A DNA stretch of 32,000 nt from Acaryochloris marina MBIC11017 (GTDB taxonomy: Bacteria; Cyanobacteriota; Cyanobacteriia; Thermosynechococcales; Thermosynechococcaceae). Location of the stretch: contig NC_009927.1 of the NCBI RefSeq assembly GCF_000018105.1, forward strand, positions 90,001 through 122,000, read 5' to 3'. Positions 1-32,000 of the stretch are shown here, piece by piece. The notes beneath the pieces were generated by a model. It had not been told where the DNA came from and searched no databases. It worked only from the letters and a program-made list of their open reading frames with translations. How positions within the stretch are numbered: the stretch's first letter is position 1; every line of letters starts with the position of its first letter. The position numbers and the translations under genes were made by a program.

Positions 1-841
1 GATGGGATGTACGGTTCATGGAATCTGTGACCAGGTTGCCACCGTTATATTCCAACTCAATGCCTTTGAGATAGTCAGCGTGGTAATTGGACCCCATTGA
101 GATGAGACCAGCATCAAGTTCTACGACGGAACTATCATCCAGCTCAACACCCGACATTTGATGGTTTTCACCGAGGAACTGACGGATGGGCCGTTCATTT
201 AAGGTGTAGCCTGCTTCGGTGAAGCGCTCTCGCATCTCATGCCCCACTTCAAATAAACCATTTGTGAATAGGGTGATATGTGGAGTGAACCAACCCAGCG
301 GGAAAGCAACTTGTAGACTACCTTCACTGCTGCCAAAGACACCAACTCGCTGGTCGCGCATTTCGTAGCCGTCACAAATCAGACAGACATGTAAGTTGTG
401 TCCAGCGTAGTCAAACACGTTTTTCATGTCGGCGAGCTGAGGCAGATGGTCAATGATGCCACTGCCTGCGATCAGATAGCGACTGTGAAAAACTTCATAG
501 GTCGGATTTTTTCGACCGATACGGACTTTCACAGCAAAGGTTTCGCCTTCATCGATAATCTCTTCCACATAGGCGTTCAAATAATCACCCTCTAGAGAGA
601 GAAAGTGTTCTTTACCTTGCTTAAGGACTTCTCGACCGGGCGTGTCTGGAGGCAAACCCAAGTAATTGTGAAGTTCCTGCATCCAAAATGAGCGAGCTTT
701 ACCTTTATCGATAATCAATGTGGAGAGTAAGTAACGCTGAAGATAAATACCCGCTGACAAGCCAGCAGCACCACCACCAACTACCAAAACATCGTAGATT
801 TGGTCGGTGTGTTGATTAACAGTTTGTCTCGTCAATTGCAT
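1..841 (-). CDS. FAD/NAD(P)-dependent pyridine nucleotide-disulfide oxidoreductase (thioredoxin-reductase-like); 3' end lies outside the window
   Basis: Absent from the ORF track because it is open at the window edge. The reverse-strand ATG (complement of 839..841) gives MQLTRQTVNQHTDQIYDVLVVGGGAAGLSAGIYLQRY... with a GxGxxG dinucleotide fold. My manual translation runs without a stop to base 1 and includes HVCLICDGYE (CxxC). Confidence 0.75.
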   Translation of the reverse strand, partial: MQLTRQTVNQHTDQIYDVLVVGGGAAGLSAGIYLQRYLLSTLIIDKGKARSFWMQELHNYLGLPPDTPGREVLKQGKEHFLSLEGDYLNAYVEEIIDEGETFAVKVRIGRKNPTYEVFHSRYLIAGSGIIDHLPQLADMKNVFDYAGHNLHVCLICDGYEMRDQRVGVFGSSEGSLQVAFPLGWFTPHITLFTNGLFEVGHEMRERFTEAGYTLNERPIRQFLGENHQMSGVELDDSSVVELDAGLISMGSNYHADYLKGIELEYNGGNLVTDSMNRTSH

Positions 842-949
842 CTGAACCTCCCAAAAATCAAAGCTTATAGATTGCATCAGTCCCACAAGGAGAAGCGTCC
901 AAGTAAAGACACTCTAGATTTTTATGTAGAACGCTCTGTCTACTTGTAT

Positions 950-970
950 TATTTAGACAGGTCTGTATAT
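950..970. promoter_or_regulatory. Operator-like 21-nt repeat, copy 1 (TATTTAGACAGGTCTGTATAT)
   Basis: Exact 21-nt match to 1106..1126. Contains the AGAC-N2-GTCT inverted core. Lies in the divergent spacer between the flavoprotein (ATG at 841) and tetR (ATG at 1136). Confidence 0.5.
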
Positions 971-1105
971 TGTCAAGTCTTTTTTTAAGTTCTTGGCAAA
1001 TGCGTTTAAGGTCTGAGGTGGAAAGAGATTAGCCGCTGCTCCAGAGAAAAGCTTGAATGGTAGCTATCTCCTCGTTACTTGCTACTTGGTGGATAACTGA
1101 AATAA

Positions 1106-1126
1106 TATTTAGACAGGTCTGTATAT
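1106..1126. promoter_or_regulatory. Operator-like 21-nt repeat, copy 2
   Basis: Identical to 950..970. Ends 10 nt before the tetR ATG. With one extra 5' base it is a pseudo-palindrome, ATATTTAGACAGGTCTGTATAT, with 8 of 11 symmetric pairs. Confidence 0.5.
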
Positions 1127-1135
1127 ATCTGAAGT

Positions 1136-1702
1136 ATGACTCGCCCAAAATCGCCTCGTTCCTCAGTCCGAGATCGGATTCTTGATACGGCTTCTGAGCT
1201 GTTCTATCAAGAAGGTACGCAAAATGTAGGCATTGACCGCATTATTGCTGAGTCGGGTGTGGCTAAAATGTCGCTATATAACCACTTCAAGTCCAAAGAT
1301 GCTCTGATAGCGGCGTGGCTGCAGCAGAGAGATGAGAGCTGGCGGGCTTGGTTTCAAGAGAGAGTCGAGGCTCGTGCGGTGGAACCTTGCGATCGCATCC
1401 TTGCCATTTTTGATGTGCTGGCAGAGTGGTTCAAACAGCCCGATTTTCGAGGATGTGCTTTTATAAACTCCACTGTAGAGCTGGTTGACCCGGAGCATCC
1501 AGGGTATCAAGTGGCGATTGAGCACAAACGTGCGACCTCTGGCTATATTCTTGGATTAGTCACTATGGCCGAGCTAAAGAACCCAGAAGTGCTGACCCAG
1601 CAATTATTAATTTTGATCGAAGGGGCGATTGTGGTGTCTATGATGCAGGGGAACGCCGATGCTGCTCAGCAAGCAAAACAGGTAGCTGCTACCCTACTTT
1701 AA
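1136..1702 (+). CDS. TetR/AcrR family transcriptional regulator
   Basis: 188 aa. N-terminal HTH signature ILDTASELFYQEGTQNVGIDRIIAESGVAKMSLYNHFKSKDALI is typical of the TetR_N domain. Confidence 0.9.
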   Translation: MTRPKSPRSSVRDRILDTASELFYQEGTQNVGIDRIIAESGVAKMSLYNHFKSKDALIAAWLQQRDESWRAWFQERVEARAVEPCDRILAIFDVLAEWFKQPDFRGCAFINSTVELVDPEHPGYQVAIEHKRATSGYILGLVTMAELKNPEVLTQQLLILIEGAIVVSMMQGNADAAQQAKQVAATLL

Positions 1703-2191
1703 GTGTGCTGTCGGGATGTGTCGCAAATAGTGTTTCCGAGTACAAGGAGAGGATGGAATCGAGAGTGATTAAAACCAGGGGAGCATTGATATAACGTACT
1801 TAGAATGAATCTGTCAGAAGTGATTAGCCAAATCCCTGAAAATAGCGACTGATACCCCAAATTTTCCTGATCTTTCTTGTTAAGCAGACTGGAATATTTC
1901 TTCCAGTTCACTCACGCCTTTCATAAAGAACTGCCAATTGTATTCGAGTAATTTGGCCAGTAGAATTAGCGAAAGCTAGTGAGAAGCCTGGCGTTTAGAT
2001 TCTCCAACAAAGAACTGGCTCTGGGTGTCTGTTTCATCGCATTTTGAATCGCCTCATAGAGTTGTAAAGACTTCCAACTCAGTCTCTAATGCAGATCACC
2101 CCAGCTCCTCCAGTAAACTTTGGATGTCGCCTGTTTACGGAAAAAGCGCACCATCTGCCTAACGAGAAACAAAAGCTGCACTTCAGAAGCC

Positions 2192-2698
2192 TTAATCAAA
2201 CAACCGAGAATGGGGAGAATTACTGGGAATACCTGGTTCTTTGTCGAGATCAAAATTAATCACTTGCCAGCGGGGATCTTGCTCGGGATCAGGGCCAAAT
2301 TCTATGGGTAGACCATATAAACTGGGGTGTCCAGATAGGGTTTTATCAGACCAGGGGGAATGCTCTAGAAAAGTGTTAATCAACGTACGATAGCGCCGGG
2401 CGATGATGACCTTGGTCGCCCGATATCCTTCGTTATAGAGCCGATCCAACGCTTCATGAATTTCGAAACGAATGCCATCTGGATGGGTATGTTGGCGATA
2501 CCATTGCCCTTCCCATAATCGCCAATGGCGTCCAGATTGTAAGTGCACTAAATCTTCAGTATTGGGATCGGCTTCAAATGCACCGTGACGTTGGCAAAGA
2601 TAGGTATCCGTTAAGGTCAAAGCTGACATCATTTGTCGGCAATGGGGGCAGGGCGTCTCAGGCCCAAAAATCGGATAGTGCATGCTGACATGTGTCAT
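2192..2698 (-). CDS. Conserved hypothetical protein with an N-terminal CxxC...CxxH zinc-ribbon-like motif
   Basis: 168-aa ORF with PCPHCRQ...YLCQRHG near the N-terminus. Same strand as the Zur-like gene and 190 bp downstream of it. I did not recognise a family with confidence. Confidence 0.55.
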   Translation of the reverse strand: MTHVSMHYPIFGPETPCPHCRQMMSALTLTDTYLCQRHGAFEADPNTEDLVHLQSGRHWRLWEGQWYRQHTHPDGIRFEIHEALDRLYNEGYRATKVIIARRYRTLINTFLEHSPWSDKTLSGHPSLYGLPIEFGPDPEQDPRWQVINFDLDKEPGIPSNSPHSRLFD

Positions 2699-2888
2699 GA
2701 AGTCAGGGAGAGCCGAAGAACGTGGGTTGCCGCAAAGGTGGCATCATAATAACCTTCAAAGAGCTGGCGTTTTTGATCAATAATCAGGTCAAATTTATCT
2801 TGAAAAATAGAGTGTTCTTGCTTCAGAAATAATTAAATACCTGCTGTTATGAAGCCAAAGAGATTTAGGCTTGCCTAATCCCCTTTTT

Positions 2889-3290
2889 TCAGGCTGAAAC
2901 CTCAACTTCAATGCAATTCTGACACAGACCAAATACTTCTAGAGTGTGGTAAAAAACTTGAAATTCCTGTGTTTGCGCTAGTTCCTGCTCTAACTTGTGG
3001 ACTGGACAGTTCATTAAGGGCATGGAAGTGCCACAGTTGACACAGGTGAGGTGATGTCGATGGACTGAGGCAAGACTATAAACCGCTTCTCCATTTGGTA
3101 AAGAACGCATTTGAACTTTTCCACACTTCTGAAGGACCTTAAGGGCACGGTAAACCGTTGCCAATCCCACTCTTTGTTGCTGCTTACCAAATTCTTGATG
3201 CAGATCTTGGGCAGAGAATTCTTGAGGAGTGGAAAAGAGGACTTCCAACACGCGCCGCTGATGGGGAGTTAGTTTCTCTGGCATACTCAC
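2889..3290 (-). CDS. zur: Fur-family regulator, Zur (cyanobacterial FurB type)
   Basis: 133 aa. GLATVYRALKVL HTH, HRHHLTCVNCGTSMP, CPVH and FYHTLEVFGLCQNC match my recollection of Anabaena FurB/Zur. An AT-rich Fur-type palindrome sits about 60 nt upstream. Confidence 0.8.
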   Translation of the reverse strand: MSMPEKLTPHQRRVLEVLFSTPQEFSAQDLHQEFGKQQQRVGLATVYRALKVLQKCGKVQMRSLPNGEAVYSLASVHRHHLTCVNCGTSMPLMNCPVHKLEQELAQTQEFQVFYHTLEVFGLCQNCIEVEVSA

Positions 3291-3346
3291 CTTCTTATTA
3301 CGTCTTGAACGAGAACAGTGTGATTGCAGATCTCAAGAGTTATCAG

Positions 3347-3364
3347 AATGATTATCATTATCAT
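3347..3364. promoter_or_regulatory. Zur-box-like motif AATGATTATCATTATCAT upstream of zur
   Basis: Exact 18-mer shared with 4747..4764 and 29571..29588. The core AATGAT-T-ATCATT is a 6-1-6 palindrome. It lies 57-74 nt upstream of the zur ATG (3290). Confidence 0.7.
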
Positions 3365-3592
3365 TTCATAATAGCGGCTCTACTCGAGAAACCGTCAATA
3401 TTTCGCTCCAACCCTCACTTCTGGGAAGTCTCGTCAGTTAATGCTGTATCAAACATCTCGTAAGCGAGGCAACCCGTTGAGCTTTGCCCGTAATCTCTTT
3501 ACCGATTACGACGATAGAGTGCTGGGCTGGTGGGGTATGCAGGGGCATGGCGGACGTTGAGCAATCTAGAATCTTTTCAGTAGATACAGGAT

Positions 3593-4714
3593 TTAGCAGA
3601 TACAGTCGTTGTCGCAACAAGACAGGTCATCGAGAAACATGCCTTGCTGGCGGTAGATTTCTAGAGGTGCAGGGTCAAGGTCTAACCGACGTGCGATCGC
3701 ATCAGCCACTACCGCAAACCGCTGGCGAAATTTATAGATAAAGCAAAAAATAACATCGTGATGACGGACTGAGGGGCCAACCACAAATAGACCTGGCGTC
3801 AGCGTAGACTCATCTTGATCATTCAACATGGCATAACCCTCCGACCAATCGAACAGCGATGCAATCTGTTGCAAGCTGGTCTCAAAACCAGTACAGAGAA
3901 TCGGGGGATGAGCCGTCAGCCATTTATGGTATTCGCTGAAGACAGCATAGCCCTCTGACACTTTTTTGACTTCCTCAATGGAGACATTGCCAATCAGTTC
4001 GAGACGGCCCGTTTGAACGGCTAGCTTTACGCGCTGCACTGTATAGGGAGACAACGCAATACTCGGATCAGTATCCGGGTTGTCCCAAGCCCCAGTCCGA
4101 TCTAAAACCCTGACGCTCTTCCCTAAGGCGACTAGGTTGGTCGCGGCATCCATACCACTTTCATAGCCGCCGATGATCGTAAATTCATCCCCTGGTAAAT
4201 TTTTCCAAGAGCGAATCTGAGAATTGTGAATACAATGGTCTGCTCCCACAAATGGATTTAACCTTGGGTATTGGAATTCTCCAGCAGCCCAGATCACAAA
4301 CTGGGTTTTGATGTCTCCACCAGACGTCTTGAGGATAAAGCCACGACACTGAGAAAGGGGTTCAATATCCAAAACGTCTGTTTCTGTCTTCACAGGCAAC
4401 TGGAAGTGATTGGCCACCGTTTGCAAGTAGAGGGCATACTGCTGGCCATTGATATGTTCTCGGCGAAAGGCGACCGCTGGCGATGTTTTCAGGGTAATGG
4501 CATTGAGATCAAGTAGGCCAAAACCATGACTCGGAAACGAGGGGGTGATTAAGTTCATCTCTGCTGGCCAGCGACTAAAGGAGGCTCCGACCTGCTGCCG
4601 TTCCAACAGGATAAAGTTTTTCAGGCCCAGATCTTGAAGCGCGACCGCACAACCTACCCCGGCTGGCCCTGCCCCGACTATCACCACGTCATAGGAAGAA
4701 GTTGTCTCTTTCAT
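3593..4714 (-). CDS. FAD-dependent oxidoreductase (flavin monooxygenase / Pyr_redox-like) with a Cys-rich C-terminal tail
   Basis: I place the start at MKETTSSYDVVIVGAGPAGVG (ATG complement 4712..4714). The ORF-track start at 4798 would translate the Zur box. A second dinucleotide fold is FTIIGGYESGMDAA. The C-terminus is DDLSCCDNDCIC. Confidence 0.8.
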   Translation of the reverse strand: MKETTSSYDVVIVGAGPAGVGCAVALQDLGLKNFILLERQQVGASFSRWPAEMNLITPSFPSHGFGLLDLNAITLKTSPAVAFRREHINGQQYALYLQTVANHFQLPVKTETDVLDIEPLSQCRGFILKTSGGDIKTQFVIWAAGEFQYPRLNPFVGADHCIHNSQIRSWKNLPGDEFTIIGGYESGMDAATNLVALGKSVRVLDRTGAWDNPDTDPSIALSPYTVQRVKLAVQTGRLELIGNVSIEEVKKVSEGYAVFSEYHKWLTAHPPILCTGFETSLQQIASLFDWSEGYAMLNDQDESTLTPGLFVVGPSVRHHDVIFCFIYKFRQRFAVVADAIARRLDLDPAPLEIYRQQGMFLDDLSCCDNDCIC

Positions 4715-4744
4715 GGATAGACTTGCTGCCAGCAGGATTTTAAT

Positions 4745-4764
4745 ATAATGATTATCATTATCAT
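4745..4764. promoter_or_regulatory. Zur-box-like motif upstream of the flavoprotein gene
   Basis: ATAATGAT-T-ATCATTAT is an 8-1-8 palindrome (4745..4761) and contains the shared 18-mer (4747..4764). It lies 31-50 nt upstream of the ATG at 4714. Confidence 0.7.
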
Positions 4765-5100
4765 AATTTTTTAGAATCAGCCAACGCCCCCATCCCATCT
4801 GATACAGAACGGATAAGCATAAGCTGGTGGACTAAATTCTAGGGAAAGTCCATAGAGCCGAGATTTAGCATAGTAAATCTGTCACCATCAGTCAGATTGG
4901 GACTCTAAATGGGGCTGGACTAGCGCTTCATATCGCTGAGCAAGGATAAGGTTGATCGCTCAAACACCCTGTTAATGCAGGCGATCAGCAATTACAGAGA
5001 GCAAAAAATCCGCTATTCTTTTCTCAATAAAATCTTCTTGTTGCTAAAGCATCCATGTATAGTTAGACTTTCAATAAGCTTATGTTCTTGAGAAAAGACT

Positions 5101-5529
5101 ATGTACGACGCTAACTCGCTCAAAGCGGAACTGAACGATCGAGGTTGGCGCCTCACCCCTCAGCGGGAAACCATTCTTAATGTGTTTATAGACCTCGAAA
5201 AAGGCAAACATTTGAGTGCCGAAGATTTAGATACTCTCCTGCAAGAACAGGGTAAGCCCATTAGTTTATCGACCATTTATCGAACGGTGAAATTAATGGC
5301 TCGCATGGGGATTTTGCGAGAGTTAGAATTAGCTGAAGGTCATAAACACTATGAACTGAATCAGCCCTATCCCCACCATCATCACCATCTAATTTGTGTT
5401 AAATGCAATGAAACCATTGAGTTTAAAAGTGATGCTGTTCTGAAAATCGGTTCCAAGACAGCCAAGAAATTAGGATTTCATCTGTTAGATTGTCAATTAT
5501 CAATTCATGCCATCTGTCCTCAATGTTAG
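5101..5529 (+). CDS. fur: Ferric uptake regulator (cyanobacterial FurA type)
   Basis: 142 aa. SLKAELNDRGWRLTPQRETIL, ISLSTIYRTVKLMARMGILRELELAEGHKHYE, PHHHHHLICVKCNETIEF and HAICPQC closely resemble FurA of Anabaena/Synechocystis as I recall them. Confidence 0.9.
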   Translation: MYDANSLKAELNDRGWRLTPQRETILNVFIDLEKGKHLSAEDLDTLLQEQGKPISLSTIYRTVKLMARMGILRELELAEGHKHYELNQPYPHHHHHLICVKCNETIEFKSDAVLKIGSKTAKKLGFHLLDCQLSIHAICPQC

Positions 5530-5682
5530 CGGTCCTTACTACCCATCTGAATCAAGGGCTTGTCAATGGTGAATTAAGTCTGGGAAAAATTGCGAAAAGT
5601 TCTGGGCAAATCATTGGTAATGGGTCATCACTCTGCGATTGCAGGATATAAGATTAACGGGGTATCTAAACGCTTTTTGCCT

Positions 5683-6108
5683 TTATTCGGGGTGGCAGCG
5701 ATTGCAATATCCACCATACAGCGTGATCTCATAATGAGTGACCTGTAACCCAGGGCGAAGCGCCTTAAGATCTAAATCCTGAAGCTGATCCCAGGCAATA
5801 TCCTCAATCGCTCCACAAGACTGACATCGGAAGTGATGGTGAGGTTCGATATTGGCATCATAACGACAAACACCTTCTTCTAAGAGAACCTCTCGAACAA
5901 GCCCCACTTCGCGTAAGGCCTGGAGTGAGGAGTAGACCGTTGCCTGAGAAGAGGTAGGTCCATCTTGATTCAGATGATTCGTAATTTGCTCCGCAGTTGG
6001 GTGGTCTGAGCGAGCTAGTAAGTCTGCATAGACTGCAAAACGCTGGGGTGTGACTCGCAGGCCTTTCGCTTTTAAAGTTTGGATAATTTTATCTGCTTGT
6101 TGTTGCAT
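5683..6108 (-). CDS. Fur-family regulator, PerR-like
   Basis: 141 aa. LRVTPQRFAVY, ATVYSSLQALREVGLV, PHHHFRCQSCGAIEDI and C-terminal CNRC give two CxxC pairs. The PerR assignment rests only on the HHHF.C..CG context. Confidence 0.7.
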   Translation of the reverse strand: MQQQADKIIQTLKAKGLRVTPQRFAVYADLLARSDHPTAEQITNHLNQDGPTSSQATVYSSLQALREVGLVREVLLEEGVCRYDANIEPHHHFRCQSCGAIEDIAWDQLQDLDLKALRPGLQVTHYEITLYGGYCNRCHPE

Positions 6109-6541
6109 CTATAAGTACCTACAGAAAAGTGCTAGCCATCTCTAAGAAGGAACATCTGGGGTCAAAAAATAGCTATGTGAAGCCTAGTATCCATAACTGT
6201 AAGTATCCATATCTAAATATTAATCAAAAATCAAAGTAATAAATGCTACCTAATAACTTCTAGACAAGATTTATTCTGAGAAATGCCTGTGATAGAACAA
6301 CACGGCTTGGATCAAAAAATAAAAACTTTCCAATAAATTGCCGTTCTCAGGAAAGTTTTTGGAAATTTTCCAAGGATGCTTACTAGATATAGCTTTCAAC
6401 GATCACGTGGTACTTGGATGCAGATTCGCGATCTTTAAGCCTAAACGAGAGGGCTATCATGCTCCATCTACTGATTACTGGGCCAACGAATGGTTACAGA
6501 CAGTGACTTTTAGGCTGCTCCACGAAATTCAAAAGAATAAA

Positions 6542-6558
6542 ATGATACGATGTATCAT
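6542..6558. promoter_or_regulatory. 7-3-7 perfect inverted repeat ATGATAC-GAT-GTATCAT upstream of the COG0523 gene
   Basis: Seen directly. It lies 72-88 nt upstream of the ATG at 6630 and is flanked by AATGAT/ATCATT half sites. It is a Fur-family-like operator but differs from the 18-mer used at the other promoters. Confidence 0.45.
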
Positions 6559-6629
6559 ATCATTTGTTTTCAATATTCAATCAGTTGGCCAAACCAAAGA
6601 CGAACCATATTGAAATGTAATAGAAATCA

Positions 6630-7838
6630 ATGAGACATACAAACAAACTCCCCGTCACCGTACTTTCAGGTTTCCTTGGGGCCGGTAAAACCACCGTGCT
6701 GAGCCACATTCTGAACAACCGGGAAGGCAAGAAGGTCGCCGTAATTGTCAATGATATGAGTGAAATCAACATTGATTCGGCGATAGTACAAAGTGAAGTT
6801 TCTCTCAACCGCAGCGAGGAAAAGCTTGTTGAAATGAGTAATGGCTGCATTTGTTGCACCTTACGGGAAGATTTGCTTGAGGAAGTTAACAAGCTTGCAC
6901 GGGAGGGTCGCTTTGATTATTTAGTAATTGAATCCACTGGTATTTCTGAACCTTTACCTGTAGCTGAAACTTTTACCTTTACGGATGAAGATGGCGCTTC
7001 GCTTTCTGATGTTGCCGATCTAGACACAATGGTGACCGTGGTCGATGCAGTCAATTTTCTGGAGGACTATGAAAAGGCGCGATCCTTAAAGGATACGGGT
7101 GAATCTTTGGGTGAAGAAGATGAACGCAGTGTCGCCGATTTGCTGGTCGATCAAGTGGAGTTTGCCGACGTCATTCTCATAAGCAAAACCGACTTGGTGC
7201 TCCCTTCTGATATCGAGCGCTTAACAGCCATTCTTAAAACGCTGAATACGCACGCGAAAATAGTACCGATTGCTCAAGGCCAAGTTAATATTGATCATGT
7301 GCTTAGCACCGGATTATTCGATTTCGAGCGCGCACAACAAGCGGCTGGTTGGCTCAAGGAGATGCGAGGTGAGCATGTCCCTGAAACCGAAGAATACGGC
7401 ATAGGCAGTTTTAGCTACGTTGCGCGACGACCTTTCCATCCAGAAAAGTTTTACCAGTTTCTGTCCAGTAGAGACAAATACGGTAAGTTAATCCGTTCTA
7501 AAGGGTACTTCTGGCTAGCTTCGCGCCCTCAGTTTGCGGGTCACTGGAGTCAGGCTGGAGGCATAGCTCGCCACGGTGTCGCAGGGATGTTCTGGAAAGC
7601 CGTACCCAAGGAAAACTGGCCACAAGACGAAGAATATCTCGCCGCAATTAAAAAGCAATGGGTAGAGCCTTTTGGTGATATGCGTCAGGAACTAGTTTTT
7701 ATCGGCCAGGGTTTGGATAAAGAACGCATCACACAAGCGCTTGATGAATGTCTATTAAGCGAGGAAGAAATTGTGCGGGGCCACACTTATTGGAAATCAT
7801 TAAACGACCCATTTCCTGAGTGGGGTCACAGCGCATGA
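6630..7838 (+). CDS. COG0523 family GTPase (ZigA/YeiR-type putative zinc metallochaperone)
   Basis: 402 aa. P-loop GFLGAGKTT, metal-binding GCICCT motif, [10 protein letters not shown] switch and SKTDL. The long C-terminal CobW_C-like domain is typical of the roughly 400-aa ZigA class. Confidence 0.9.
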
Positions 7839-8086
7839 GTTCACTAATATGAATTACTCACTTTTAACAGATGTAATGAACTCAGAAGAACATGATGAAA
7901 GTGCCCACAGCGAAATATCTGCGAGCTAGTGCTTTAGCTGTAAAGGCCTTAAAGATTGACTTGTGTAATGGCCCTATTTATTGAAGTTCCCCGGAGTAAA
8001 AAAGCGATGTGCTGTGGGCAACAGAAATCAAGCAGAGCATGGTGACGTTGGCCTCTACTAAAAATGCAATTTCGTTGAGATAAAGA

Positions 8087-8572
8087 ATGGATGCTATTCA
8101 ACGGGTTATCGATCACGCAGAGCGACGCTGTAAAGAAAACGGCTCGCGTTTCACTAAAAAAAGAAAACTAGCGCTATCACTGTTACTTAAATCGGGCAAA
8201 GCACTCTCTGCTTATGAGTTAGTGGAGGCTTATAAAACTGAATTGGGTGACACCATGCCTGCCATGTCTATGTATCGAATTTTAGAGTTTTTAATGGCAG
8301 AGAACTTGGTGCATCGCCTTGATCTGATCAATAAGTATGTCGCTTGCGAACACATAAAGTGCGAACACGAACATGCTCAGACGCAATTTTTAATCTGCGG
8401 TCAGTGCCAAAAAGTTAAGGAAGTCGCGATAAGCGCACCAATTATGGATTTGCTAAAGAAAAACACTAGCGATGCAGGCTTTCATCTTGCGAGTCCACAA
8501 TTAGAAATAAACTGTATATGCCAAGATTGTATGTCAACAGAATTGAGAGCCTACAGTGTGGGGAGGTATTGA
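8087..8572 (+). CDS. Fur-family regulator resembling gammaproteobacterial (E. coli-type) Zur
   Basis: 161 aa. The layout AERRC..NG.R.T..R...L.LL....ALSAYEL...P..SMYRILEFL.AENLVHR...YVACEH...LICGQCQKVKEV...GFHL...CICQDC parallels E. coli Zur as I recall it (AEKIC..RNVRLTPQR, AISAYDL, TVYRALDFLLEQGFVHK, FICDRCGAVKEE, GLCAAC). Confidence 0.75.
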   Translation: MDAIQRVIDHAERRCKENGSRFTKKRKLALSLLLKSGKALSAYELVEAYKTELGDTMPAMSMYRILEFLMAENLVHRLDLINKYVACEHIKCEHEHAQTQFLICGQCQKVKEVAISAPIMDLLKKNTSDAGFHLASPQLEINCICQDCMSTELRAYSVGRY

Positions 8573-8743
8573 TTTTCATGGGAGCTACATGTCGATAATT
8601 ATTACCGAAAGGATATTTGTCGTGTTGGCAGGTGACGGCTGAGTAAGTCTGCATTAGCCTTGAGTTTTCGCATAACCTAAAGCATTCGTGGATACACGGT
8701 TTTTTAGCTTCACATTTAGTTAAATTTATAGCGTTTTTATCTC

Positions 8744-10771
8744 ATGGGGAATGACTTATCCAAGCGAGATTTGCTCGTTAGAAACAACTTTTCTCCTTCA
8801 AACGAAAAACTTATTAAGAGTGGTTATGTAGATCAAACACGCTTGCGTGAGGCGATTTATGAGAGTCGGCGGAAAGGTCGCTCTCTGTTGGCGATTCTCC
8901 AAAAAATGACGGGGAAGCCCCTCCCACCTCGGTTGCTTCGGCAGATCAAGCGTCAGCAACTCTTTGAGTTAAAAATCCTCTATGGCCTAGAGTGTCTGGA
9001 TCCTGAGCTTACTCAAGTTGACTTCGATGAAATTGATCGGCTGATTCGCACCGTTATTCCCCTCGACTACTGCCGTCGCTATCAGTTGTTACCACTTTCA
9101 CTCAATGAAGAAGAGGATCCGCCAGTTGTTCGGATCGGTATGGTCAATCCCGATCACCTCAGCGCCATTGATGATATTGGCTACTTATTGCGCTCCAATG
9201 GCATGACCTTCCAACGGGTCGTCCTGGATTTGGATACTTACCAAATGTTGATCGCCAAGTTTTTGGACGCTCAAGCCAAACGCCAAGCCACGATCCAAGA
9301 GAATTTGCCCGTTGAGTATGGGCTGGAAGATGATCTCGATCGCTTAGGCGGCATTGAAGATCTGGCCACCAATGATGCCGACACCAACTTAGATGAAGCA
9401 CTGCTAGACGAAAATGCAGCACCCATCATTTCTTTGGTCAATAAGATTTTAGCGAAGGCCTTGCAGAACCAGATTTCAGATATTCATATTGAACCGCAAG
9501 AAGAAAACCTGCGAGTTCGCTTTCGGAAAGACGGCCTCCTCCATAACGCCTTCCAACCTCTTCCACGGCGAATTACGCCTGCCCTGGTCTCTCGATTTAA
9601 AATCATTGCCAATTTAGATATTGCGGAACGGCGTCTGCCCCAGGATGGACGTATTCTTCGACTGTTTCAAGGACGTAAAGTTGACTTTCGTGTCAGCACC
9701 TTGCCGAGTCGCTATGGCGAGAAAGTGGTGTTGCGGATCTTAGACAACTCTTCCATGCAGCTGGGTCTCGACAATTTGATTGATGACCCAATGAGCCTGG
9801 AGTTGGTGAGGTCCATGGTCGATCGTCCTTTTGGTCTAATTTTAGTCACGGGTCCAACGGGTTCTGGTAAAACGACCACTTTGTATTCGGCTTTGACGGA
9901 ACGGAATACCCCCGAAGTTAATATCTGTACCGTTGAAGATCCGATTGAATATACGTTGCCAGGGATTACCCAGGTGCAGGTGCTGCGAGAAAAAGGCATG
10001 GACTTTGCCTCGATCCTGCGAGCCTTTCTGCGGCAAGACCCTGATGTCCTACTCGTGGGTGAGACACGGGACAAGGAAACCGCCAAAACTGCTATTGAAG
10101 CCGCGCTCACGGGGCACTTGGTGTTAACCACTTTGCACACGAATGATGCGGCTAGTGCCATTGTCCGCTTGGCTGAGATGGACGTAGAACCCTTTATGGT
10201 CTCCGCCTCCTTGCTAGGAGTCGTCGCTCAGCGACTGGTGCGACGTCTCTGTCCCGATTGCCGTATTCCCTATCGACCGTCCCAGGAGAGACTGGCGCAG
10301 TTTGGATTAGTGACGTCTGGGAAGACTGACATTACTTTCTATAAAGCCAATACATCTACCTCTGATGATATTCTGGCGACGGCTAACACTGAAGATGCCT
10401 GTCCCACCTGTTCAGGCATTGGCTACTTGGGGCGGTGCGGGGTCTATGAGGTGATGCAGGTGAGCGAAAAACTCAAGGCACTCATCACGGAAGGAGCCCC
10501 AACCGAGCACATTAAAGAAGTGGCCGTCGAAGAAGGAATGCAAACCCTATTGGCCTATAGCTTAAAGCTGGTTGAGAATGGTGAAACCTCTCTAGAGGAA
10601 GTTGAACGGGTCACTTTCTCAGATAGCGGCTTGAAAACAGAATTAAAGGCCAAACGCAAGACAGCCCTCAACTGCCACGTCTGTAATGCCGCGCTGTTAC
10701 CAGAGTGGTTGGATTGTCCCTACTGCCTCACCCCCCGATTTACTGAGCAGCATCCTGTGAATCAGCATTAA
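8744..10771 (+). CDS. pilB: Type IV pilus assembly ATPase PilB (GspE family)
   Basis: 675 aa. Walker A GPTGSGKTT, Asp box, Walker B LLVGETRD, His box TGHLVLTTLHTN, tetracysteine CPDC...CPTC, and T2SSE_N-like N-terminal region. Confidence 0.9.
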   Translation: MGNDLSKRDLLVRNNFSPSNEKLIKSGYVDQTRLREAIYESRRKGRSLLAILQKMTGKPLPPRLLRQIKRQQLFELKILYGLECLDPELTQVDFDEIDRLIRTVIPLDYCRRYQLLPLSLNEEEDPPVVRIGMVNPDHLSAIDDIGYLLRSNGMTFQRVVLDLDTYQMLIAKFLDAQAKRQATIQENLPVEYGLEDDLDRLGGIEDLATNDADTNLDEALLDENAAPIISLVNKILAKALQNQISDIHIEPQEENLRVRFRKDGLLHNAFQPLPRRITPALVSRFKIIANLDIAERRLPQDGRILRLFQGRKVDFRVSTLPSRYGEKVVLRILDNSSMQLGLDNLIDDPMSLELVRSMVDRPFGLILVTGPTGSGKTTTLYSALTERNTPEVNICTVEDPIEYTLPGITQVQVLREKGMDFASILRAFLRQDPDVLLVGETRDKETAKTAIEAALTGHLVLTTLHTNDAASAIVRLAEMDVEPFMVSASLLGVVAQRLVRRLCPDCRIPYRPSQERLAQFGLVTSGKTDITFYKANTSTSDDILATANTEDACPTCSGIGYLGRCGVYEVMQVSEKLKALITEGAPTEHIKEVAVEEGMQTLLAYSLKLVENGETSLEEVERVTFSDSGLKTELKAKRKTALNCHVCNAALLPEWLDCPYCLTPRFTEQHPVNQH

Positions 10772-11140
10772 GCCAGCCCGAGTTGCAGCCGCCTATATCA
10801 AGTTATGAACTGTGAGTTTGACCCATTTGCAATTTCTAACGGAACGCTCTCCACCAGGTATGGGTGGAGTTGCCCGCAGTACAGGGCGAATTGTAGCGTC
10901 TTTCCCATGTTGGAGGGACTGCCTCAGGTGTCTCCTTTTCATAACGGTTGGAGACACTATCTCTTTCTAGCTGGTTCTTTAGAAATTGAAGAAATCAGTG
11001 TCAATCCCATGCCTCTATAGCGTAGGGTGGTTCTTTTATAGCGATCCAATTTAATTCGTGAAAATATTTTGGAGTGAATCTACTGGTTAGCAAGGATTTG
11101 AGCCTCAGTATACTTAGAACAAATCAAACCAGATTGCTAT

Positions 11141-11461
11141 ATGTTAGAACTGACCACAATCAAGCAAACAGCCCTCGATTATCTCTTGTCCCATCTGGAA
11201 GTATTTCCAGAACATTGTCAATTGTTTGAGGTCGTTGGTGCAACTTGTTTTGATAATCACGAGTGGATGATCAACATTAGTGTAGTCGGTTTAGTTGGTA
11301 AATATTGGAATGTCTTTGTTGATGGCAACACGGGAAAAATTTCACAAGACTGCGAGTTTTATACAGATTGCCCAGACTTGAATAAGCCCCATCAATATGC
11401 CCATCTGCCAGACTATTTAAATCAACTGCTCGATCGCCAGACTGCAAAAGTTTCTAAGTAA
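11141..11461 (+). CDS. Hypothetical protein
   Basis: 106-aa ORF just upstream of priA with no recognised motif. NVFVDGNTGKI is faintly PepSY-like. Confidence 0.4.
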   Translation: MLELTTIKQTALDYLLSHLEVFPEHCQLFEVVGATCFDNHEWMINISVVGLVGKYWNVFVDGNTGKISQDCEFYTDCPDLNKPHQYAHLPDYLNQLLDRQTAKVSK

Positions 11462-11497
11462 ATGAAACACAAACAATAATCTCCTGGGTGCGCCAAT

Positions 11498-13046
11498 ATG
11501 TCGACACCAAAAGCTCTCCCTACAGTAACCCCTATATCCAAAGCGGCTTCTTTTGTTGAAGTCCTCGTTGATTGTCCTGGCACTGATAAGCTTTTTACTT
11601 ACCGTATTCCTTCTGATCTCAATATTTGCCCTGGGGATATTCTCAACGTTCCCTTTGGTGCACAACAAGTGGGGGCAATCGCCATGCGTTGCTTGTCGGA
11701 TCTTCCGCCAGAACTAACCACTACTAGAATTTTGAGTGTCGTGGATGTGGTCTGTCGTAATTTATTTCCACCGGGATATTGGCAGATTTTAGAAAAAGTC
11801 GCCGCCTACTATCAAACGTCGTTGATGGCCGTCATTCGAGTAGCCTTGCCACCGGGTTTGTTGCAGCGATCTCAACGCCGCATTCGTTTGCACACTTCCA
11901 TCAATTCCGTTGATGTCCACGGTTTAGGAACAGCTGCCCAAGACATTTTAACGCTCCTGCAACAAAGTCCAACCCAAGACTATACCTGGCAATACCTTCG
12001 TCGTCAGGTCAAAAAAGCCCAGGTCGGCTTAAGAGAGCTCCAACAGCGAGATCTGGTTAAAAGCTACCTCCAAACTCAAGCGCCAACCCAGCCTAAACAG
12101 CAACAGGCGGTCACCCTCACGACCCCCAACGTACCGGGCTTGACGAAGCGTCAACAGGAAATTCTGACCCTTCTCAAACATGAAGGTGGGGAGTTATGGG
12201 CACAAGATCTGTTGAGACTTGCCCATACGAGTAGCAGCACCCTCAAGAAATTAGCTAGTAAAGGCTGTATCACCCTGCAGCAACAGGAACGACTACGGTT
12301 GGAAACCTCTCCGATTCAGCCAGATCAACCTCAAATGCTAACCCCCGACCAAGCCAAGGTCCTGTCTCAACTTGATCGGCTGCAAGGTTACGCTGAGGTC
12401 TTACTGCATGGCGTCACGGGTTCCGGTAAAACAGAAGTCTATTTGCAGGCCATTACACCTGTTTTAGCTCGCCAGCAGTCGGTGATTGTCCTGGTGCCAG
12501 AAATTGGGCTTACGCCGCAACTGACGGATCGGTTTCGGTCTCGATTTGGCGATCGCATTCGGGTCTATCACAGTGCCCTTTCAGATGGAGAACGGTATGA
12601 TACCTGGCGGCAATTCCTCACTAGCACTCCCCAAGTCGTCATTGGCACCCGGTCAGCAATCTTCGCACCAGTAGCCAATATGGGACTGATCGTTCTAGAT
12701 GAAGAACATGATACCGGCTACAAACAGGATCAGCCAGCCCCTTGTTATCATGCTCGCACCGTTGCTCGGTGGCGCGCCCAACAGGAAGACTGTCCCCTTA
12801 TCCTCGGTTCAGCAACGCCTTGCCTAGAGAGTTGGTCCCAAACACGGCGATGTGAGCCTCATCTATCACAGAGCAAGGTTCATTACCTTCAACTCCCTCA
12901 GCGAGTCAATGCTCGCCCCATGCCCCCCATCGAAATAGTGGATATGCGCCTGGAGTTGGCCAATCGCAATCATTCCATCTTCAGTCGACTATTGAAAAAA
13001 CGCTTGCAAGAACTGCAGCAGAAGCATCAGCAAGGGCTATTATTTA
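11498..13046 (+). pseudogene. priA: Primosomal protein N' (PriA), 5' portion interrupted by an IS
   Basis: Helicase motifs LLHGVTGSGKTEVY (Walker A) and LDEEHD (DEAH-like). The reading frame runs into the IS left end and stops after 5 foreign codons (RLSGN*). Confidence 0.85.
13039..13046. repeat. Target-site duplication ATTATTTA (left)
   Basis: Identical 8-mer directly abuts both IS ends (13039..13046 and 14432..14439). Confidence 0.85.
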
Positions 13047-14431
13047 GGCTCTCCGGGAATTAGCGTGGTAGCCGCTAGATATAGTGTTTAGGTCACAGCG
13101 AATGTCTGATACCCATTGAGGTCAAGAGAAATCCTTTGGAAGAGTCTTTCAATATCGAAAATACCGTAGCATCGTCTTTTTAAGACTTTGACTCGGTTAT
13201 TAAATCCTTCCACAAAACCACTGGTCCACCCCTCCAGGAAATAGTTGGTCATCTCGTCCATCCAATTATTGATAGTGGTCAGAAAACAATCGAATTCCTT
13301 GATGTCACTCTTGAGTACTTGTTTACACCAAGCACGGATGGCACATTTAGCTCCGTGCTTGGTGTACCTGCCCTCAAATATCTGCGTGAGTTTCTCTCGG
13401 AGGTTGTACGCCTGTTTCAGTTGTGGAGAATAAGCAAACAATCGCTCAAGGAGTTGTTGCTCTGACTCTTTCAGATTCTCTGGTCGTTTTCTAAAAGGCC
13501 ACATCGCGCCTTTGATGCTGTCATACTCTTGCTTAGAGAGCTCTCGTCGTAGACGTTTGACCTCACGTTTACGAACCGTATCAGCACAATTACGATAGGC
13601 TTTGGTCACATGAAAGCGGTCAATGACAATTTTGGCTTGCGGCAATTGTTCTCGGACTGCACTGACAAATCCTTGGTACATGTCCGTACAGACGCGCTCA
13701 ATGGTTTGGCGTAAATCAATGGGAATCGATTGAAGGAAATTTGCCACTGTCTGCTGTTTACGGTCGGCTAGAACTGCCAATATATCCACCCCATCCGTCG
13801 TAGGAATCGTGATCAAAACCACAAAATCACGATGGCCTCGTTTGAGAGAAATCTCATCCATCCCCATAACTTTGAGGTCTGCATATTCGCTCCAGTCAAC
13901 TTGAGCGGCAATCCAACGATCAATGATTCCACTGACGATATCCTCACTAACGCCTAGTTTTCTGGCAACATCTGAGACCGTTGAATTGATCAAGATTCGC
14001 AGAAGCCAACGCTCATATGCTTTTGTATTGGGACTGCGAGGTTCGTGCCATTCTAAATGTTGAGTTGTTGTGGGATGGTCATCGCAATACTTGCATCGAT
14101 AACGCTTGGGCCGAATTTCTAAGTAAACGGGGACTTCAAATAATGGCAGGTGACGAATCCGAAAAGGCTGATCATGACAATGGAGGTCAGTAATCTCACG
14201 TCCGCATTGATGACAGGTTGTTCCTTGAAGCGTACTCTCAATCTTGATGAGCCAATCCCCTCTCTCAGTCTTCGATAGCTCTAGAACTCGAATATCAGGA
14301 AGGTTGAGCGGGATGCGAATTGAGTTATCCATTACGCCATTGCTCTGAAGTACTACCTCAGATCATTCCATAGGGATGAAAAAGGAAACACACTAAATGT
14401 AGGACTGCTACACGCTAATTCCCAGAGAGCC
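13047..14431 (-). mobile_element. ISL3-family insertion sequence (1385 bp)
   Basis: The left inverted repeat GGCTCTCCGGGAATTAGCGTGGTAGC (13047..13072) matches the reverse complement of the right end, GGCTCTCTGGGAATTAGCGTGTAGC (14407..14431). It has a single transposase ORF and an 8-bp direct repeat. Terminal GGCTCT is typical of ISL3. Confidence 0.9.
13088..14332 (-). CDS. ISL3 family transposase
   Basis: 414 aa. N-terminal zinc finger CHQCG...CKYC and the characteristic C-terminal WTSGFVEGFNNRVKVLKRRCYGIFD. Confidence 0.9.
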   Translation of the reverse strand: MDNSIRIPLNLPDIRVLELSKTERGDWLIKIESTLQGTTCHQCGREITDLHCHDQPFRIRHLPLFEVPVYLEIRPKRYRCKYCDDHPTTTQHLEWHEPRSPNTKAYERWLLRILINSTVSDVARKLGVSEDIVSGIIDRWIAAQVDWSEYADLKVMGMDEISLKRGHRDFVVLITIPTTDGVDILAVLADRKQQTVANFLQSIPIDLRQTIERVCTDMYQGFVSAVREQLPQAKIVIDRFHVTKAYRNCADTVRKREVKRLRRELSKQEYDSIKGAMWPFRKRPENLKESEQQLLERLFAYSPQLKQAYNLREKLTQIFEGRYTKHGAKCAIRAWCKQVLKSDIKEFDCFLTTINNWMDEMTNYFLEGWTSGFVEGFNNRVKVLKRRCYGIFDIERLFQRISLDLNGYQTFAVT

Positions 14432-14439
14432 ATTATTTA
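14432..14439. repeat. Target-site duplication ATTATTTA (right)
   Basis: See 13039..13046. Confidence 0.85.
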
Positions 14440-15383
14440 TGCCTCGTCGAGGCCATAGCACTTTTGTCTCTTGCCGCAGTTGTGGTTATGTCGCTGAATG
14501 TCCTCACTGCAGCATTTCTATGACCTACCACCATAGCCCTGATTCCCGTCAAACTCTGTTGCGATGCCATTATTGCAACTACACTCAGCCCCAACCGCAA
14601 GCTTGTCCTGTCTGCAAGTCCTCTTACTTCCGATTTTTTGGAAGTGGGACCCAGCGAGTCATGCAGGAATTAGACAAAACGTTTCCCGAATTGCGAGTGA
14701 TTCGCTTTGATAGTGACACCACTCGTCGGAAAGGAGCCCATCGTCAGCTTCTAAATCAGTTTGCCCGTGGCCAGGCAGACCTAATGGTTGGTACACAAAT
14801 GCTCACTAAAGGAATTGATTTACCCCAAGTTCAATTAATTGGCGTTTTGGCTGCAGATAGCTTACTCAATATTCCCGATTTTCGGGCCAGTGAACGCACC
14901 TTTCAGACCCTGCTACAAGTGGCAGGACGCGCAGGTCGTGGGGAGCATCCTGGCCAAGTAATCCTACAAACCTATGCTCCGGAACACCCCGTCATTCAGG
15001 CCGTTCAACAATATTCAATGAATACCTTTCTCATCAATGAACTCAAGCAGCGCCGGGAAGCCAATTATCCGCCCTTCCAACAACTAATCCTCCTACGCAT
15101 CAGTGGTCTCAATGAAACGATGGTTGAGAATACTGCCCTAGATATTGCCAATTACCTAAAGGCTTATATCCAATTACATCGCTATGAGGGCAGTATTCTC
15201 GGTCCTGCTCCCGCTAGTATTTTGAGAGTAGCCCGACGATATTATTGGCATGTGTTAGTTAAACGCCCCCAGGCTAAACTGGGCCAGTCTGAACACTGGC
15301 CGTTTCCCAGACAAGAATGCCAACAACGGTGTCCACAAAATTTACGTCTTCAAATTGATGTCGATCCTTTGAAGCTCCTCTAA
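14440..15383 (+). pseudogene. priA: PriA, 3' portion (Cys-rich zinc region and C-terminal domain)
   Basis: Removing 13047..14439 joins ...QQGLLF to MPRRGHSTFVSCRSCGYVAECPHCS... in frame, giving 2493 nt or 830 aa. The ATG at 14439 in the ORF track is recreated by the last base of the target duplication. Confidence 0.85.
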
Positions 15384-15425
15384 TCCCATCCATTCAGATC
15401 AATACAAAAGCGGGCTTAGTTCAAA

Positions 15426-15593
15426 TTATGAACTGCATCGACAACCCGTATGTCCACAACCCGAGCCTGAGGGATGTCCATCTGCACAGGCTTGGCCACA
15501 AAAATACTGACCGCCTTTTTGAATCGCATCACTAATCGTCACGATGCAAAGACAAGACTCGCAAGCACATTTCATTTGAGTAACGGTTGCCAT
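15426..15593 (-). CDS. smtA: SmtA/BmtA-type bacterial metallothionein (55 aa; below the ORF-track size cutoff)
   Basis: Manual translation: MATVTQMKCACESCLCIVTISDAIQKGGQYFCGQACADGHPSGSGCGHTGCRCSS. It matches the SmtA pattern KCACE.CLC....AI...G.Y.C..ACADGH..GS.GCGHTGC.C. Confidence 0.85.
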   Translation of the reverse strand: MATVTQMKCACESCLCIVTISDAIQKGGQYFCGQACADGHPSGSGCGHTGCRCSS

Positions 15594-15616
15594 TGCAAAC
15601 CTCCATAACTAAATAT

Positions 15617-15632
15617 ATGAACAATCATTCAT
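15617..15632. promoter_or_regulatory. Candidate SmtB operator ATGAA-CAATCA-TTCAT
   Basis: Inverted repeat with a TGAACA/ATTCA core in the smtA-smtB divergent spacer. It resembles the TGAA..TTCA repeats of smt/ArsR operators. A weaker second site, TGAATAACTGCTCA, is at 15651..15664. Confidence 0.4.
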
Positions 15633-15746
15633 GCTTCACAGCCTAACATATGAATAACTGCTCAAGTATTAAAATGTCATTAGTAATGTATGCAGAAAGC
15701 CATCTAGAGTTGATTATCTTAGGGTCAAGCCACCTTCAGTCATGTT

Positions 15747-16118
15747 ATGTCGCACTCTCACCTTGATATCAGCACTCATTCCTTGTCGGAGAAACCCCGG
15801 TCAGAGAAGCCGGTGGTCGATCAAATTTTGTCTTTTGAAAAGGCACAGCGGATGGCTGAATTTTTAGGCGTATTGAGCGACCCTAATCGTTGGAGAATCT
15901 TATCGGCTCTTGCCATTGAAGAAATGCGGGTGGGAGAGTTAGCGGCAGCAGTTGAGATGTCAGAATCAGCCGTGTCCCATCAACTGAGAGTCCTCAGGAA
16001 TACACGAATGGTTCGCCGCCGTAAATGTGGACGAACCGTGATTTACGGATTAAAAGACCACCATATTTTTAATCTTTACCGAGATGTCTCAGAACATTTG
16101 GACGAGGCGGACTATTGA
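15747..16118 (+). CDS. smtB: ArsR/SmtB family metal-sensing repressor
   Basis: 123 aa. LSDPNRWRIL, ESAVSHQLRVLRN HTH and the alpha5-type ligand pattern LKDHHIFNLYRDVSEHLDE resemble SmtB ([20 protein letters not shown]). Divergent from smtA. Confidence 0.85.
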   Translation: MSHSHLDISTHSLSEKPRSEKPVVDQILSFEKAQRMAEFLGVLSDPNRWRILSALAIEEMRVGELAAAVEMSESAVSHQLRVLRNTRMVRRRKCGRTVIYGLKDHHIFNLYRDVSEHLDEADY

Positions 16119-16310
16119 ACTTCGAGAACAATTGGGGTAGAACAAGGATTGCTTAAATGAAGGGTCATAGAATCCCAAACAACATCTTAAGGTCCTGTCC
16201 AATGTTTGTGTATTGACAGATTAGCCCCTTGAGAGCTTTACTCACTTCTCAAACAGCCTCTAAGTTGAGACTGACTTTCTGCCTGTAAAAAATCCGTGGA
16301 CTGCCATTTT

Positions 16311-18191
16311 TTAAGCTCGGGGCATACTTCTTGCTACGCTGTCTAGGTCTCCCTCTAAAAATTTGGATCTACAGGTAAATCGCTGAATCTTTCCACTAGA
16401 AGTTTTGGGGATACTACCGGGCTTGAGCAGCCAAAGGGCATGGATGTGCAAATCATGCTCTTTGGCAACCGCCCGACGAATTTGAGTGAGTATATCTTTT
16501 TCGACGGTAGTAGGTTCTGAATCGGCAGTTAAGGATGTGGGCGAGACAAAATCATTGAGCTGAGGAGGCTGAGAGGATGGCTTCTTACCGTTTTTCCGAT
16601 AGCGATTGATATAGTTTCTTTCCAGTTCTGCCACCACTATTAGCCGCTCTTCCCCCGCTTCAGTAATCGAAAATGCAGCGGCACAATTGGGGCGAATACC
16701 GGGATAGCTTTGAACCACAGTCCACTCAATATCCTGAGGATAATGATTACGGCCATTGACAATAATCACGTCCTTGAGGCGGCCGGTGACATAAAGTTCA
16801 GAGCCGACCAAAAAGCCATAGTCCCCTGTTCTTAAAAAGGGGCCTGCGCCTGTATCTGCCAAATGGGCCTGAAAGGTTTCCTCAGATACATCTGATTGTC
16901 CCCAATACCCTTGAGCAATACTTTCCCCAGACACCCAAATCTCGCCGACTTCTTCTGACGAGCATTGCTGCAGAGTTTCAGGATTAGCGATCACGATTTC
17001 TTGGTCTTGAAGGGAAGTGCCGCAGCCCACTAGGGTGCGGGCATTGACATCATTGGCCTGGGCCGAGACCACATGATGCTGTTCTAAGGCAGTCCCTTGG
17101 ACCGTTTTGAGGGCGGGTTGGGCATCCGGTTGGCCCCCGGCCACGATTAGAGTGGCTTCGGCAAGACCATAACAAGGAAAAAAGGCTTCTGACCGAAATC
17201 CATAAGGAGCAAATTTAGTGGCAAAGTCTTCAAGGGTCTGGGCACTGATGGGTTCTGCTCCATTAAAGGCCACCCGCCAGGAACTCAGATCCAGTCCTTG
17301 GAGCTGTTCCGGCTTTATTTTTCGCAAGCATAAATCATAGGCGAAATTGGGTCCGCCGCTGGTGGTTCCTTGATAGCGGGAAATGGCTTGGAGCCAGCGA
17401 ATGGGGCTCTGGAAAAACATAAATGGGGACATCAGAACCATGGGAAATCCCCCGTATAAAGGCTGCAAAATCCCGCCAATTAGACCCATATCATGGTAGG
17501 GCGGTAGCCAAATCACCGCTAGGCTCTGGGAACTATGCTCAAAGCATTGATGAATCAAGGATAAATTCTTTAAAAGATTGTGATGAGTAATCATCACCCC
17601 TTTGGGCGTTGCGGTTGAACCAGAGGTGTATTGAAGAAAGGCTAAATCTTGCCCCTGAGGATGAGTCTCTTGCCAGGCTTGGCGGGGTTCCGTAACGCTG
17701 AGGCTATCTGTTGCTAGCCACTTAAGCGCTCTCAATTCTGGAGTATCAATCAGCCGTCGCTCTAATTTCGACAGAATTTGAGAGGTGGTAAGGGCAAAAA
17801 TGGCTTGGGAATCCGCGATGACGCTCTGCAAACGCATCAAGGAGCGATTCGGGCGGGGGGGATAGATGGGAACTGCCGTAACGCCTGCATAGAGGCAGCC
17901 AAAGAAGGCAGCCACATACTCTAACCCAGGCTGATAGACCAATAGGGCTCGATCGCCGGGGTGGCAGGCTAACTGTAGTGCTGCTGCGATCGCACGGGCC
18001 TTGATATCCAACTCTGCATAGGTGAAATGGAGGGCTTCTTCCTCTCCATCAACCAGAAAGGTAATCCCCCTCCGATCCGGCTGGTAAGCAGCTCGATAAC
18101 GGAGCAAATCCACCAAACTTTCCACCTTCGGTGGATCCGATTCTTCGATCTTAGTGTCCCAATTTGTTGTTTTAGCCACGTTGTACTCCAT
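16311..18191 (-). CDS. Fatty acyl-AMP ligase / AMP-dependent synthetase
   Basis: The LQYTSGSTATPKGVMITHHNL AMP-binding motif, YGLAEATL, GDYGF and SSGKIQR fit a FAAL-like N-terminus and length. I chose the start at MEYNVAKT (complement 18189..18191); the ORF-track start at 18278 is also possible. Confidence 0.85.
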   Translation of the reverse strand: MEYNVAKTTNWDTKIEESDPPKVESLVDLLRYRAAYQPDRRGITFLVDGEEEALHFTYAELDIKARAIAAALQLACHPGDRALLVYQPGLEYVAAFFGCLYAGVTAVPIYPPRPNRSLMRLQSVIADSQAIFALTTSQILSKLERRLIDTPELRALKWLATDSLSVTEPRQAWQETHPQGQDLAFLQYTSGSTATPKGVMITHHNLLKNLSLIHQCFEHSSQSLAVIWLPPYHDMGLIGGILQPLYGGFPMVLMSPFMFFQSPIRWLQAISRYQGTTSGGPNFAYDLCLRKIKPEQLQGLDLSSWRVAFNGAEPISAQTLEDFATKFAPYGFRSEAFFPCYGLAEATLIVAGGQPDAQPALKTVQGTALEQHHVVSAQANDVNARTLVGCGTSLQDQEIVIANPETLQQCSSEEVGEIWVSGESIAQGYWGQSDVSEETFQAHLADTGAGPFLRTGDYGFLVGSELYVTGRLKDVIIVNGRNHYPQDIEWTVVQSYPGIRPNCAAAFSITEAGEERLIVVAELERNYINRYRKNGKKPSSQPPQLNDFVSPTSLTADSEPTTVEKDILTQIRRAVAKEHDLHIHALWLLKPGSIPKTSSGKIQRFTCRSKFLEGDLDSVARSMPRA

Positions 18192-18582
18192 CCTGAGCAA
18201 AGAATTATAGATTAGTTCTCGATTTGAACAGCCCTTATAGGCCCAAAACAACCAAAGCTGCAACTTACTGCCGATCAATCAACTGATTTCGGGTTTTATT
18301 TCATGGTTGAAATGTTCTGAAACCCATACCCTGCAGAGTATTTCATCGACATCAATTAAAATGACTCCAGTCTTTTAGTTTGACGTTTATTAGGAGTGCA
18401 GATGTCCCAAACCCAATCTAATCAATGATTTCCAACCTACGTGCCCCTAGAACAGTTCGAAACATTTGTCTTGTCCCACCTACACATCGTTAGGGAAGGA
18501 GTCGTAAGGGTCATGGGAAAATCCTCTTCGATGGGCAATCAACAGCAACACATATGGCAAAAGGAATGCCATGTCAGGAGCA

Positions 18583-19629
18583 TTAAGCAGAAATCGCTTC
18601 AGTAATATGATGGGAGTCCAGTCCTTGGCCGATAAACACTAGTTGAGTCAGACGGGGTTCGCTAGTTTGCCATAGCCGATCATAAAATTGGTCAAAGCGT
18701 TGCCCCACTCCATGGAGCACCAACCGCATAGCTTTATTGGGAACGGCGACGAAGCCCTTGATCCGATAAATTTCTTGCTGCTGTACCAAGACTTGCAACC
18801 GTTCGATCAGTGTGTTCGGGTCAAAGGTCTGCTCCAACTCTACGCAGATGGAGTTGATGTTGTCATCGTGATCATGGTCTTCTTCCTGATCATGATGGCT
18901 GGGGCGGCTATCGAGATTATCTTCTACAGCTGCGTTGAAACCGAGCAGAATATCTGGGCTAATTTGACCGTGATGGCAGGGAACAACTTTGACACCTGAC
19001 GGAGTCTGTTGCTGCAGCCACTGTTGGATGCGGCTACATGTATCCTCCCCCTGTATCACATCGGTTTTGGCCAGTAGTACCATATCCGCACAGGCTAATT
19101 GATCCTCAAACAGTTCCTCTATTGGGGTTTCATGTTCTAAACTGTCATCTGCCTGTCGCTGGGTGTTCAGGGCATCCAGATTGCTGACGATACGCCCCTG
19201 AGCCAGCGCATCTCCGTCCACCACTGTCACCACCCCATCTACCGTAGCTCCCGTGCGGATCTCAGGCCTGCGAAACGCTTGCACCAAAGGCTTGGGCAGG
19301 GCTAACCCCGAGGTTTCAATCACAATGCAGTCAATCTCATCGCGTCGCTTCAATAGTTCCTGCATGGTGGGCAAAAACTCTTCCTGAACTGTGCAGCAGA
19401 GGCAACCATTGGCCAGTTCAACGATATTGGGGCCAGAGCCGTTAGGAGTCTCCTCGTCGTTGCACACCTGGCATGACCTCAGCAGTTCGCCATCAATGCC
19501 CACTTCGCCAAACTCGTTCACTAACACGGCAATGCGACGCCCCTGGTTGTTTTGCAGTAGATGCCGCACCAGAGTGGTTTTGCCTGAACCGAGAAAGCCA
19601 GTGACCACAGTAACGGGAATTTTGTGCAT
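18583..19629 (-). CDS. cobW: COG0523 GTPase, CobW-like, with a His/Asp-rich stretch
   Basis: I place the start at MHKIPVTVVTGFLGSGKTT (complement 19627..19629). GCLCCT motif, ETSGLALP, AKTD and SHHDQEEDHDHDD are present. It lies immediately downstream of a DUF1636-like gene, the usual CobW context. Confidence 0.8.
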   Translation of the reverse strand: MHKIPVTVVTGFLGSGKTTLVRHLLQNNQGRRIAVLVNEFGEVGIDGELLRSCQVCNDEETPNGSGPNIVELANGCLCCTVQEEFLPTMQELLKRRDEIDCIVIETSGLALPKPLVQAFRRPEIRTGATVDGVVTVVDGDALAQGRIVSNLDALNTQRQADDSLEHETPIEELFEDQLACADMVLLAKTDVIQGEDTCSRIQQWLQQQTPSGVKVVPCHHGQISPDILLGFNAAVEDNLDSRPSHHDQEEDHDHDDNINSICVELEQTFDPNTLIERLQVLVQQQEIYRIKGFVAVPNKAMRLVLHGVGQRFDQFYDRLWQTSEPRLTQLVFIGQGLDSHHITEAISA

Positions 19630-19687
19630 GGATGAGAATCCTTTGATGAAAAGACAAACTTTATTTAATTCGATAGAAGCTGAATCA

Positions 19688-20095
19688 TCAGCGGGTGGGG
19701 GCATCAGTAGGGAGCGGCGGCAGGATAAACGCAGTGGCCTCTCGAACCAAGTTCGGACGTTCCGAGTAGGGGACTTTACCATCGGGAGAAGTGGCGTATT
19801 GCTGGCAAAATACTGCAACCGCCTTAGCTCCCTCTGTCGGTGATATCTGACTGAGGATAAAGGTCAATTTACCGGGAGCGGCAAGGCTAACGTTGCAAGG
19901 GTGGCTGCACCCCGCCATACAGCGCAATGGTTCTAACCGAACCGTATCTTGTAGATTGCAGGCTTCGAGTGCCTGGTGGAGTTGGTTAATCAGGTATTGG
20001 CCTCCCGAAATACCGTCCCGACAGGCTTCATCCTTAGAGAATCGACATAGTGAGCAGACAAATAATGTGGTTTGGGTCATGGGCTGAGATTGCAT
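19688..20095 (-). CDS. DUF1636-like predicted metal-binding protein
   Basis: 135 aa. LFVCSLCRFS...RCMAGCSHPCNVSL is the Cys pattern I associate with DUF1636 proteins found next to cobW. Confidence 0.65.
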   Translation of the reverse strand: MQSQPMTQTTLFVCSLCRFSKDEACRDGISGGQYLINQLHQALEACNLQDTVRLEPLRCMAGCSHPCNVSLAAPGKLTFILSQISPTEGAKAVAVFCQQYATSPDGKVPYSERPNLVREATAFILPPLPTDAPTR

Positions 20096-20268
20096 GAGGG
20101 ATTCAGGTCAATGAAAAATAGTTGTAGTTTGGAAAATCGGGTGCCAAGGGTTTAAACGCATCCCACCCGTTACAGACCACTTCGTACGCCAGAAAACCAC
20201 ACCAAGTGTTATGTCCTAGCGTTAGTGTGTTGGTAGCGACAAAGGCTTGTTGCCAGGTGGCTCTGGCT

Positions 20269-20733
20269 TCAACAGCCATCTTTGCACCTCCCGCCAGAGC
20301 TGGGTGCTAGAGCGAATTCTGAGTGGCGGCTACGCATTTCGTGATAGCAATCGGGTGGGGAAATCGCTAAGTTCTGCAACCAATTGATATCGACCTGCCC
20401 ATTACCAAGGATGGCAACAAGAATATCTTGACCCGGTTGATAGGTCATAGCCGCCTCCATCAAACGATGGACAAAATCCATGTCCAGGTTATGGACCTCC
20501 AGATAGTCTTGGATCTCAGCCTTAGGAATGTATTGGATGCCGTATTCCACCAGATCGATATGCCAGTCCAGAGTAGAGACATCAACAACGTCCACATCAC
20601 AAGACACTAGTCCCCGCCACTGGGTCAGGTAGCCTTGCCAGGCAGCATGACCGATGGGGAGTAAATATTCTCGAATAAAGGCTGACTGCCAGTAGCCTGA
20701 ATAGCCCTGCCAGACGCTAGTGGGGGGTCGCAT
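20269..20733 (-). CDS. Hypothetical protein
   Basis: 154-aa ORF that overlaps the end of the metE relic by 17 nt. No recognised motif. Confidence 0.45.
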
Positions 20734-21001
20734 CGATCTCCTCCCGTAACTGTTGGGCCGCTGCTACCCTGTTTTTGGGTGACGGCATGACTTCTTTACA
20801 GCGGCGTGTTTTCAAACCACAGTCAGGATTCACCCAGATTTGCTGCATGGGCAGATTGGCAATTCCTGCCTCAATGTCGCGTTCGGTAGTGTGTAAGCTG
20901 TTGGTATCTACATCACCGCGCCAATAAGCTTCCAGAGCTTTCTTCACTTCCCGATGCATACCCATGCGGGTATAGGCCAGGGTCATGGTCTTTATGGTCA
21001 T
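20717..21001 (-). pseudogene. metE: Relic of cobalamin-independent methionine synthase MetE (N-terminal ~45 aa fused in frame to C-terminal ~45 aa)
   Basis: [32 protein letters not shown] resembles the MetE N-terminus (LG.PR.G..RELKKA.E.YW.G). [18 protein letters not shown]...AAAQQLREE resembles the MetE C-terminus ([14 protein letters not shown]....AA..LR). About 650 aa in between are missing. Confidence 0.65.
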
Positions 21002-21211
21002 GCTTGTGTTGTCCTAAGAATTCATTTATTTATGAAGCGAAGGGTTTTAGTAACTTTGGGACCTATAACCCTATGGAGTTGCTTATAAAACTCAATCGAC
21101 AAGGCTTCTAAGAAATCCAACGATCCAGAGTTTACGCATGAGCGGATTTGGGGAATGTCAAGTGAGGAGCACGCTCTGCTGACGTGCATTTACCTCTACC
21201 GAATCCACCCA

Positions 21212-21249
21212 GGCTTTCTACCAAGAATGGTCGTTCTTGGTAGAAAGCC
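21212..21249. other. Perfect 16-bp stem / 6-nt loop hairpin
   Basis: GGCTTTCTACCAAGAA-tggtcg-TTCTTGGTAGAAAGCC, with every pair checked by hand. It lies in the leader between the riboswitch core and the metE relic. No U-tract follows on either strand. Confidence 0.6.
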
Positions 21250-21374
21250 ACTTAATTTCTGGTCCCTTATCATCACCAAAGCTATGTAGTGATGCTCCAA
21301 TGACAATGCAACCGTGACTTAATTAAAGCTAAATCATTCATCATCTATACCTCGCAGATGTTGTGAAAGTGAGT

Positions 21375-21492
21375 AATCACTCGGCGGGCGTTCTGACTCT
21401 GAGGACAAAGCCTCATCACAGCTGCGGGACAGCGCCGGATTTACACCGGACTTTCCCCGTTTCCTCTAACGACTGTTCCCCGTTAGAACCGA
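21375..21492 (-). promoter_or_regulatory. Cobalamin (B12) riboswitch aptamer
   Basis: The reverse strand reads GGUUCUAACGGGGAACAGUCGUUAGAGGAAACGGGGAAAGUCCGGUGUAAAUCCGGCGCUGUCCCGCAGCUGUGAUGAGG...CCUCAGAGUCAGAACGCCCGCCGAG. The GGUG.AAAUCC...GCUGUCCCGCA.CUGU core and the B12-box-like AGUCAGAA.GCCCGCC are recognisable. Confidence 0.8.
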
Positions 21493-21895
21493 ATTTATAA
21501 AATTGTTTCTGAATCCTACCACAAGAATCAAGTTCTAAGGTTGGATAATTATTGAGTCAAAAATACCATTTCTAAGTCTGCTTTAAAGGGTAGGTCATCC
21601 TCAAGATTTAGCCCTGTCAAAGTCTTTCAAGTTTGACAAACTGTCTTTTGACGCCCTTTCAAGATTTCATCAGAATGATCGCTTAAGCCTCTAGTAAAGA
21701 ATAAAAATCTGCTTTGAAAGTCCATCAATGCTCTTTTACCTTTCAAACATCTCTTTGTTGGATCAGCATGGGTCTGACTATGTTGATAGGGACTAATCCT
21801 TACCACGCTGAGAGTGGCAATACTCGCAACACATACTTAGGTAAGCCAGAAGTTACTCACATGCCTGCACCCTTACCCACTGCCTTTGTATAGCT

Positions 21896-22654
21896 TCATA
21901 ATGAAACAGATTGACCTGAAACAGTTATAACCAAATCCAAGTACAGTTCTTGATCGGTCTGTCGCAGCCATTTAATTGATTTGATTTGGCCATTGTAAGG
22001 GGACCGCACAATCCCCTTTGTATTCAGTTTGTTTTCTATTGTGTGGATCTCGGCTATCAACTTAGCTTTCTGCGTTGATTGATTGTGCCGAACTCTATTT
22101 TGTTGCTTAGCTTTTGTGAGCTTAGCAATCGCAAGGGTCAGCTTTCCTTTTGCTTCTTGATACTTCCCTTCCAATTTCCCAAGCTCAGTCTTCTCTGATA
22201 GCGGCAACACCCGGCGGGCGTAGTCAGTCCAGGGAGAGTCTGCATAGAAATTTGAGATCGCATCTCTTGCCTGCTCCACTCTTAATCGAGCTAGTTTCAC
22301 TTCGACCTGCTCTACTGCAAAATCGGGGACAACTGTGAAAGTTTGGGTTTGCAAGTGCTGCAGCTGCTGCCGCAGACTCTCACGTTCTTGCACAAGACTG
22401 GTCCTGATTAGGGAACGCTCACTCACTATCTGCCCCTTTGTCACTACCTCATTCACCTTCACCTTAAGGTCATTTGGATGATCTAAGGTTAGCTGTAGTT
22501 TCAATCGCCAAGGCATCTGTCGTTGTTGAGGCGAGGGGCGGGGCGTAGTCGTCTTTGCCACCTCCGTTCTAGGCTCGATGTTCTCAACCTTGACCGGAGT
22601 CTGAGCACACCCGACCAGCAGCAACGCTATCGTAACCCCCGCTCTCGCTTCCAT
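21896..22654 (-). CDS. Coiled-coil lipoprotein with membrane-fusion (HlyD-like) lipoyl-type segments
   Basis: I place the start at MEARAGVTIALLLVGCAQ, which carries an LVGC lipobox. It continues with KVKVNEVVTKGQIV, a long coiled coil and IVRSPYNGQIKSI. The longer ORF-track start (22723) overlaps the neighbouring gene. Confidence 0.6.
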   Translation of the reverse strand: MEARAGVTIALLLVGCAQTPVKVENIEPRTEVAKTTTPRPSPQQRQMPWRLKLQLTLDHPNDLKVKVNEVVTKGQIVSERSLIRTSLVQERESLRQQLQHLQTQTFTVVPDFAVEQVEVKLARLRVEQARDAISNFYADSPWTDYARRVLPLSEKTELGKLEGKYQEAKGKLTLAIAKLTKAKQQNRVRHNQSTQKAKLIAEIHTIENKLNTKGIVRSPYNGQIKSIKWLRQTDQELYLDLVITVSGQSVSL

Positions 22655-22708
22655 TTGGCAATCAACTTTCTGACCTTTACTAAAAATACAATTGCGGTGA
22701 GATAAAGA

Positions 22709-23166
22709 ATGGATGCTATTCAACGGGTTATTGATCGCGCAGAGCGGCGCTGTAAAGAAAATAGCTCGCGTTTAACTAAAAAAAGAAAACTAGCGCTATC
22801 ACTGTTACTTAAATCGGGCAAAGCACTCTCTGCTTATGAATTAGTGGAGACTTATAAAACTGCATTGGGTGACACCATGCCTGCCATGTCTATGTATCGA
22901 ATTTTAGAGTTTTTAATGGCAGAGAACTTAGTGCATCGCCTTGATCTGATCAATAAGTATGTTGCTTGCGAACATATTAAGTGCGAGCACGCGCATGCTC
23001 AGACGCAATTTTTAATCTGCGGTCAGTGCCAAAAAGTTAAGGAAGTCACGATAAGCGCATCAATTATGGATGTGCTAAAGAAAAACACTAGCGATGCAGG
23101 CTTCCCCTTGCGAGCCCACAATTAGAAATGAACTGTATATGCGAGGATTGTATGTCAACAGGATAG
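22709..23166 (+). pseudogene. Second copy of the E. coli-type Zur-like gene, frameshifted before the C-terminal CxxC
   Basis: It shows 9 aa substitutions over the first ~131 aa relative to 8087..8572. Where copy 1 has TTTCATCTT this copy has TTCCCCTT, one base fewer, which gives GFPLRAHN*. The shifted frame still reads ASPQLEMNCICEDCMSTG*. Confidence 0.7.
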
Positions 23167-23229
23167 AAAGCTTACAGTGTGTTGTCAGTGTCCCAGTTTG
23201 TCGTTGTGCATGTCGAGTTTGTTGCTGAT

Positions 23230-24720
23230 TTAGTGCCGATGCCAACGGGTAGCTCCATCTGGTTGATCAACCACTGTAATCCCCGCTGCCGATAGTTGAG
23301 CGCGAATATCATCTGCAGTTATAAAGTCTCGCTGTTTTCGGGCTGTTTGTCGCTGCTGAATTAGATCAGTTATTACAGCCTCATCTAATTTGCCAGTTGC
23401 TTCATCCGTATCACTGTTGACTTTAGCTTCTAAACCCAATACCTGGGCCAGATACAATAATGTTTGCCACTGCTGCCAGAGCAGCTCCGGACTGGACTGG
23501 GACTTGCCTTCATGTACCAGACGGTTCCCCTCTCTCTGCAGCGCTTTGGCAAGTTCAAACAGCACTGCCAGAGCCCCCGATGTGTTCAGATCATCATCCA
23601 TTGCGGATTGAAACCGTTTGGTCCATGGGTCTTCTGAACTGGGTTCCTGAGGTGAAGACTGGATGCTAGCAAATGGCGACGACAATGCTACTCGGTGACG
23701 GTTGCCAAAGAGAATTCCGGCTTTTAACGTCTGCCAACTATTGATCGAAGCCACGATCGCATCTTTTGTAAAATCAAGCGGTTTCCTATAGTGCCCCTGC
23801 AACACAAACAGTCGCACCGCCATTGGATCTACCGGCTCCGGATAGTCTGCCCAACCTCCATCTAGCAGGTCACGAATCGTGGTGAAATTGCCTAGGGATT
23901 TCGACATTTTTTCCCCATTCACCGTTACCATCCCATTGTGCAGCCAGTAGCGAGCGAGCGGCTGTCCGGTCAGCACTTCTGATTGAGCAATCTCGTTTTC
24001 ATGGTGAGGAAACACTAGATCACCACCACCTCCATGAATGTCAATGGTTTCGCCCAATCGCGCCCGGATCATGGCCGAGCATTCGATGTGCCAACCGGGT
24101 CTTCCTAGTCCCCAGGGCGATTCCCAGGCAGGTTCACCAGGTTTTGCAGATTTCCACAAGGCAAAATCAAACGGATCGCGCTTCTTCTGGTCTTGAGTAT
24201 CATCGGCAACTCGTCCTCCTGCACCTACCTTCAGTTGCTCAAGCTTACGACCAGAGAGCTTTCCATACTCCGAAAATTGCCGCACGCTATAGTAAACATC
24301 GCCATCGATCGCATAAGCGTAGCCTTGCTGTTCTAGTGCCTGGATCAATTGATGAATTGCAGGAATGTGCTCTGTCACACGGGGATAGTCATCAGCATCT
24401 AGAATATTGAGTCGGCGAATATCACGAAAATAGGCATTAATATAGCGATCGCTCACCTCCTGCATCGTTATGCCCTCTACTATGGCGCGATGGAGAATCT
24501 TGTCGTCAATATCTGTAAAATTCTGCACATAGCGCACTGTGTATCCACACCACTTTAAATAGCGCCGCAGCACATCCCAAGCCATGTACGAACGAGCATG
24601 CCCTAAATGACAATTGTCATATACCGTCACGCCACAGCAATACATCACCACTCGTTCTGGGTGAACGGAGATAAATGGCTCTTTTTGATTGGTGAGAGTG
24701 TTGTGAAGAGTAAGGTTCAT
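23230..24720 (-). CDS. cysS: Cysteine--tRNA ligase
   Basis: 496 aa. [20 protein letters not shown] (HIGH), KMSKSLGN (KMSKS), HIECSAM and FPHHENE, which correspond to the positions of the E. coli Zn ligands C28/C209/H234/E238. Confidence 0.92.
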
Positions 24721-24790
24721 GCAAAATACTTTTAACTAAAAACACTGATAGGGGCGCAATAGGGAATCTGGTCAGACCCAGTGCTATGAG

Positions 24791-24802
24791 AATGATTATC
24801 AT
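24791..24802. promoter_or_regulatory. Zur-box core AATGATTATCAT in the cysS promoter region
   Basis: The first 12 nt of the shared 18-mer. It lies 71-82 nt upstream of the cysS ATG, just downstream of a TAGTAT -10-like hexamer on the cysS strand (complement 24805..24810). Confidence 0.5.
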
Positions 24803-25124
24803 CCATACTAACGGACCTATCTTCATTTCTTTAGTCATCACAACTGTATAGAACCTATTTGAAATCTTTTATGAAGTAACCAACTCTCTGAAGCCTTGCT
24901 GGGAAGGTGCGGAAAAATTTGGCTATGGCCTAAATTTAAGGCTCGTTGAAATTCTCGTTAAAGTGGCTGCAATCGCAGAAATCGAAATCATACAGGAGGA
25001 ACATTTCAGGGGAGTGACATTAAGCCCTTAGATTACCTTGATCGCTCCTGACACTGATATCTGGTTTTGATCCAAGCCAAGAATTGCTATATTGAGAACA
25101 TATTGGAACAAAGCTTTTCTCATA

Positions 25125-25187
25125 GTGAAAACAGCACTCGTCCTTACTAGCACTACCACAACAACTACCCACATAGGAGGGTTGTAA
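25125..25187 (+). CDS. Putative Thr-rich leader peptide 1 (GTG start; MKTALVLTSTTTTTTHIGGL)
   Basis: Hand-checked codons are ACT AGC ACT ACC ACA ACA ACT ACC CAC ATA GGA GGG TTG TAA. Thr makes up 8 of 20 residues, six of them consecutive. The start codon is uncertain; an in-frame TTG lies at 25092. Confidence 0.55.
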   Translation: MKTALVLTSTTTTTTHIGGL

Positions 25188-25220
25188 GGCGCTGCGCTGA
25201 AATTGGTCTTACTACTTTAG

Positions 25221-25257
25221 TTGCCCTCCAGACGAACTCTGGGGGGCAATGTTTTTT
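25221..25257 (+). terminator. Intrinsic terminator 1
   Basis: TTGCCCTCCAG-acgaact-CTGGGGGGCAA forms an 11-bp stem with one G-U pair, followed by TGTTTTTT. Confidence 0.75.
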
Positions 25258-25286
25258 CACCACCTGTATTCAGAAGGTCAAAAGGA

Positions 25287-25364
25287 ATGCCCATTTTGCT
25301 GACAATGTCTCTTGCAATGAACACTGCTACCGCCACCACTACTATCACGCCTGGAGGGACGTGA
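25287..25364 (+). CDS. Putative Thr-rich leader peptide 2 (MPILLTMSLAMNTATATTTITPGGT)
   Basis: AAGGAA lies just before the ATG at 25287, and in-frame alternative ATGs are at 25305 and 25317. Codons are ...ACT GCT ACC GCC ACC ACT ACT ATC ACG CCT GGA GGG ACG TGA. Thr makes up 7 of the last 13 residues. Confidence 0.55.
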   Translation: MPILLTMSLAMNTATATTTITPGGT

Positions 25365-25392
25365 CGATTGATTGCACATGCAACTCATCTGT

Positions 25393-25421
25393 CCCTCCAA
25401 GCATAGTTTGGAGGGTTTTTT
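25393..25421 (+). terminator. Intrinsic terminator 2
   Basis: CCCTCCAA-gcatagt-TTGGAGGG forms an 8-bp stem followed by TTTTTT. It ends 36 nt before the thrS ATG. Confidence 0.7.
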
Positions 25422-25456
25422 ATTACCTCATTACTCAGACAACAGGAGAGACTAAA

Positions 25457-26680
25457 ATGGCGGACCACCGTGAACTTGCAAGGGATATGGACTTGTTTCA
25501 CTTTGAAGAGCATAGTCCAGGAATGGTGTTTTGGCACCCACAGGGACTGCGGCTTTTTCGCAGCATTGAAGACTTCATGCGGCAAGTTTATCAAGGGCAT
25601 GGATTTGAAGAAGTGCGATCGCCCATAGCACTTAATAGATCGCTATGGGAGCGCTCAAGGCATTGGGAAAAATTTCGTCAGGGAATGTTTGTTGTTGGCA
25701 GCGTAGAGGCAGATATAGACGATGAATCAGCCCTATCCGTCATCAGCCCTGACTATGCGTTGAAGCCCATGTCATGCCCTGCCCATATTGCTATTTATCA
25801 GTCCCGCAAGCGCAGCTATCGGGAAAATCCCATGCGATTGATGGAGTTTGGCATCTGTCATCGCAACGAACTGTCTGGCACATTATCGGGGTGTATGCGG
25901 CTGCGGCAATTTGTCCAGGATGATGCTCATATCTTCTGCCGAGCATCTGATGTGCAGCGTGAAATTAGCAATTTCCTCAATATGGTGCAGCAGGTTTATG
26001 TTGCTTTTGGCTATGACCAATTTTCCCTACAAATATCACTTAGACCAGAGCAACGGCTTGGCTCAGATCATCTCTGGGATCAGGCTGAGTCTGTGTTAGT
26101 TAAAGCGGTTCAATCTTTGGGGCATAGTTATAAATTAGCTCCAAATGAAGGGGCATTCTATGGCCCCAAGCTCGAAATTAGTTTGCAAGATCAGTTGGGG
26201 AGATCGTGGCAGTGTGGCACAATTCAAGTCGATTTCAATCTGCCTCAAGTGTTTGAGCTAGCTTTTGTAAATGAATTGGGAGAATTGGAGCGTCCCGTCA
26301 TGCTGCACCAGGCGATTTTGGGGTCGCTAGAGCGCTGGATTGGCATTTTGTTAGAGCATCACAGCGGTGCCCTCCCCATTTGGGCTGCTCCTACACAAGT
26401 CGCAGTCGCCTCTATTTCTAATAAAGCATCTGCCTGGGCAGAAACAATTTTCTTTCGACTCAGGCAACTGGGGGCTAGGGTAGAACTTCACAACCAAAAC
26501 CGCACAATCAGCAAGAAAATTCGTGGACTCTCTAAACGCAAAATTCCATTGATTGCCATTGTGGGTGAGCAGGAAGCCATGAGTCAAAGGTTAAATCTTC
26601 GGTGTTTAGGGGCTCTAAAACAACAAGAAATGAGCCTAGCTGAACTTGAGCAAAAGTTAGCTGATCTTTCTATGCCGTAG
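25457..26680 (+). CDS. thrS: Threonine--tRNA ligase paralogue lacking the N-terminal TGS/editing domains (T2-like)
   Basis: 407 aa starting MADHRELARDMDLFHFEEHSPGMVFWHPQG, which aligns with the start of the E. coli ThrRS catalytic core ([26 protein letters not shown]). AGGAG lies 7 nt upstream. Zn-ligand contexts MSCPAH, QDDAHIFC and HQAILGS are retained, and the anticodon-binding domain is present. Confidence 0.9.
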   Translation: MADHRELARDMDLFHFEEHSPGMVFWHPQGLRLFRSIEDFMRQVYQGHGFEEVRSPIALNRSLWERSRHWEKFRQGMFVVGSVEADIDDESALSVISPDYALKPMSCPAHIAIYQSRKRSYRENPMRLMEFGICHRNELSGTLSGCMRLRQFVQDDAHIFCRASDVQREISNFLNMVQQVYVAFGYDQFSLQISLRPEQRLGSDHLWDQAESVLVKAVQSLGHSYKLAPNEGAFYGPKLEISLQDQLGRSWQCGTIQVDFNLPQVFELAFVNELGELERPVMLHQAILGSLERWIGILLEHHSGALPIWAAPTQVAVASISNKASAWAETIFFRLRQLGARVELHNQNRTISKKIRGLSKRKIPLIAIVGEQEAMSQRLNLRCLGALKQQEMSLAELEQKLADLSMP

Positions 26681-26880
26681 CGAGTTTTTTCCCAGAAGTT
26701 GAAGATGTACGCTCGCAGGCTAAATCTACGGCGGAGCAGACGGATGGGAGAACTTGGTGGGGGGCCAAGATGATCTGCTGCTGCTTACCTTCACCATTAT
26801 CGGTGTTTTCATCACGTCGTTCAACACCTTCAAATAAGAAGCAATGAGTTGATGCCGCATCGACACCAAGCCAAGAATTG

Positions 26881-26911
26881 GCTGAAACAGCCAATTCTTG
26901 GTCACGAGAAG
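26881..26911. other. Perfect 14-bp stem / 3-nt loop hairpin
   Basis: CCAAGAATTGGCTG-aaa-CAGCCAATTCTTGG, about 200 nt downstream of the thrS stop, with no U-tract. It shares the CCAAGAA...TTCTTGG ends with the hairpin at 21212. Confidence 0.55.
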
Positions 26912-27168
26912 TATGACTTGCCCAATTGCCCAGCGTTTAAGTGGACAGACTCCCTACTAAACACTTTTCCCTTCAAAAAGAAAGTTCACTTGAATTTAAT
27001 TTTGGGAAGGCTAAAGGTAGGACAGCAGTTCTGTACCTTTTTCCGAATGAAATCCTAGTCAAATTAAATAGCTTTTTCTATTAATCTCACAGCTTAAATC
27101 AGGTTCTTCCCTTTTCAATAAAACTGGAAGATTAAAAGGTTCCCACGATTCCCAATCAGGAGCTGCAT

Positions 27169-28101
27169 GTGCCTCAGCCCAAGGACCAACTCCCCAAAAT
27201 TCGGATTGGTGAGCTTCTTCTCCAGAAGGGATATCTTAATCCGACACAACTGAGACAAGCCTTAAACCTCCAACGTGGGAGTAAGCAGAAACTGGGAGAA
27301 GTTTTAATTCAGCAAGGTCTGATTAGTCAGGATCAACTCCAGCAAGGCCTAATCGAGCAACGATGGCGAAACTTGGTCACGTCAGTATTATTCTCGGTTA
27401 GTACGTTTGCGCCCAATCTACCGCAACTAACCTCTAGCGTAGAGACGCAAACAACCCTGGTGCAGAGCATGCGTAAACCTACCATAGAACTCATTGTTGA
27501 TGACGACATTAAAAGGGTTCACGCCAAGAAAGGGTATGGAGGAATTTCTACCCAGTCAGGACCTTCTAATACCAGAACGTTGTTTGCTTCTGCCACTCCT
27601 CTCCCTCAAAAGCCGACTGTAGATGATCCCTTGAGAGGTTTTTGTCATCCATTGAATGGTGAGGGGTGGTTAAGCCAGGGAATTCGGGGCAGAACCCACC
27701 AAGGTCGGATGGAGTATGCCTATGATCTAGCAATAAAGATTGGCACTCCCATCTATGCCATGAGGGCTGGTAAAGTGCTCGCACTAAGGGATAAATACCC
27801 TGATACGGGCGGTGGGAAAGAAAATGCAACTCGCTCTAATTTCATTTGGCTTGAGCATGAAGATGGATATCGGTCTATCTATGTCCACCTGCAGCAAGGC
27901 TTTAAGTCAAAAGTGAATCTCAAAGCCGGAGATTTTGTCGAAAAAGGTCAACTCATTGGTTACAGTGGGAACTCCGGTTGGAGTACCGGCCCTCACTTAC
28001 ATATTGAAGTGCAGAAACCGAGTCCTAGAAAACGGTTTACGAACTCAGTCCCTTTCGCTATTTCAGGTACCTGTAAAGATACCCCAATCGCTGACCAATA
28101 G
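27169..28101 (+). CDS. M23 (LytM-type) metallopeptidase with an N-terminal MshEN-like tandem motif
   Basis: GTG start as given in the ORF track. The N-terminus reads RIGELLLQKGYLNPTQLRQALNLQ-RGSKQ-KLGEVLIQQGLISQDQLQQGLIEQ. The C-terminus has THQGRMEYAYDLAIKIGTPIYAMRAGKV and GNSGWSTGPHLHIEV, the H...D and HxH M23 motifs. Confidence 0.8.
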   Translation: MPQPKDQLPKIRIGELLLQKGYLNPTQLRQALNLQRGSKQKLGEVLIQQGLISQDQLQQGLIEQRWRNLVTSVLFSVSTFAPNLPQLTSSVETQTTLVQSMRKPTIELIVDDDIKRVHAKKGYGGISTQSGPSNTRTLFASATPLPQKPTVDDPLRGFCHPLNGEGWLSQGIRGRTHQGRMEYAYDLAIKIGTPIYAMRAGKVLALRDKYPDTGGGKENATRSNFIWLEHEDGYRSIYVHLQQGFKSKVNLKAGDFVEKGQLIGYSGNSGWSTGPHLHIEVQKPSPRKRFTNSVPFAISGTCKDTPIADQ

Positions 28102-28191
28102 CTTAAATTACCTCTGTCTCTGCCGGAGGCTTATTATGGTTCACCCCTCAAGGGGGCAGGGGAATAACCCCCAAGGGGCAACTCTCTAACA

Positions 28192-28335
28192 TCAACATAA
28201 AGGCAGGTTCAGCTGCTCCAAGCGAGCATTTTCTAGCTCCTGATTGCGAATATATCCTTGAACCACCGCTTCATCCAAACCCACTACCGAAACATAGTAA
28301 CCTCGCGCCCAAAAGCTCTCTCCTGAATAAGTTCG
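28192..28335 (-). mobile_element. Relic of an IS200/IS605-type TnpA (C-terminal ~47 codons only)
   Basis: The reverse strand reads RTYSGESFWARGYYVSVVGLDEAVVQGYIRNQELENARLEQLNLPLC*. W.RGY.V..VG.....V..YI.NQE is the usual TnpA (Y1) C-terminus. There is no start codon or N-terminal part. GC-rich mini-hairpins lie nearby at 28143..28178. Confidence 0.5.
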
Positions 28336-29526
28336 TCACTGAAACTCTAATTCGTCGATTCGTTGGAGAAGAATATAAACTTCTTTACCCGGATGTAAAA
28401 CGATGGCTTGCTGTCCTTGGAACCAAAGATCTTGAACAATAAAGTATCTGCCACGTCGTCCCAGAATCTGATAAACCTTATATCTTTCCGGTTCAGCAAT
28501 GACAATCTGCTCACCAACTTGAATCATTGGAAATTCTTTTGGGGGAACAGCGCCCATCGGTAAATTCATTACCCAGTTGTGCCAACACCTCCAGCTTTCT
28601 CGAACTCCAAAAGGCACAGTTATATAGTCTTCATGCTCCCCTGTATCCTTGGCTAGTCGCCTTATAAATTCGTTGAACTCAGGAAGCGCATGCAACTCTA
28701 AAGGCATGAAGTGTTTATCTGTGGGGATACGGAACACATACCAATCCCCTGACTTCCGGTGGTCATTGATCTCTTGCCAATAGAGGTCTGTGAATACAGG
28801 AGCATCGCTTCCAGGATTCCGGTATTCAGTGCAGAATTGTTCTGCAAGTTCTTGGGTAATGAAGCTGTTCTTCTTATCTCTCATGAGAGAGTGTTGAGCA
28901 ACTTCCCTGGCGTCCATGTCAATGAGTCTTATTAGTTGAGCCTCATGCGTTTCGGCTATCTGACTATAGTTGATTTGCTCATGAACACCCGGCTCTAAAA
29001 GCGGAACCTCATACGGTTCATTCAACGATGGATCATAGCAAGGATCGTTGTTATCAAACTGGGGCTCAATCTCTTCCTGGCTTAATCGACAATTGATTCG
29101 GTGTTGATGAAGCACCATCTCCCATACCGTTAAACGACCAGATGGAATGGCTGAATCATAAGCCGATGAATACATAGCATTGTGTTGATTTTGCATATGC
29201 TCGATCACTGTCTCAATATCCCCTTGGGTCAGGGTTCCCTCAGCTTCAGTGGGTTCATCAATGTGGTGTAGCGCCGGATAATAACCAATCAATTGACCGT
29301 TATCGATCACGTTGAAGTTGATACCCATCCGGCTTGCTTCATTGATCCGATGAACCAACTCATTTATGTGATGGAGAATGCGATCTTCTGCATTCTCCAT
29401 GGCTTGGCGTAACCCCTCATCCATTGGCATCCGATAGAGCTGGTTCTGGTGGGCCATGGCCATCACATGGGCGAAGCCGCTGCAGTTGTTTGGAGGAAGT
29501 AGGTGCTGGCAAAGTCGAAGAAGCAA
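28336..29526 (-). CDS. Hypothetical His/Asp/Glu-rich protein, function unknown
   Basis: 396-aa ORF with alternative starts at M22/M24 (around 29463). It has no transmembrane segment or signal peptide and no motif I recognise. Several His pairs are present (LHHINELVH, ALHHIDEP, HMQNQH, LHQH). Divergent from folE across the 27-nt palindrome. Confidence 0.6.
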   Translation of the reverse strand: MLLRLCQHLLPPNNCSGFAHVMAMAHQNQLYRMPMDEGLRQAMENAEDRILHHINELVHRINEASRMGINFNVIDNGQLIGYYPALHHIDEPTEAEGTLTQGDIETVIEHMQNQHNAMYSSAYDSAIPSGRLTVWEMVLHQHRINCRLSQEEIEPQFDNNDPCYDPSLNEPYEVPLLEPGVHEQINYSQIAETHEAQLIRLIDMDAREVAQHSLMRDKKNSFITQELAEQFCTEYRNPGSDAPVFTDLYWQEINDHRKSGDWYVFRIPTDKHFMPLELHALPEFNEFIRRLAKDTGEHEDYITVPFGVRESWRCWHNWVMNLPMGAVPPKEFPMIQVGEQIVIAEPERYKVYQILGRRGRYFIVQDLWFQGQQAIVLHPGKEVYILLQRIDELEFQ

Positions 29527-29563
29527 TAGACATAAAGGTTTGAAGGGGTAGATAAAAGGTTGC

Positions 29564-29590
29564 CAATGATAATGATTATCATTATCATTG
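29564..29590. promoter_or_regulatory. 27-nt perfect palindrome, Zur-box-like (CAATGATAATGAT-T-ATCATTATCATTG)
   Basis: All 13 symmetric pairs were checked by hand. It contains the shared 18-mer (29571..29588) and TGATAATGATTATCA. It lies 38 nt from the longest start of the 396-aa ORF and 81 nt from the folE ATG. Confidence 0.75.
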
Positions 29591-29670
29591 TCTTTGACCT
29601 AGTTTGCTTTTGGATTGAAGCCGACTGGATCTCGAAGTGCCCCTTATTCCGTTCCGCGTTAGGAGTTTCT

Positions 29671-30303
29671 ATGACTGTGCCTTCCATCCCGACCTTTGTC
29701 CCTGCGCTTACCACTGAAGCTCAGCCCATCGTCTCGGAGGCCGAAATGCAGGCCGCCGTTCGTACGTTGTTGCTGGGCTTGGGTGAAGATCCCGATCGCG
29801 AAGGCCTCCGAGATACTCCTAAGCGAATGGTTAAAGCCTTAAAATTTCTGACTTCGGGTTATCAGCAATCCCTCGATGAATTGCTGAATGGGGCCATCTT
29901 CCCCGAAGACCTAGATGAAATGGTCTTGGTGCGTGATATTGATCTCTTTAGTTCCTGCGAACATCATATTTGGCCCATTATTGGCAAAGTCCATGTGGCC
30001 TATATCCCTAATGGCAAAGTGATTGGCCTGTCAAAAATCGCCCGCATCTGTGAGATGTATGCTCGGCGACTGCAGGTACAAGAACGGTTAACAGCTCAAA
30101 TTGCTGATGCCTTGCAGGGCCTCCTAAACCCCCAAGGGGTGGCTGTAGTTGTAGAAGCAAGCCATATGTGTATGGTGATGCGAGGGGTGCAAAAACCCGG
30201 ATCTTGGACTTCGACCAGTGCGATGCGAGGCGTGTTTTCCAGTGATTCTCGCACTCGCCAAGAATTTTTTAACCTGATCTCCCATTCACCAGCAAGTCGC
30301 TAG
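29671..30303 (+). CDS. folE: GTP cyclohydrolase I (FolE, type IA)
   Basis: I place the start at MTVPSIPTF with AGGAG 6 nt upstream; the ORF-track start at 29560 would translate the palindrome. [33 protein letters not shown] and [10 protein letters not shown] are canonical FolE motifs and include the Zn-ligand Cys/His. Confidence 0.9.
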
Positions 30304-30446
30304 TTACGGCTTCAGCCGGTCAGCACCGGGCTTTTGGGGGAGTGGTAAAAATACTCTGCTGAACCATCTCTCGTTCTTTAGGATTTTGTGGAGTGAATTG
30401 CTCAAATCCTTTTCAAAACTTTGTTCTGTAGTATATAGAGTCCATA

Positions 30447-30920
30447 ATGCCCTCACTCAATTCCTTCGTTCCCTTTACAAAGATTTGTCGAGCGATTGCC
30501 CCGGTCGCTGCTCTATGCTCAGTATTTGGGACGGTATTGGGCCAAGCAGCCCCCAGTCACGCTGTCACGCCGAGGTCACTCTTGACACCGTCGTTAATTC
30601 AGTCAATACCAATCACCACCTCTGTTGCAGAAGCCGTAAACCGGGTGCGTGGGGTTGAGCCCAAATTCTGTTGCCATATGCTGGCGTTAGCTATTGACGA
30701 GATCCTTGAGGATCCCCGTTTTGAAACAGCCCAGTGGGGCATTGTTGTTGAATCCATTACTGGGCCAACGGTTCTCTACCAACACAATTGAGATCGCGCC
30801 CTGATTCCGGCTTCGAATACCAAGCTGCTGACAACAATTGCTGCCATTAATGTCGTCAGCAATCGGGTTCCTGAAATGCCACTTTTCCAATTGCACTCAA
30901 CGTCTGAACGGTTTTGTTAA
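30447..30920 (+). pseudogene. D-Ala-D-Ala carboxypeptidase/endopeptidase (PBP4/DacB-like) remnant with an in-frame stop and a 3' truncation
   Basis: A signal-like N-terminus is followed by AQWGIVVESITGPTVLYQHN, then TGA (30789..30791), then in frame DRALIPASNTKLLTTIAA, which is the SxxK active-site box. The frame ends at 30920, leaving about 157 codons against the 450 or more expected. Confidence 0.6.
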
Positions 30921-31006
30921 ACCTTATTCGCCAAAAACTGATACTCCGGTGTTTACAGCTTTACTCTGGCTCCAGAAAGAGAAACTCCCCGTTTCGGCGG
31001 AGGCTG

Positions 31007-32000
31007 GTGGGCCTAATTTGTACTATCAGCCTGGCTACATTGCTTTTTACCCTTGGTGGGTTGCATACTTTAGCTCAAAATTCATCAGACTTGAACGACT
31101 TACAAGAGCGCCGGATACAAGTTGATGAACAGCGATCCAATGTTAGAAAGCAACGACAGCAGATTGAGAATCTGGAAGGTGCAGCCAAAAGACGTTTAGG
31201 GGGATTAGAGCGGAATATTCAGTTTACGGAAGGTCAAATTATGGAAAATGAAGTCAAACTCAAACAAGCCAACCAAACACTGCAGAAAATAGAAGCGGAT
31301 TTGACCGTAGCTGAAACCGCCTACAAAGAGAAACAGAGTAATACCGTTGCTCGCCTTCGGGTTCTGCAACGACAACGAGAATCCAGTACTTGGATTGTAT
31401 TATTACAGAGCCAATCGATAGAGGAACTGTTAGAGCGTCGATATCGGCTTCAACAGGTCTATAAAGCTGATCGCAAGTCGCTACTAGCACTCAAGACTGA
31501 AAAAGAAGAGATTAGTGACAAGAAACTCTTAGCAGAAATTCAGAAAAACCAGATTGCCCTTTTATCAGAACAACTCCAGTATCAAAAAGCGAATTACACA
31601 GCTCAAGCGTCTGTTCAAGCTGAATTGGTGACACGGCTAAAAACAGATCGACGCGCTTTAGAAGCTGCTGAGCAGCAATTATCTCAAGAAGCTAATAATC
31701 TTTCTAGCATCATTGCCCAACGCCTAGGCGAACAACAAGTGGCCTTCCGCTCTGGCACTCCCGGATATCAGCGTATATTGGGGACAGGACAACTGGTTAG
31801 ACCCGTAGTTGGACCCGTTACCAGTAATTTTGGCTATCGAATTCATCCCGTATTAGGAGGAAGACGGTTTCATGCTGGTACTGATTTTGGTGCTCCTACA
31901 GGTGCCCCGATTTTTGCGGCAGATAGCGGCACCGTAATTGTGGCTGAATGGTACGGTGGCTATGGCAATACGGTCATCGTTGACCATGGTAACGGCTTAA
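31007..32000 (+). CDS. Coiled-coil M23 peptidase (EnvC/NlpD-like); 3' end lies outside the window
   Basis: The frame is open from 30908 to the window end and is absent from the ORF track. It has a hydrophobic N-terminal segment GLICTISLATLLFTLGGL, a coiled coil of about 220 aa, then FGYRIHPVLGGRRFHAGTDFGAPTGAPIFAADSGTV...TVIVDHGNGL. The start is uncertain (GTG 31007 or TTG 30914). Confidence 0.8.
   Translation, partial: MGLICTISLATLLFTLGGLHTLAQNSSDLNDLQERRIQVDEQRSNVRKQRQQIENLEGAAKRRLGGLERNIQFTEGQIMENEVKLKQANQTLQKIEADLTVAETAYKEKQSNTVARLRVLQRQRESSTWIVLLQSQSIEELLERRYRLQQVYKADRKSLLALKTEKEEISDKKLLAEIQKNQIALLSEQLQYQKANYTAQASVQAELVTRLKTDRRALEAAEQQLSQEANNLSSIIAQRLGEQQVAFRSGTPGYQRILGTGQLVRPVVGPVTSNFGYRIHPVLGGRRFHAGTDFGAPTGAPIFAADSGTVIVAEWYGGYGNTVIVDHGNGL

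Follow-up and report, generated by a model that had tools for sequence, protein, structure and literature searches.

Putative Zur operators on an Acaryochloris marina plasmid with a partly decayed version of the chromosomal zinc-starvation island

In Acaryochloris marina MBIC11017, one 18-nt element recurs in front of several genes of a 356-kb plasmid, and the locus raises the question of which regulator would read it and which genes it would control. Within the 32,000-nt stretch analyzed here (the window), exact copies of the 18-mer AATGATTATCATTATCAT were found again at 3347-3364, 4747-4764 and 29571-29588, all on the plus strand, in agreement with the earlier note on this DNA. The claimed recurrence of its first 12 nt upstream of cysS was also recovered, at 24791-24802, where this core extends to the 7-1-7 box TGAGAATGATTATCA at 24787-24801 (one mismatch). 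That the copies exceed chance expectation is well founded, since the window holds 10 matches with up to three mismatches, compared with 0.06 expected from dinucleotide shuffles. Each exact 18-mer is composed of two overlapping 7-1-7 boxes set 6 nt apart, and the best box at each of the four sites deviates from TGATAAT-N-ATTATCA at 0 to 1 of 14 positions. The perfect palindromes are 6-1-6 at 3347-3359, 8-1-8 at 4745-4761, 5-1-5 at 24792-24802 and 13-1-13 at 29564-29590; the previously proposed range of 6-1-6 to 13-1-13 thus describes three sites, but the cysS site lies slightly below its lower bound. Because the sequences flanking the three 18-mer copies are unrelated to one another, the copies do not represent one duplicated segment.

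The four sites are here termed operators 1 to 4. Operator 1 (3343..3364), upstream of a zur paralogue and 62-80 nt from its ATG at 3284, contains boxes at 3343-3357 (TCAGAATGATTATCA, two mismatches) and 3349-3363 (TGATTATCATTATCA, one mismatch), and four further genomes of the genus keep the box in front of their orthologue of this zur paralogue. Operator 2 (4743..4764), located 32-50 nt upstream of a flavoprotein gene, contains boxes at 4743-4757 (two mismatches) and 4749-4763 (one mismatch); the block is invariant in five genomes while its flanks have diverged, and it overlaps the -10 element of a promoter-like TTGGCT-16-GATAAT on the minus strand. Operator 3 (29564..29590) is the 13-1-13 palindrome, with a perfect box at 29567-29581 and a one-mismatch box at 29573-29587, 83-100 nt from the folE start; it is homologous to the thrS2-folE2 operator of the chromosome, and on each strand the -10 hexamer of a promoter-like site falls inside it. 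Operator 4 (24787..24801) is a single box, 67-81 nt from the start of cysS2. A simple promoter scan detected no promoter-like site at operators 1 and 4. The earlier advice to discard open reading frames and N-terminal extensions running through the boxes proved right, as the RefSeq starts on a 99.9%-identical sister plasmid (4714, 29671 and 29400) are all downstream of the boxes, and a 74-aa ORF across the cysS box, which overlaps the cysS start, is spurious.

The assignment of TGATAAT-N-ATTATCA to the Zur/FurB type agrees with the published Anabaena sites. The reported Anabaena Zur operator is a 7-1-7 palindrome (PMC3323870), and Zur-binding sites have been published for alr3242 (TGATAATCATTATCA) and all3515 (TGATTATGATAATCA plus TGATAATCATTATCG), the latter pair overlapping and a fragment with both having bound Zur in EMSA; the all4725 EMSA probe contains TGATAACCATTATCA (PMC10957091). 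The window boxes are near-identical to these sites, and they are conserved at orthologous promoters beside zinc-homeostasis genes. Nevertheless, TGATAATNATTATCA is also the classical iron Fur box in other phyla and four further Fur-family proteins are encoded within the window, so that the identity of the binder rests on context.

This context is genome-wide. Exact 7-1-7 matches number 8 in the whole genome compared with 0.1 expected, and one-mismatch matches 16 compared with 2.8, with the boxes concentrated in three paralogous islands, one on the chromosome, one on the window plasmid and one on a second plasmid. Contrary to the earlier proposal, the regulon is therefore not local: of roughly 20-25 operator loci distributed over the chromosome and two plasmids, 4 lie in the window. 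Genes adjoining the sites include thrS2/folE2, hemB2, several COG0523 genes, a TonB-dependent receptor and an orthologue of PCC 7002 G0132, a gene whose repression is relieved in a zur mutant (PMC4628125). The sole iron-related neighbor of a strong site is a Dps-like gene about 270 nt from a one-mismatch site. Nor is the target set partly unexpected, as the earlier note had it, because paralogues of folE, thrS and cysS are classical Zur members and the flavoprotein is boxed across cyanobacteria. The match in sequence, the clustering over the genome and the conservation of the boxes across genomes all point in one direction, and the four sites are very probably cyanobacterial Zur operators. The window itself represents a plasmid version of the chromosomal zinc-starvation island that has decayed in part: it has lost the FeoB-like gene, its thrS2 is broken and a further Fur gene contains a frameshift. 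Because this island is decaying, some operators may control genes that no longer matter.

The regulator gene behind operator 1 (2889..3284, minus strand) encodes a cyanobacterial-type Zur of 131-133 aa, here called Zur2, which matches PF01475 (E 6e-24) and whose best solved structure is Synechococcus Zur 7NE9 (E 7e-29), followed by the M. tuberculosis and S. coelicolor Zur proteins. Like Zur of Synechococcus sp. WH8102 (SynZur; 7NE9; PMC9337993), it keeps the sensory-site positions, the structural Cys4 site with both CxxC pairs, and the recognition helix. Its sensory site reads His/His/Cys/His, aligned to Asp77/His79/Cys95/His115. Unlike SynZur, the window protein thus has His for Asp77, a substitution present in 11% of cyanobacterial Zurs (PMC9337993), and its gene is Zur-boxed and exists in three near-identical copies, every one of them boxed. 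The copy on the second plasmid has Gly in place of the sensory Cys95. Among 40 genomes searched, the three-copy group is confined to this genus and a related one. The chromosome also encodes a canonical Zur with a DRHH motif, 51% identical to the 133-aa protein, which is consequently not the single zinc sensor of the cell; upstream of this canonical gene (C1 3196420-3196797) no box is found within 4 mismatches. The earlier choice of the 133-aa regulator as binder is borne out insofar as it is a cyanobacterial-type Zur, but with three paralogues and a canonical Zur it is not the only candidate. Most likely, we infer, the operators are bound by the canonical Zur of the chromosome as well as by the three boxed paralogues.

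It is conceivable, though doubtful, that Zur2 serves as a Zur-repressed second-tier sensor, with His for Asp77 giving its own zinc set point and a graded or rapidly resetting response, and with a zinc-blind copy on the second plasmid; Zur2 would then be switched on only once canonical Zur releases DNA. A stricter division, in which only the plasmid and chromosomal Zur2 paralogues bind and canonical Zur recognizes other sites, so that a separate Zur2 regulon exists, could draw on the box at each Zur2 gene, its absence at canonical zur, and the His for Asp77. We consider it unlikely, because identical boxes stand at the same gene families in single-Zur cyanobacteria, including Anabaena, where Zur binding has been shown, and because the recognition helix GLATVYRAL is identical in canonical Zur, Zur2 and SynZur. 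Proteobacterial-type Zur is a further member of the family in this island: the 161-aa protein at 8087-8572 is a genuine Zur homologue, with Xanthomonas Zur 7DH7 and E. coli Zur 4MTD as best structures. That it binds the boxes is nonetheless highly improbable, as this type is present on two plasmids only while the boxes are kept in many cyanobacteria and on the chromosome, a window search for the E. coli-type Zur box returned chance-level matches only, and the neighboring zigA has a different, unique palindrome (TGATACGATGTATCA). A second, frameshifted copy of proteobacterial-type Zur lies at 22709-23125.

In favor of iron regulation, TGATAATNATTATCA serves as the standard 7-1-7 Fur box of Bacillus and proteobacteria, a FurA-like gene (5101-5529) lies divergent from the flavoprotein gene at 337 nt from operator 2, and cross-talk between Zur and FurA has been reported in Anabaena. 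If this FurA-like protein bound the boxes as iron Fur (FurA) boxes, the genes would follow iron. However, the Anabaena FurA consensus is another sequence, AAATAAATTCTCAATAAAT (PMC4005646), the box sequences of the window are documented Zur sites in Anabaena, and most neighbors of strong sites are zinc-enzyme paralogues and COG0523 chaperones, with one iron-related exception, so that we regard control by FurA as very unlikely. The 18-nt identity at three places, in a genome rich in duplications and IS elements, might also suggest short repeats or mobile sequence copies with no regulatory role. The unrelated flanks, the palindromic form typical of protein binding, the constant position upstream of start codons and the retention of boxes at orthologous promoters across genera and families, where flanks diverge, leave this explanation with almost no likelihood.

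The flavoprotein (373 aa, Pyr_redox_3, CzcO/YpdA-like; 3593..4714, minus strand) ends in an invariant C-terminal FLDDLSCCxNDCxC tail. Its box is present in 65/79 orthologous loci (up to two mismatches, within 250 nt upstream), against a background of 0.034 per 260 nt, and stays unchanged throughout the genus and in a second one, where the surrounding sequence has diverged; orthologues outside cyanobacteria showed no box. A FeoB-like permease gene is next after the flavoprotein gene in 48/65 loci. In the window only its first ~105 nt remain (3427..3532, minus strand; junction 3427-3435), and a deletion has removed ~1.67 kb that both the second plasmid and the chromosome retain. Identity of the flavoprotein with the FAD oxidoreductase G0132 of PCC 7002 was considered and rejected, as the two share no similarity; the A. 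marina orthologue of G0132 (C1 3040741) is a different gene, with a perfect box and 53% identity. Our literature search returned no study of the flavoprotein/FeoB-like pair, nor of the flavoprotein family as a Zur target.

The paralogous cysteinyl-tRNA synthetase encoded by cysS2 (496 aa; 23230..24720, minus strand) belongs to a separate paralogue clade, with 57% identity to chromosomal cysS and 66-74% to the Zur-linked clade of other cyanobacteria. Every member of this clade examined is in a box-headed operon, and no box was found at any of 26 housekeeping cysS loci (0/26). A second role for the cysS box, at an editing-less thrS 560 nt away, was rejected, as that thrS has its own leader region.

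Operator 3 separates two divergent genes. On the plus strand, the folE paralogue (GTP cyclohydrolase I, 210 aa; 29671..30303) is 72% identical to the Zur-boxed chromosomal folE2, and from folE to the downstream M23 peptidase, dacB and pyrC genes a terminator scan gave no clear operon end. On the minus strand (28336..29534), what is left of the 5' end of thrS2 is frameshifted and fused with an orphan ORF, thrS2 homology stopping at 29453; RefSeq gives this ORF as 354 aa from 29400, and the longest frame, starting at 29526, has 396 aa. What had been taken as an unknown protein is the orphan ORF that replaced thrS2, presumably driven by the former thrS2 promoter. A word-indexed search with the orphan protein matched only itself, a full HMMER search gave three matches, all fragments or weak, and its AlphaFold model (mean pLDDT 33) is unusable.

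According to the mechanism that we propose, Zn-loaded Zur dimers would occupy the 7-1-7 repeat TGATAAT-N-ATTATCA when zinc is sufficient. Because the two boxes of each 18-mer site overlap with a 6-nt offset, two dimers are probable there, probably on opposite faces of the DNA, and operators overlapping promoters would block RNA polymerase. Under zinc shortage, Zur would drop its sensory zinc and leave the DNA, allowing transcription. Zur binding at the four operators would thereby place the zur paralogue, the flavoprotein with the Cys-rich tail, the spare cysteinyl-tRNA synthetase and the spare GTP cyclohydrolase I of the window under a zinc response, and the orphan ORF in place of thrS2, divergent from folE, would be under the same operator control.

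A Zur (FurB, All2473) regulon is reported for Anabaena/Nostoc sp. PCC 7120 (PMC10957091), where operators overlap promoters. The A. marina system resembles it in the 7-1-7 operator and in overlapping double sites (all3515), has promoter-like hexamers overlapping operators 2 and 3, and shares with it thrS2, folE2, hemB2, COG0523 chaperones and a TonB-dependent receptor operon as targets. Unlike Anabaena, A. marina has three extra Zur-boxed zur paralogues besides an unboxed canonical zur, and its regulon exists in three versions, one on the chromosome and one on each of two plasmids; the sources consulted do not name cysS2 or the Cys-tailed flavoprotein among the Anabaena Zur targets. The pAQ7 cluster of Synechococcus/Picosynechococcus PCC 7002 (hemB-II, folE-II, G0131 and G0132) likewise groups zinc-sparing paralogues on a plasmid, and both TPEN and mutation of zur derepress it (PMC4628125), but its FAD oxidoreductase G0132 is not the window flavoprotein. 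Zur-regulated zinc-enzyme paralogues, including CysRS and ThrRS, have been predicted in beta- and gamma-proteobacteria (Haas et al. 2009, PMC2770081). In line with that prediction, spare CysRS and ThrRS genes stand behind Zur sites beside COG0523 genes and keep the zinc ligands, whereas the box-linked clade here is a distinct cyanobacterial cysS2.

The regulation itself would be textbook Zur repression, and the chief value of the analysis lies in the correct annotation of these genes. The window presents a regulon whose plasmid copy is decaying while its operators remain intact. The distinct cysS2 clade joins thrS2 as a putative cyanobacterial zinc-starvation aminoacyl-tRNA synthetase, and the flavoprotein/FeoB-like pair is a good candidate for an unrecognized zinc-starvation uptake or mobilization system. 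The coexistence of Zur-boxed zur paralogues with a canonical zur that has no box offers a natural system for studying the division of labor among duplicated metal sensors.

Three exact copies of the 18-mer AATGATTATCATTATCAT lie at 3347 (zur paralogue), 4747 (flavoprotein) and 29571 (folE), as the earlier note had claimed, and only 0.06 matches were expected from shuffles with 3 mismatches allowed. The 12-nt core that it had placed at 24791, upstream of cysS, is part of a 7-1-7 box, TGAGAATGATTATCA (24787-24801). The perfect palindromes around the four sites measure 6-1-6, 8-1-8, 5-1-5 and 13-1-13. Two 7-1-7 boxes, 6 nt apart, flank the center of each long palindrome, in the same layout as the classical 19-bp Fur-type box; therefore, each 18-mer site holds two overlapping boxes and the cysS site holds one. 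The flanks of the three 18-mer copies are unrelated to each other. The start codons corrected earlier agree with the RefSeq annotation of a 99.9%-identical stretch of pREC1, a plasmid of A. marina MBIC10699.

Because the 15-mer of such a 7-1-7 box is also the classical Fur box of other phyla, context is needed to name the binding protein. The Anabaena Zur operator is reported as a 7-1-7 palindrome (PMC3323870), and the Anabaena FurA consensus differs from it (PMC4005646). Zur-binding sites in Anabaena include TGATAATCATTATCA at alr3242 and the overlapping pair TGATTATGATAATCA and TGATAATCATTATCG at all3515, whose fragment was bound by Zur in EMSA, and the all4725 EMSA probe contains TGATAACCATTATCA (PMC10957091). 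The boxes of the window match these published sites. Besides its 6.5-Mb chromosome, the A. marina genome has nine smaller contigs (374,161, 356,087, 273,121 bp and so on), which we take to be plasmids pREB1-9, with the window on the 356-kb pREB2. Genome-wide, we found 8 exact 7-1-7 matches (0.1 expected) and 16 with one mismatch (2.8 expected). The strong sites are grouped into three islands, at 3.04-3.10 Mb of the chromosome, 73-129 kb of the window's plasmid and 68-73 kb of the 173-kb plasmid. Their neighbors are the classical Zur regulon: thrS2, divergent from folE2; hemB2, Asp-rich and of the zinc-independent type; several COG0523 GTPases; a TonB-dependent receptor; a porin; and an orthologue (53% identity) of G0132, a gene of PCC 7002 whose repression is lost in a zur mutant (PMC4628125). 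The Zur interpretation was right in kind, but the regulon is not local and its target set is not unexpected. The zur, flavoprotein and folE genes of the window are 72-88% identical to their chromosomal copies. The window is therefore a plasmid-borne paralogue of the chromosomal island.

The 133-aa regulator (2889-3284, minus strand) matches Synechococcus Zur (SynZur, 7NE9) best and carries H/H/C/H at the SynZur sensory positions D77/H79/C95/H115; the His in place of D77 is shared by 11% of cyanobacterial Zurs (PMC9337993). Together with two other copies it forms a set of 84-88% identity, and each of the three genes has a box ahead of it. The copy on the 173-kb plasmid (71546-71944 there) has Gly at the Cys95 position (NGPVH), stops 2 codons short of the pREB2 copy, and may be zinc-blind or decaying. 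A fourth, canonical Zur (51% identical, DRHH sensory motif) is encoded elsewhere on the chromosome (3196420-3196797), and no Zur box at ≤4 mismatches was found in the 600 nt scanned, covering the last ~100 nt of the gene and ~500 nt upstream. Genomes of the genus often have the two types together. The recognition helix reads GLATVYRAL in all types, from which we infer that all can bind the boxes of the window.

Further regulators encoded in the window are a FurA-like protein, a PerR-like protein and, in two copies, a Zur of the proteobacterial type. The Zur copy next after zigA (8087-8572) has its best PDB matches in Xanthomonas and E. coli Zur; the other (22709-23125) is frameshifted after residue 134, with its last 25 residues in another frame. 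Upstream of zigA (COG0523, 6630-7838), the 7-1-7 palindrome TGATACGATGTATCA (6543-6557) has only one other genome site at 0 mismatches, also on a plasmid (66596 of the 173-kb plasmid), and is probably the operator of the foreign proteobacterial-type Zur. A metallothionein gene (55 aa, about 15426-15593, minus strand), divergent from an ArsR/SmtB regulator (15747-16118; sister-plasmid annotation), forms with it a zinc-excess module within the zinc-starvation island. A cobalamin riboswitch (21366-21508, minus strand; RF00174, 63.8 bits) precedes a 94-aa metE relic, orf154, DUF1636 and cobW, a putative B12-controlled unit in which no Zur box was found.

The flavoprotein (3593-4714, minus strand) belongs to the Pyr_redox_3 family; its identification with G0132 was rejected, as comparison shows a different protein. 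Its box is unchanged in five genomes, four from the genus and one from a second genus, amid divergent flanks. Among orthologous loci of named cyanobacteria, 65/79 carry a box (≤2 mismatches within 250 nt upstream; background 0.034 per 260 nt), mostly at -30 to -52, and the few non-cyanobacterial orthologues lack it. All 120 homologues compared keep the C-terminal tail FLDDLSCCxNDCxC unchanged, and Staphylococcus aureus structure 3D1C also ends in a similar CCxxxCxC tail. In 48/65 loci the next gene encodes a FeoB-like protein with a small GTPase, two Gate domains and cysteine-rich motifs in its membrane part. On the A. marina chromosome and 173-kb plasmid this permease gene lies between flavoprotein and zur; in the window ~1.67 kb of it is cleanly deleted, leaving the first ~105 nt (3427-3532). 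Between Zur box and flavoprotein start codon, a small palindrome or hairpin, CTTGCTGCCAGCAGG (plus strand, 4722-4736), whose core TGCTGGCAGCA (mRNA sense) is invariant in five genomes, may be either a structure of the 5' UTR or another operator.

The CysRS of the window (23230-24720, minus strand) shares 57% identity with the chromosomal enzyme and 66-74% with the second cysS of a minority of cyanobacteria. Members of this clade lie directly behind a box or within a box-headed operon, often just upstream of the flavoprotein, while no housekeeping cysS locus (0/26) had a site with fewer than 3 mismatches. In proteobacteria, an earlier prediction had placed CysRS paralogues among the targets of Zur (PMC2770081). 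A nearby thrS paralogue without editing domain (25361-26680) is 86% identical to L085:6581-7621, adjoining the flavoprotein in a Xenococcaceae genome. Its identity to the thrS genes of A. marina itself is only ~40%, a pattern suggestive of horizontal transfer.

The promoter region of folE (29671-30303, plus strand) and the chromosomal thrS2-folE2 divergent region share 84% identity. Homology extends through the operator into the first ~30 thrS2 codons and ends at 29453; this remnant (29453-29534) keeps the start codon but has lost 11 nt, and it is joined to an unrelated stretch that forms an orphan ORF of 354-396 aa (remnant and ORF together 28336-29534, minus strand). Searches found no relatives of it except near-identical fragments, and no confident fold was obtained. 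With homology through the operator and the ORF beyond it, the strongest operator of the window would drive folE on one side and the orphan ORF, in the place of thrS2, on the other; its palindrome holds promoter-like -10 hexamers in both directions. Downstream of folE on the same strand (30303-32000 and beyond) follow a 114-aa ORF, an M23 metallopeptidase, dacB and a dihydroorotase paralogue (sister-plasmid annotation); together these genes may form a single operon of spare zinc enzymes under Zur control.

Zur occludes its promoters when zinc is sufficient, and zinc loss brings derepression; every feature seen in the window fits this established mechanism. In A. marina, Zur would occlude the promoters at these operators under zinc sufficiency, and the Zur-boxed genes would be derepressed once zinc is lost. 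The operators most likely represent a further case of known regulation, of modest interest; the Zur-boxed zur paralogues are one point worth following, and the unstudied flavoprotein/FeoB-like pair is another.

Follow-up and report, generated by a model that had tools for sequence, protein, structure and literature searches.

Two tandem threonine-leader and terminator units upstream of an editing-domain-less thrS in Acaryochloris marina: a putative pair of serial ribosome-mediated attenuators

Leader-peptide attenuation is a textbook mechanism that requires ribosomes to follow close behind RNA polymerase, and we know of no demonstration of such tight transcription-translation coupling in cyanobacteria. 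The mechanism reportedly also governs an auxiliary aminoacyl-tRNA synthetase (aaRS): trpRS1 of Streptomyces coelicolor, studied by Vecchione and Sello in 2010, is said to be silenced by ribosome-mediated attenuation through a single leader with Trp codons and to be switched on by a drop in cognate tRNA charging, the actinobacterial gene encoding an indolmycin-resistant enzyme variant (J Bacteriol 192:3565, cited in PMC4787780). The classical examples, E. coli thrL (RF00506) and the trp-, his-, and leu-type leaders, consist of a short ORF with cognate codons, four segments that can pair as 1:2, 2:3, and 3:4, and an intrinsic terminator; in trp- and thr-type leaders, the position of the ribosome decides the fold. 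Control of aaRS genes by leader-peptide attenuation has precedent (PMC8632094, PMC8079986): in E. coli pheM-pheST, in the Rhodobacterales cysS leader uORFC-8-2 (PMC8632094), and in S. lividans thrL-thrS, leuL-leuS, and alaL-alaS (PMC8079986), codons for the enzyme's own amino acid attenuate the aaRS gene. All of these are single units before a housekeeping enzyme; for the Streptomyces thrL, its authors report no more than two Thr codons and no clear terminator (PMC8079986).

Serial control of a second ThrRS gene is known from Bacillus thrZ, whose leader carries two to three T-boxes side by side (PMC2494555; Putzer et al. 1992, cited in PMC4787780). This is a tightly silenced back-up enzyme behind serial terminator/antiterminator modules, and its T-boxes sense tRNA directly, without a ribosome. 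Among cyanobacteria, Anabaena sp. PCC 7120 has a duplicated ThrRS, T2 (thrS2), that is expressed only under stress; its N1/N2 domains are kept, with an insertion, and Zur represses it at its promoters (PMC4787780). On attenuation in Cyanobacteria, Korolev et al. stated in 2016 that there were no reliable data (PMC4833913).

The locus reported here lies in a 32,000-nucleotide stretch of Acaryochloris marina MBIC11017 DNA (the window), in which positions 25085–25456 hold a promoter followed by two units, each composed of a leader ORF and an intrinsic terminator, and then by an editing-domain-less thrS. It shares with the thrL and trp-type leaders the short cognate-codon ORF, the alternative segments, and the intrinsic terminator, but it precedes an aaRS paralogue instead of a biosynthetic operon, comprises two serial units, belongs to a cyanobacterium, and has as its putative antiterminator strand an invariant Shine-Dalgarno-like GGAGGG located within the ORF and separated from the stop codon by 3 nt. 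In contrast to the single units before housekeeping synthetases, it is a tandem array before a truncated, putative accessory ThrRS, and it differs from the Streptomyces thrL in having canonical terminators and, across the family, 5–13 Thr codons per leader. The trpRS1 enzyme is antibiotic-resistant, whereas no such role is indicated for this ThrRS. The likeness to thrZ lies in the design, a second ThrRS gene behind serial terminator/antiterminator modules; the proposed sensor here, however, is a translating ribosome, and the RNAs are not homologous, no T-box being matched. As in Anabaena, a cyanobacterial ThrRS is duplicated, and the Acaryochloris context is metal-related, but the present enzyme lacks N1/N2, and the promoter of its gene carries no Zur box; T2 is a different paralogue, because it keeps its N-terminal domains. 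A literature search found no paper describing a tandem Thr-leader device before thrS, and neither RF00506 nor any other Rfam leader matched the window at gathering score, positions 24700–25520 at E <= 10, or seven related loci. These searches agree with the preliminary description of this DNA, which knew of no account of such attenuation for a cyanobacterial aaRS gene or as a tandem pair. The device would thus be a new tandem variant of classical ribosome-mediated attenuation. Its elements are the following (window coordinates; pairings as predicted):

25065–25093, plus strand: promoter, with a weak -35 (TTTTGATC region, 25065–25073) and an extended -10 TGCTATATT (25085–25093)
25125–25187, plus strand: leader ORF 1, GTG...TAA, 20 codons, VKTALVLTSTTTTTTHIGGL and stop
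25132–25147, plus strand: unit 1 segment 1 (CAGCACTCGTCCTTAC), candidate anti-antiterminator 5' strand, pairing with 25184–25199
25176–25199, plus strand: unit 1 segment 2, with GGAGGG 25176–25181, GTAAGGC 25184–25190, and GCTGCGCTG
25206–25229, plus strand: unit 1 segment 3, with GTCTTAC 25206–25212 and CCCTCC 25224–25229
25220–25257, plus strand: intrinsic terminator 1, a 13-pair stem (25220–25250) with loop CGAAC, and T6 (25252–25257)
25287–25364, plus strand: leader ORF 2, ATG 25287, alternative starts 25305/25317, TGA ending at 25364, peptide ending in MNTATATTTITPGGT and stop
25345–25351 (TCACGCC) with GGGACGTGA, plus strand: unit 2 small local hairpin, alternative to the antiterminator
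25349–25364, plus strand: unit 2 antiterminator 5' strand (GCCTGGAGGGACGTGA, stop codon included), pairing with 25388–25402
25369–25387, plus strand: unit 2 inner hairpin (TGATTGC ACAT GCAA C TCA), enclosed by the antiterminator
25388–25421, plus strand: unit 2 segment 3 and intrinsic terminator 2, with the antiterminator 3' strand at 25388–25402
25393–25421, plus strand: terminator 2 as found by the terminator scan, stem 25393–25415 (10 pairs) and T6 25416–25421
25457–26680, plus strand: thrS, 407 aa, with Shine-Dalgarno AGGAG at 25444–25448

The leader ORFs, Thr runs, terminators, and GGAGGG/CCCTCC motifs are all present where the preliminary description had placed them. Its -35/-10 pair fared unevenly: the extended -10 TGCTATATT is the conserved promoter element here, while the window's own -35 is degenerate. 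At the aligned position, relatives have TTGACA-N16-TATATT or TGnT(T/A)AAAT, and an exact TTGACA lies 55–80 nt upstream of the leader-1 ATG in 48 of 53 loci. A sigma-70 consensus scan of the window gave no promoter match, and the promoter was recognised solely by comparison with these relatives; we infer a transcription start near 25100. A terminator scan of the window returned 2 sites resembling terminators where 0.9 were expected; taken by itself, the window makes a weak case against chance. The observation is nevertheless far beyond chance, because 100 units in 53 loci keep the ATG, the Thr run, GGAGGG, the stop codon, and the terminator in register.

The thrS product is 100% identical to an A. 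marina threonine--tRNA ligase. Pfam matches it in two domains only, the class II catalytic core (PF00587) and the anticodon-binding domain (PF03129). Missing are N1/N2, the TGS and editing domains of ThrRS: the product matches positions 171–561 of the 565 in the TIGR00418 profile and aligns to residues 242–628 of E. coli ThrRS (1qf6), corresponding to the deltaN construct 1evk, and the earlier label of an editing-less thrS is borne out. Residues C107, H158, and H284 are invariant and presumably correspond to the zinc ligands C334, H385, and H511 of E. coli ThrRS; the active-site zinc ligands thus appear conserved.

The device is present in all 53 of the cyanobacterial loci of the thrS subfamily that have enough upstream DNA, in addition to the window, and about 46 cyanobacterial loci carry the tandem pair. 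Alignment of the upstream regions, as the preliminary description had proposed, shows that Thr runs, leader ORFs, and terminators are kept across these 53 loci. In the Thr frame, 98 of 100 units have an in-frame ATG and 96 of 100 a stop codon exactly 9 nt from the start of GGAGGG, whereas an upstream ATG occurs in only 1 and 6 of 100 units in the other two frames. At codon positions -30 to -12, numbered from GGAGGG, Thr occupancy is 65–90% (101 units), and all four Thr codons are in use (ACC 313, ACT 244, ACG 95, ACA 93); in leader 2, column entropy by codon position is 0.54, 0.37, and 1.15 bits, the third position being the most variable. The length of the Thr run shifts in multiples of three, even between two plasmid copies that are 96% identical: the sister leader 2 on pREC2, MNTTTTTTTTTITPGGT, represents an in-frame expansion of the run. 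The Gly-Gly that follows is written GGA GGG in 94 of 96 units, though any Gly codon would do, and in both units of the window GGAGGG lies 3 nt before the stop codon. Since all Thr codons are used yet Gly-Gly is held to these two codons, it is as an RNA element that GGAGGG is kept.

Built solely from unit 2, a covariance model matches unit 1 in nearly all loci (27–41 bits, with two degenerate units lower) and the single leaders of gammaproteobacterial orthologues (25–39 bits, with one at 16), so the units form one family. Its plus-strand matches at E <= 0.1 lie directly upstream of thrS, with none elsewhere on either strand of 553 kb at that threshold. A metagenome pattern scan with CCNGGAGGGACGTGA, a pattern too short for the purpose, gave 120 matches that were random, none with a Thr run.

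Unit 1 has the predicted architecture of a full four-segment attenuator. Six consecutive Thr codons (25152–25169) are followed by segment 2, whose GTAAGGC contains the stop codon TAA (25185–25187) and which, in the predicted folds, pairs alternatively with segment 1 or segment 3. The 1:2 helix is present in the MFE structure of 25115–25260 and recurs, with differing sequences, in MFE folds across the clades. In the alternative fold, GTCTTAC (25206–25212) pairs with 25184–25190 to form an inner antiterminator helix, in which two pairs show compensatory changes, and CCCTCC (25224–25229) pairs either with GGAGGG, as antiterminator, or with 25241–25246, as terminator. Terminator 1 covaries: 94.6% of the cells are paired and 12 are changed on both sides, a number reached by none of 500 shuffles. 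Segments 1 and 2 stay complementary in 10 clades despite differing sequences, and their duplexes are more stable within than across clades (summed energies -154.7 versus -130.5 +/- 6.6, permutation p ~ 4e-4), evidence that the two segments have co-evolved. Fixed-column covariation counts for this helix within clade I are not significant, and the helix is not predicted to dominate in about half of the unit-1 orthologues.

The switch was modelled by folding the nascent transcript, cut before the 3' arm of the terminator, with a 29-nt mask for the ribosome. In unit 1, the predicted probability of the antiterminator is 0.05 without a ribosome, 0.80–0.99 with the A site at 25152–25161, and 0 from 25164 to the stop codon; that of the 1:2 helix is 0.81 in the ribosome-free transcript and drops to 0 once the A site is at these first Thr codons. 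Unit 1 therefore repeats in silico the logic of trp- and thr-type leaders, and the preliminary description's proposal to fold the leaders with their ORFs masked yields, for the nascent transcript, the predicted switch. When the full unit is instead folded at equilibrium with ribosome masks, the unit-1 terminator wins whatever is masked, so that the switch, as in trp, would have to be kinetic.

Unit 2 is modelled as a simpler, three-segment attenuator in which a weak local hairpin takes the place of the 1:2 helix. Its Thr-rich stretch spans 25323–25349, with Thr at 7 of the 13 codons of 25323–25361, and GGAGGG and CCCTCC lie at 25353–25358 and 25393–25398. The 9-bp pairing of TGGAGGGAC with GTCCCTCCA noted earlier was confirmed, and RNAfold lengthens it to 25349–25364 with 25388–25402. 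This antiterminator is part of the MFE structure of 25280–25402 (-28.8 kcal/mol), and all clade representatives fold alike. The competing local hairpin is 93.7% paired across the alignment, its changes being wobble-compatible, and a hairpin occupies the inner-hairpin position in every clade, with differing sequences. In terminator 2, 33 cells are changed on both sides, which 0 of 500 shuffles reach; the core pairs are invariant, and the outer and loop-proximal pairs vary. With the ribosome mask, the predicted probability of the antiterminator is 1.0 until the A site reaches 25341, where it is 0.60, and 0 from 25344 onward. Neither leader in the window has a clear Shine-Dalgarno sequence, and leader 1 starts with GTG.

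Of 99 orthologous units, 97 are predicted to form the antiterminator (P > 0.5) when a Thr codon occupies the A site. Every clade is predicted to have this helix, and the clade means of its own-duplex energies range from about -13 to -27 kcal/mol. The covariation of GGAGGG with CCCTCC that the preliminary description had suggested examining is uninformative for the 6-bp core, because the core never varies. The flanks show no significant covariation either: those of unit 2 are 81% paired, no better than shuffles by fixed-column covariation, and permutation of own- against cross-clade antiterminator duplexes gives p = 0.06 and 0.26. The argument for the antiterminator thus proceeds from conservation and energetics, not from covariation. 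An invariant GGAGGG, CCCTCC, and terminator core beside a covarying remainder of the stem fits a three-way pairing constraint.

We consider it very probable that the cassette consists of two serial ribosome-mediated transcription attenuators that sense Thr-tRNA(Thr) and control a putative accessory, editing-domain-less thrS. The preliminary description had proposed the same reading, with GGAGGG as the antiterminator strand, and the conservation of the leaders, the fixed GGAGGG, the covariation of the terminators, and the masked folding all argue for it. Beyond that proposal come the four segments of unit 1 with their inner helix, the simpler three-segment unit 2, and the homology of the two units with each other and with the single gammaproteobacterial leaders. 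In unit 1 without a stalled ribosome, 25132–25147 would pair with 25184–25199, and the terminator (25220–25257) would form; a ribosome at the stop codon would mask GGAGGG, and the terminator would form then as well. A ribosome awaiting Thr-tRNA(Thr) at 25152–25161 would instead mask segment 1 and leave GGAGGG...GTAAGGC free to pair with GTCTTAC...CCCTCC, sequestering the 5' arm of the terminator and allowing RNA polymerase to read through. In unit 2, the antiterminator (25349–25364 with 25388–25402) would form by default, even if the leader is untranslated, and be lost only once translation of leader 2 has proceeded to its stop codon. By this logic, full-length thrS mRNA would also need stalling at Thr codons, or no translation, at the second checkpoint. 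Basal expression should accordingly be very low and climb steeply as charging of tRNA(Thr) drops, for instance upon failure of the housekeeping ThrRS.

Three other explanations were weighed against serial attenuation. It is very improbable that thrS is chiefly controlled by Zur and zinc, with the leaders and hairpins secondary, for example as remnants or as terminators insulating the gene against the divergent cysS promoter. A Zur-type palindrome at 24786–24802 and three more in the window (12 matches against 0.16 expected) speak for such control, as do the genes of the island, which also encodes a Zur-like Fur-family protein, CobW/COG0523, FolE, CysRS, and M23 peptidases, the position of the pREC2 thrS copy near a metal-binding protein and a Fur-family gene, and the Zur regulation of the second Anabaena ThrRS (PMC4787780). 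The palindrome, however, sits 67 nt away from where cysS starts, and the conserved promoter of the cassette itself lies about 280 nt downstream of it; no Zur-like box occurs between 25027 and 25457. The preliminary description was right to assign the box to the cysS side, its position being corrected here, but its suggestion that this paralogue may be under combined Zur control is not supported: the cassette promoter has no box, and the pREC2 copy, homologous only from about 25027 onward, follows an intergenic stretch of about 950 nt upstream of thrS without one, the only Zur-like boxes of that 11.7-kb locus lying about 2.3 kb downstream of the thrS start. A conserved cysS-thrS arrangement was sought, and cysS adjoins thrS in 0 of 55 other cyanobacterial loci, the genes next to thrS there having no relation to metals. 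The enzyme's zinc ligands, moreover, appear conserved, as noted above. Zinc could still act indirectly through the attenuators, if its loss inactivated the housekeeping ThrRS, uncharged tRNA(Thr) rose, and attenuation was relieved.

The E. coli thrS gene has a ThrRS-binding operator, and a translation-independent RNA sensor, whether such an operator, a T-box-like element, or another riboswitch, could read uncharged tRNA(Thr), threonine, or the enzyme, the Thr codons being untranslated specifier-like or anticodon-mimic elements. The well-conserved RNA elements of the leader units would suit this idea, and the T-box leaders of B. subtilis thrZ share threonine specificity, tandem layout, and terminator/antiterminator alternatives (PMC2494555). 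We give it hardly any credence, as no T-box (RF00230, marked by a specifier loop, the T-box sequence, and a Stem I) or other Rfam family reaches gathering score in the window or in seven related loci, gammaproteobacterial ones included, and at E <= 10 positions 24700–25520 return nothing but a chance IRES match. Thr tracts of varying length, with four synonymous codons and 3-nt periodicity, are unexpected for a single specifier codon; the ATG and the precisely placed stop are conserved in the Thr frame only, and the loops of the inner hairpins vary (ACAT, GTAT, ATAC...), unlike a tRNA(Thr) anticodon loop. Just as unlikely is that the Thr-rich peptides are functional micro-proteins or precursor peptides, or the transcripts of about 150 and 320 nt trans-acting sRNAs, with any effect on thrS incidental. 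Trans-acting attenuator sRNAs and leader peptides exist, such as rnTrpL in Sinorhizobium (PMC6614838), and the leader ORFs are conserved; yet outside the Thr run and the RNA-constrained GG the peptide is poorly conserved and varies in length, the constancy of the Gly-Gly "motif" resides in its nucleotides, genes for modification or export do not accompany the cassette, and every model match at E <= 0.1 within the 553 kb lies directly upstream of the thrS subfamily. The leader products may nonetheless have a trans role besides attenuation.

A broader interpretation, which we offer tentatively and hold to be rather unlikely, is that cyanobacteria and gammaproteobacteria share this cassette as an ancient "emergency ThrRS" module that moves horizontally, its leader having been duplicated in cyanobacteria into a two-stage gate with two logics: unit 1 would terminate by default, and unit 2 would read through by default unless translated. 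The Shine-Dalgarno-like GGAGGG before the stop codon might in addition hold the terminating ribosome through anti-Shine-Dalgarno pairing. The truncated ThrRS might be a zinc-sparing or inhibitor-resistant enzyme, and its induction might follow from uncharged tRNA(Thr), the result of a failing housekeeping ThrRS, and not from whatever made that enzyme fail. If the emergency-module interpretation is true, classical, coupling-dependent attenuation would have its first solid cyanobacterial case in this cassette.

Whatever the standing of that interpretation, a deeply conserved family of about 100 putative attenuator units is strong indirect evidence for such coupling in these bacteria and a compact, testable model system. 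It would also supply a regulatory rationale for the widespread, uncharacterised editing-domain-less ThrRS, a potentially error-prone enzyme kept off unless charging of tRNA(Thr) collapses. Two serial attenuators with different default states would be an unusual design, reminiscent of Bacillus thrZ with its multiple T-boxes, and could give cyanobacterial synthetic biology a tight switch that responds to an amino acid.

That gammaproteobacteria have the same leader suggests that a regulatory RNA and its gene can move jointly between phyla. The genes around the cyanobacterial and gammaproteobacterial copies are heterogeneous, and a search beside them for biosynthetic gene clusters or metal genes found no shared pattern; because the neighbouring genes vary, the cassette is autonomous. 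A separate observation on gene context is that both Acaryochloris thrS copies sit in metal-related gene neighbourhoods.

The cassette runs from a promoter through two leader ORF and intrinsic terminator units in series to thrS, and re-examination of the window sequence located every sequence feature named in the preliminary description.

25085-25093, plus strand: promoter element, TGCTATATT; the -35 is lost and the extended -10 kept
25125-25187, plus strand: leader ORF1, GTG at 25125 to TAA at 25187, encoding VKTALVLTSTTTTTTHIGGL
25152-25169, plus strand: Thr run of leader ORF1, six consecutive Thr codons
25220-25257, plus strand: terminator 1 (terminator scan), hairpin 25220-25250 of 13 pairs, T6 at 25252-25257
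25287-25364, plus strand: leader ORF2, ATG at 25287 to TGA at 25364, ending in MNTATATTTITPGGT; additional in-frame ATGs at 25305 and 25317
25393-25421, plus strand: terminator 2 (terminator scan), hairpin 25393-25415 of 10 pairs, T6 at 25416-25421
25444-25457, plus strand: thrS start, AGGAG at 25444-25448 and ATG at 25457

By itself the window makes a thin case: the window scan returned no match to a consensus promoter, and terminator-like sites number two against 0.9 expected. The comparison across genomes decides. A convincing Shine-Dalgarno sequence is absent from both leaders of the window. A GTG-initiated ORF (25361-26680) in the thrS frame reads through terminator 2; several orthologue database entries of 439-455 aa (proteins P0013, P0021, P0036, and P0059) seem to use similarly extended starts, which are probably mis-annotations engulfing the attenuator. 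The thrS product (407 aa) consists only of the class II core and the anticodon-binding domain and aligns with E. coli ThrRS residues 242-628, which is the well-known deltaN construct. It is therefore without the N1/N2 editing region, so that domain search and alignment bear out its earlier designation as editing-less.

Relatives were collected by a protein-profile search with one genome per species, yielding 55 cyanobacterial and 25 proteobacterial loci. At least one unit is present in 53/53 cyanobacterial loci with enough upstream DNA, and the alignment of upstream regions proposed in the preliminary description found the Thr runs kept. Two units occur in about 46 loci; among the exceptions, unit 2 is degenerate in L016 and L018, L021 and L022 have two terminators and one leader, and L028 and L037 have one unit only. 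The loci short of the full pair look like decay of one unit. The Thr frame has an in-frame ATG 5' of the run in 98/100 units and a stop exactly 9 nt past the first G of GGAGGG in 96/100, while the remaining two frames have an ATG in 1/100 and 6/100 units and scattered stops. Between -30 and -12, counted from GGAGGG, 65-90% of codon slots hold Thr, and all four codons are used (ACC 313, ACT 244, ACG 95, ACA 93). Column entropy at codon positions 1, 2, and 3 is 0.54, 0.37, and 1.15 bits, and run lengths differ by multiples of three, including between the copies on plasmids pREC1 and pREC2 (MNTATATTTITPGGT versus MNTTTTTTTTTITPGGT). Read from the alignments, this pattern is the signature of a translated ORF, with Thr codons apparently its sole selected content.

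The paired 'glycine' codons are GGA GGG in 94/96 units, and it is therefore the RNA word GGAGGG that is constrained, not Gly-Gly. Its complement, CCCTCC, is the core of the 5' arm in both terminators. Compensatory covariation is significant in both terminators: cells changed on both sides of the stem number 12 for terminator 1 in clade I and 33 for terminator 2 over all clades, values reached by 0/500 shuffles in each case. Stem variation is limited to the outer and loop-proximal pairs, and the CCCTCC/GG(A/G)GGG core is constant; because CCCTCC must pair with either the leader GGAGGG or the 3' arm, a three-way constraint would leave just such an invariant core in a stem whose other pairs covary freely. 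With the transcript ended before the terminator 3' arm and the leader removed, RNAfold predicts the proposed GGAGGG:CCCTCC antiterminator for the window and for the representatives of each clade. In unit 2, the predicted antiterminator joins 25349-25364, stop codon included, to 25388-25402; a small hairpin at 25369-25387 lies inside it. The unit 1 antiterminator combines GGAGGG:CCCTCC with a second helix, GTAAGGC at 25184-25190 (which holds the stop) with GTCTTAC at 25206-25212. Covariation does not confirm the antiterminator: its core is invariant, and its flanks score no higher than shuffled or cross-clade partners.

A fourth segment is evident in unit 1. In the full-length MFE structure, the leader 5' part directly before the Thr run (25132-25147) pairs with sequence around and after the stop (25184-25199), and this 1:2 helix competes with the antiterminator. 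Other clades have an equivalent long helix of very different sequence, such as CCTTAC/GTAAGG, CGTCT/AGACG, TATCTTTCAC/GTGAGGAGATA, and TACCTCAC/GTGAGGCGA. A clade-level permutation of own versus foreign partners gave a summed duplex energy of -154.7 versus -130.5 +/- 6.6 kcal/mol (p about 4e-4); fixed-column counts within the closely related clade I were not significant. In unit 2 the only such element is a small, short-range hairpin, TCACGCC/GGGACGTGA; it is 93.7% paired and its changes are wobble-compatible, but it is not competitive at equilibrium in masked-ribosome folding.

To follow the switch, the nascent transcript was folded up to the terminator loop while a ribosome mask of 29 nt (A-site codon -15 to +13), forced single-stranded, was moved one codon at a time. 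Unit 1 without a ribosome favors the 1:2 helix (P = 0.81) over the antiterminator (P = 0.05). The antiterminator probability is 0.80-0.99 with the A site at Thr codons 25152-25161 and 0 from 25164 through the stop. In unit 2, it is 1.0 with the ribosome absent or anywhere up to 25338, 0.60 at 25341, and 0 from 25344 through the stop. Across all orthologues, it exceeds 0.5 in 97/99 units when a Thr codon occupies the A site, the two failures being technical. The suggested comparison of masked and unmasked folds thus has ribosome position turning the antiterminator on and off in both units. At full equilibrium, the unit 1 terminator always wins, so the choice has to be a kinetic one, as in trp attenuation. 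The position-dependent folding of unit 1 argues for a classical four-segment attenuator whose default state would be termination. Unit 2 would be a three-segment attenuator, terminating only when leader 2 is translated through to its end. Placed in series, the two units would be expected to keep basal read-through very low and to respond steeply. Conservation and masked folding together make it very probable that the cassette uses ribosome-mediated attenuation to sense Thr-tRNA, in line with the tandem Thr attenuators first proposed. The support is computational throughout, and on this basis we infer leader translation, transcription start, 3' ends, and inducing condition.

A covariance model built from unit-2 sequences only was searched in 553 kb. 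Each unit 2 is recovered, with scores of 65-102 bits. Unit 1 scores 27-41 bits in nearly all cyanobacterial loci (20-21 in the degenerate L021 and L054), and the window unit 1 is matched at 25152-25253 (31.5 bits, E = 1.4e-4). The model also recovers the single leader before gammaproteobacterial orthologues (Xenorhabdus, Marinomonas, Shewanella, Gynuella, and others), with scores of 25-39 bits except for L068 at 16. All matches at E<=0.1 in the 553 kb fall on leaders directly upstream of thrS, the minus-strand ones on their palindromic terminators; the single match elsewhere has E = 0.44. By this model, unit 1, unit 2, and the gammaproteobacterial leaders group as one family. In the gammaproteobacterial loci L056, L057, L059, L060, L063, L065, L067, L068, and L077-L079, one homologous Thr leader and terminator lie about 100-240 nt upstream of thrS. 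These peptides end in TTTT(E)T.RLFGG, with GGGGGG or GGAGGG immediately 5' of the stop, followed by a terminator CCCTCTGAGCG...CGCCAGAGGG-T7. The leader is absent from nearly all alphaproteobacterial homologues, with a weak candidate in one Rhodospirillaceae locus (L074). A conserved CGCTCAGAG box lies past the gammaproteobacterial terminator, before the thrS Shine-Dalgarno, and matches CTCTGAGCG of that terminator in reverse complement; the two may form an extra alternative pairing affecting translation initiation.

In 48/53 cyanobacterial loci, an exact TTGACA stands 55-80 nt 5' of the leader-1 ATG, with a TGn-extended -10 after it. The genes flanking the cassette vary between genomes (nitroreductase, aldehyde dehydrogenase, cyclases, M23 peptidase, and others). 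A second copy on A. marina plasmid pREC2 (L082 5001-6665) comprises the whole cassette at 96% identity to the window copy, which belongs to plasmid pREC1 of Acaryochloris marina MBIC10699; homology starts at about 25027, slightly upstream of the promoter. Promoter, leaders, and thrS are therefore inherited as a unit. As in the window copy, pREC2 leader 1 starts with GTG and is without the TTGACA -35 box; its leader 2 has an expanded run of 9 consecutive Thr. Both Acaryochloris copies sit on conjugative plasmids. Proteins P0003-P0022 (with loci L001-L006) are 92-97% identical to the Acaryochloris enzyme, have near-identical leaders, and are binned to MAGs of Rivularia, Moorena, Cyanothece, Crocosphaera, and Leptolyngbya; this would reflect either recent horizontal cassette transfer or mis-binned contigs.

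Ribosome-mediated leader-peptide attenuation is a textbook mechanism class. Among aaRS genes, E. coli pheST is under such control, as reportedly is S. coelicolor trpRS1. Known or predicted leader-peptide control also includes Rhodobacterales cysS uORFC-8-2 (PMC8632094), and the S. lividans thrL-thrS leader has two Thr codons only and no clear terminator (PMC8079986). Bacillus thrZ resembles the cassette in that a back-up ThrRS gene lies behind several tRNA-sensing modules in series, but its modules are T-boxes (PMC2494555). According to Korolev et al. (2016), reliable data on attenuation in cyanobacteria do not exist (PMC4833913). We found the thrS-leader RNA family neither in Rfam 15 nor in the searchable literature, and that literature yielded neither a well-supported cyanobacterial leader-peptide attenuator nor a tandem pair. 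As far as these sources show, none of the three was known, and the preliminary description was likewise unaware of such attenuation for a cyanobacterial aaRS gene or as a tandem pair.

Zinc enters through the surroundings of the cassette, listed here together with a nearby riboswitch:

3342-3364, 4742-4764, 24786-24802, and 29566-29588: Zur/Fur-type palindromes (motif scan; ATGAnAATGATTATCAT and overlapping repeats)
18583-19818, minus strand: CobW/COG0523
21366-21508, minus strand: cobalamin riboswitch RF00174, 63.8 bits
22709-23125: Zur-like Fur-family gene
23230-24720, minus strand: cysS (CysRS), plasmid-borne
29560-30303: FolE

The four palindrome sites comprise 12 matches versus 0.16 expected. 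The region is metal-responsive and, by its palindromes and gene content, looks like a zinc-limitation island on pREC1. The box noted near the cassette is present at 24786-24802, but the combined zinc and tRNA-Thr control suggested from it is not supported. It lies on the cysS side, outside the cassette; no Zur box occurs in the ~950-nt intergenic stretch 5' of pREC2 thrS; the metal context was not seen at cassette loci of the other genomes compared; and Anabaena T2, which is Zur-regulated (PMC4787780), has kept the N-terminal domains and is a paralogue distinct from the window ThrRS. Direct Zur control of thrS is therefore unsupported. An indirect link is plausible, in which a presumed housekeeping enzyme would be inactivated by lack of zinc, so that uncharged tRNA(Thr) would rise and attenuation be relieved. 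Downstream of the cassette on pREC2, a Zur-like box (L082 7722-7744) accompanies a Fur-family gene. The metal region of the window also encodes M23 peptidases, and the riboswitch precedes a minus-strand cluster annotated as a cobalamin-independent methionine synthase fragment, hypothetical proteins, DUF1636, and CobW. A fatty-acyl-AMP ligase (FAAL/FadD32-like, 655 aa; 16311-18278, minus strand), unrelated to the thrS attenuators, adjoins the island.

What the first reader, a model, noticed from the sequence alone, without database searches (positions are those of the whole stretch)
27169..28101. M23 peptidoglycan peptidase fused to a textbook MshEN-type c-di-GMP-binding tandem motif
Residues 11-63 read RIGELLLQKGYLNPTQLRQALNLQ - RGSKQ - KLGEVLIQQGLISQDQLQQGLIEQ.

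As I recall it, the published MshEN consensus is two 24-residue motifs, RLGxx[LVI][LVI]xxG[LVI][LVI]xxxxLxxxLxxQ, separated by a 5-residue spacer. The match here is nearly position by position, with only I for L, K for R and one Y as deviations.

A weakly hydrophobic segment follows (LVTSVLFSVSTFAP), then an M23 domain with intact H...D and HxH motifs. If the hydrophobic segment spans the membrane, a cytoplasmic c-di-GMP sensor is coupled to a periplasmic cell-wall hydrolase. I do not know this output for c-di-GMP signalling to have been characterised.

The pilB gene in the same window has only a degenerate version of the motif.
Basis: partly seen in the sequence, partly recalled or inferred. 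Interest (0 to 1): 0.62.

Follow-up and report, generated by a model that had tools for sequence, protein, structure and literature searches.

The report
c-di-GMP sensor fused to wall peptidase
This Acaryochloris plasmid gene really does join a textbook c-di-GMP-binding module to a zinc (M23) cell-wall peptidase through a weakly hydrophobic segment, but the 2016 paper that defined the module already lists this fusion, and nobody has tested what the signal does to the enzyme.

Summary
ORF 27169-28101 (+) encodes a 310-aa protein with these parts:
- Residues 12-64 match NCBIfam NF053729 (MshE-related c-di-GMP motif) at 55.8 bits against a cut-off of 38. They differ from the published consensus at exactly three positions.
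- Residues 65-87 are a conserved but weakly hydrophobic segment.
- A linker of about 60 residues is predicted to be disordered.
- The M23 domain has all metal and catalytic residues invariant in its family.

Indirect evidence favours a cytoplasmic sensor and an exported peptidase:
- Sister proteins with the same M23 subtype carry ordinary membrane anchors or signal peptides.
- Distant family members carry a wall-binding SH3b domain.
- Two cysteines are kept or lost together.

This copy's own hydrophobic segment falls below classical transmembrane thresholds. No topology predictor was available.

The fusion is not new as an architecture. Wang et al. 2016 (Supplementary Table 4) list "MshEN_N - Peptidase_M23" with A. 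marina AM1_1153, and the N-terminus printed for AM1_1153 matches a chromosomal paralogue in this genome. This scan had already reached the same verdict on other copies.

The window gene is the fourth, plasmid-borne paralogue. It lies in a zinc-starvation island, but I found no Zur box upstream and its neighbours are not conserved. The family is confined to one cyanobacterial family. Its function is untested.

The parts
27158..27162 (+). Shine-Dalgarno-like AGGAG, 6 nt upstream of the GTG start
   Evidence: Read directly from the sequence.
27169..28101 (+). Whole gene: MshEN_N, hydrophobic segment, linker and M23 peptidase. 310 aa, GTG start, stop codon included.
   Evidence: Full-length homologues reach 84% identity.
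27202..27360 (+). MshEN_N c-di-GMP-binding module, residues 12-64: two 24-residue motifs with a 5-residue spacer
   Evidence: NF053729 scores 55.8 bits against a cut-off of 38, and the genome search reports the same coordinates. The region matches the T. thermophilus PilF c-di-GMP domain (6f8l) at E 4e-13 and V. cholerae MshE (5htl) at E 3e-7. AlphaFold2 predicts helices 13-19, 25-36, 42-48 and 54-80 with pLDDT about 90. Key positions are conserved in 75 relatives.
27361..27429 (+). Basic flank RWRN (65-68) plus the weakly hydrophobic segment LVTSVLFSVSTFAPNLPQL (69-87). It is a candidate signal anchor or signal-peptide-like element.
   Evidence: KD19 is 1.12 here, the family median is 1.48, and 41 of 121 members reach 1.6 or more. 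The pattern [RK]xRN followed by about 18 uncharged residues is conserved. AlphaFold2 models it as a continuation of helix 4.
27430..27618 (+). Linker predicted to be disordered, rich in Ala, Ser and Pro (about residues 88-150)
   Evidence: pLDDT is below 35 over residues 78-142. In the family the linker is 43-96 residues long, with A 12%, S 11.6% and P 10.5%. Relatives P0124 and P0130 carry an SH3b domain here.
27619..28086 (+). M23 (LytM-type) metallopeptidase domain, about residues 151-306, with H177, D186, H240, H276 and H278, plus the paired C159 and C302
   Evidence: Pfam PF01551 scores 77.4 bits. Foldseek gives probability 1.0 to ShyA, DipM-LytM, Csd1/2 and lysostaphin. The five His/Asp residues and both Cys are invariant in 75 of 75 relatives. 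HDHHH is kept across the wider subtype.
28111..28129 (+). Weak terminator-like hairpin 10 nt after the stop codon
   Evidence: Consensus scan only: 4 sites found in the region against 1.9 expected. It is not evidence of function.

Best explanation
The gene encodes a small envelope protein.

The N-terminal 64 residues form a four-helix MshEN_N module that stays in the cytoplasm and binds one c-di-GMP. The fourth helix runs directly into a marginally hydrophobic segment, preceded by RWRN, that takes the chain across the inner membrane. A flexible leash of about 60 residues then carries a catalytically competent, zinc-dependent M23 peptidoglycan endopeptidase into the periplasm.

A disordered leash cannot transmit a conformational change. 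The second messenger therefore most likely controls where, when or how much of the tethered hydrolase is available. The routes would be c-di-GMP-dependent docking or oligomerisation of the cytoplasmic module, or control of the protein's stability. Allosteric switching of the active site is less likely.

Shown here:
- Both domains are present and their key residues are conserved.
- The fold is predicted with good confidence.
- The family is narrowly distributed and has expanded into paralogues.
- The genome has abundant c-di-GMP turnover genes.

Inferred:
- c-di-GMP binding.
- Membrane passage and orientation.
- Peptidoglycan as the substrate.
- The mode of control.
For: c-di-GMP module:
- NF053729 scores above its cut-off in this protein and matches (E <= 0.001) in all 75 aligned relatives.
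- G14, L32, Q35, G43 and L61 are invariant, and Q64 is kept in 74 of 75.
- Wang et al. measured a KD of 0.35 uM for the isolated 62-residue MshEN_N. They also report that a construct with R-to-K at the first residue of motif 2 still binds, at 2.6 uM.
- The genome has 55 GGDEF matches.

Exported M23 domain:
- Paralogue L005 (65% identical over the M23 part) has a canonical TM helix, LWMTSGLGLILVLLAIF. Paralogue L006 has a signal- or lipoprotein-like N-terminus.
- P0123, sister to the window's clade in the M23 tree (SH-aLRT 86), has an ordinary N-terminal anchor and no MshEN.
- Distant full-length members P0124 and P0130 carry a bacterial SH3 wall-binding domain between the segment and M23, above Pfam cut-offs.
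- C159 and C302 are kept or lost together: both in 22 representatives, neither in 123, one only in 12. This fits a disulfide.
- The basic residues lie on the N-terminal side of the segment.

Active enzyme:
- H177, D186, H240, H276 and H278 are invariant.
- The predicted structure matches the LytM fold.
Against: - In this copy the hydrophobic segment is the weakest in the family. KD19 is 1.12, and a crude sum on the Hessa scale is +5.3, against -2.0 for the L005 TM helix.
- No topology or signal-peptide predictor was available.
- The first zinc ligand is spaced H-x8-D rather than the canonical H-x3-D. phmmer aligns lysostaphin's ligand His to E182, but E182 is not conserved (E in 64, A in 11), which is why H177 is taken as the ligand.
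- I or V replaces the first Leu of the motif throughout the family, and binding has not been measured for that variant.
- The Cys co-occurrence may reflect only a few evolutionary events.
- No conserved operon partner points to a docking target for this copy.
Confidence: 0.55

Rival explanations
1. The hydrophobic segment is the core of a cleavable, internal signal peptide, and the MshEN_N module is an unusually long cytoplasmic n-region. Signal peptidase releases a soluble periplasmic M23 enzyme. c-di-GMP acts only before cleavage, by gating targeting, export or stability of the precursor.
For: - The segment has signal-peptide proportions: a basic n-region, a median of about 17-18 uncharged residues, then helix-breaking prolines.
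- Its hydrophobicity matches that of the signal-like N-terminus of paralogue L006 rather than a TM helix.
- An [AV]xA motif lies 15-32 residues after the MshEN motif in 76 of 124 members, against 25% of random windows from the same proteins. Distant members read LAAAQ, VALAQ, VAVAQ and VANAQ.
Against: - The window copy and its closest relatives lack the [AV]xA motif.
- 39% of the family lacks it too.
- Small-residue triplets are common in Ala/Ser-rich linkers.
- No real signal-peptidase predictor was run.
Confidence: 0.15
2. The whole protein is cytoplasmic. The weakly hydrophobic helix serves for dimerisation or lies amphipathically on the membrane surface. The M23 domain acts on a cytoplasmic peptide, or on no substrate at all.
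For: - KD19 of 1.12 is below TM thresholds.
- AlphaFold2 models residues 54-80 as one continuous helix with the MshEN bundle.
- Ser and Thr alternate with hydrophobic residues in the segment.
Against: - The same M23 subtype is exported in paralogues and in the sister protein.
- Some family members carry SH3b inserts.
- The cysteine pair co-varies.
- To my knowledge, every characterised M23 enzyme acts outside the cytoplasm.
Confidence: 0.12
3. This plasmid copy is a zinc-starvation back-up endopeptidase, comparable to Zur-regulated ShyB of V. cholerae. It would be expressed with the surrounding Zur island, which includes thrS, cysS and folE paralogues and cobW. This reading does not exclude the best explanation.
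For: - The gene lies between a thrS paralogue and a folE gene with a Zur-type palindrome.
- M23 endopeptidases under Zur control are known (PMC7705223).
Against: - There is no Zur-box core with up to 2 mismatches in the 490 bp upstream of the gene.
- Orthologues at 70-77% identity sit in quite different neighbourhoods: after a hybrid histidine kinase and an EAL fragment, or after a phytochrome and response-regulator cluster.
- The region is rich in insertion sequences.
Confidence: 0.1
4. The MshEN_N module no longer binds c-di-GMP and serves only as a protein-interaction or folding module.
For: - Wang et al. show that some MshEN-like domains, such as XpsE and ABF44566_III, have lost binding.
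- Reviews note that binding by cyanobacterial MshEN domains is untested.
- I or V replaces the first Leu, and K replaces the second Arg.
Against: - Every residue class that Wang et al. found critical is kept: Gly at the third motif position, the turn Gly, the LxxxLxxQ leucines and both Gln. They are invariant or nearly so in 75 relatives.
- None of the loss-of-binding changes listed for XpsE or ABF44566_III is present.
Confidence: 0.08

Closest known systems
'MshEN_N - Peptidase_M23' architecture, example A. marina NlpD AM1_1153 (ABW26190), in Wang et al. 2016, Nat Commun 7:12481, Supplementary Table 4
   Same: The domain order is identical, as are the motif, the RxRN-plus-hydrophobic segment and the M23 subtype. 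The AM1_1153 N-terminus printed in that paper matches chromosomal paralogue L004 of this genome.
   Different: The window gene is a different, plasmid-borne paralogue, 55% identical to L004. It is not among the 15 A. marina entries in Wang's Supplementary Table 3. The paper gives only a table row, with no topology, binding or function data for this architecture.
MshE / PilB / PilF N-terminal MshEN domains (PDB 5htl, 6f8l, 8pfa)
   Same: The 53-residue tandem motif is the same, and the sequence matches are significant. A four-helix arrangement is predicted.
   Different: There is no MshEN_C subdomain and no secretion ATPase. The output is an extracytoplasmic hydrolase, not a cytoplasmic motor.
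NfrB, a c-di-GMP-activated glycosyltransferase with an MshEN domain (Junkermeier and Hengge 2021, PMC8669469)
   Same: An MshEN module sits on an inner-membrane envelope-biogenesis enzyme. The NfrB models NF008411 and NF012033 match residues 10-65.
   Different: In NfrB the sensor and the catalytic domain are both cytoplasmic, so direct allostery is possible. Here they would lie on opposite sides of the membrane.
RgsM, a membrane-anchored M23 peptidase, with the c-di-GMP phosphodiesterase RgsP in Sinorhizobium meliloti (PMC6107284)
   Same: RgsM has an N-terminal cytoplasmic stub, one TM helix and a periplasmic M23 domain. It is physically linked to a c-di-GMP signalling protein.
   Different: The link there is a protein-protein contact with a separate GGDEF-EAL protein. 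RgsM itself has no c-di-GMP-binding module.
LapD-LapG inside-out signalling (from my own knowledge; not tested here)
   Same: Cytoplasmic c-di-GMP binding controls a periplasmic proteolytic event.
   Different: LapD uses a degenerate EAL domain, a HAMP relay and a folded periplasmic domain that sequesters a separate protease. Nothing comparable is present here.
EagA / MepM / ShyB, M23 endopeptidases under Zur and (for EagA) c-di-GMP transcriptional control (PMC7705223)
   Same: An M23 wall endopeptidase is linked to both zinc supply and c-di-GMP, and this gene sits in a Zur island.
   Different: Control there is transcriptional, and those proteins carry LysM domains and no MshEN. No Zur box was found upstream of this gene.

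Membership tests
MshEN_N c-di-GMP-binding domain | Two 24-residue motifs RLGxx[LVI][LVI]xxG[LVI][LVI]xxxxLxxxLxxQ separated by 5 residues | tested here: met
   Residues 12-35, 36-40 and 41-64, with three conservative deviations: I13, Y22 and K41.
MshEN_N c-di-GMP-binding domain | Curated profile match above its cut-off | tested here: met
   NF053729 scores 55.8 bits against 38, covering profile positions 1-53 of 53. All 75 relatives match it at E <= 0.001.
MshEN_N c-di-GMP-binding domain | Four-helix arrangement with Gly turns between helices 1-2 and 3-4 | tested here: met
   AlphaFold2 predicts helices 13-19, 25-36, 42-48 and 54-80 with pLDDT about 90, and G21 and G50 lie in the turns. This is a prediction only.
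MshEN_N c-di-GMP-binding domain | Measured binding of c-di-GMP | not testable with these tools
   Needs ITC, DRaCALA or MST on residues 1-66.
Peptidase family M23 (LytM-type) | Profile match above its cut-off and the LytM fold | tested here: met
   PF01551 scores 77.4 bits against 28.7. Foldseek gives probability 1.0 to ShyA, DipM, Csd1/2, lysostaphin and LytM.
Peptidase family M23 (LytM-type) | Zinc ligands His/Asp/His and two catalytic His (HxxxD, H, HxH) | tested here: met
   D186, H240, H276 and H278 align to lysostaphin's residues. The first ligand is taken to be invariant H177, giving H-x8-D rather than H-x3-D. All five are kept in 75 of 75 relatives.
Peptidase family M23 (LytM-type) | Peptidoglycan cross-link hydrolysis | not testable with these tools
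   Needs a muropeptide assay.
Bitopic (N-in, C-out) membrane-anchored M23 peptidases, RgsM type | A transmembrane helix of classical hydrophobicity between the cytoplasmic stub and the M23 domain | tested here: inconclusive
   The window copy has KD19 of 1.12. The family median is 1.48, and 41 of 121 members reach 1.6 or more. Comparative evidence favours export.
Zur-regulated back-up M23 endopeptidases (ShyB type) | A Zur operator in the gene's promoter region | tested here: not met
   There is no match to the local Zur-box core with up to 2 mismatches in 26681-27168, although exact matches occur at four other places in the window.

The most novel reading that the evidence does not exclude
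The MshEN_N module is a ligand-binding n-region of a signal sequence. c-di-GMP would then decide whether the precursor is exported and cleaved, making secretion of a wall hydrolase directly second-messenger-gated at the targeting step. I know of no described signal peptide that works this way.
Probability: 0.1. Interest if true: 0.75.

Novelty: new member of a known kind. Interest (0 to 1): 0.35.

Why it matters
Cyanobacteria encode many c-di-GMP cyclases; this genome has 55 GGDEF matches. Few receptors are known, and reviews state that no cyanobacterial MshEN domain has been tested for binding.

A receptor wired directly to a peptidoglycan hydrolase would link the sessile/motile or aggregation signal to local cell-wall remodelling. 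One example would be opening the wall for surface-protein or polysaccharide export. That fits the conserved position of a chromosomal paralogue just upstream of cyanoexosortase A.

The mechanistic question is how a cytoplasmic ligand controls an enzyme on the far side of the membrane through a floppy tether. The protein is only 310 residues, so this can be tested cheaply.

The value here is a sharper hypothesis and a list of comparative clues. It is not a new discovery, because the architecture has been catalogued since 2016.

Tried and rejected
- Zur control of this gene. I searched the window for the local Zur-box core. It occurs exactly at four other promoters but not upstream of this gene. 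Neighbourhoods of orthologues differ. I rejected this as the main explanation.
- A conserved operon partner for the window copy. An all-against-all comparison of flanking ORFs across 17 loci found none. It only showed links between the chromosomal L002-type paralogue and cyanoexosortase A (5 loci) and a 189-aa ORF of unknown function (6 loci).
- E182 as a zinc ligand, as the phmmer alignment to lysostaphin suggests. Rejected because the position is Ala in 11 of 75 relatives and Lys in paralogue L006.
- A relic MshEN motif in paralogue L005. There is only a weak match, 5.7 bits over 17 residues. It is suggestive and nothing more.
- A twin-arginine export motif. The conserved pattern is [RK]xRN, not RR, so I did not pursue it.
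- RNA-seq evidence of expression and of the start site.
- The Cys159-Cys302 distance in the model. Model coordinates are not exposed to scripts, so only co-occurrence could be counted.
- Pfam DUF4388. The match at residues 39-102 scores 23.1 bits, below the cut-off of 25, so I ignored it.

Full report
**What is there**

The ORF at 27169-28101 (+) is open on the plus strand only. It begins at GTG, with AGGAG six bases upstream, and gives 310 residues. A weak terminator-like hairpin follows the stop codon, but such sites are no more frequent in this region than chance allows.

**The c-di-GMP module**

It departs from the strict consensus at three positions: I13, Y22 and K41.

- NCBIfam NF053729 matches it end to end, with 55.8 bits against a cut-off of 38 and E 2.8e-15.
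- It also matches solved MshEN domains by sequence: PilF 6f8l at E 4e-13 and MshE 5htl at E 3e-7.
- AlphaFold2, run on an alignment of 75 relatives, predicts four helices with pLDDT about 90.
- Across those 75 relatives, G14, L32, Q35, G43 and L61 are invariant. Q64 is kept in 74 and R12 in 64. Lys at position 41 is the family norm, in 66 of 75.
- All 75 match NF053729 at E <= 0.001.

Wang et al. report two relevant measurements. The isolated 62-residue MshEN_N binds c-di-GMP with a KD of 0.35 uM. A construct carrying R-to-K at the same motif-2 position still binds at 2.6 uM. Binding is therefore likely, but it has not been measured. The genome carries 55 GGDEF matches, so the ligand is plausibly present.

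**The peptidase**

- Pfam Peptidase_M23 matches residues 181-283, with 77.4 bits.
- The model matches ShyA, the DipM LytM domain, Csd1/2, lysostaphin and LytM with Foldseek probability 1.0.
- D186, H240, H276 and H278 align with lysostaphin's Asp ligand, catalytic His and HxH.
- phmmer places lysostaphin's first ligand His on E182. E182 is Ala in 11 of 75 relatives and Lys in a paralogue, whereas H177 is invariant. H177 is also kept throughout the wider subtype.
- I therefore read the metal site as H177-x8-D186 plus H278. That assignment is an inference.

This does not look like a degenerate, activator-type LytM domain.

**Topology: the weak point**

The segment after the sensor, RWRN-LVTSVLFSVSTFAPNLPQL, reaches only 1.12 on a 19-residue Kyte-Doolittle window. 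It is the least hydrophobic in its family, where the median is 1.48 and 41 of 121 members reach 1.6 or more. On a crude sum of Hessa-scale values it scores +5.3, against -2.0 for a real TM helix in a paralogue.

The element itself is conserved: [RK]xRN, then a median of 18 uncharged residues, then prolines. The model continues helix 4 through it, then loses confidence over residues 78-142. No topology predictor was available, so I relied on comparative evidence:

1. The genome holds two further proteins with the same M23 subtype, 57-65% identical. One has a canonical TM helix and the other a signal- or lipoprotein-like N-terminus.
2. In a tree of the M23 domain, P0123 is sister to the window's clade (SH-aLRT 86). 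P0123 has an ordinary N-terminal anchor and no MshEN. Forms with and without MshEN are interleaved in a weakly resolved tree. Some short 'other' rows may be truncated gene calls.
3. Two distant full-length clusters carry a bacterial SH3 wall-binding domain between the segment and M23, above Pfam cut-offs.
4. C159 and C302 are invariant in the family and are kept or lost together across representatives: both in 22, neither in 123, one only in 12. This fits a disulfide, although the underlying events may be few.

Together these make an extracytoplasmic M23 domain the best reading, at roughly three in four.

**A variant worth keeping**

The segment has the proportions and hydrophobicity of a signal peptide. 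An [AV]xA motif follows it in 76 of 124 members, against 25% of random windows. Distant members read LAAAQ, VALAQ, VAVAQ and VANAQ. The window copy lacks it. If cleavage occurs in part of the family, c-di-GMP could act only on the precursor.

**Mechanism**

About 60 residues predicted to be disordered separate the membrane segment from the enzyme, so classical transmembrane allostery is unlikely. More likely, c-di-GMP controls docking, oligomerisation or turnover of the cytoplasmic module. That would set the position or abundance of a tethered hydrolase. This whole paragraph is inference.

**Distribution and context**

The window is contig 3 (positions 90001-122000) of an 8.36-Mb, 10-contig genome. 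The best hits carry Acaryochloris names. Two further matches point the same way:
- The N-terminus of paralogue L004 matches the printed AM1_1153 sequence.
- The N-terminus of the window's PilB-like protein matches the AM1_B0148 row.

The genome has four full-length MshEN-M23 paralogues. Full-length homologues were found as follows:
- In most genomes searched in the same genus. All 7 had a match at E <= 1e-30, but the listed match for G406 covers only the M23 part.
- Matches at E <= 1e-30 occur in 20 of 35 genomes of the same family, though in some (for example G408 and G412) only the M23 part matches.
- In 0 of 25 genomes from other families of the class.
- In none of 400 genomes sampled across the phylum.

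In a library clustered at 50% identity, only about five clusters are full length.

The window gene sits in a zinc-starvation island. There is no Zur-box core in its 490-bp upstream region. Orthologues at 70-77% identity lie after a hybrid kinase and EAL fragment, or after a phytochrome and response-regulator cluster. I therefore treat the zinc context as probably incidental.

The chromosomal L002-type paralogue lies just upstream of cyanoexosortase A (TIGR03763, 219 bits) in five loci from two genera.

**What is already known**

Supplementary Table 4 of Wang et al. 2016 lists 'MshEN_N - Peptidase_M23' with A. marina NlpD AM1_1153, found in Acaryochloris and Crinalium. No main text in the searchable library combines MshEN with M23. 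The only MshEN-with-endopeptidase hits are irrelevant. Searches on c-di-GMP with M23 returned only two kinds of link: indirect links (EagA) and links through a separate protein (RgsP and RgsM). The architecture is therefore catalogued but uncharacterised.

Earlier follow-ups in this scan reached the same verdict on orthologues in other genomes and on a paralogue in another part of this genome. I reached it independently from the paper's supplement.

**Verdict**

This is a new paralogue of a known, untested architecture, and interest is moderate to low.

Noticed in passing
L002 (G000:C1:4166452-4170333), ORF 2498-3880+: The closest chromosomal MshEN-M23 paralogue lies about 100 bp upstream of, and on the same strand as, a cyanoexosortase A gene (TIGR03763, 219 bits against a cut-off of 150). 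That gene is fused to the 'cyanoexosortase A system-associated' domain (TIGR04153). The pairing recurs in 5 loci from 2 genera.
   Followed up: partly
L005 (G000:C1:549227-552712), ORFs 1441-2355- and 2762-3409-: A paralogue with a strong TM helix and the same M23 subtype keeps a possible relic half-motif, KNIWIGERLVQQGM (5.7 bits). It sits directly downstream of a GGDEF (GGEEF) diguanylate cyclase gene on the same strand.
   Followed up: partly
P0124 and P0130 (metagenome representatives): Distant family members have the order MshEN_N, hydrophobic segment, bacterial SH3 domain, M23. They show clear AxA-Q motifs after the hydrophobic segment.
   Followed up: partly
P0030 (A. thomasi, 397 aa): The query matches this relative in three stretches, and weak repeat-type Pfam matches lie near residues 38-63 and 103-138. 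This is consistent with two MshEN_N modules ahead of the M23 domain.
   Followed up: no
L022 1-7785 and L019/L020 upstream of the orthologue: Orthologues at 70-77% identity lie immediately downstream of dense signalling clusters. One has a phytochrome-type PAS_2-GAF-PHY histidine kinase plus four single-domain response regulators. The others have a hybrid kinase with an Hpt domain and, in L020, an EAL fragment.
   Followed up: no
window 26881-26911: A perfect hairpin, ccaagaattggctg-aaa-cagccaattcttgg, lies in the gap between thrS and this gene. It has no U-tract.
   Followed up: no
window 30914-31999 (runs off the end): A second M23 protein has a long coiled-coil N-terminal part and weak EnvC, ShyC and Pgp3-type matches. 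It lies 2.8 kb downstream, so the window holds two different M23 architectures.
   Followed up: no
window 8744-10771: The N-terminus of the PilB/GspE-like ATPase matches the AM1_B0148 row in Wang et al.'s Supplementary Table 3. This suggests the window comes from a plasmid like pREB2 of A. marina. Its MshEN region is degenerate, with no NF053729 match.
   Followed up: partly
L002 583-1152 (-): A 189-aa ORF of unknown function with a hydrophobic N-terminal stretch (signal-peptide-like by eye; no family match) lies divergent from the chromosomal MshEN-M23 paralogue. It is conserved in 6 loci from 3 genera.
   Followed up: no

Follow-up and report, generated by a model that had tools for sequence, protein, structure and literature searches.

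The 27-nt palindrome that separates folE from a divergently oriented open reading frame (ORF) in this DNA of an Acaryochloris marina plasmid, probably pREB2, is predicted to be a genuine Zur operator before a zinc-starvation-type folE, and we conclude that the locus as a whole is an ordinary Zur/folE-II locus accompanied by a dispensable orphan neighbour. It is plausible, from the arrangement of the sequence, that the ORF shares this operator with folE. Our preferred reading, held with moderate confidence, is that the ORF is an accessory gene that is co-repressed by Zur simply by way of the common intergenic region and that has no metal-buffering role. The window (the whole stretch of 32,000 nucleotides analysed here, to which all positions refer) carries a zinc-starvation island around folE, which includes two COG0523 genes, five Fur-family genes, a short thrS whose product is without the N-terminal part of ThrRS, a boxed cysS, M23 peptidase genes and bmtA/smtB. 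None of the five Fur-family paralogues of the window reaches the curated equivalog cut-off. An M23 peptidase gene adjoins the ORF.

The predicted operator and the divergent promoter-like elements

The region between the two genes contains a double box and, on either strand, a set of promoter-like hexamers.

29567-29581 and 29573-29587, no strand: double Zur-type box, two overlapping 7-1-7 sites with an offset of 6 bp
29560..29588, plus strand: folE promoter-like hexamers, TTGCCA-17 nt-TATCAT, 10/12 matches, overlapped by the palindrome
29566..29594, minus strand: weaker ORF promoter-like hexamers, AAGACA-17 nt-TATCAT, 9/12 matches, overlapped by the palindrome

Positions 29564-29590 form a perfect palindrome of 27 nt, CAATGATAATGATTATCATTATCATTG, with arms of 13 nt that are 100% complementary about a centre of 1 nt; the coordinates, the perfect symmetry and the flanking divergent gene pair given in an earlier note on this DNA are all confirmed. 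The same note had suggested that the palindrome could hold two overlapping boxes, and it does indeed consist of two overlapping copies of TGATAATnATTATCA, the form of the cyanobacterial Zur box, one of them exact and the other with one mismatch. When inverted repeats are required to be perfect, with arms no shorter than 13 nt and a spacer no longer than 3 nt, the window contains two, against a mean of 0.005 in 200 shuffles. The core 15-mer, TGATAATGATTATCA, has 14 strand/offset matches in the window at up to three mismatches, against an expectation of 1.28, and none of 100 shuffles reaches 14.

3343-3363, 4743-4763, 24787-24801 and 29567-29587: the four sites that match TGATAATGATTATCA in the window scan with up to three mismatches
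3593-4714: FAD/NAD(P) oxidoreductase gene with its own Zur-type box at 4743-4763

The palindrome at 29564-29590 is the best copy of the operator motif that recurs at these four sites, and its earlier description as the strongest operator-like site of the window holds in this sense, although a longer perfect hairpin palindrome is present at 26871-26901 (14+3+14 nt). An Acaryochloris MAG keeps the box as a 25-nt palindrome. The minus strand of the palindrome also contains an exact 19-bp sequence, GATAATGATAATCATTATC, that we take to be the classical Fur box. The exact 15-mer also occurs in six publications on other organisms.

In cyanobacteria the motif is assigned to Zur because predicted sites of this form, with which the palindrome agrees, sit upstream of znuA, COG0523 and folE (Haas 2009, Additional file 5), and because of its position before Zur-controlled units of Synechococcus (Picosynechococcus) sp. 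PCC 7002. On plasmid pAQ7 of the latter, two transcription units are derepressed in a zur mutant and by TPEN (PMC4628125), and the motif stands directly before both, at hemB-II and at the gene of an FAD protein. In Gloeocapsopsis it occurs in the DUF1636/COG0523 region and upstream of cysS. On these grounds the designation of the palindrome as a Zur-type operator stands.

We propose that the palindrome would act as a double Zur operator covering the -35 and -10 elements of the plasmid-borne folE-II promoter. Under zinc sufficiency, Zur dimers carrying Zn would bind at both of the overlapping 7-1-7 boxes and shut off the folE promoter, as inferred by orthology, and since the box is symmetrical the same dimers would block the weaker divergent promoter of the ORF too, to judge by position only. 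It is unlikely, in our view, that the box controls folE only and that the ORF is read from a separate promoter situated downstream of the box or is scarcely expressed. The box lies just 38 nt from the candidate TTG start of the ORF, or 101 nt from its ATG, with no further promoter-like site from the box to the ORF start, and an RNA polymerase starting upstream would need to cross a Zur-occupied site. Nevertheless, the ORF-side -35 element (AAGACA) is weak and is not kept in the MAG, whereas that of folE reads TTGCCA in the window and TTGACA in the MAG, and the -10 element of the ORF strand (TATCAT) follows automatically from the symmetry of the palindrome. A precedent also exists in PCC 7002, where G0129 and G0130, the latter an orphan without homologues, lie inside the Zur cluster and are not derepressed in the zur mutant (PMC4628125), and where, by an inferred mapping of locus tags, an orphan on the minus strand and the induced gene of the FAD protein are separated by 101 bp that contain a Zur box. 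Rfam assigned no family to the folE-ORF region, its only match in the window being a cobalamin riboswitch elsewhere.

A canonical FolE on the plus strand

29671-30303, plus strand: folE, canonical GTP cyclohydrolase I (PF01227, TIGR00063), orthologue of the cyanobacterial Zur-regulated folE-II

The plus-strand partner was earlier identified as a canonical FolE retaining its Zn-ligand motifs (CEHH, SHMCM) and distinct from the FolE2 type, and both parts of this identification proved correct. The protein scores above the cut-offs of PF01227 (2.1e-75, 252.5 bits) and TIGR00063 (268.5 bits, cut-off 181.6), and both C96-E-H-H99 and H165-M-C167 are present. C96, H99 and C167, which we take to be the Zn ligands from their identities in E. 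coli FolE, are invariant in an alignment of the window FolE with the PCC 7002 and Gloeocapsopsis proteins. Searches of Pfam and NCBIfam gave no match of the FolE2/GCYH-IB (COG1469) type, the Pfam matches being confined to GTP_cyclohydroI and a weak QueF. A canonical FolE that bears Zn ligands and stands behind Zur control is already known for the cyanobacterial 'folE-II' genes.

The orphan gene and its product

28336-29463, minus strand: orphan protein-coding gene, ~375 aa from the ATG at 29463 or 373 aa from the ATG at 29457, product of ~44 kDa

The length of 396 aa reported earlier is that of the maximal ORF, 28336-29526 on the minus strand, which begins with a TTG at 29526; database gene calls instead give 375, 373, 362 or 354 aa, from the ATG at 29463, that at 29457 or others further downstream. 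The ORF is a real coding sequence with host-like codon usage, with a score of +0.153 bits per codon in its own frame and of -0.39 and -0.33 in the other frames, on par with the bona fide genes of the window in all three thirds. We reject a spurious non-coding frame in view of this gene-like codon usage and of a remote homologue at the protein level. In its 373-aa form the product contains 19 His (5.1%) and 4 Cys, the His being scattered with two HH pairs as their sole clusters, and has a pI of 5.0, a GRAVY of -0.58 and a maximum 19-residue Kyte-Doolittle hydropathy of 0.59. The earlier characterization as soluble, acidic and His-rich is therefore borne out for solubility and acidity, but His is only mildly enriched. 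The product contains no clustered or conserved His/Cys motif of the metallothionein, Hpn-like or COG0523 His-stretch kind.

No domain had been recognised in this protein from the sequence, and none emerged here: Pfam gave a best match of 0.057, below the cut-off, NCBIfam, PHROGs and PADLOC gave no match, and comparison with the PDB by sequence reached E ~2 only. Pfam searches with three sub-segments of the ORF, and with the remote homologue P0009 described below, were equally empty. The structural check proposed in the earlier note was of little help, as AlphaFold returned a low-confidence model (pLDDT 36 from the single sequence, 40 from a 5-sequence alignment) in which only residues ~200-280 reach a pLDDT of 60-79, and Foldseek found no meaningful match to it in the PDB (best E 0.95, TM-score normalised by query length at most 0.12). 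In the model the N-terminal part is made of helices, the central domain is of the alpha/beta kind and the C-terminus is rich in beta structure. Neither internal repeats nor paralogues of the ORF were found within the window. Searches of PHROGs, PADLOC and IMG/VR were empty and lend no support to a phage or defence-system origin.

Distribution and a remote homologue

The ORF has an extremely narrow distribution. When 5.8 billion proteins were searched through a word index, using both the protein and a profile as query, nothing appeared besides the cluster of the ORF itself, a single fragment and P0009. Of 1.84 billion representatives scanned in full with HMMER three matched, namely two Acaryochloris fragments and again P0009. 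The GTDB genome scan yielded one Acaryochloris MAG, JGI metagenomes and IMG/VR yielded no match, and tblastn against a plasmid collection located the ORF only on two plasmids of MBIC10699, besides one chance match. A. marina S15 and 'Moss Beach' are also represented by plasmids in this collection, and the ORF was found on none of them.

28627..29052, minus strand: central domain of the ORF product, residues ~136-277 of the 373-aa form, the part matched by P0009 (tblastn coordinates)

P0009, the only remote homologue, is a stand-alone protein of 157 aa from a 1.2-kb metagenome contig (Logan SRR20820731). It matches the ORF product with E = 5.6e-12 in the scan of 1.84 billion proteins and 8e-21 in BLASTP, and is 31-37% identical to residues 136-277, without the N- and C-terminal regions. 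This central domain is both the sole segment of the ORF for which AlphaFold reaches a pLDDT of 60-79 and the sole part with a remote homologue; it shares with P0009 the motifs QFCxEYRNPGxDxPVFxD and WYVFRxP, and H189 and C209 are the only His and Cys of the ORF that are identical in the alignment. P0009 itself matches no known family in the libraries searched. Its gene lies downstream of a gene of the hydrogenase-maturation type, whose best plasmid match is to Acaryochloris at 50.6% identity, and no Zur box is visible upstream of it on the 1.2-kb contig. P0009 shows that the central domain has been under protein-level selection over long time scales. By these searches the ORF is a species- or Acaryochloris-restricted orphan with one partial, stand-alone relative in a related cyanobacterium.

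Copies of the ORF and their decay

Three independent copies of the ORF can be compared, those of the window, the Acaryochloris MAG and MBIC10699 pREC2; the copy on MBIC10699 pREC1 is 100% identical to that of the window and thus provides no independent evidence of maintenance. Two of the three are pseudogenes. The MAG copy has lost 11 nt at one place and gained 1 nt at another, and a GAA codon in it has become the stop codon TAA; that of pREC2, a paralogue which a 6.8-kb insertion separates from the box and folE, has deletions of 15 nt and 1 nt.

29531..29538, no strand: window counterpart of the 8-bp target that is duplicated at the pREC2 insertion (query positions 83-90 flank 10523-17364 (L002) on both sides)

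Between copies the dN/dS of the ORF is 0.63-0.70 (about 0.65), against 0.079 for the folE control between window and MAG, and substitutions at the three codon positions number 17/24/23 and 4/13/8, without third-position excess, against 6/5/42 in folE. For the intact copy this dN/dS argument is weaker because the other two copies are broken, and the 13 changes on the branch leading to it (5 synonymous, 8 nonsynonymous) are too few for a test of selection. Between window and MAG the DNA of the ORF has diverged by 5.2% and the flanking non-coding DNA by 11.8% (p = 1e-4), a difference that could reflect some constraint or a recent recombination. Taken together, the ORF behaves among the Acaryochloris copies as a gene that evolves under no detectable constraint at the protein level and that was inactivated on two independent occasions.

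The linkage of the ORF to the Zur box is seen in the window, in the identical pREC1 copy and in the MAG, all from Acaryochloris, and is broken in pREC2. Part of this pattern is consistent with the view that the ORF encodes a novel zinc-starvation effector, repressed by Zur and with a specific role at low zinc, be it as a partner or activator of FolE-II or the M23 peptidase, as a zinc-independent enzyme substitute or as a metal buffer. The ORF has a perfect double Zur box in common with folE-II and promoter-like elements on its own strand, the ORF-box-folE arrangement is kept in a second Acaryochloris lineage (that of the MAG), the M23-ORF-box-folE block was duplicated onto pREC2 as one unit, and it is the pREC2 ORF, severed from its box, that is broken there; the lower divergence of the ORF relative to its flanks and an acidic product with above-average His content point the same way. 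We nonetheless regard such an effector as distinctly improbable. No homologue of the ORF occurs in other cyanobacterial zinc islands that share the folE-II, cysS and COG0523 set, nor on the other plasmids of the collection (A. marina S15 and 'Moss Beach' included), and its relative P0009 stands alone without an adjacent Zur box. The preponderance of pseudogenes and the absence of a third-position excess argue against it as well, as does the lack of a metal-binding motif. The His residues are conserved neither between copies, H53 and H88 having been replaced in the MAG (H53Y, H88Y), nor, H189 apart, with P0009. The proposal of the earlier note that the ORF is a candidate zinc-starvation protein (a metal buffer, a chaperone client or an enzyme replacement) thus has nothing beyond position in its favour, given two broken copies out of three, unconserved His and no detected constraint.

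A more specific version, to which we attach slightly less credence still, would have the ORF product as a Zur-repressed protein representing a new fold and family that arose in the Acaryochloris lineage and acting in zinc starvation, for example with FolE-II or the M23 endopeptidase. If this were true, the QFCxEYRNPGxDxPVF and WYVFRxP motifs of the central domain would define a new small cyanobacterial domain family, and the low nucleotide divergence of the ORF against its flanks would reflect real constraint. Least probable of all is that the intact window copy too is a dead remnant, no longer under selection and open only for want of time, for although a dN/dS of ~0.65 with substitutions even over codon positions in all comparisons, the 5 synonymous and 8 nonsynonymous changes of the window branch, the independent loss of the two other copies and the identity with pREC1 would all fit, its codon usage equals that of bona fide window genes across all three thirds, its 1.1-kb frame is still open and its DNA has diverged less than the non-coding DNA around it. 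Under the preferred reading of an accessory gene co-repressed through the common intergenic region, the ORF would be a dispensable passenger of the island, with a cytoplasmic product of ~44 kDa, and not a core component of the zinc response.

Significance

The regulatory half of the locus provides a clean example of a known theme of cyanobacterial plasmid zinc-starvation islands, in which extra copies of zinc-dependent enzymes (FolE, ThrRS, CysRS, COG0523, M23 peptidases) are placed behind Zur boxes. The product of the ORF would matter only if it were proven to be a new zinc-starvation effector, and because of its narrow distribution, repeated decay, lack of a metal motif and the example of an unregulated orphan in PCC 7002, the ORF makes a poor choice for follow-up next to the conserved genes of the island. 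The locus also serves as a caution that adjacency to an operator is by itself a poor ground for assigning function.

Comparison with known systems

The closest known parallel is the hemB-II/folE-II/G0131-G0132 cluster on pAQ7 of PCC 7002, which is experimentally Zur-regulated (Ludwig et al. 2015, PMC4628125). Both loci have a plasmid-borne folE paralogue of the canonical family, the FolE proteins being 78% identical (77% at the nucleotide level), and in pAQ7 each induced unit is closely preceded by a TGATAATnATTATCA box of the same form. An FAD/NAD(P) oxidoreductase gene with a box, as in one of these units, is also present in the window (3593-4714). The pAQ7 cluster likewise includes orphan genes without homologues. 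The two differ in that folE-II of PCC 7002 lies behind hemB-II in an operon, without a box of its own, whereas the window has a perfect double site of 27 nt placed between two divergent genes. The orphans of PCC 7002 have been shown to be unresponsive to zur deletion and are unrelated in sequence to the window ORF, for which comparison with the unannotated proteins of that cluster gave no similarity.

In Anabaena sp. PCC 7120 the Zur (FurB) regulon includes all4725-all4721 with hemB2, thrS2, COG0523 and folE (Napolitano et al. 2012 via PMC6103462). These represent the same zinc-sparing paralogues as in the window (a short ThrRS without the N-terminal part, COG0523 and FolE), and Zur sites that overlap promoters are described there, with overlapping double sites at all3515 (PMC6103462). 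Conversely, the Anabaena genes are chromosomal and form an operon, and a counterpart of the ORF is neither reported nor detectable in Anabaena. Finally, the palindrome is like the classical Fur-type 7-1-7 box TGATAATnATTATCA in sequence, a motif that is attributed to Zur in cyanobacteria.

Results

The 27-nt perfect palindrome CAATGATAATGATTATCATTATCATTG (29564-29590), whose 13-nt arms flank a 1-nt centre with 100% complementarity, lies between folE and a long divergent ORF; this factual core of the earlier note, namely the palindrome with its exact coordinates, the identity of FolE and the minus-strand frame, was found as described.

29671-30303, plus strand: folE, a canonical GTP cyclohydrolase I retaining its Cys/His/Cys zinc ligands, as had been proposed
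28336-29526, minus strand: the ORF, as the maximal frame with a TTG start

The window holds two perfect inverted repeats whose arms reach 13 nt or more, against a mean of 0.005 per window after shuffling. The palindrome is built from two 15-bp 7-1-7 sites that overlap with an offset of 6 bp: TGATAATGATTATCA and a copy with one mismatch. Searching the window for this motif with up to three mismatches gave 14 strand/offset matches at four places where 1.28 were expected, a number attained in none of 100 shuffles.

Sites of the 7-1-7 motif in the window
3343-3363: in front of a Fur-family gene, at 53 nt
4743-4763: in front of an FAD oxidoreductase gene, about 29 nt before its likely start
24787-24801: in front of cysS, at 67 nt
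29567-29587: the folE/ORF intergenic palindrome

Because the minus strand of the palindrome also contains the classical 19-bp Fur-box consensus, its assignment to Zur needed checking. The same core is present in sites predicted for cyanobacterial Zur in front of znuA, COG0523 and folE genes, for example at Nostoc all1751, tAggTGATAATGATTATCcgTaT (Haas 2009, Additional file 5). In 10.5 kb of pAQ7, a plasmid of Synechococcus sp. PCC 7002, there are exactly two occurrences of the motif; one precedes hemB-II by 10 nt and the other an FAD-protein gene by 22 nt. The folE-II of pAQ7 is 77% (nucleotide) and 78% (amino acid) identical to the window folE. The chelator TPEN induces folE-II, hemB-II and G0131-G0132, and all of these are derepressed in a zur (A2498) mutant (PMC4628125). 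The window itself is a zinc-starvation island by gene content, with two COG0523 genes, a ThrRS lacking its N-terminal third, a boxed cysS, M23 metallopeptidases, bmtA/smtB and five Fur-family genes; on a Gloeocapsopsis dulcis plasmid the same boxes accompany DUF1636, COG0523, folE, hisI and cysS. The predicted Zur box at the palindrome is well supported by these three lines, and the proposal of a Zur operator is upheld by the core shared with predicted sites and with the pAQ7 boxes of zur-responsive units.

Promoter-like matches lie inside the palindrome on both sides, TTGCCA-17-TATCAT towards folE and AAGACA-17-TATCAT towards the ORF. The ORF-side -10 follows automatically from the symmetry, and the -35 on that side is weak and differs in the copy from an Acaryochloris metagenome-assembled genome (MAG), in which the folE-side -35 is a perfect TTGACA. 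From this comparison, predicted Zur repression of folE is well supported by analogy, and that of the ORF is plausible from position only; the operator may be common to both genes.

The ORF is a real coding sequence. Its codon score, using the window's own codon usage, is +0.153 bits per codon in its own frame and -0.39 and -0.33 in the two others, a signal that holds in all three thirds and equals that of cysS, thrS and other bona fide genes, and its GC1/GC2/GC3 profile is typical. The previously given length of 396 aa applies to the maximal TTG-started frame; gene callers place the start at ATG 29463, 29457 or later, giving 375, 373, 362 or 354 aa. The product is acidic and soluble as described (pI 5.0, hydrophilic, no membrane segment), but 'His-rich' was an overstatement, since histidine makes up 5.1% of residues and forms no clusters.

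Sequence searches of Pfam (also with sub-segments of the ORF), NCBIfam, PHROGs, PADLOC and the PDB gave no match, in agreement with the earlier failure to recognize a domain. Among 5.8 billion proteins, a word-indexed search detected nothing other than the ORF itself. Three hits came from an exhaustive HMMER scan of 1.84 billion representatives, two of them Acaryochloris fragments and the third a remote relative, P0009; repeating the word-indexed search with a profile including P0009 gave no further relatives. The one Acaryochloris MAG was the sole addition when GTDB genomes, JGI metagenomes and IMG/VR were scanned, and the 90% cluster of the protein holds Acaryochloris marina entries exclusively. 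By these comparisons the ORF lies outside every described family. P0009 is a stand-alone 157-aa protein, 31-37% identical to ORF residues 136-277, with QFCxEYRNPGxDxPVFxD and WYVFRxP as common motifs. Its 1.2-kb contig shows no Zur box upstream, and the best plasmid match of the neighbour gene is an Acaryochloris hydrogenase-maturation gene (50.6% identity). AlphaFold models of the ORF are unreliable (pLDDT 36 and 40, with only residues ~200-280 reaching 60-79), and Foldseek with this low-confidence model found no match.

Within Acaryochloris, window positions 27000-31000 are 99.4% identical to plasmid pREC1 of strain MBIC10699, the counterpart of MBIC11017 plasmid pREB2 (PMC9324425), and the ORF with its upstream region is 100% identical over 1285 nt. 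Window and pREC1 were therefore counted once, leaving three independent copies.

Independent copies of the ORF
Window (identical in pREC1): intact
pREC2 (MBIC10699): 15-nt deletion and 1-nt frameshift; annotated as 318-aa and 79-aa fragments
MAG: 11-nt deletion after the ATG, GAA-to-TAA nonsense change, 1-nt insertion

The MAG retains the folE-box-ORF arrangement. On pREC2, onto which the M23 gene 27169-28101 was co-duplicated with the ORF, a 6.8-kb insertion at the site equivalent to window 29531-29538 parts the ORF from box and folE; it is bordered by an 8-bp duplication and carries a transposase fragment with TetR, SDR and AraC genes. By tblastn against a plasmid collection, no copy was found on the A. 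marina S15 and 'Moss Beach' plasmids.

Substitution patterns (changes at codon positions 1/2/3)
ORF, window versus pREC2: dN/dS 0.70; 4/13/8
ORF, window versus MAG: dN/dS 0.63; 17/24/23
folE, window versus MAG: dN/dS 0.079; 6/5/42

Polarized on the three-taxon tree, the intact branch carries five synonymous and eight nonsynonymous changes, too few to demonstrate constraint. Between window and MAG the ORF (28339-29463) differs at 5.2% of sites, about half the 11.8% of flanking non-coding DNA (p = 1e-4), and at four-fold sites by 7.8%, about a third of the 26% in folE; no codon-position pattern was seen in the ORF differences. The simplest explanation would be that the segment recombined recently between plasmid lineages and then drifted, although the low divergence may also reflect a chimeric MAG assembly or constraint at the nucleotide level. 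The pattern suggests a mosaic or recombinant history of the block containing the ORF.

Several observations concern the neighbouring genes. The five Fur-family genes lie within 23 kb (2889-3290, minus; 5101-5529, plus; 5683-6108, minus; 8087-8572, plus; 22709-23125, plus); two are closest to the Zur model, one is PerR-like, one Fur-like and one ambiguous, none of the five reaching a curated equivalog cut-off. The double Zur-type box 3343-3363 is 53 nt upstream of the ambiguous gene, 2889-3290, suggesting that this gene is autoregulated. The plasmid-borne cysS paralogue (23230-24720, minus) stands behind box 24787-24801, and the Gloeocapsopsis plasmid likewise has cysS at 8093-9553 and a box at 7959-7973, a pattern suggesting that a zinc-starvation CysRS paralogue, analogous to the known ThrRS T2, is conserved. 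The short thrS (25457-26680, plus; 407 aa in RefSeq), whose match to the thrS model is confined to positions 165-561, may correspond to the Anabaena zinc-starvation ThrRS T2; it has no Zur-type box immediately in front of it, the closest being ~660 nt off, by cysS. Between thrS and the M23 gene is a perfect 14+3+14 hairpin, CCAAGAATTGGCTG AAA CAGCCAATTCTTGG (26871-26901), longer than the Zur palindrome, without a T-run and without a second copy in the window. The M23 metallopeptidase (27169-28101, plus), convergent with the ORF, carries an MshEN-type cyclic-di-GMP-binding motif at its N-terminus (NF053729, 2.8e-15); Zur-regulated M23 endopeptidases are known from other bacteria. Downstream of folE, a 114-aa ORF (30447-30791, plus) represents only the N-terminal part of a PBP4-type D-Ala-D-Ala carboxypeptidase, intact in the MAG (343 aa, at 1273-2304); in the window and pREC1 a second M23 gene (~31007 to beyond 32000, plus) separates it from the rest of dacB. 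A cobalamin riboswitch (RF00174, 21366-21508, minus; 63.8 bits) precedes a minus-strand block reaching DUF1636 and the cobW-annotated COG0523 gene (18583-19818), a copy probably linked to B12 or cobalt rather than zinc. A 55-aa Cys-rich BmtA/SmtA-type metallothionein gene (15426-15593, minus) is divergent from an ArsR/SmtB-family regulator (15747-16118, plus), a pair already noted on pREB2 (Barnett et al. 2012), and an ISL3-family transposase divides the priA helicase gene into an N-terminal and a C-terminal ORF (11498-13063, plus; 13088-14332, minus; 14439-15383, plus).

Discussion

The ORF is a real orphan gene restricted to Acaryochloris and decaying in its other copies, and nothing marks it as a metal protein or as important to the zinc response. 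Of its histidines and cysteines P0009 shares just H189 and C209, and His-to-Tyr changes separate the ORF copies, which argues against a His-based metal site. The suggestion of a zinc-starvation metal protein is not supported.

The Zur/folE part is an additional instance of an arrangement already known; the locus is familiar in kind, and the ORF matches no described family and has relatives only in Acaryochloris and P0009. In the Zur cluster of PCC 7002, G0129 and G0130 do not respond to zur deletion, and G0130 is an orphan 'with no homologs in other organisms' (PMC4628125). On pAQ7 a minus-strand orphan, by our inferred locus-tag mapping, is divergent from the induced FAD-protein gene across a 101-bp gap that holds a Zur box. 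Unrelated to the window ORF, the PCC 7002 orphans are a precedent against reading function from position.
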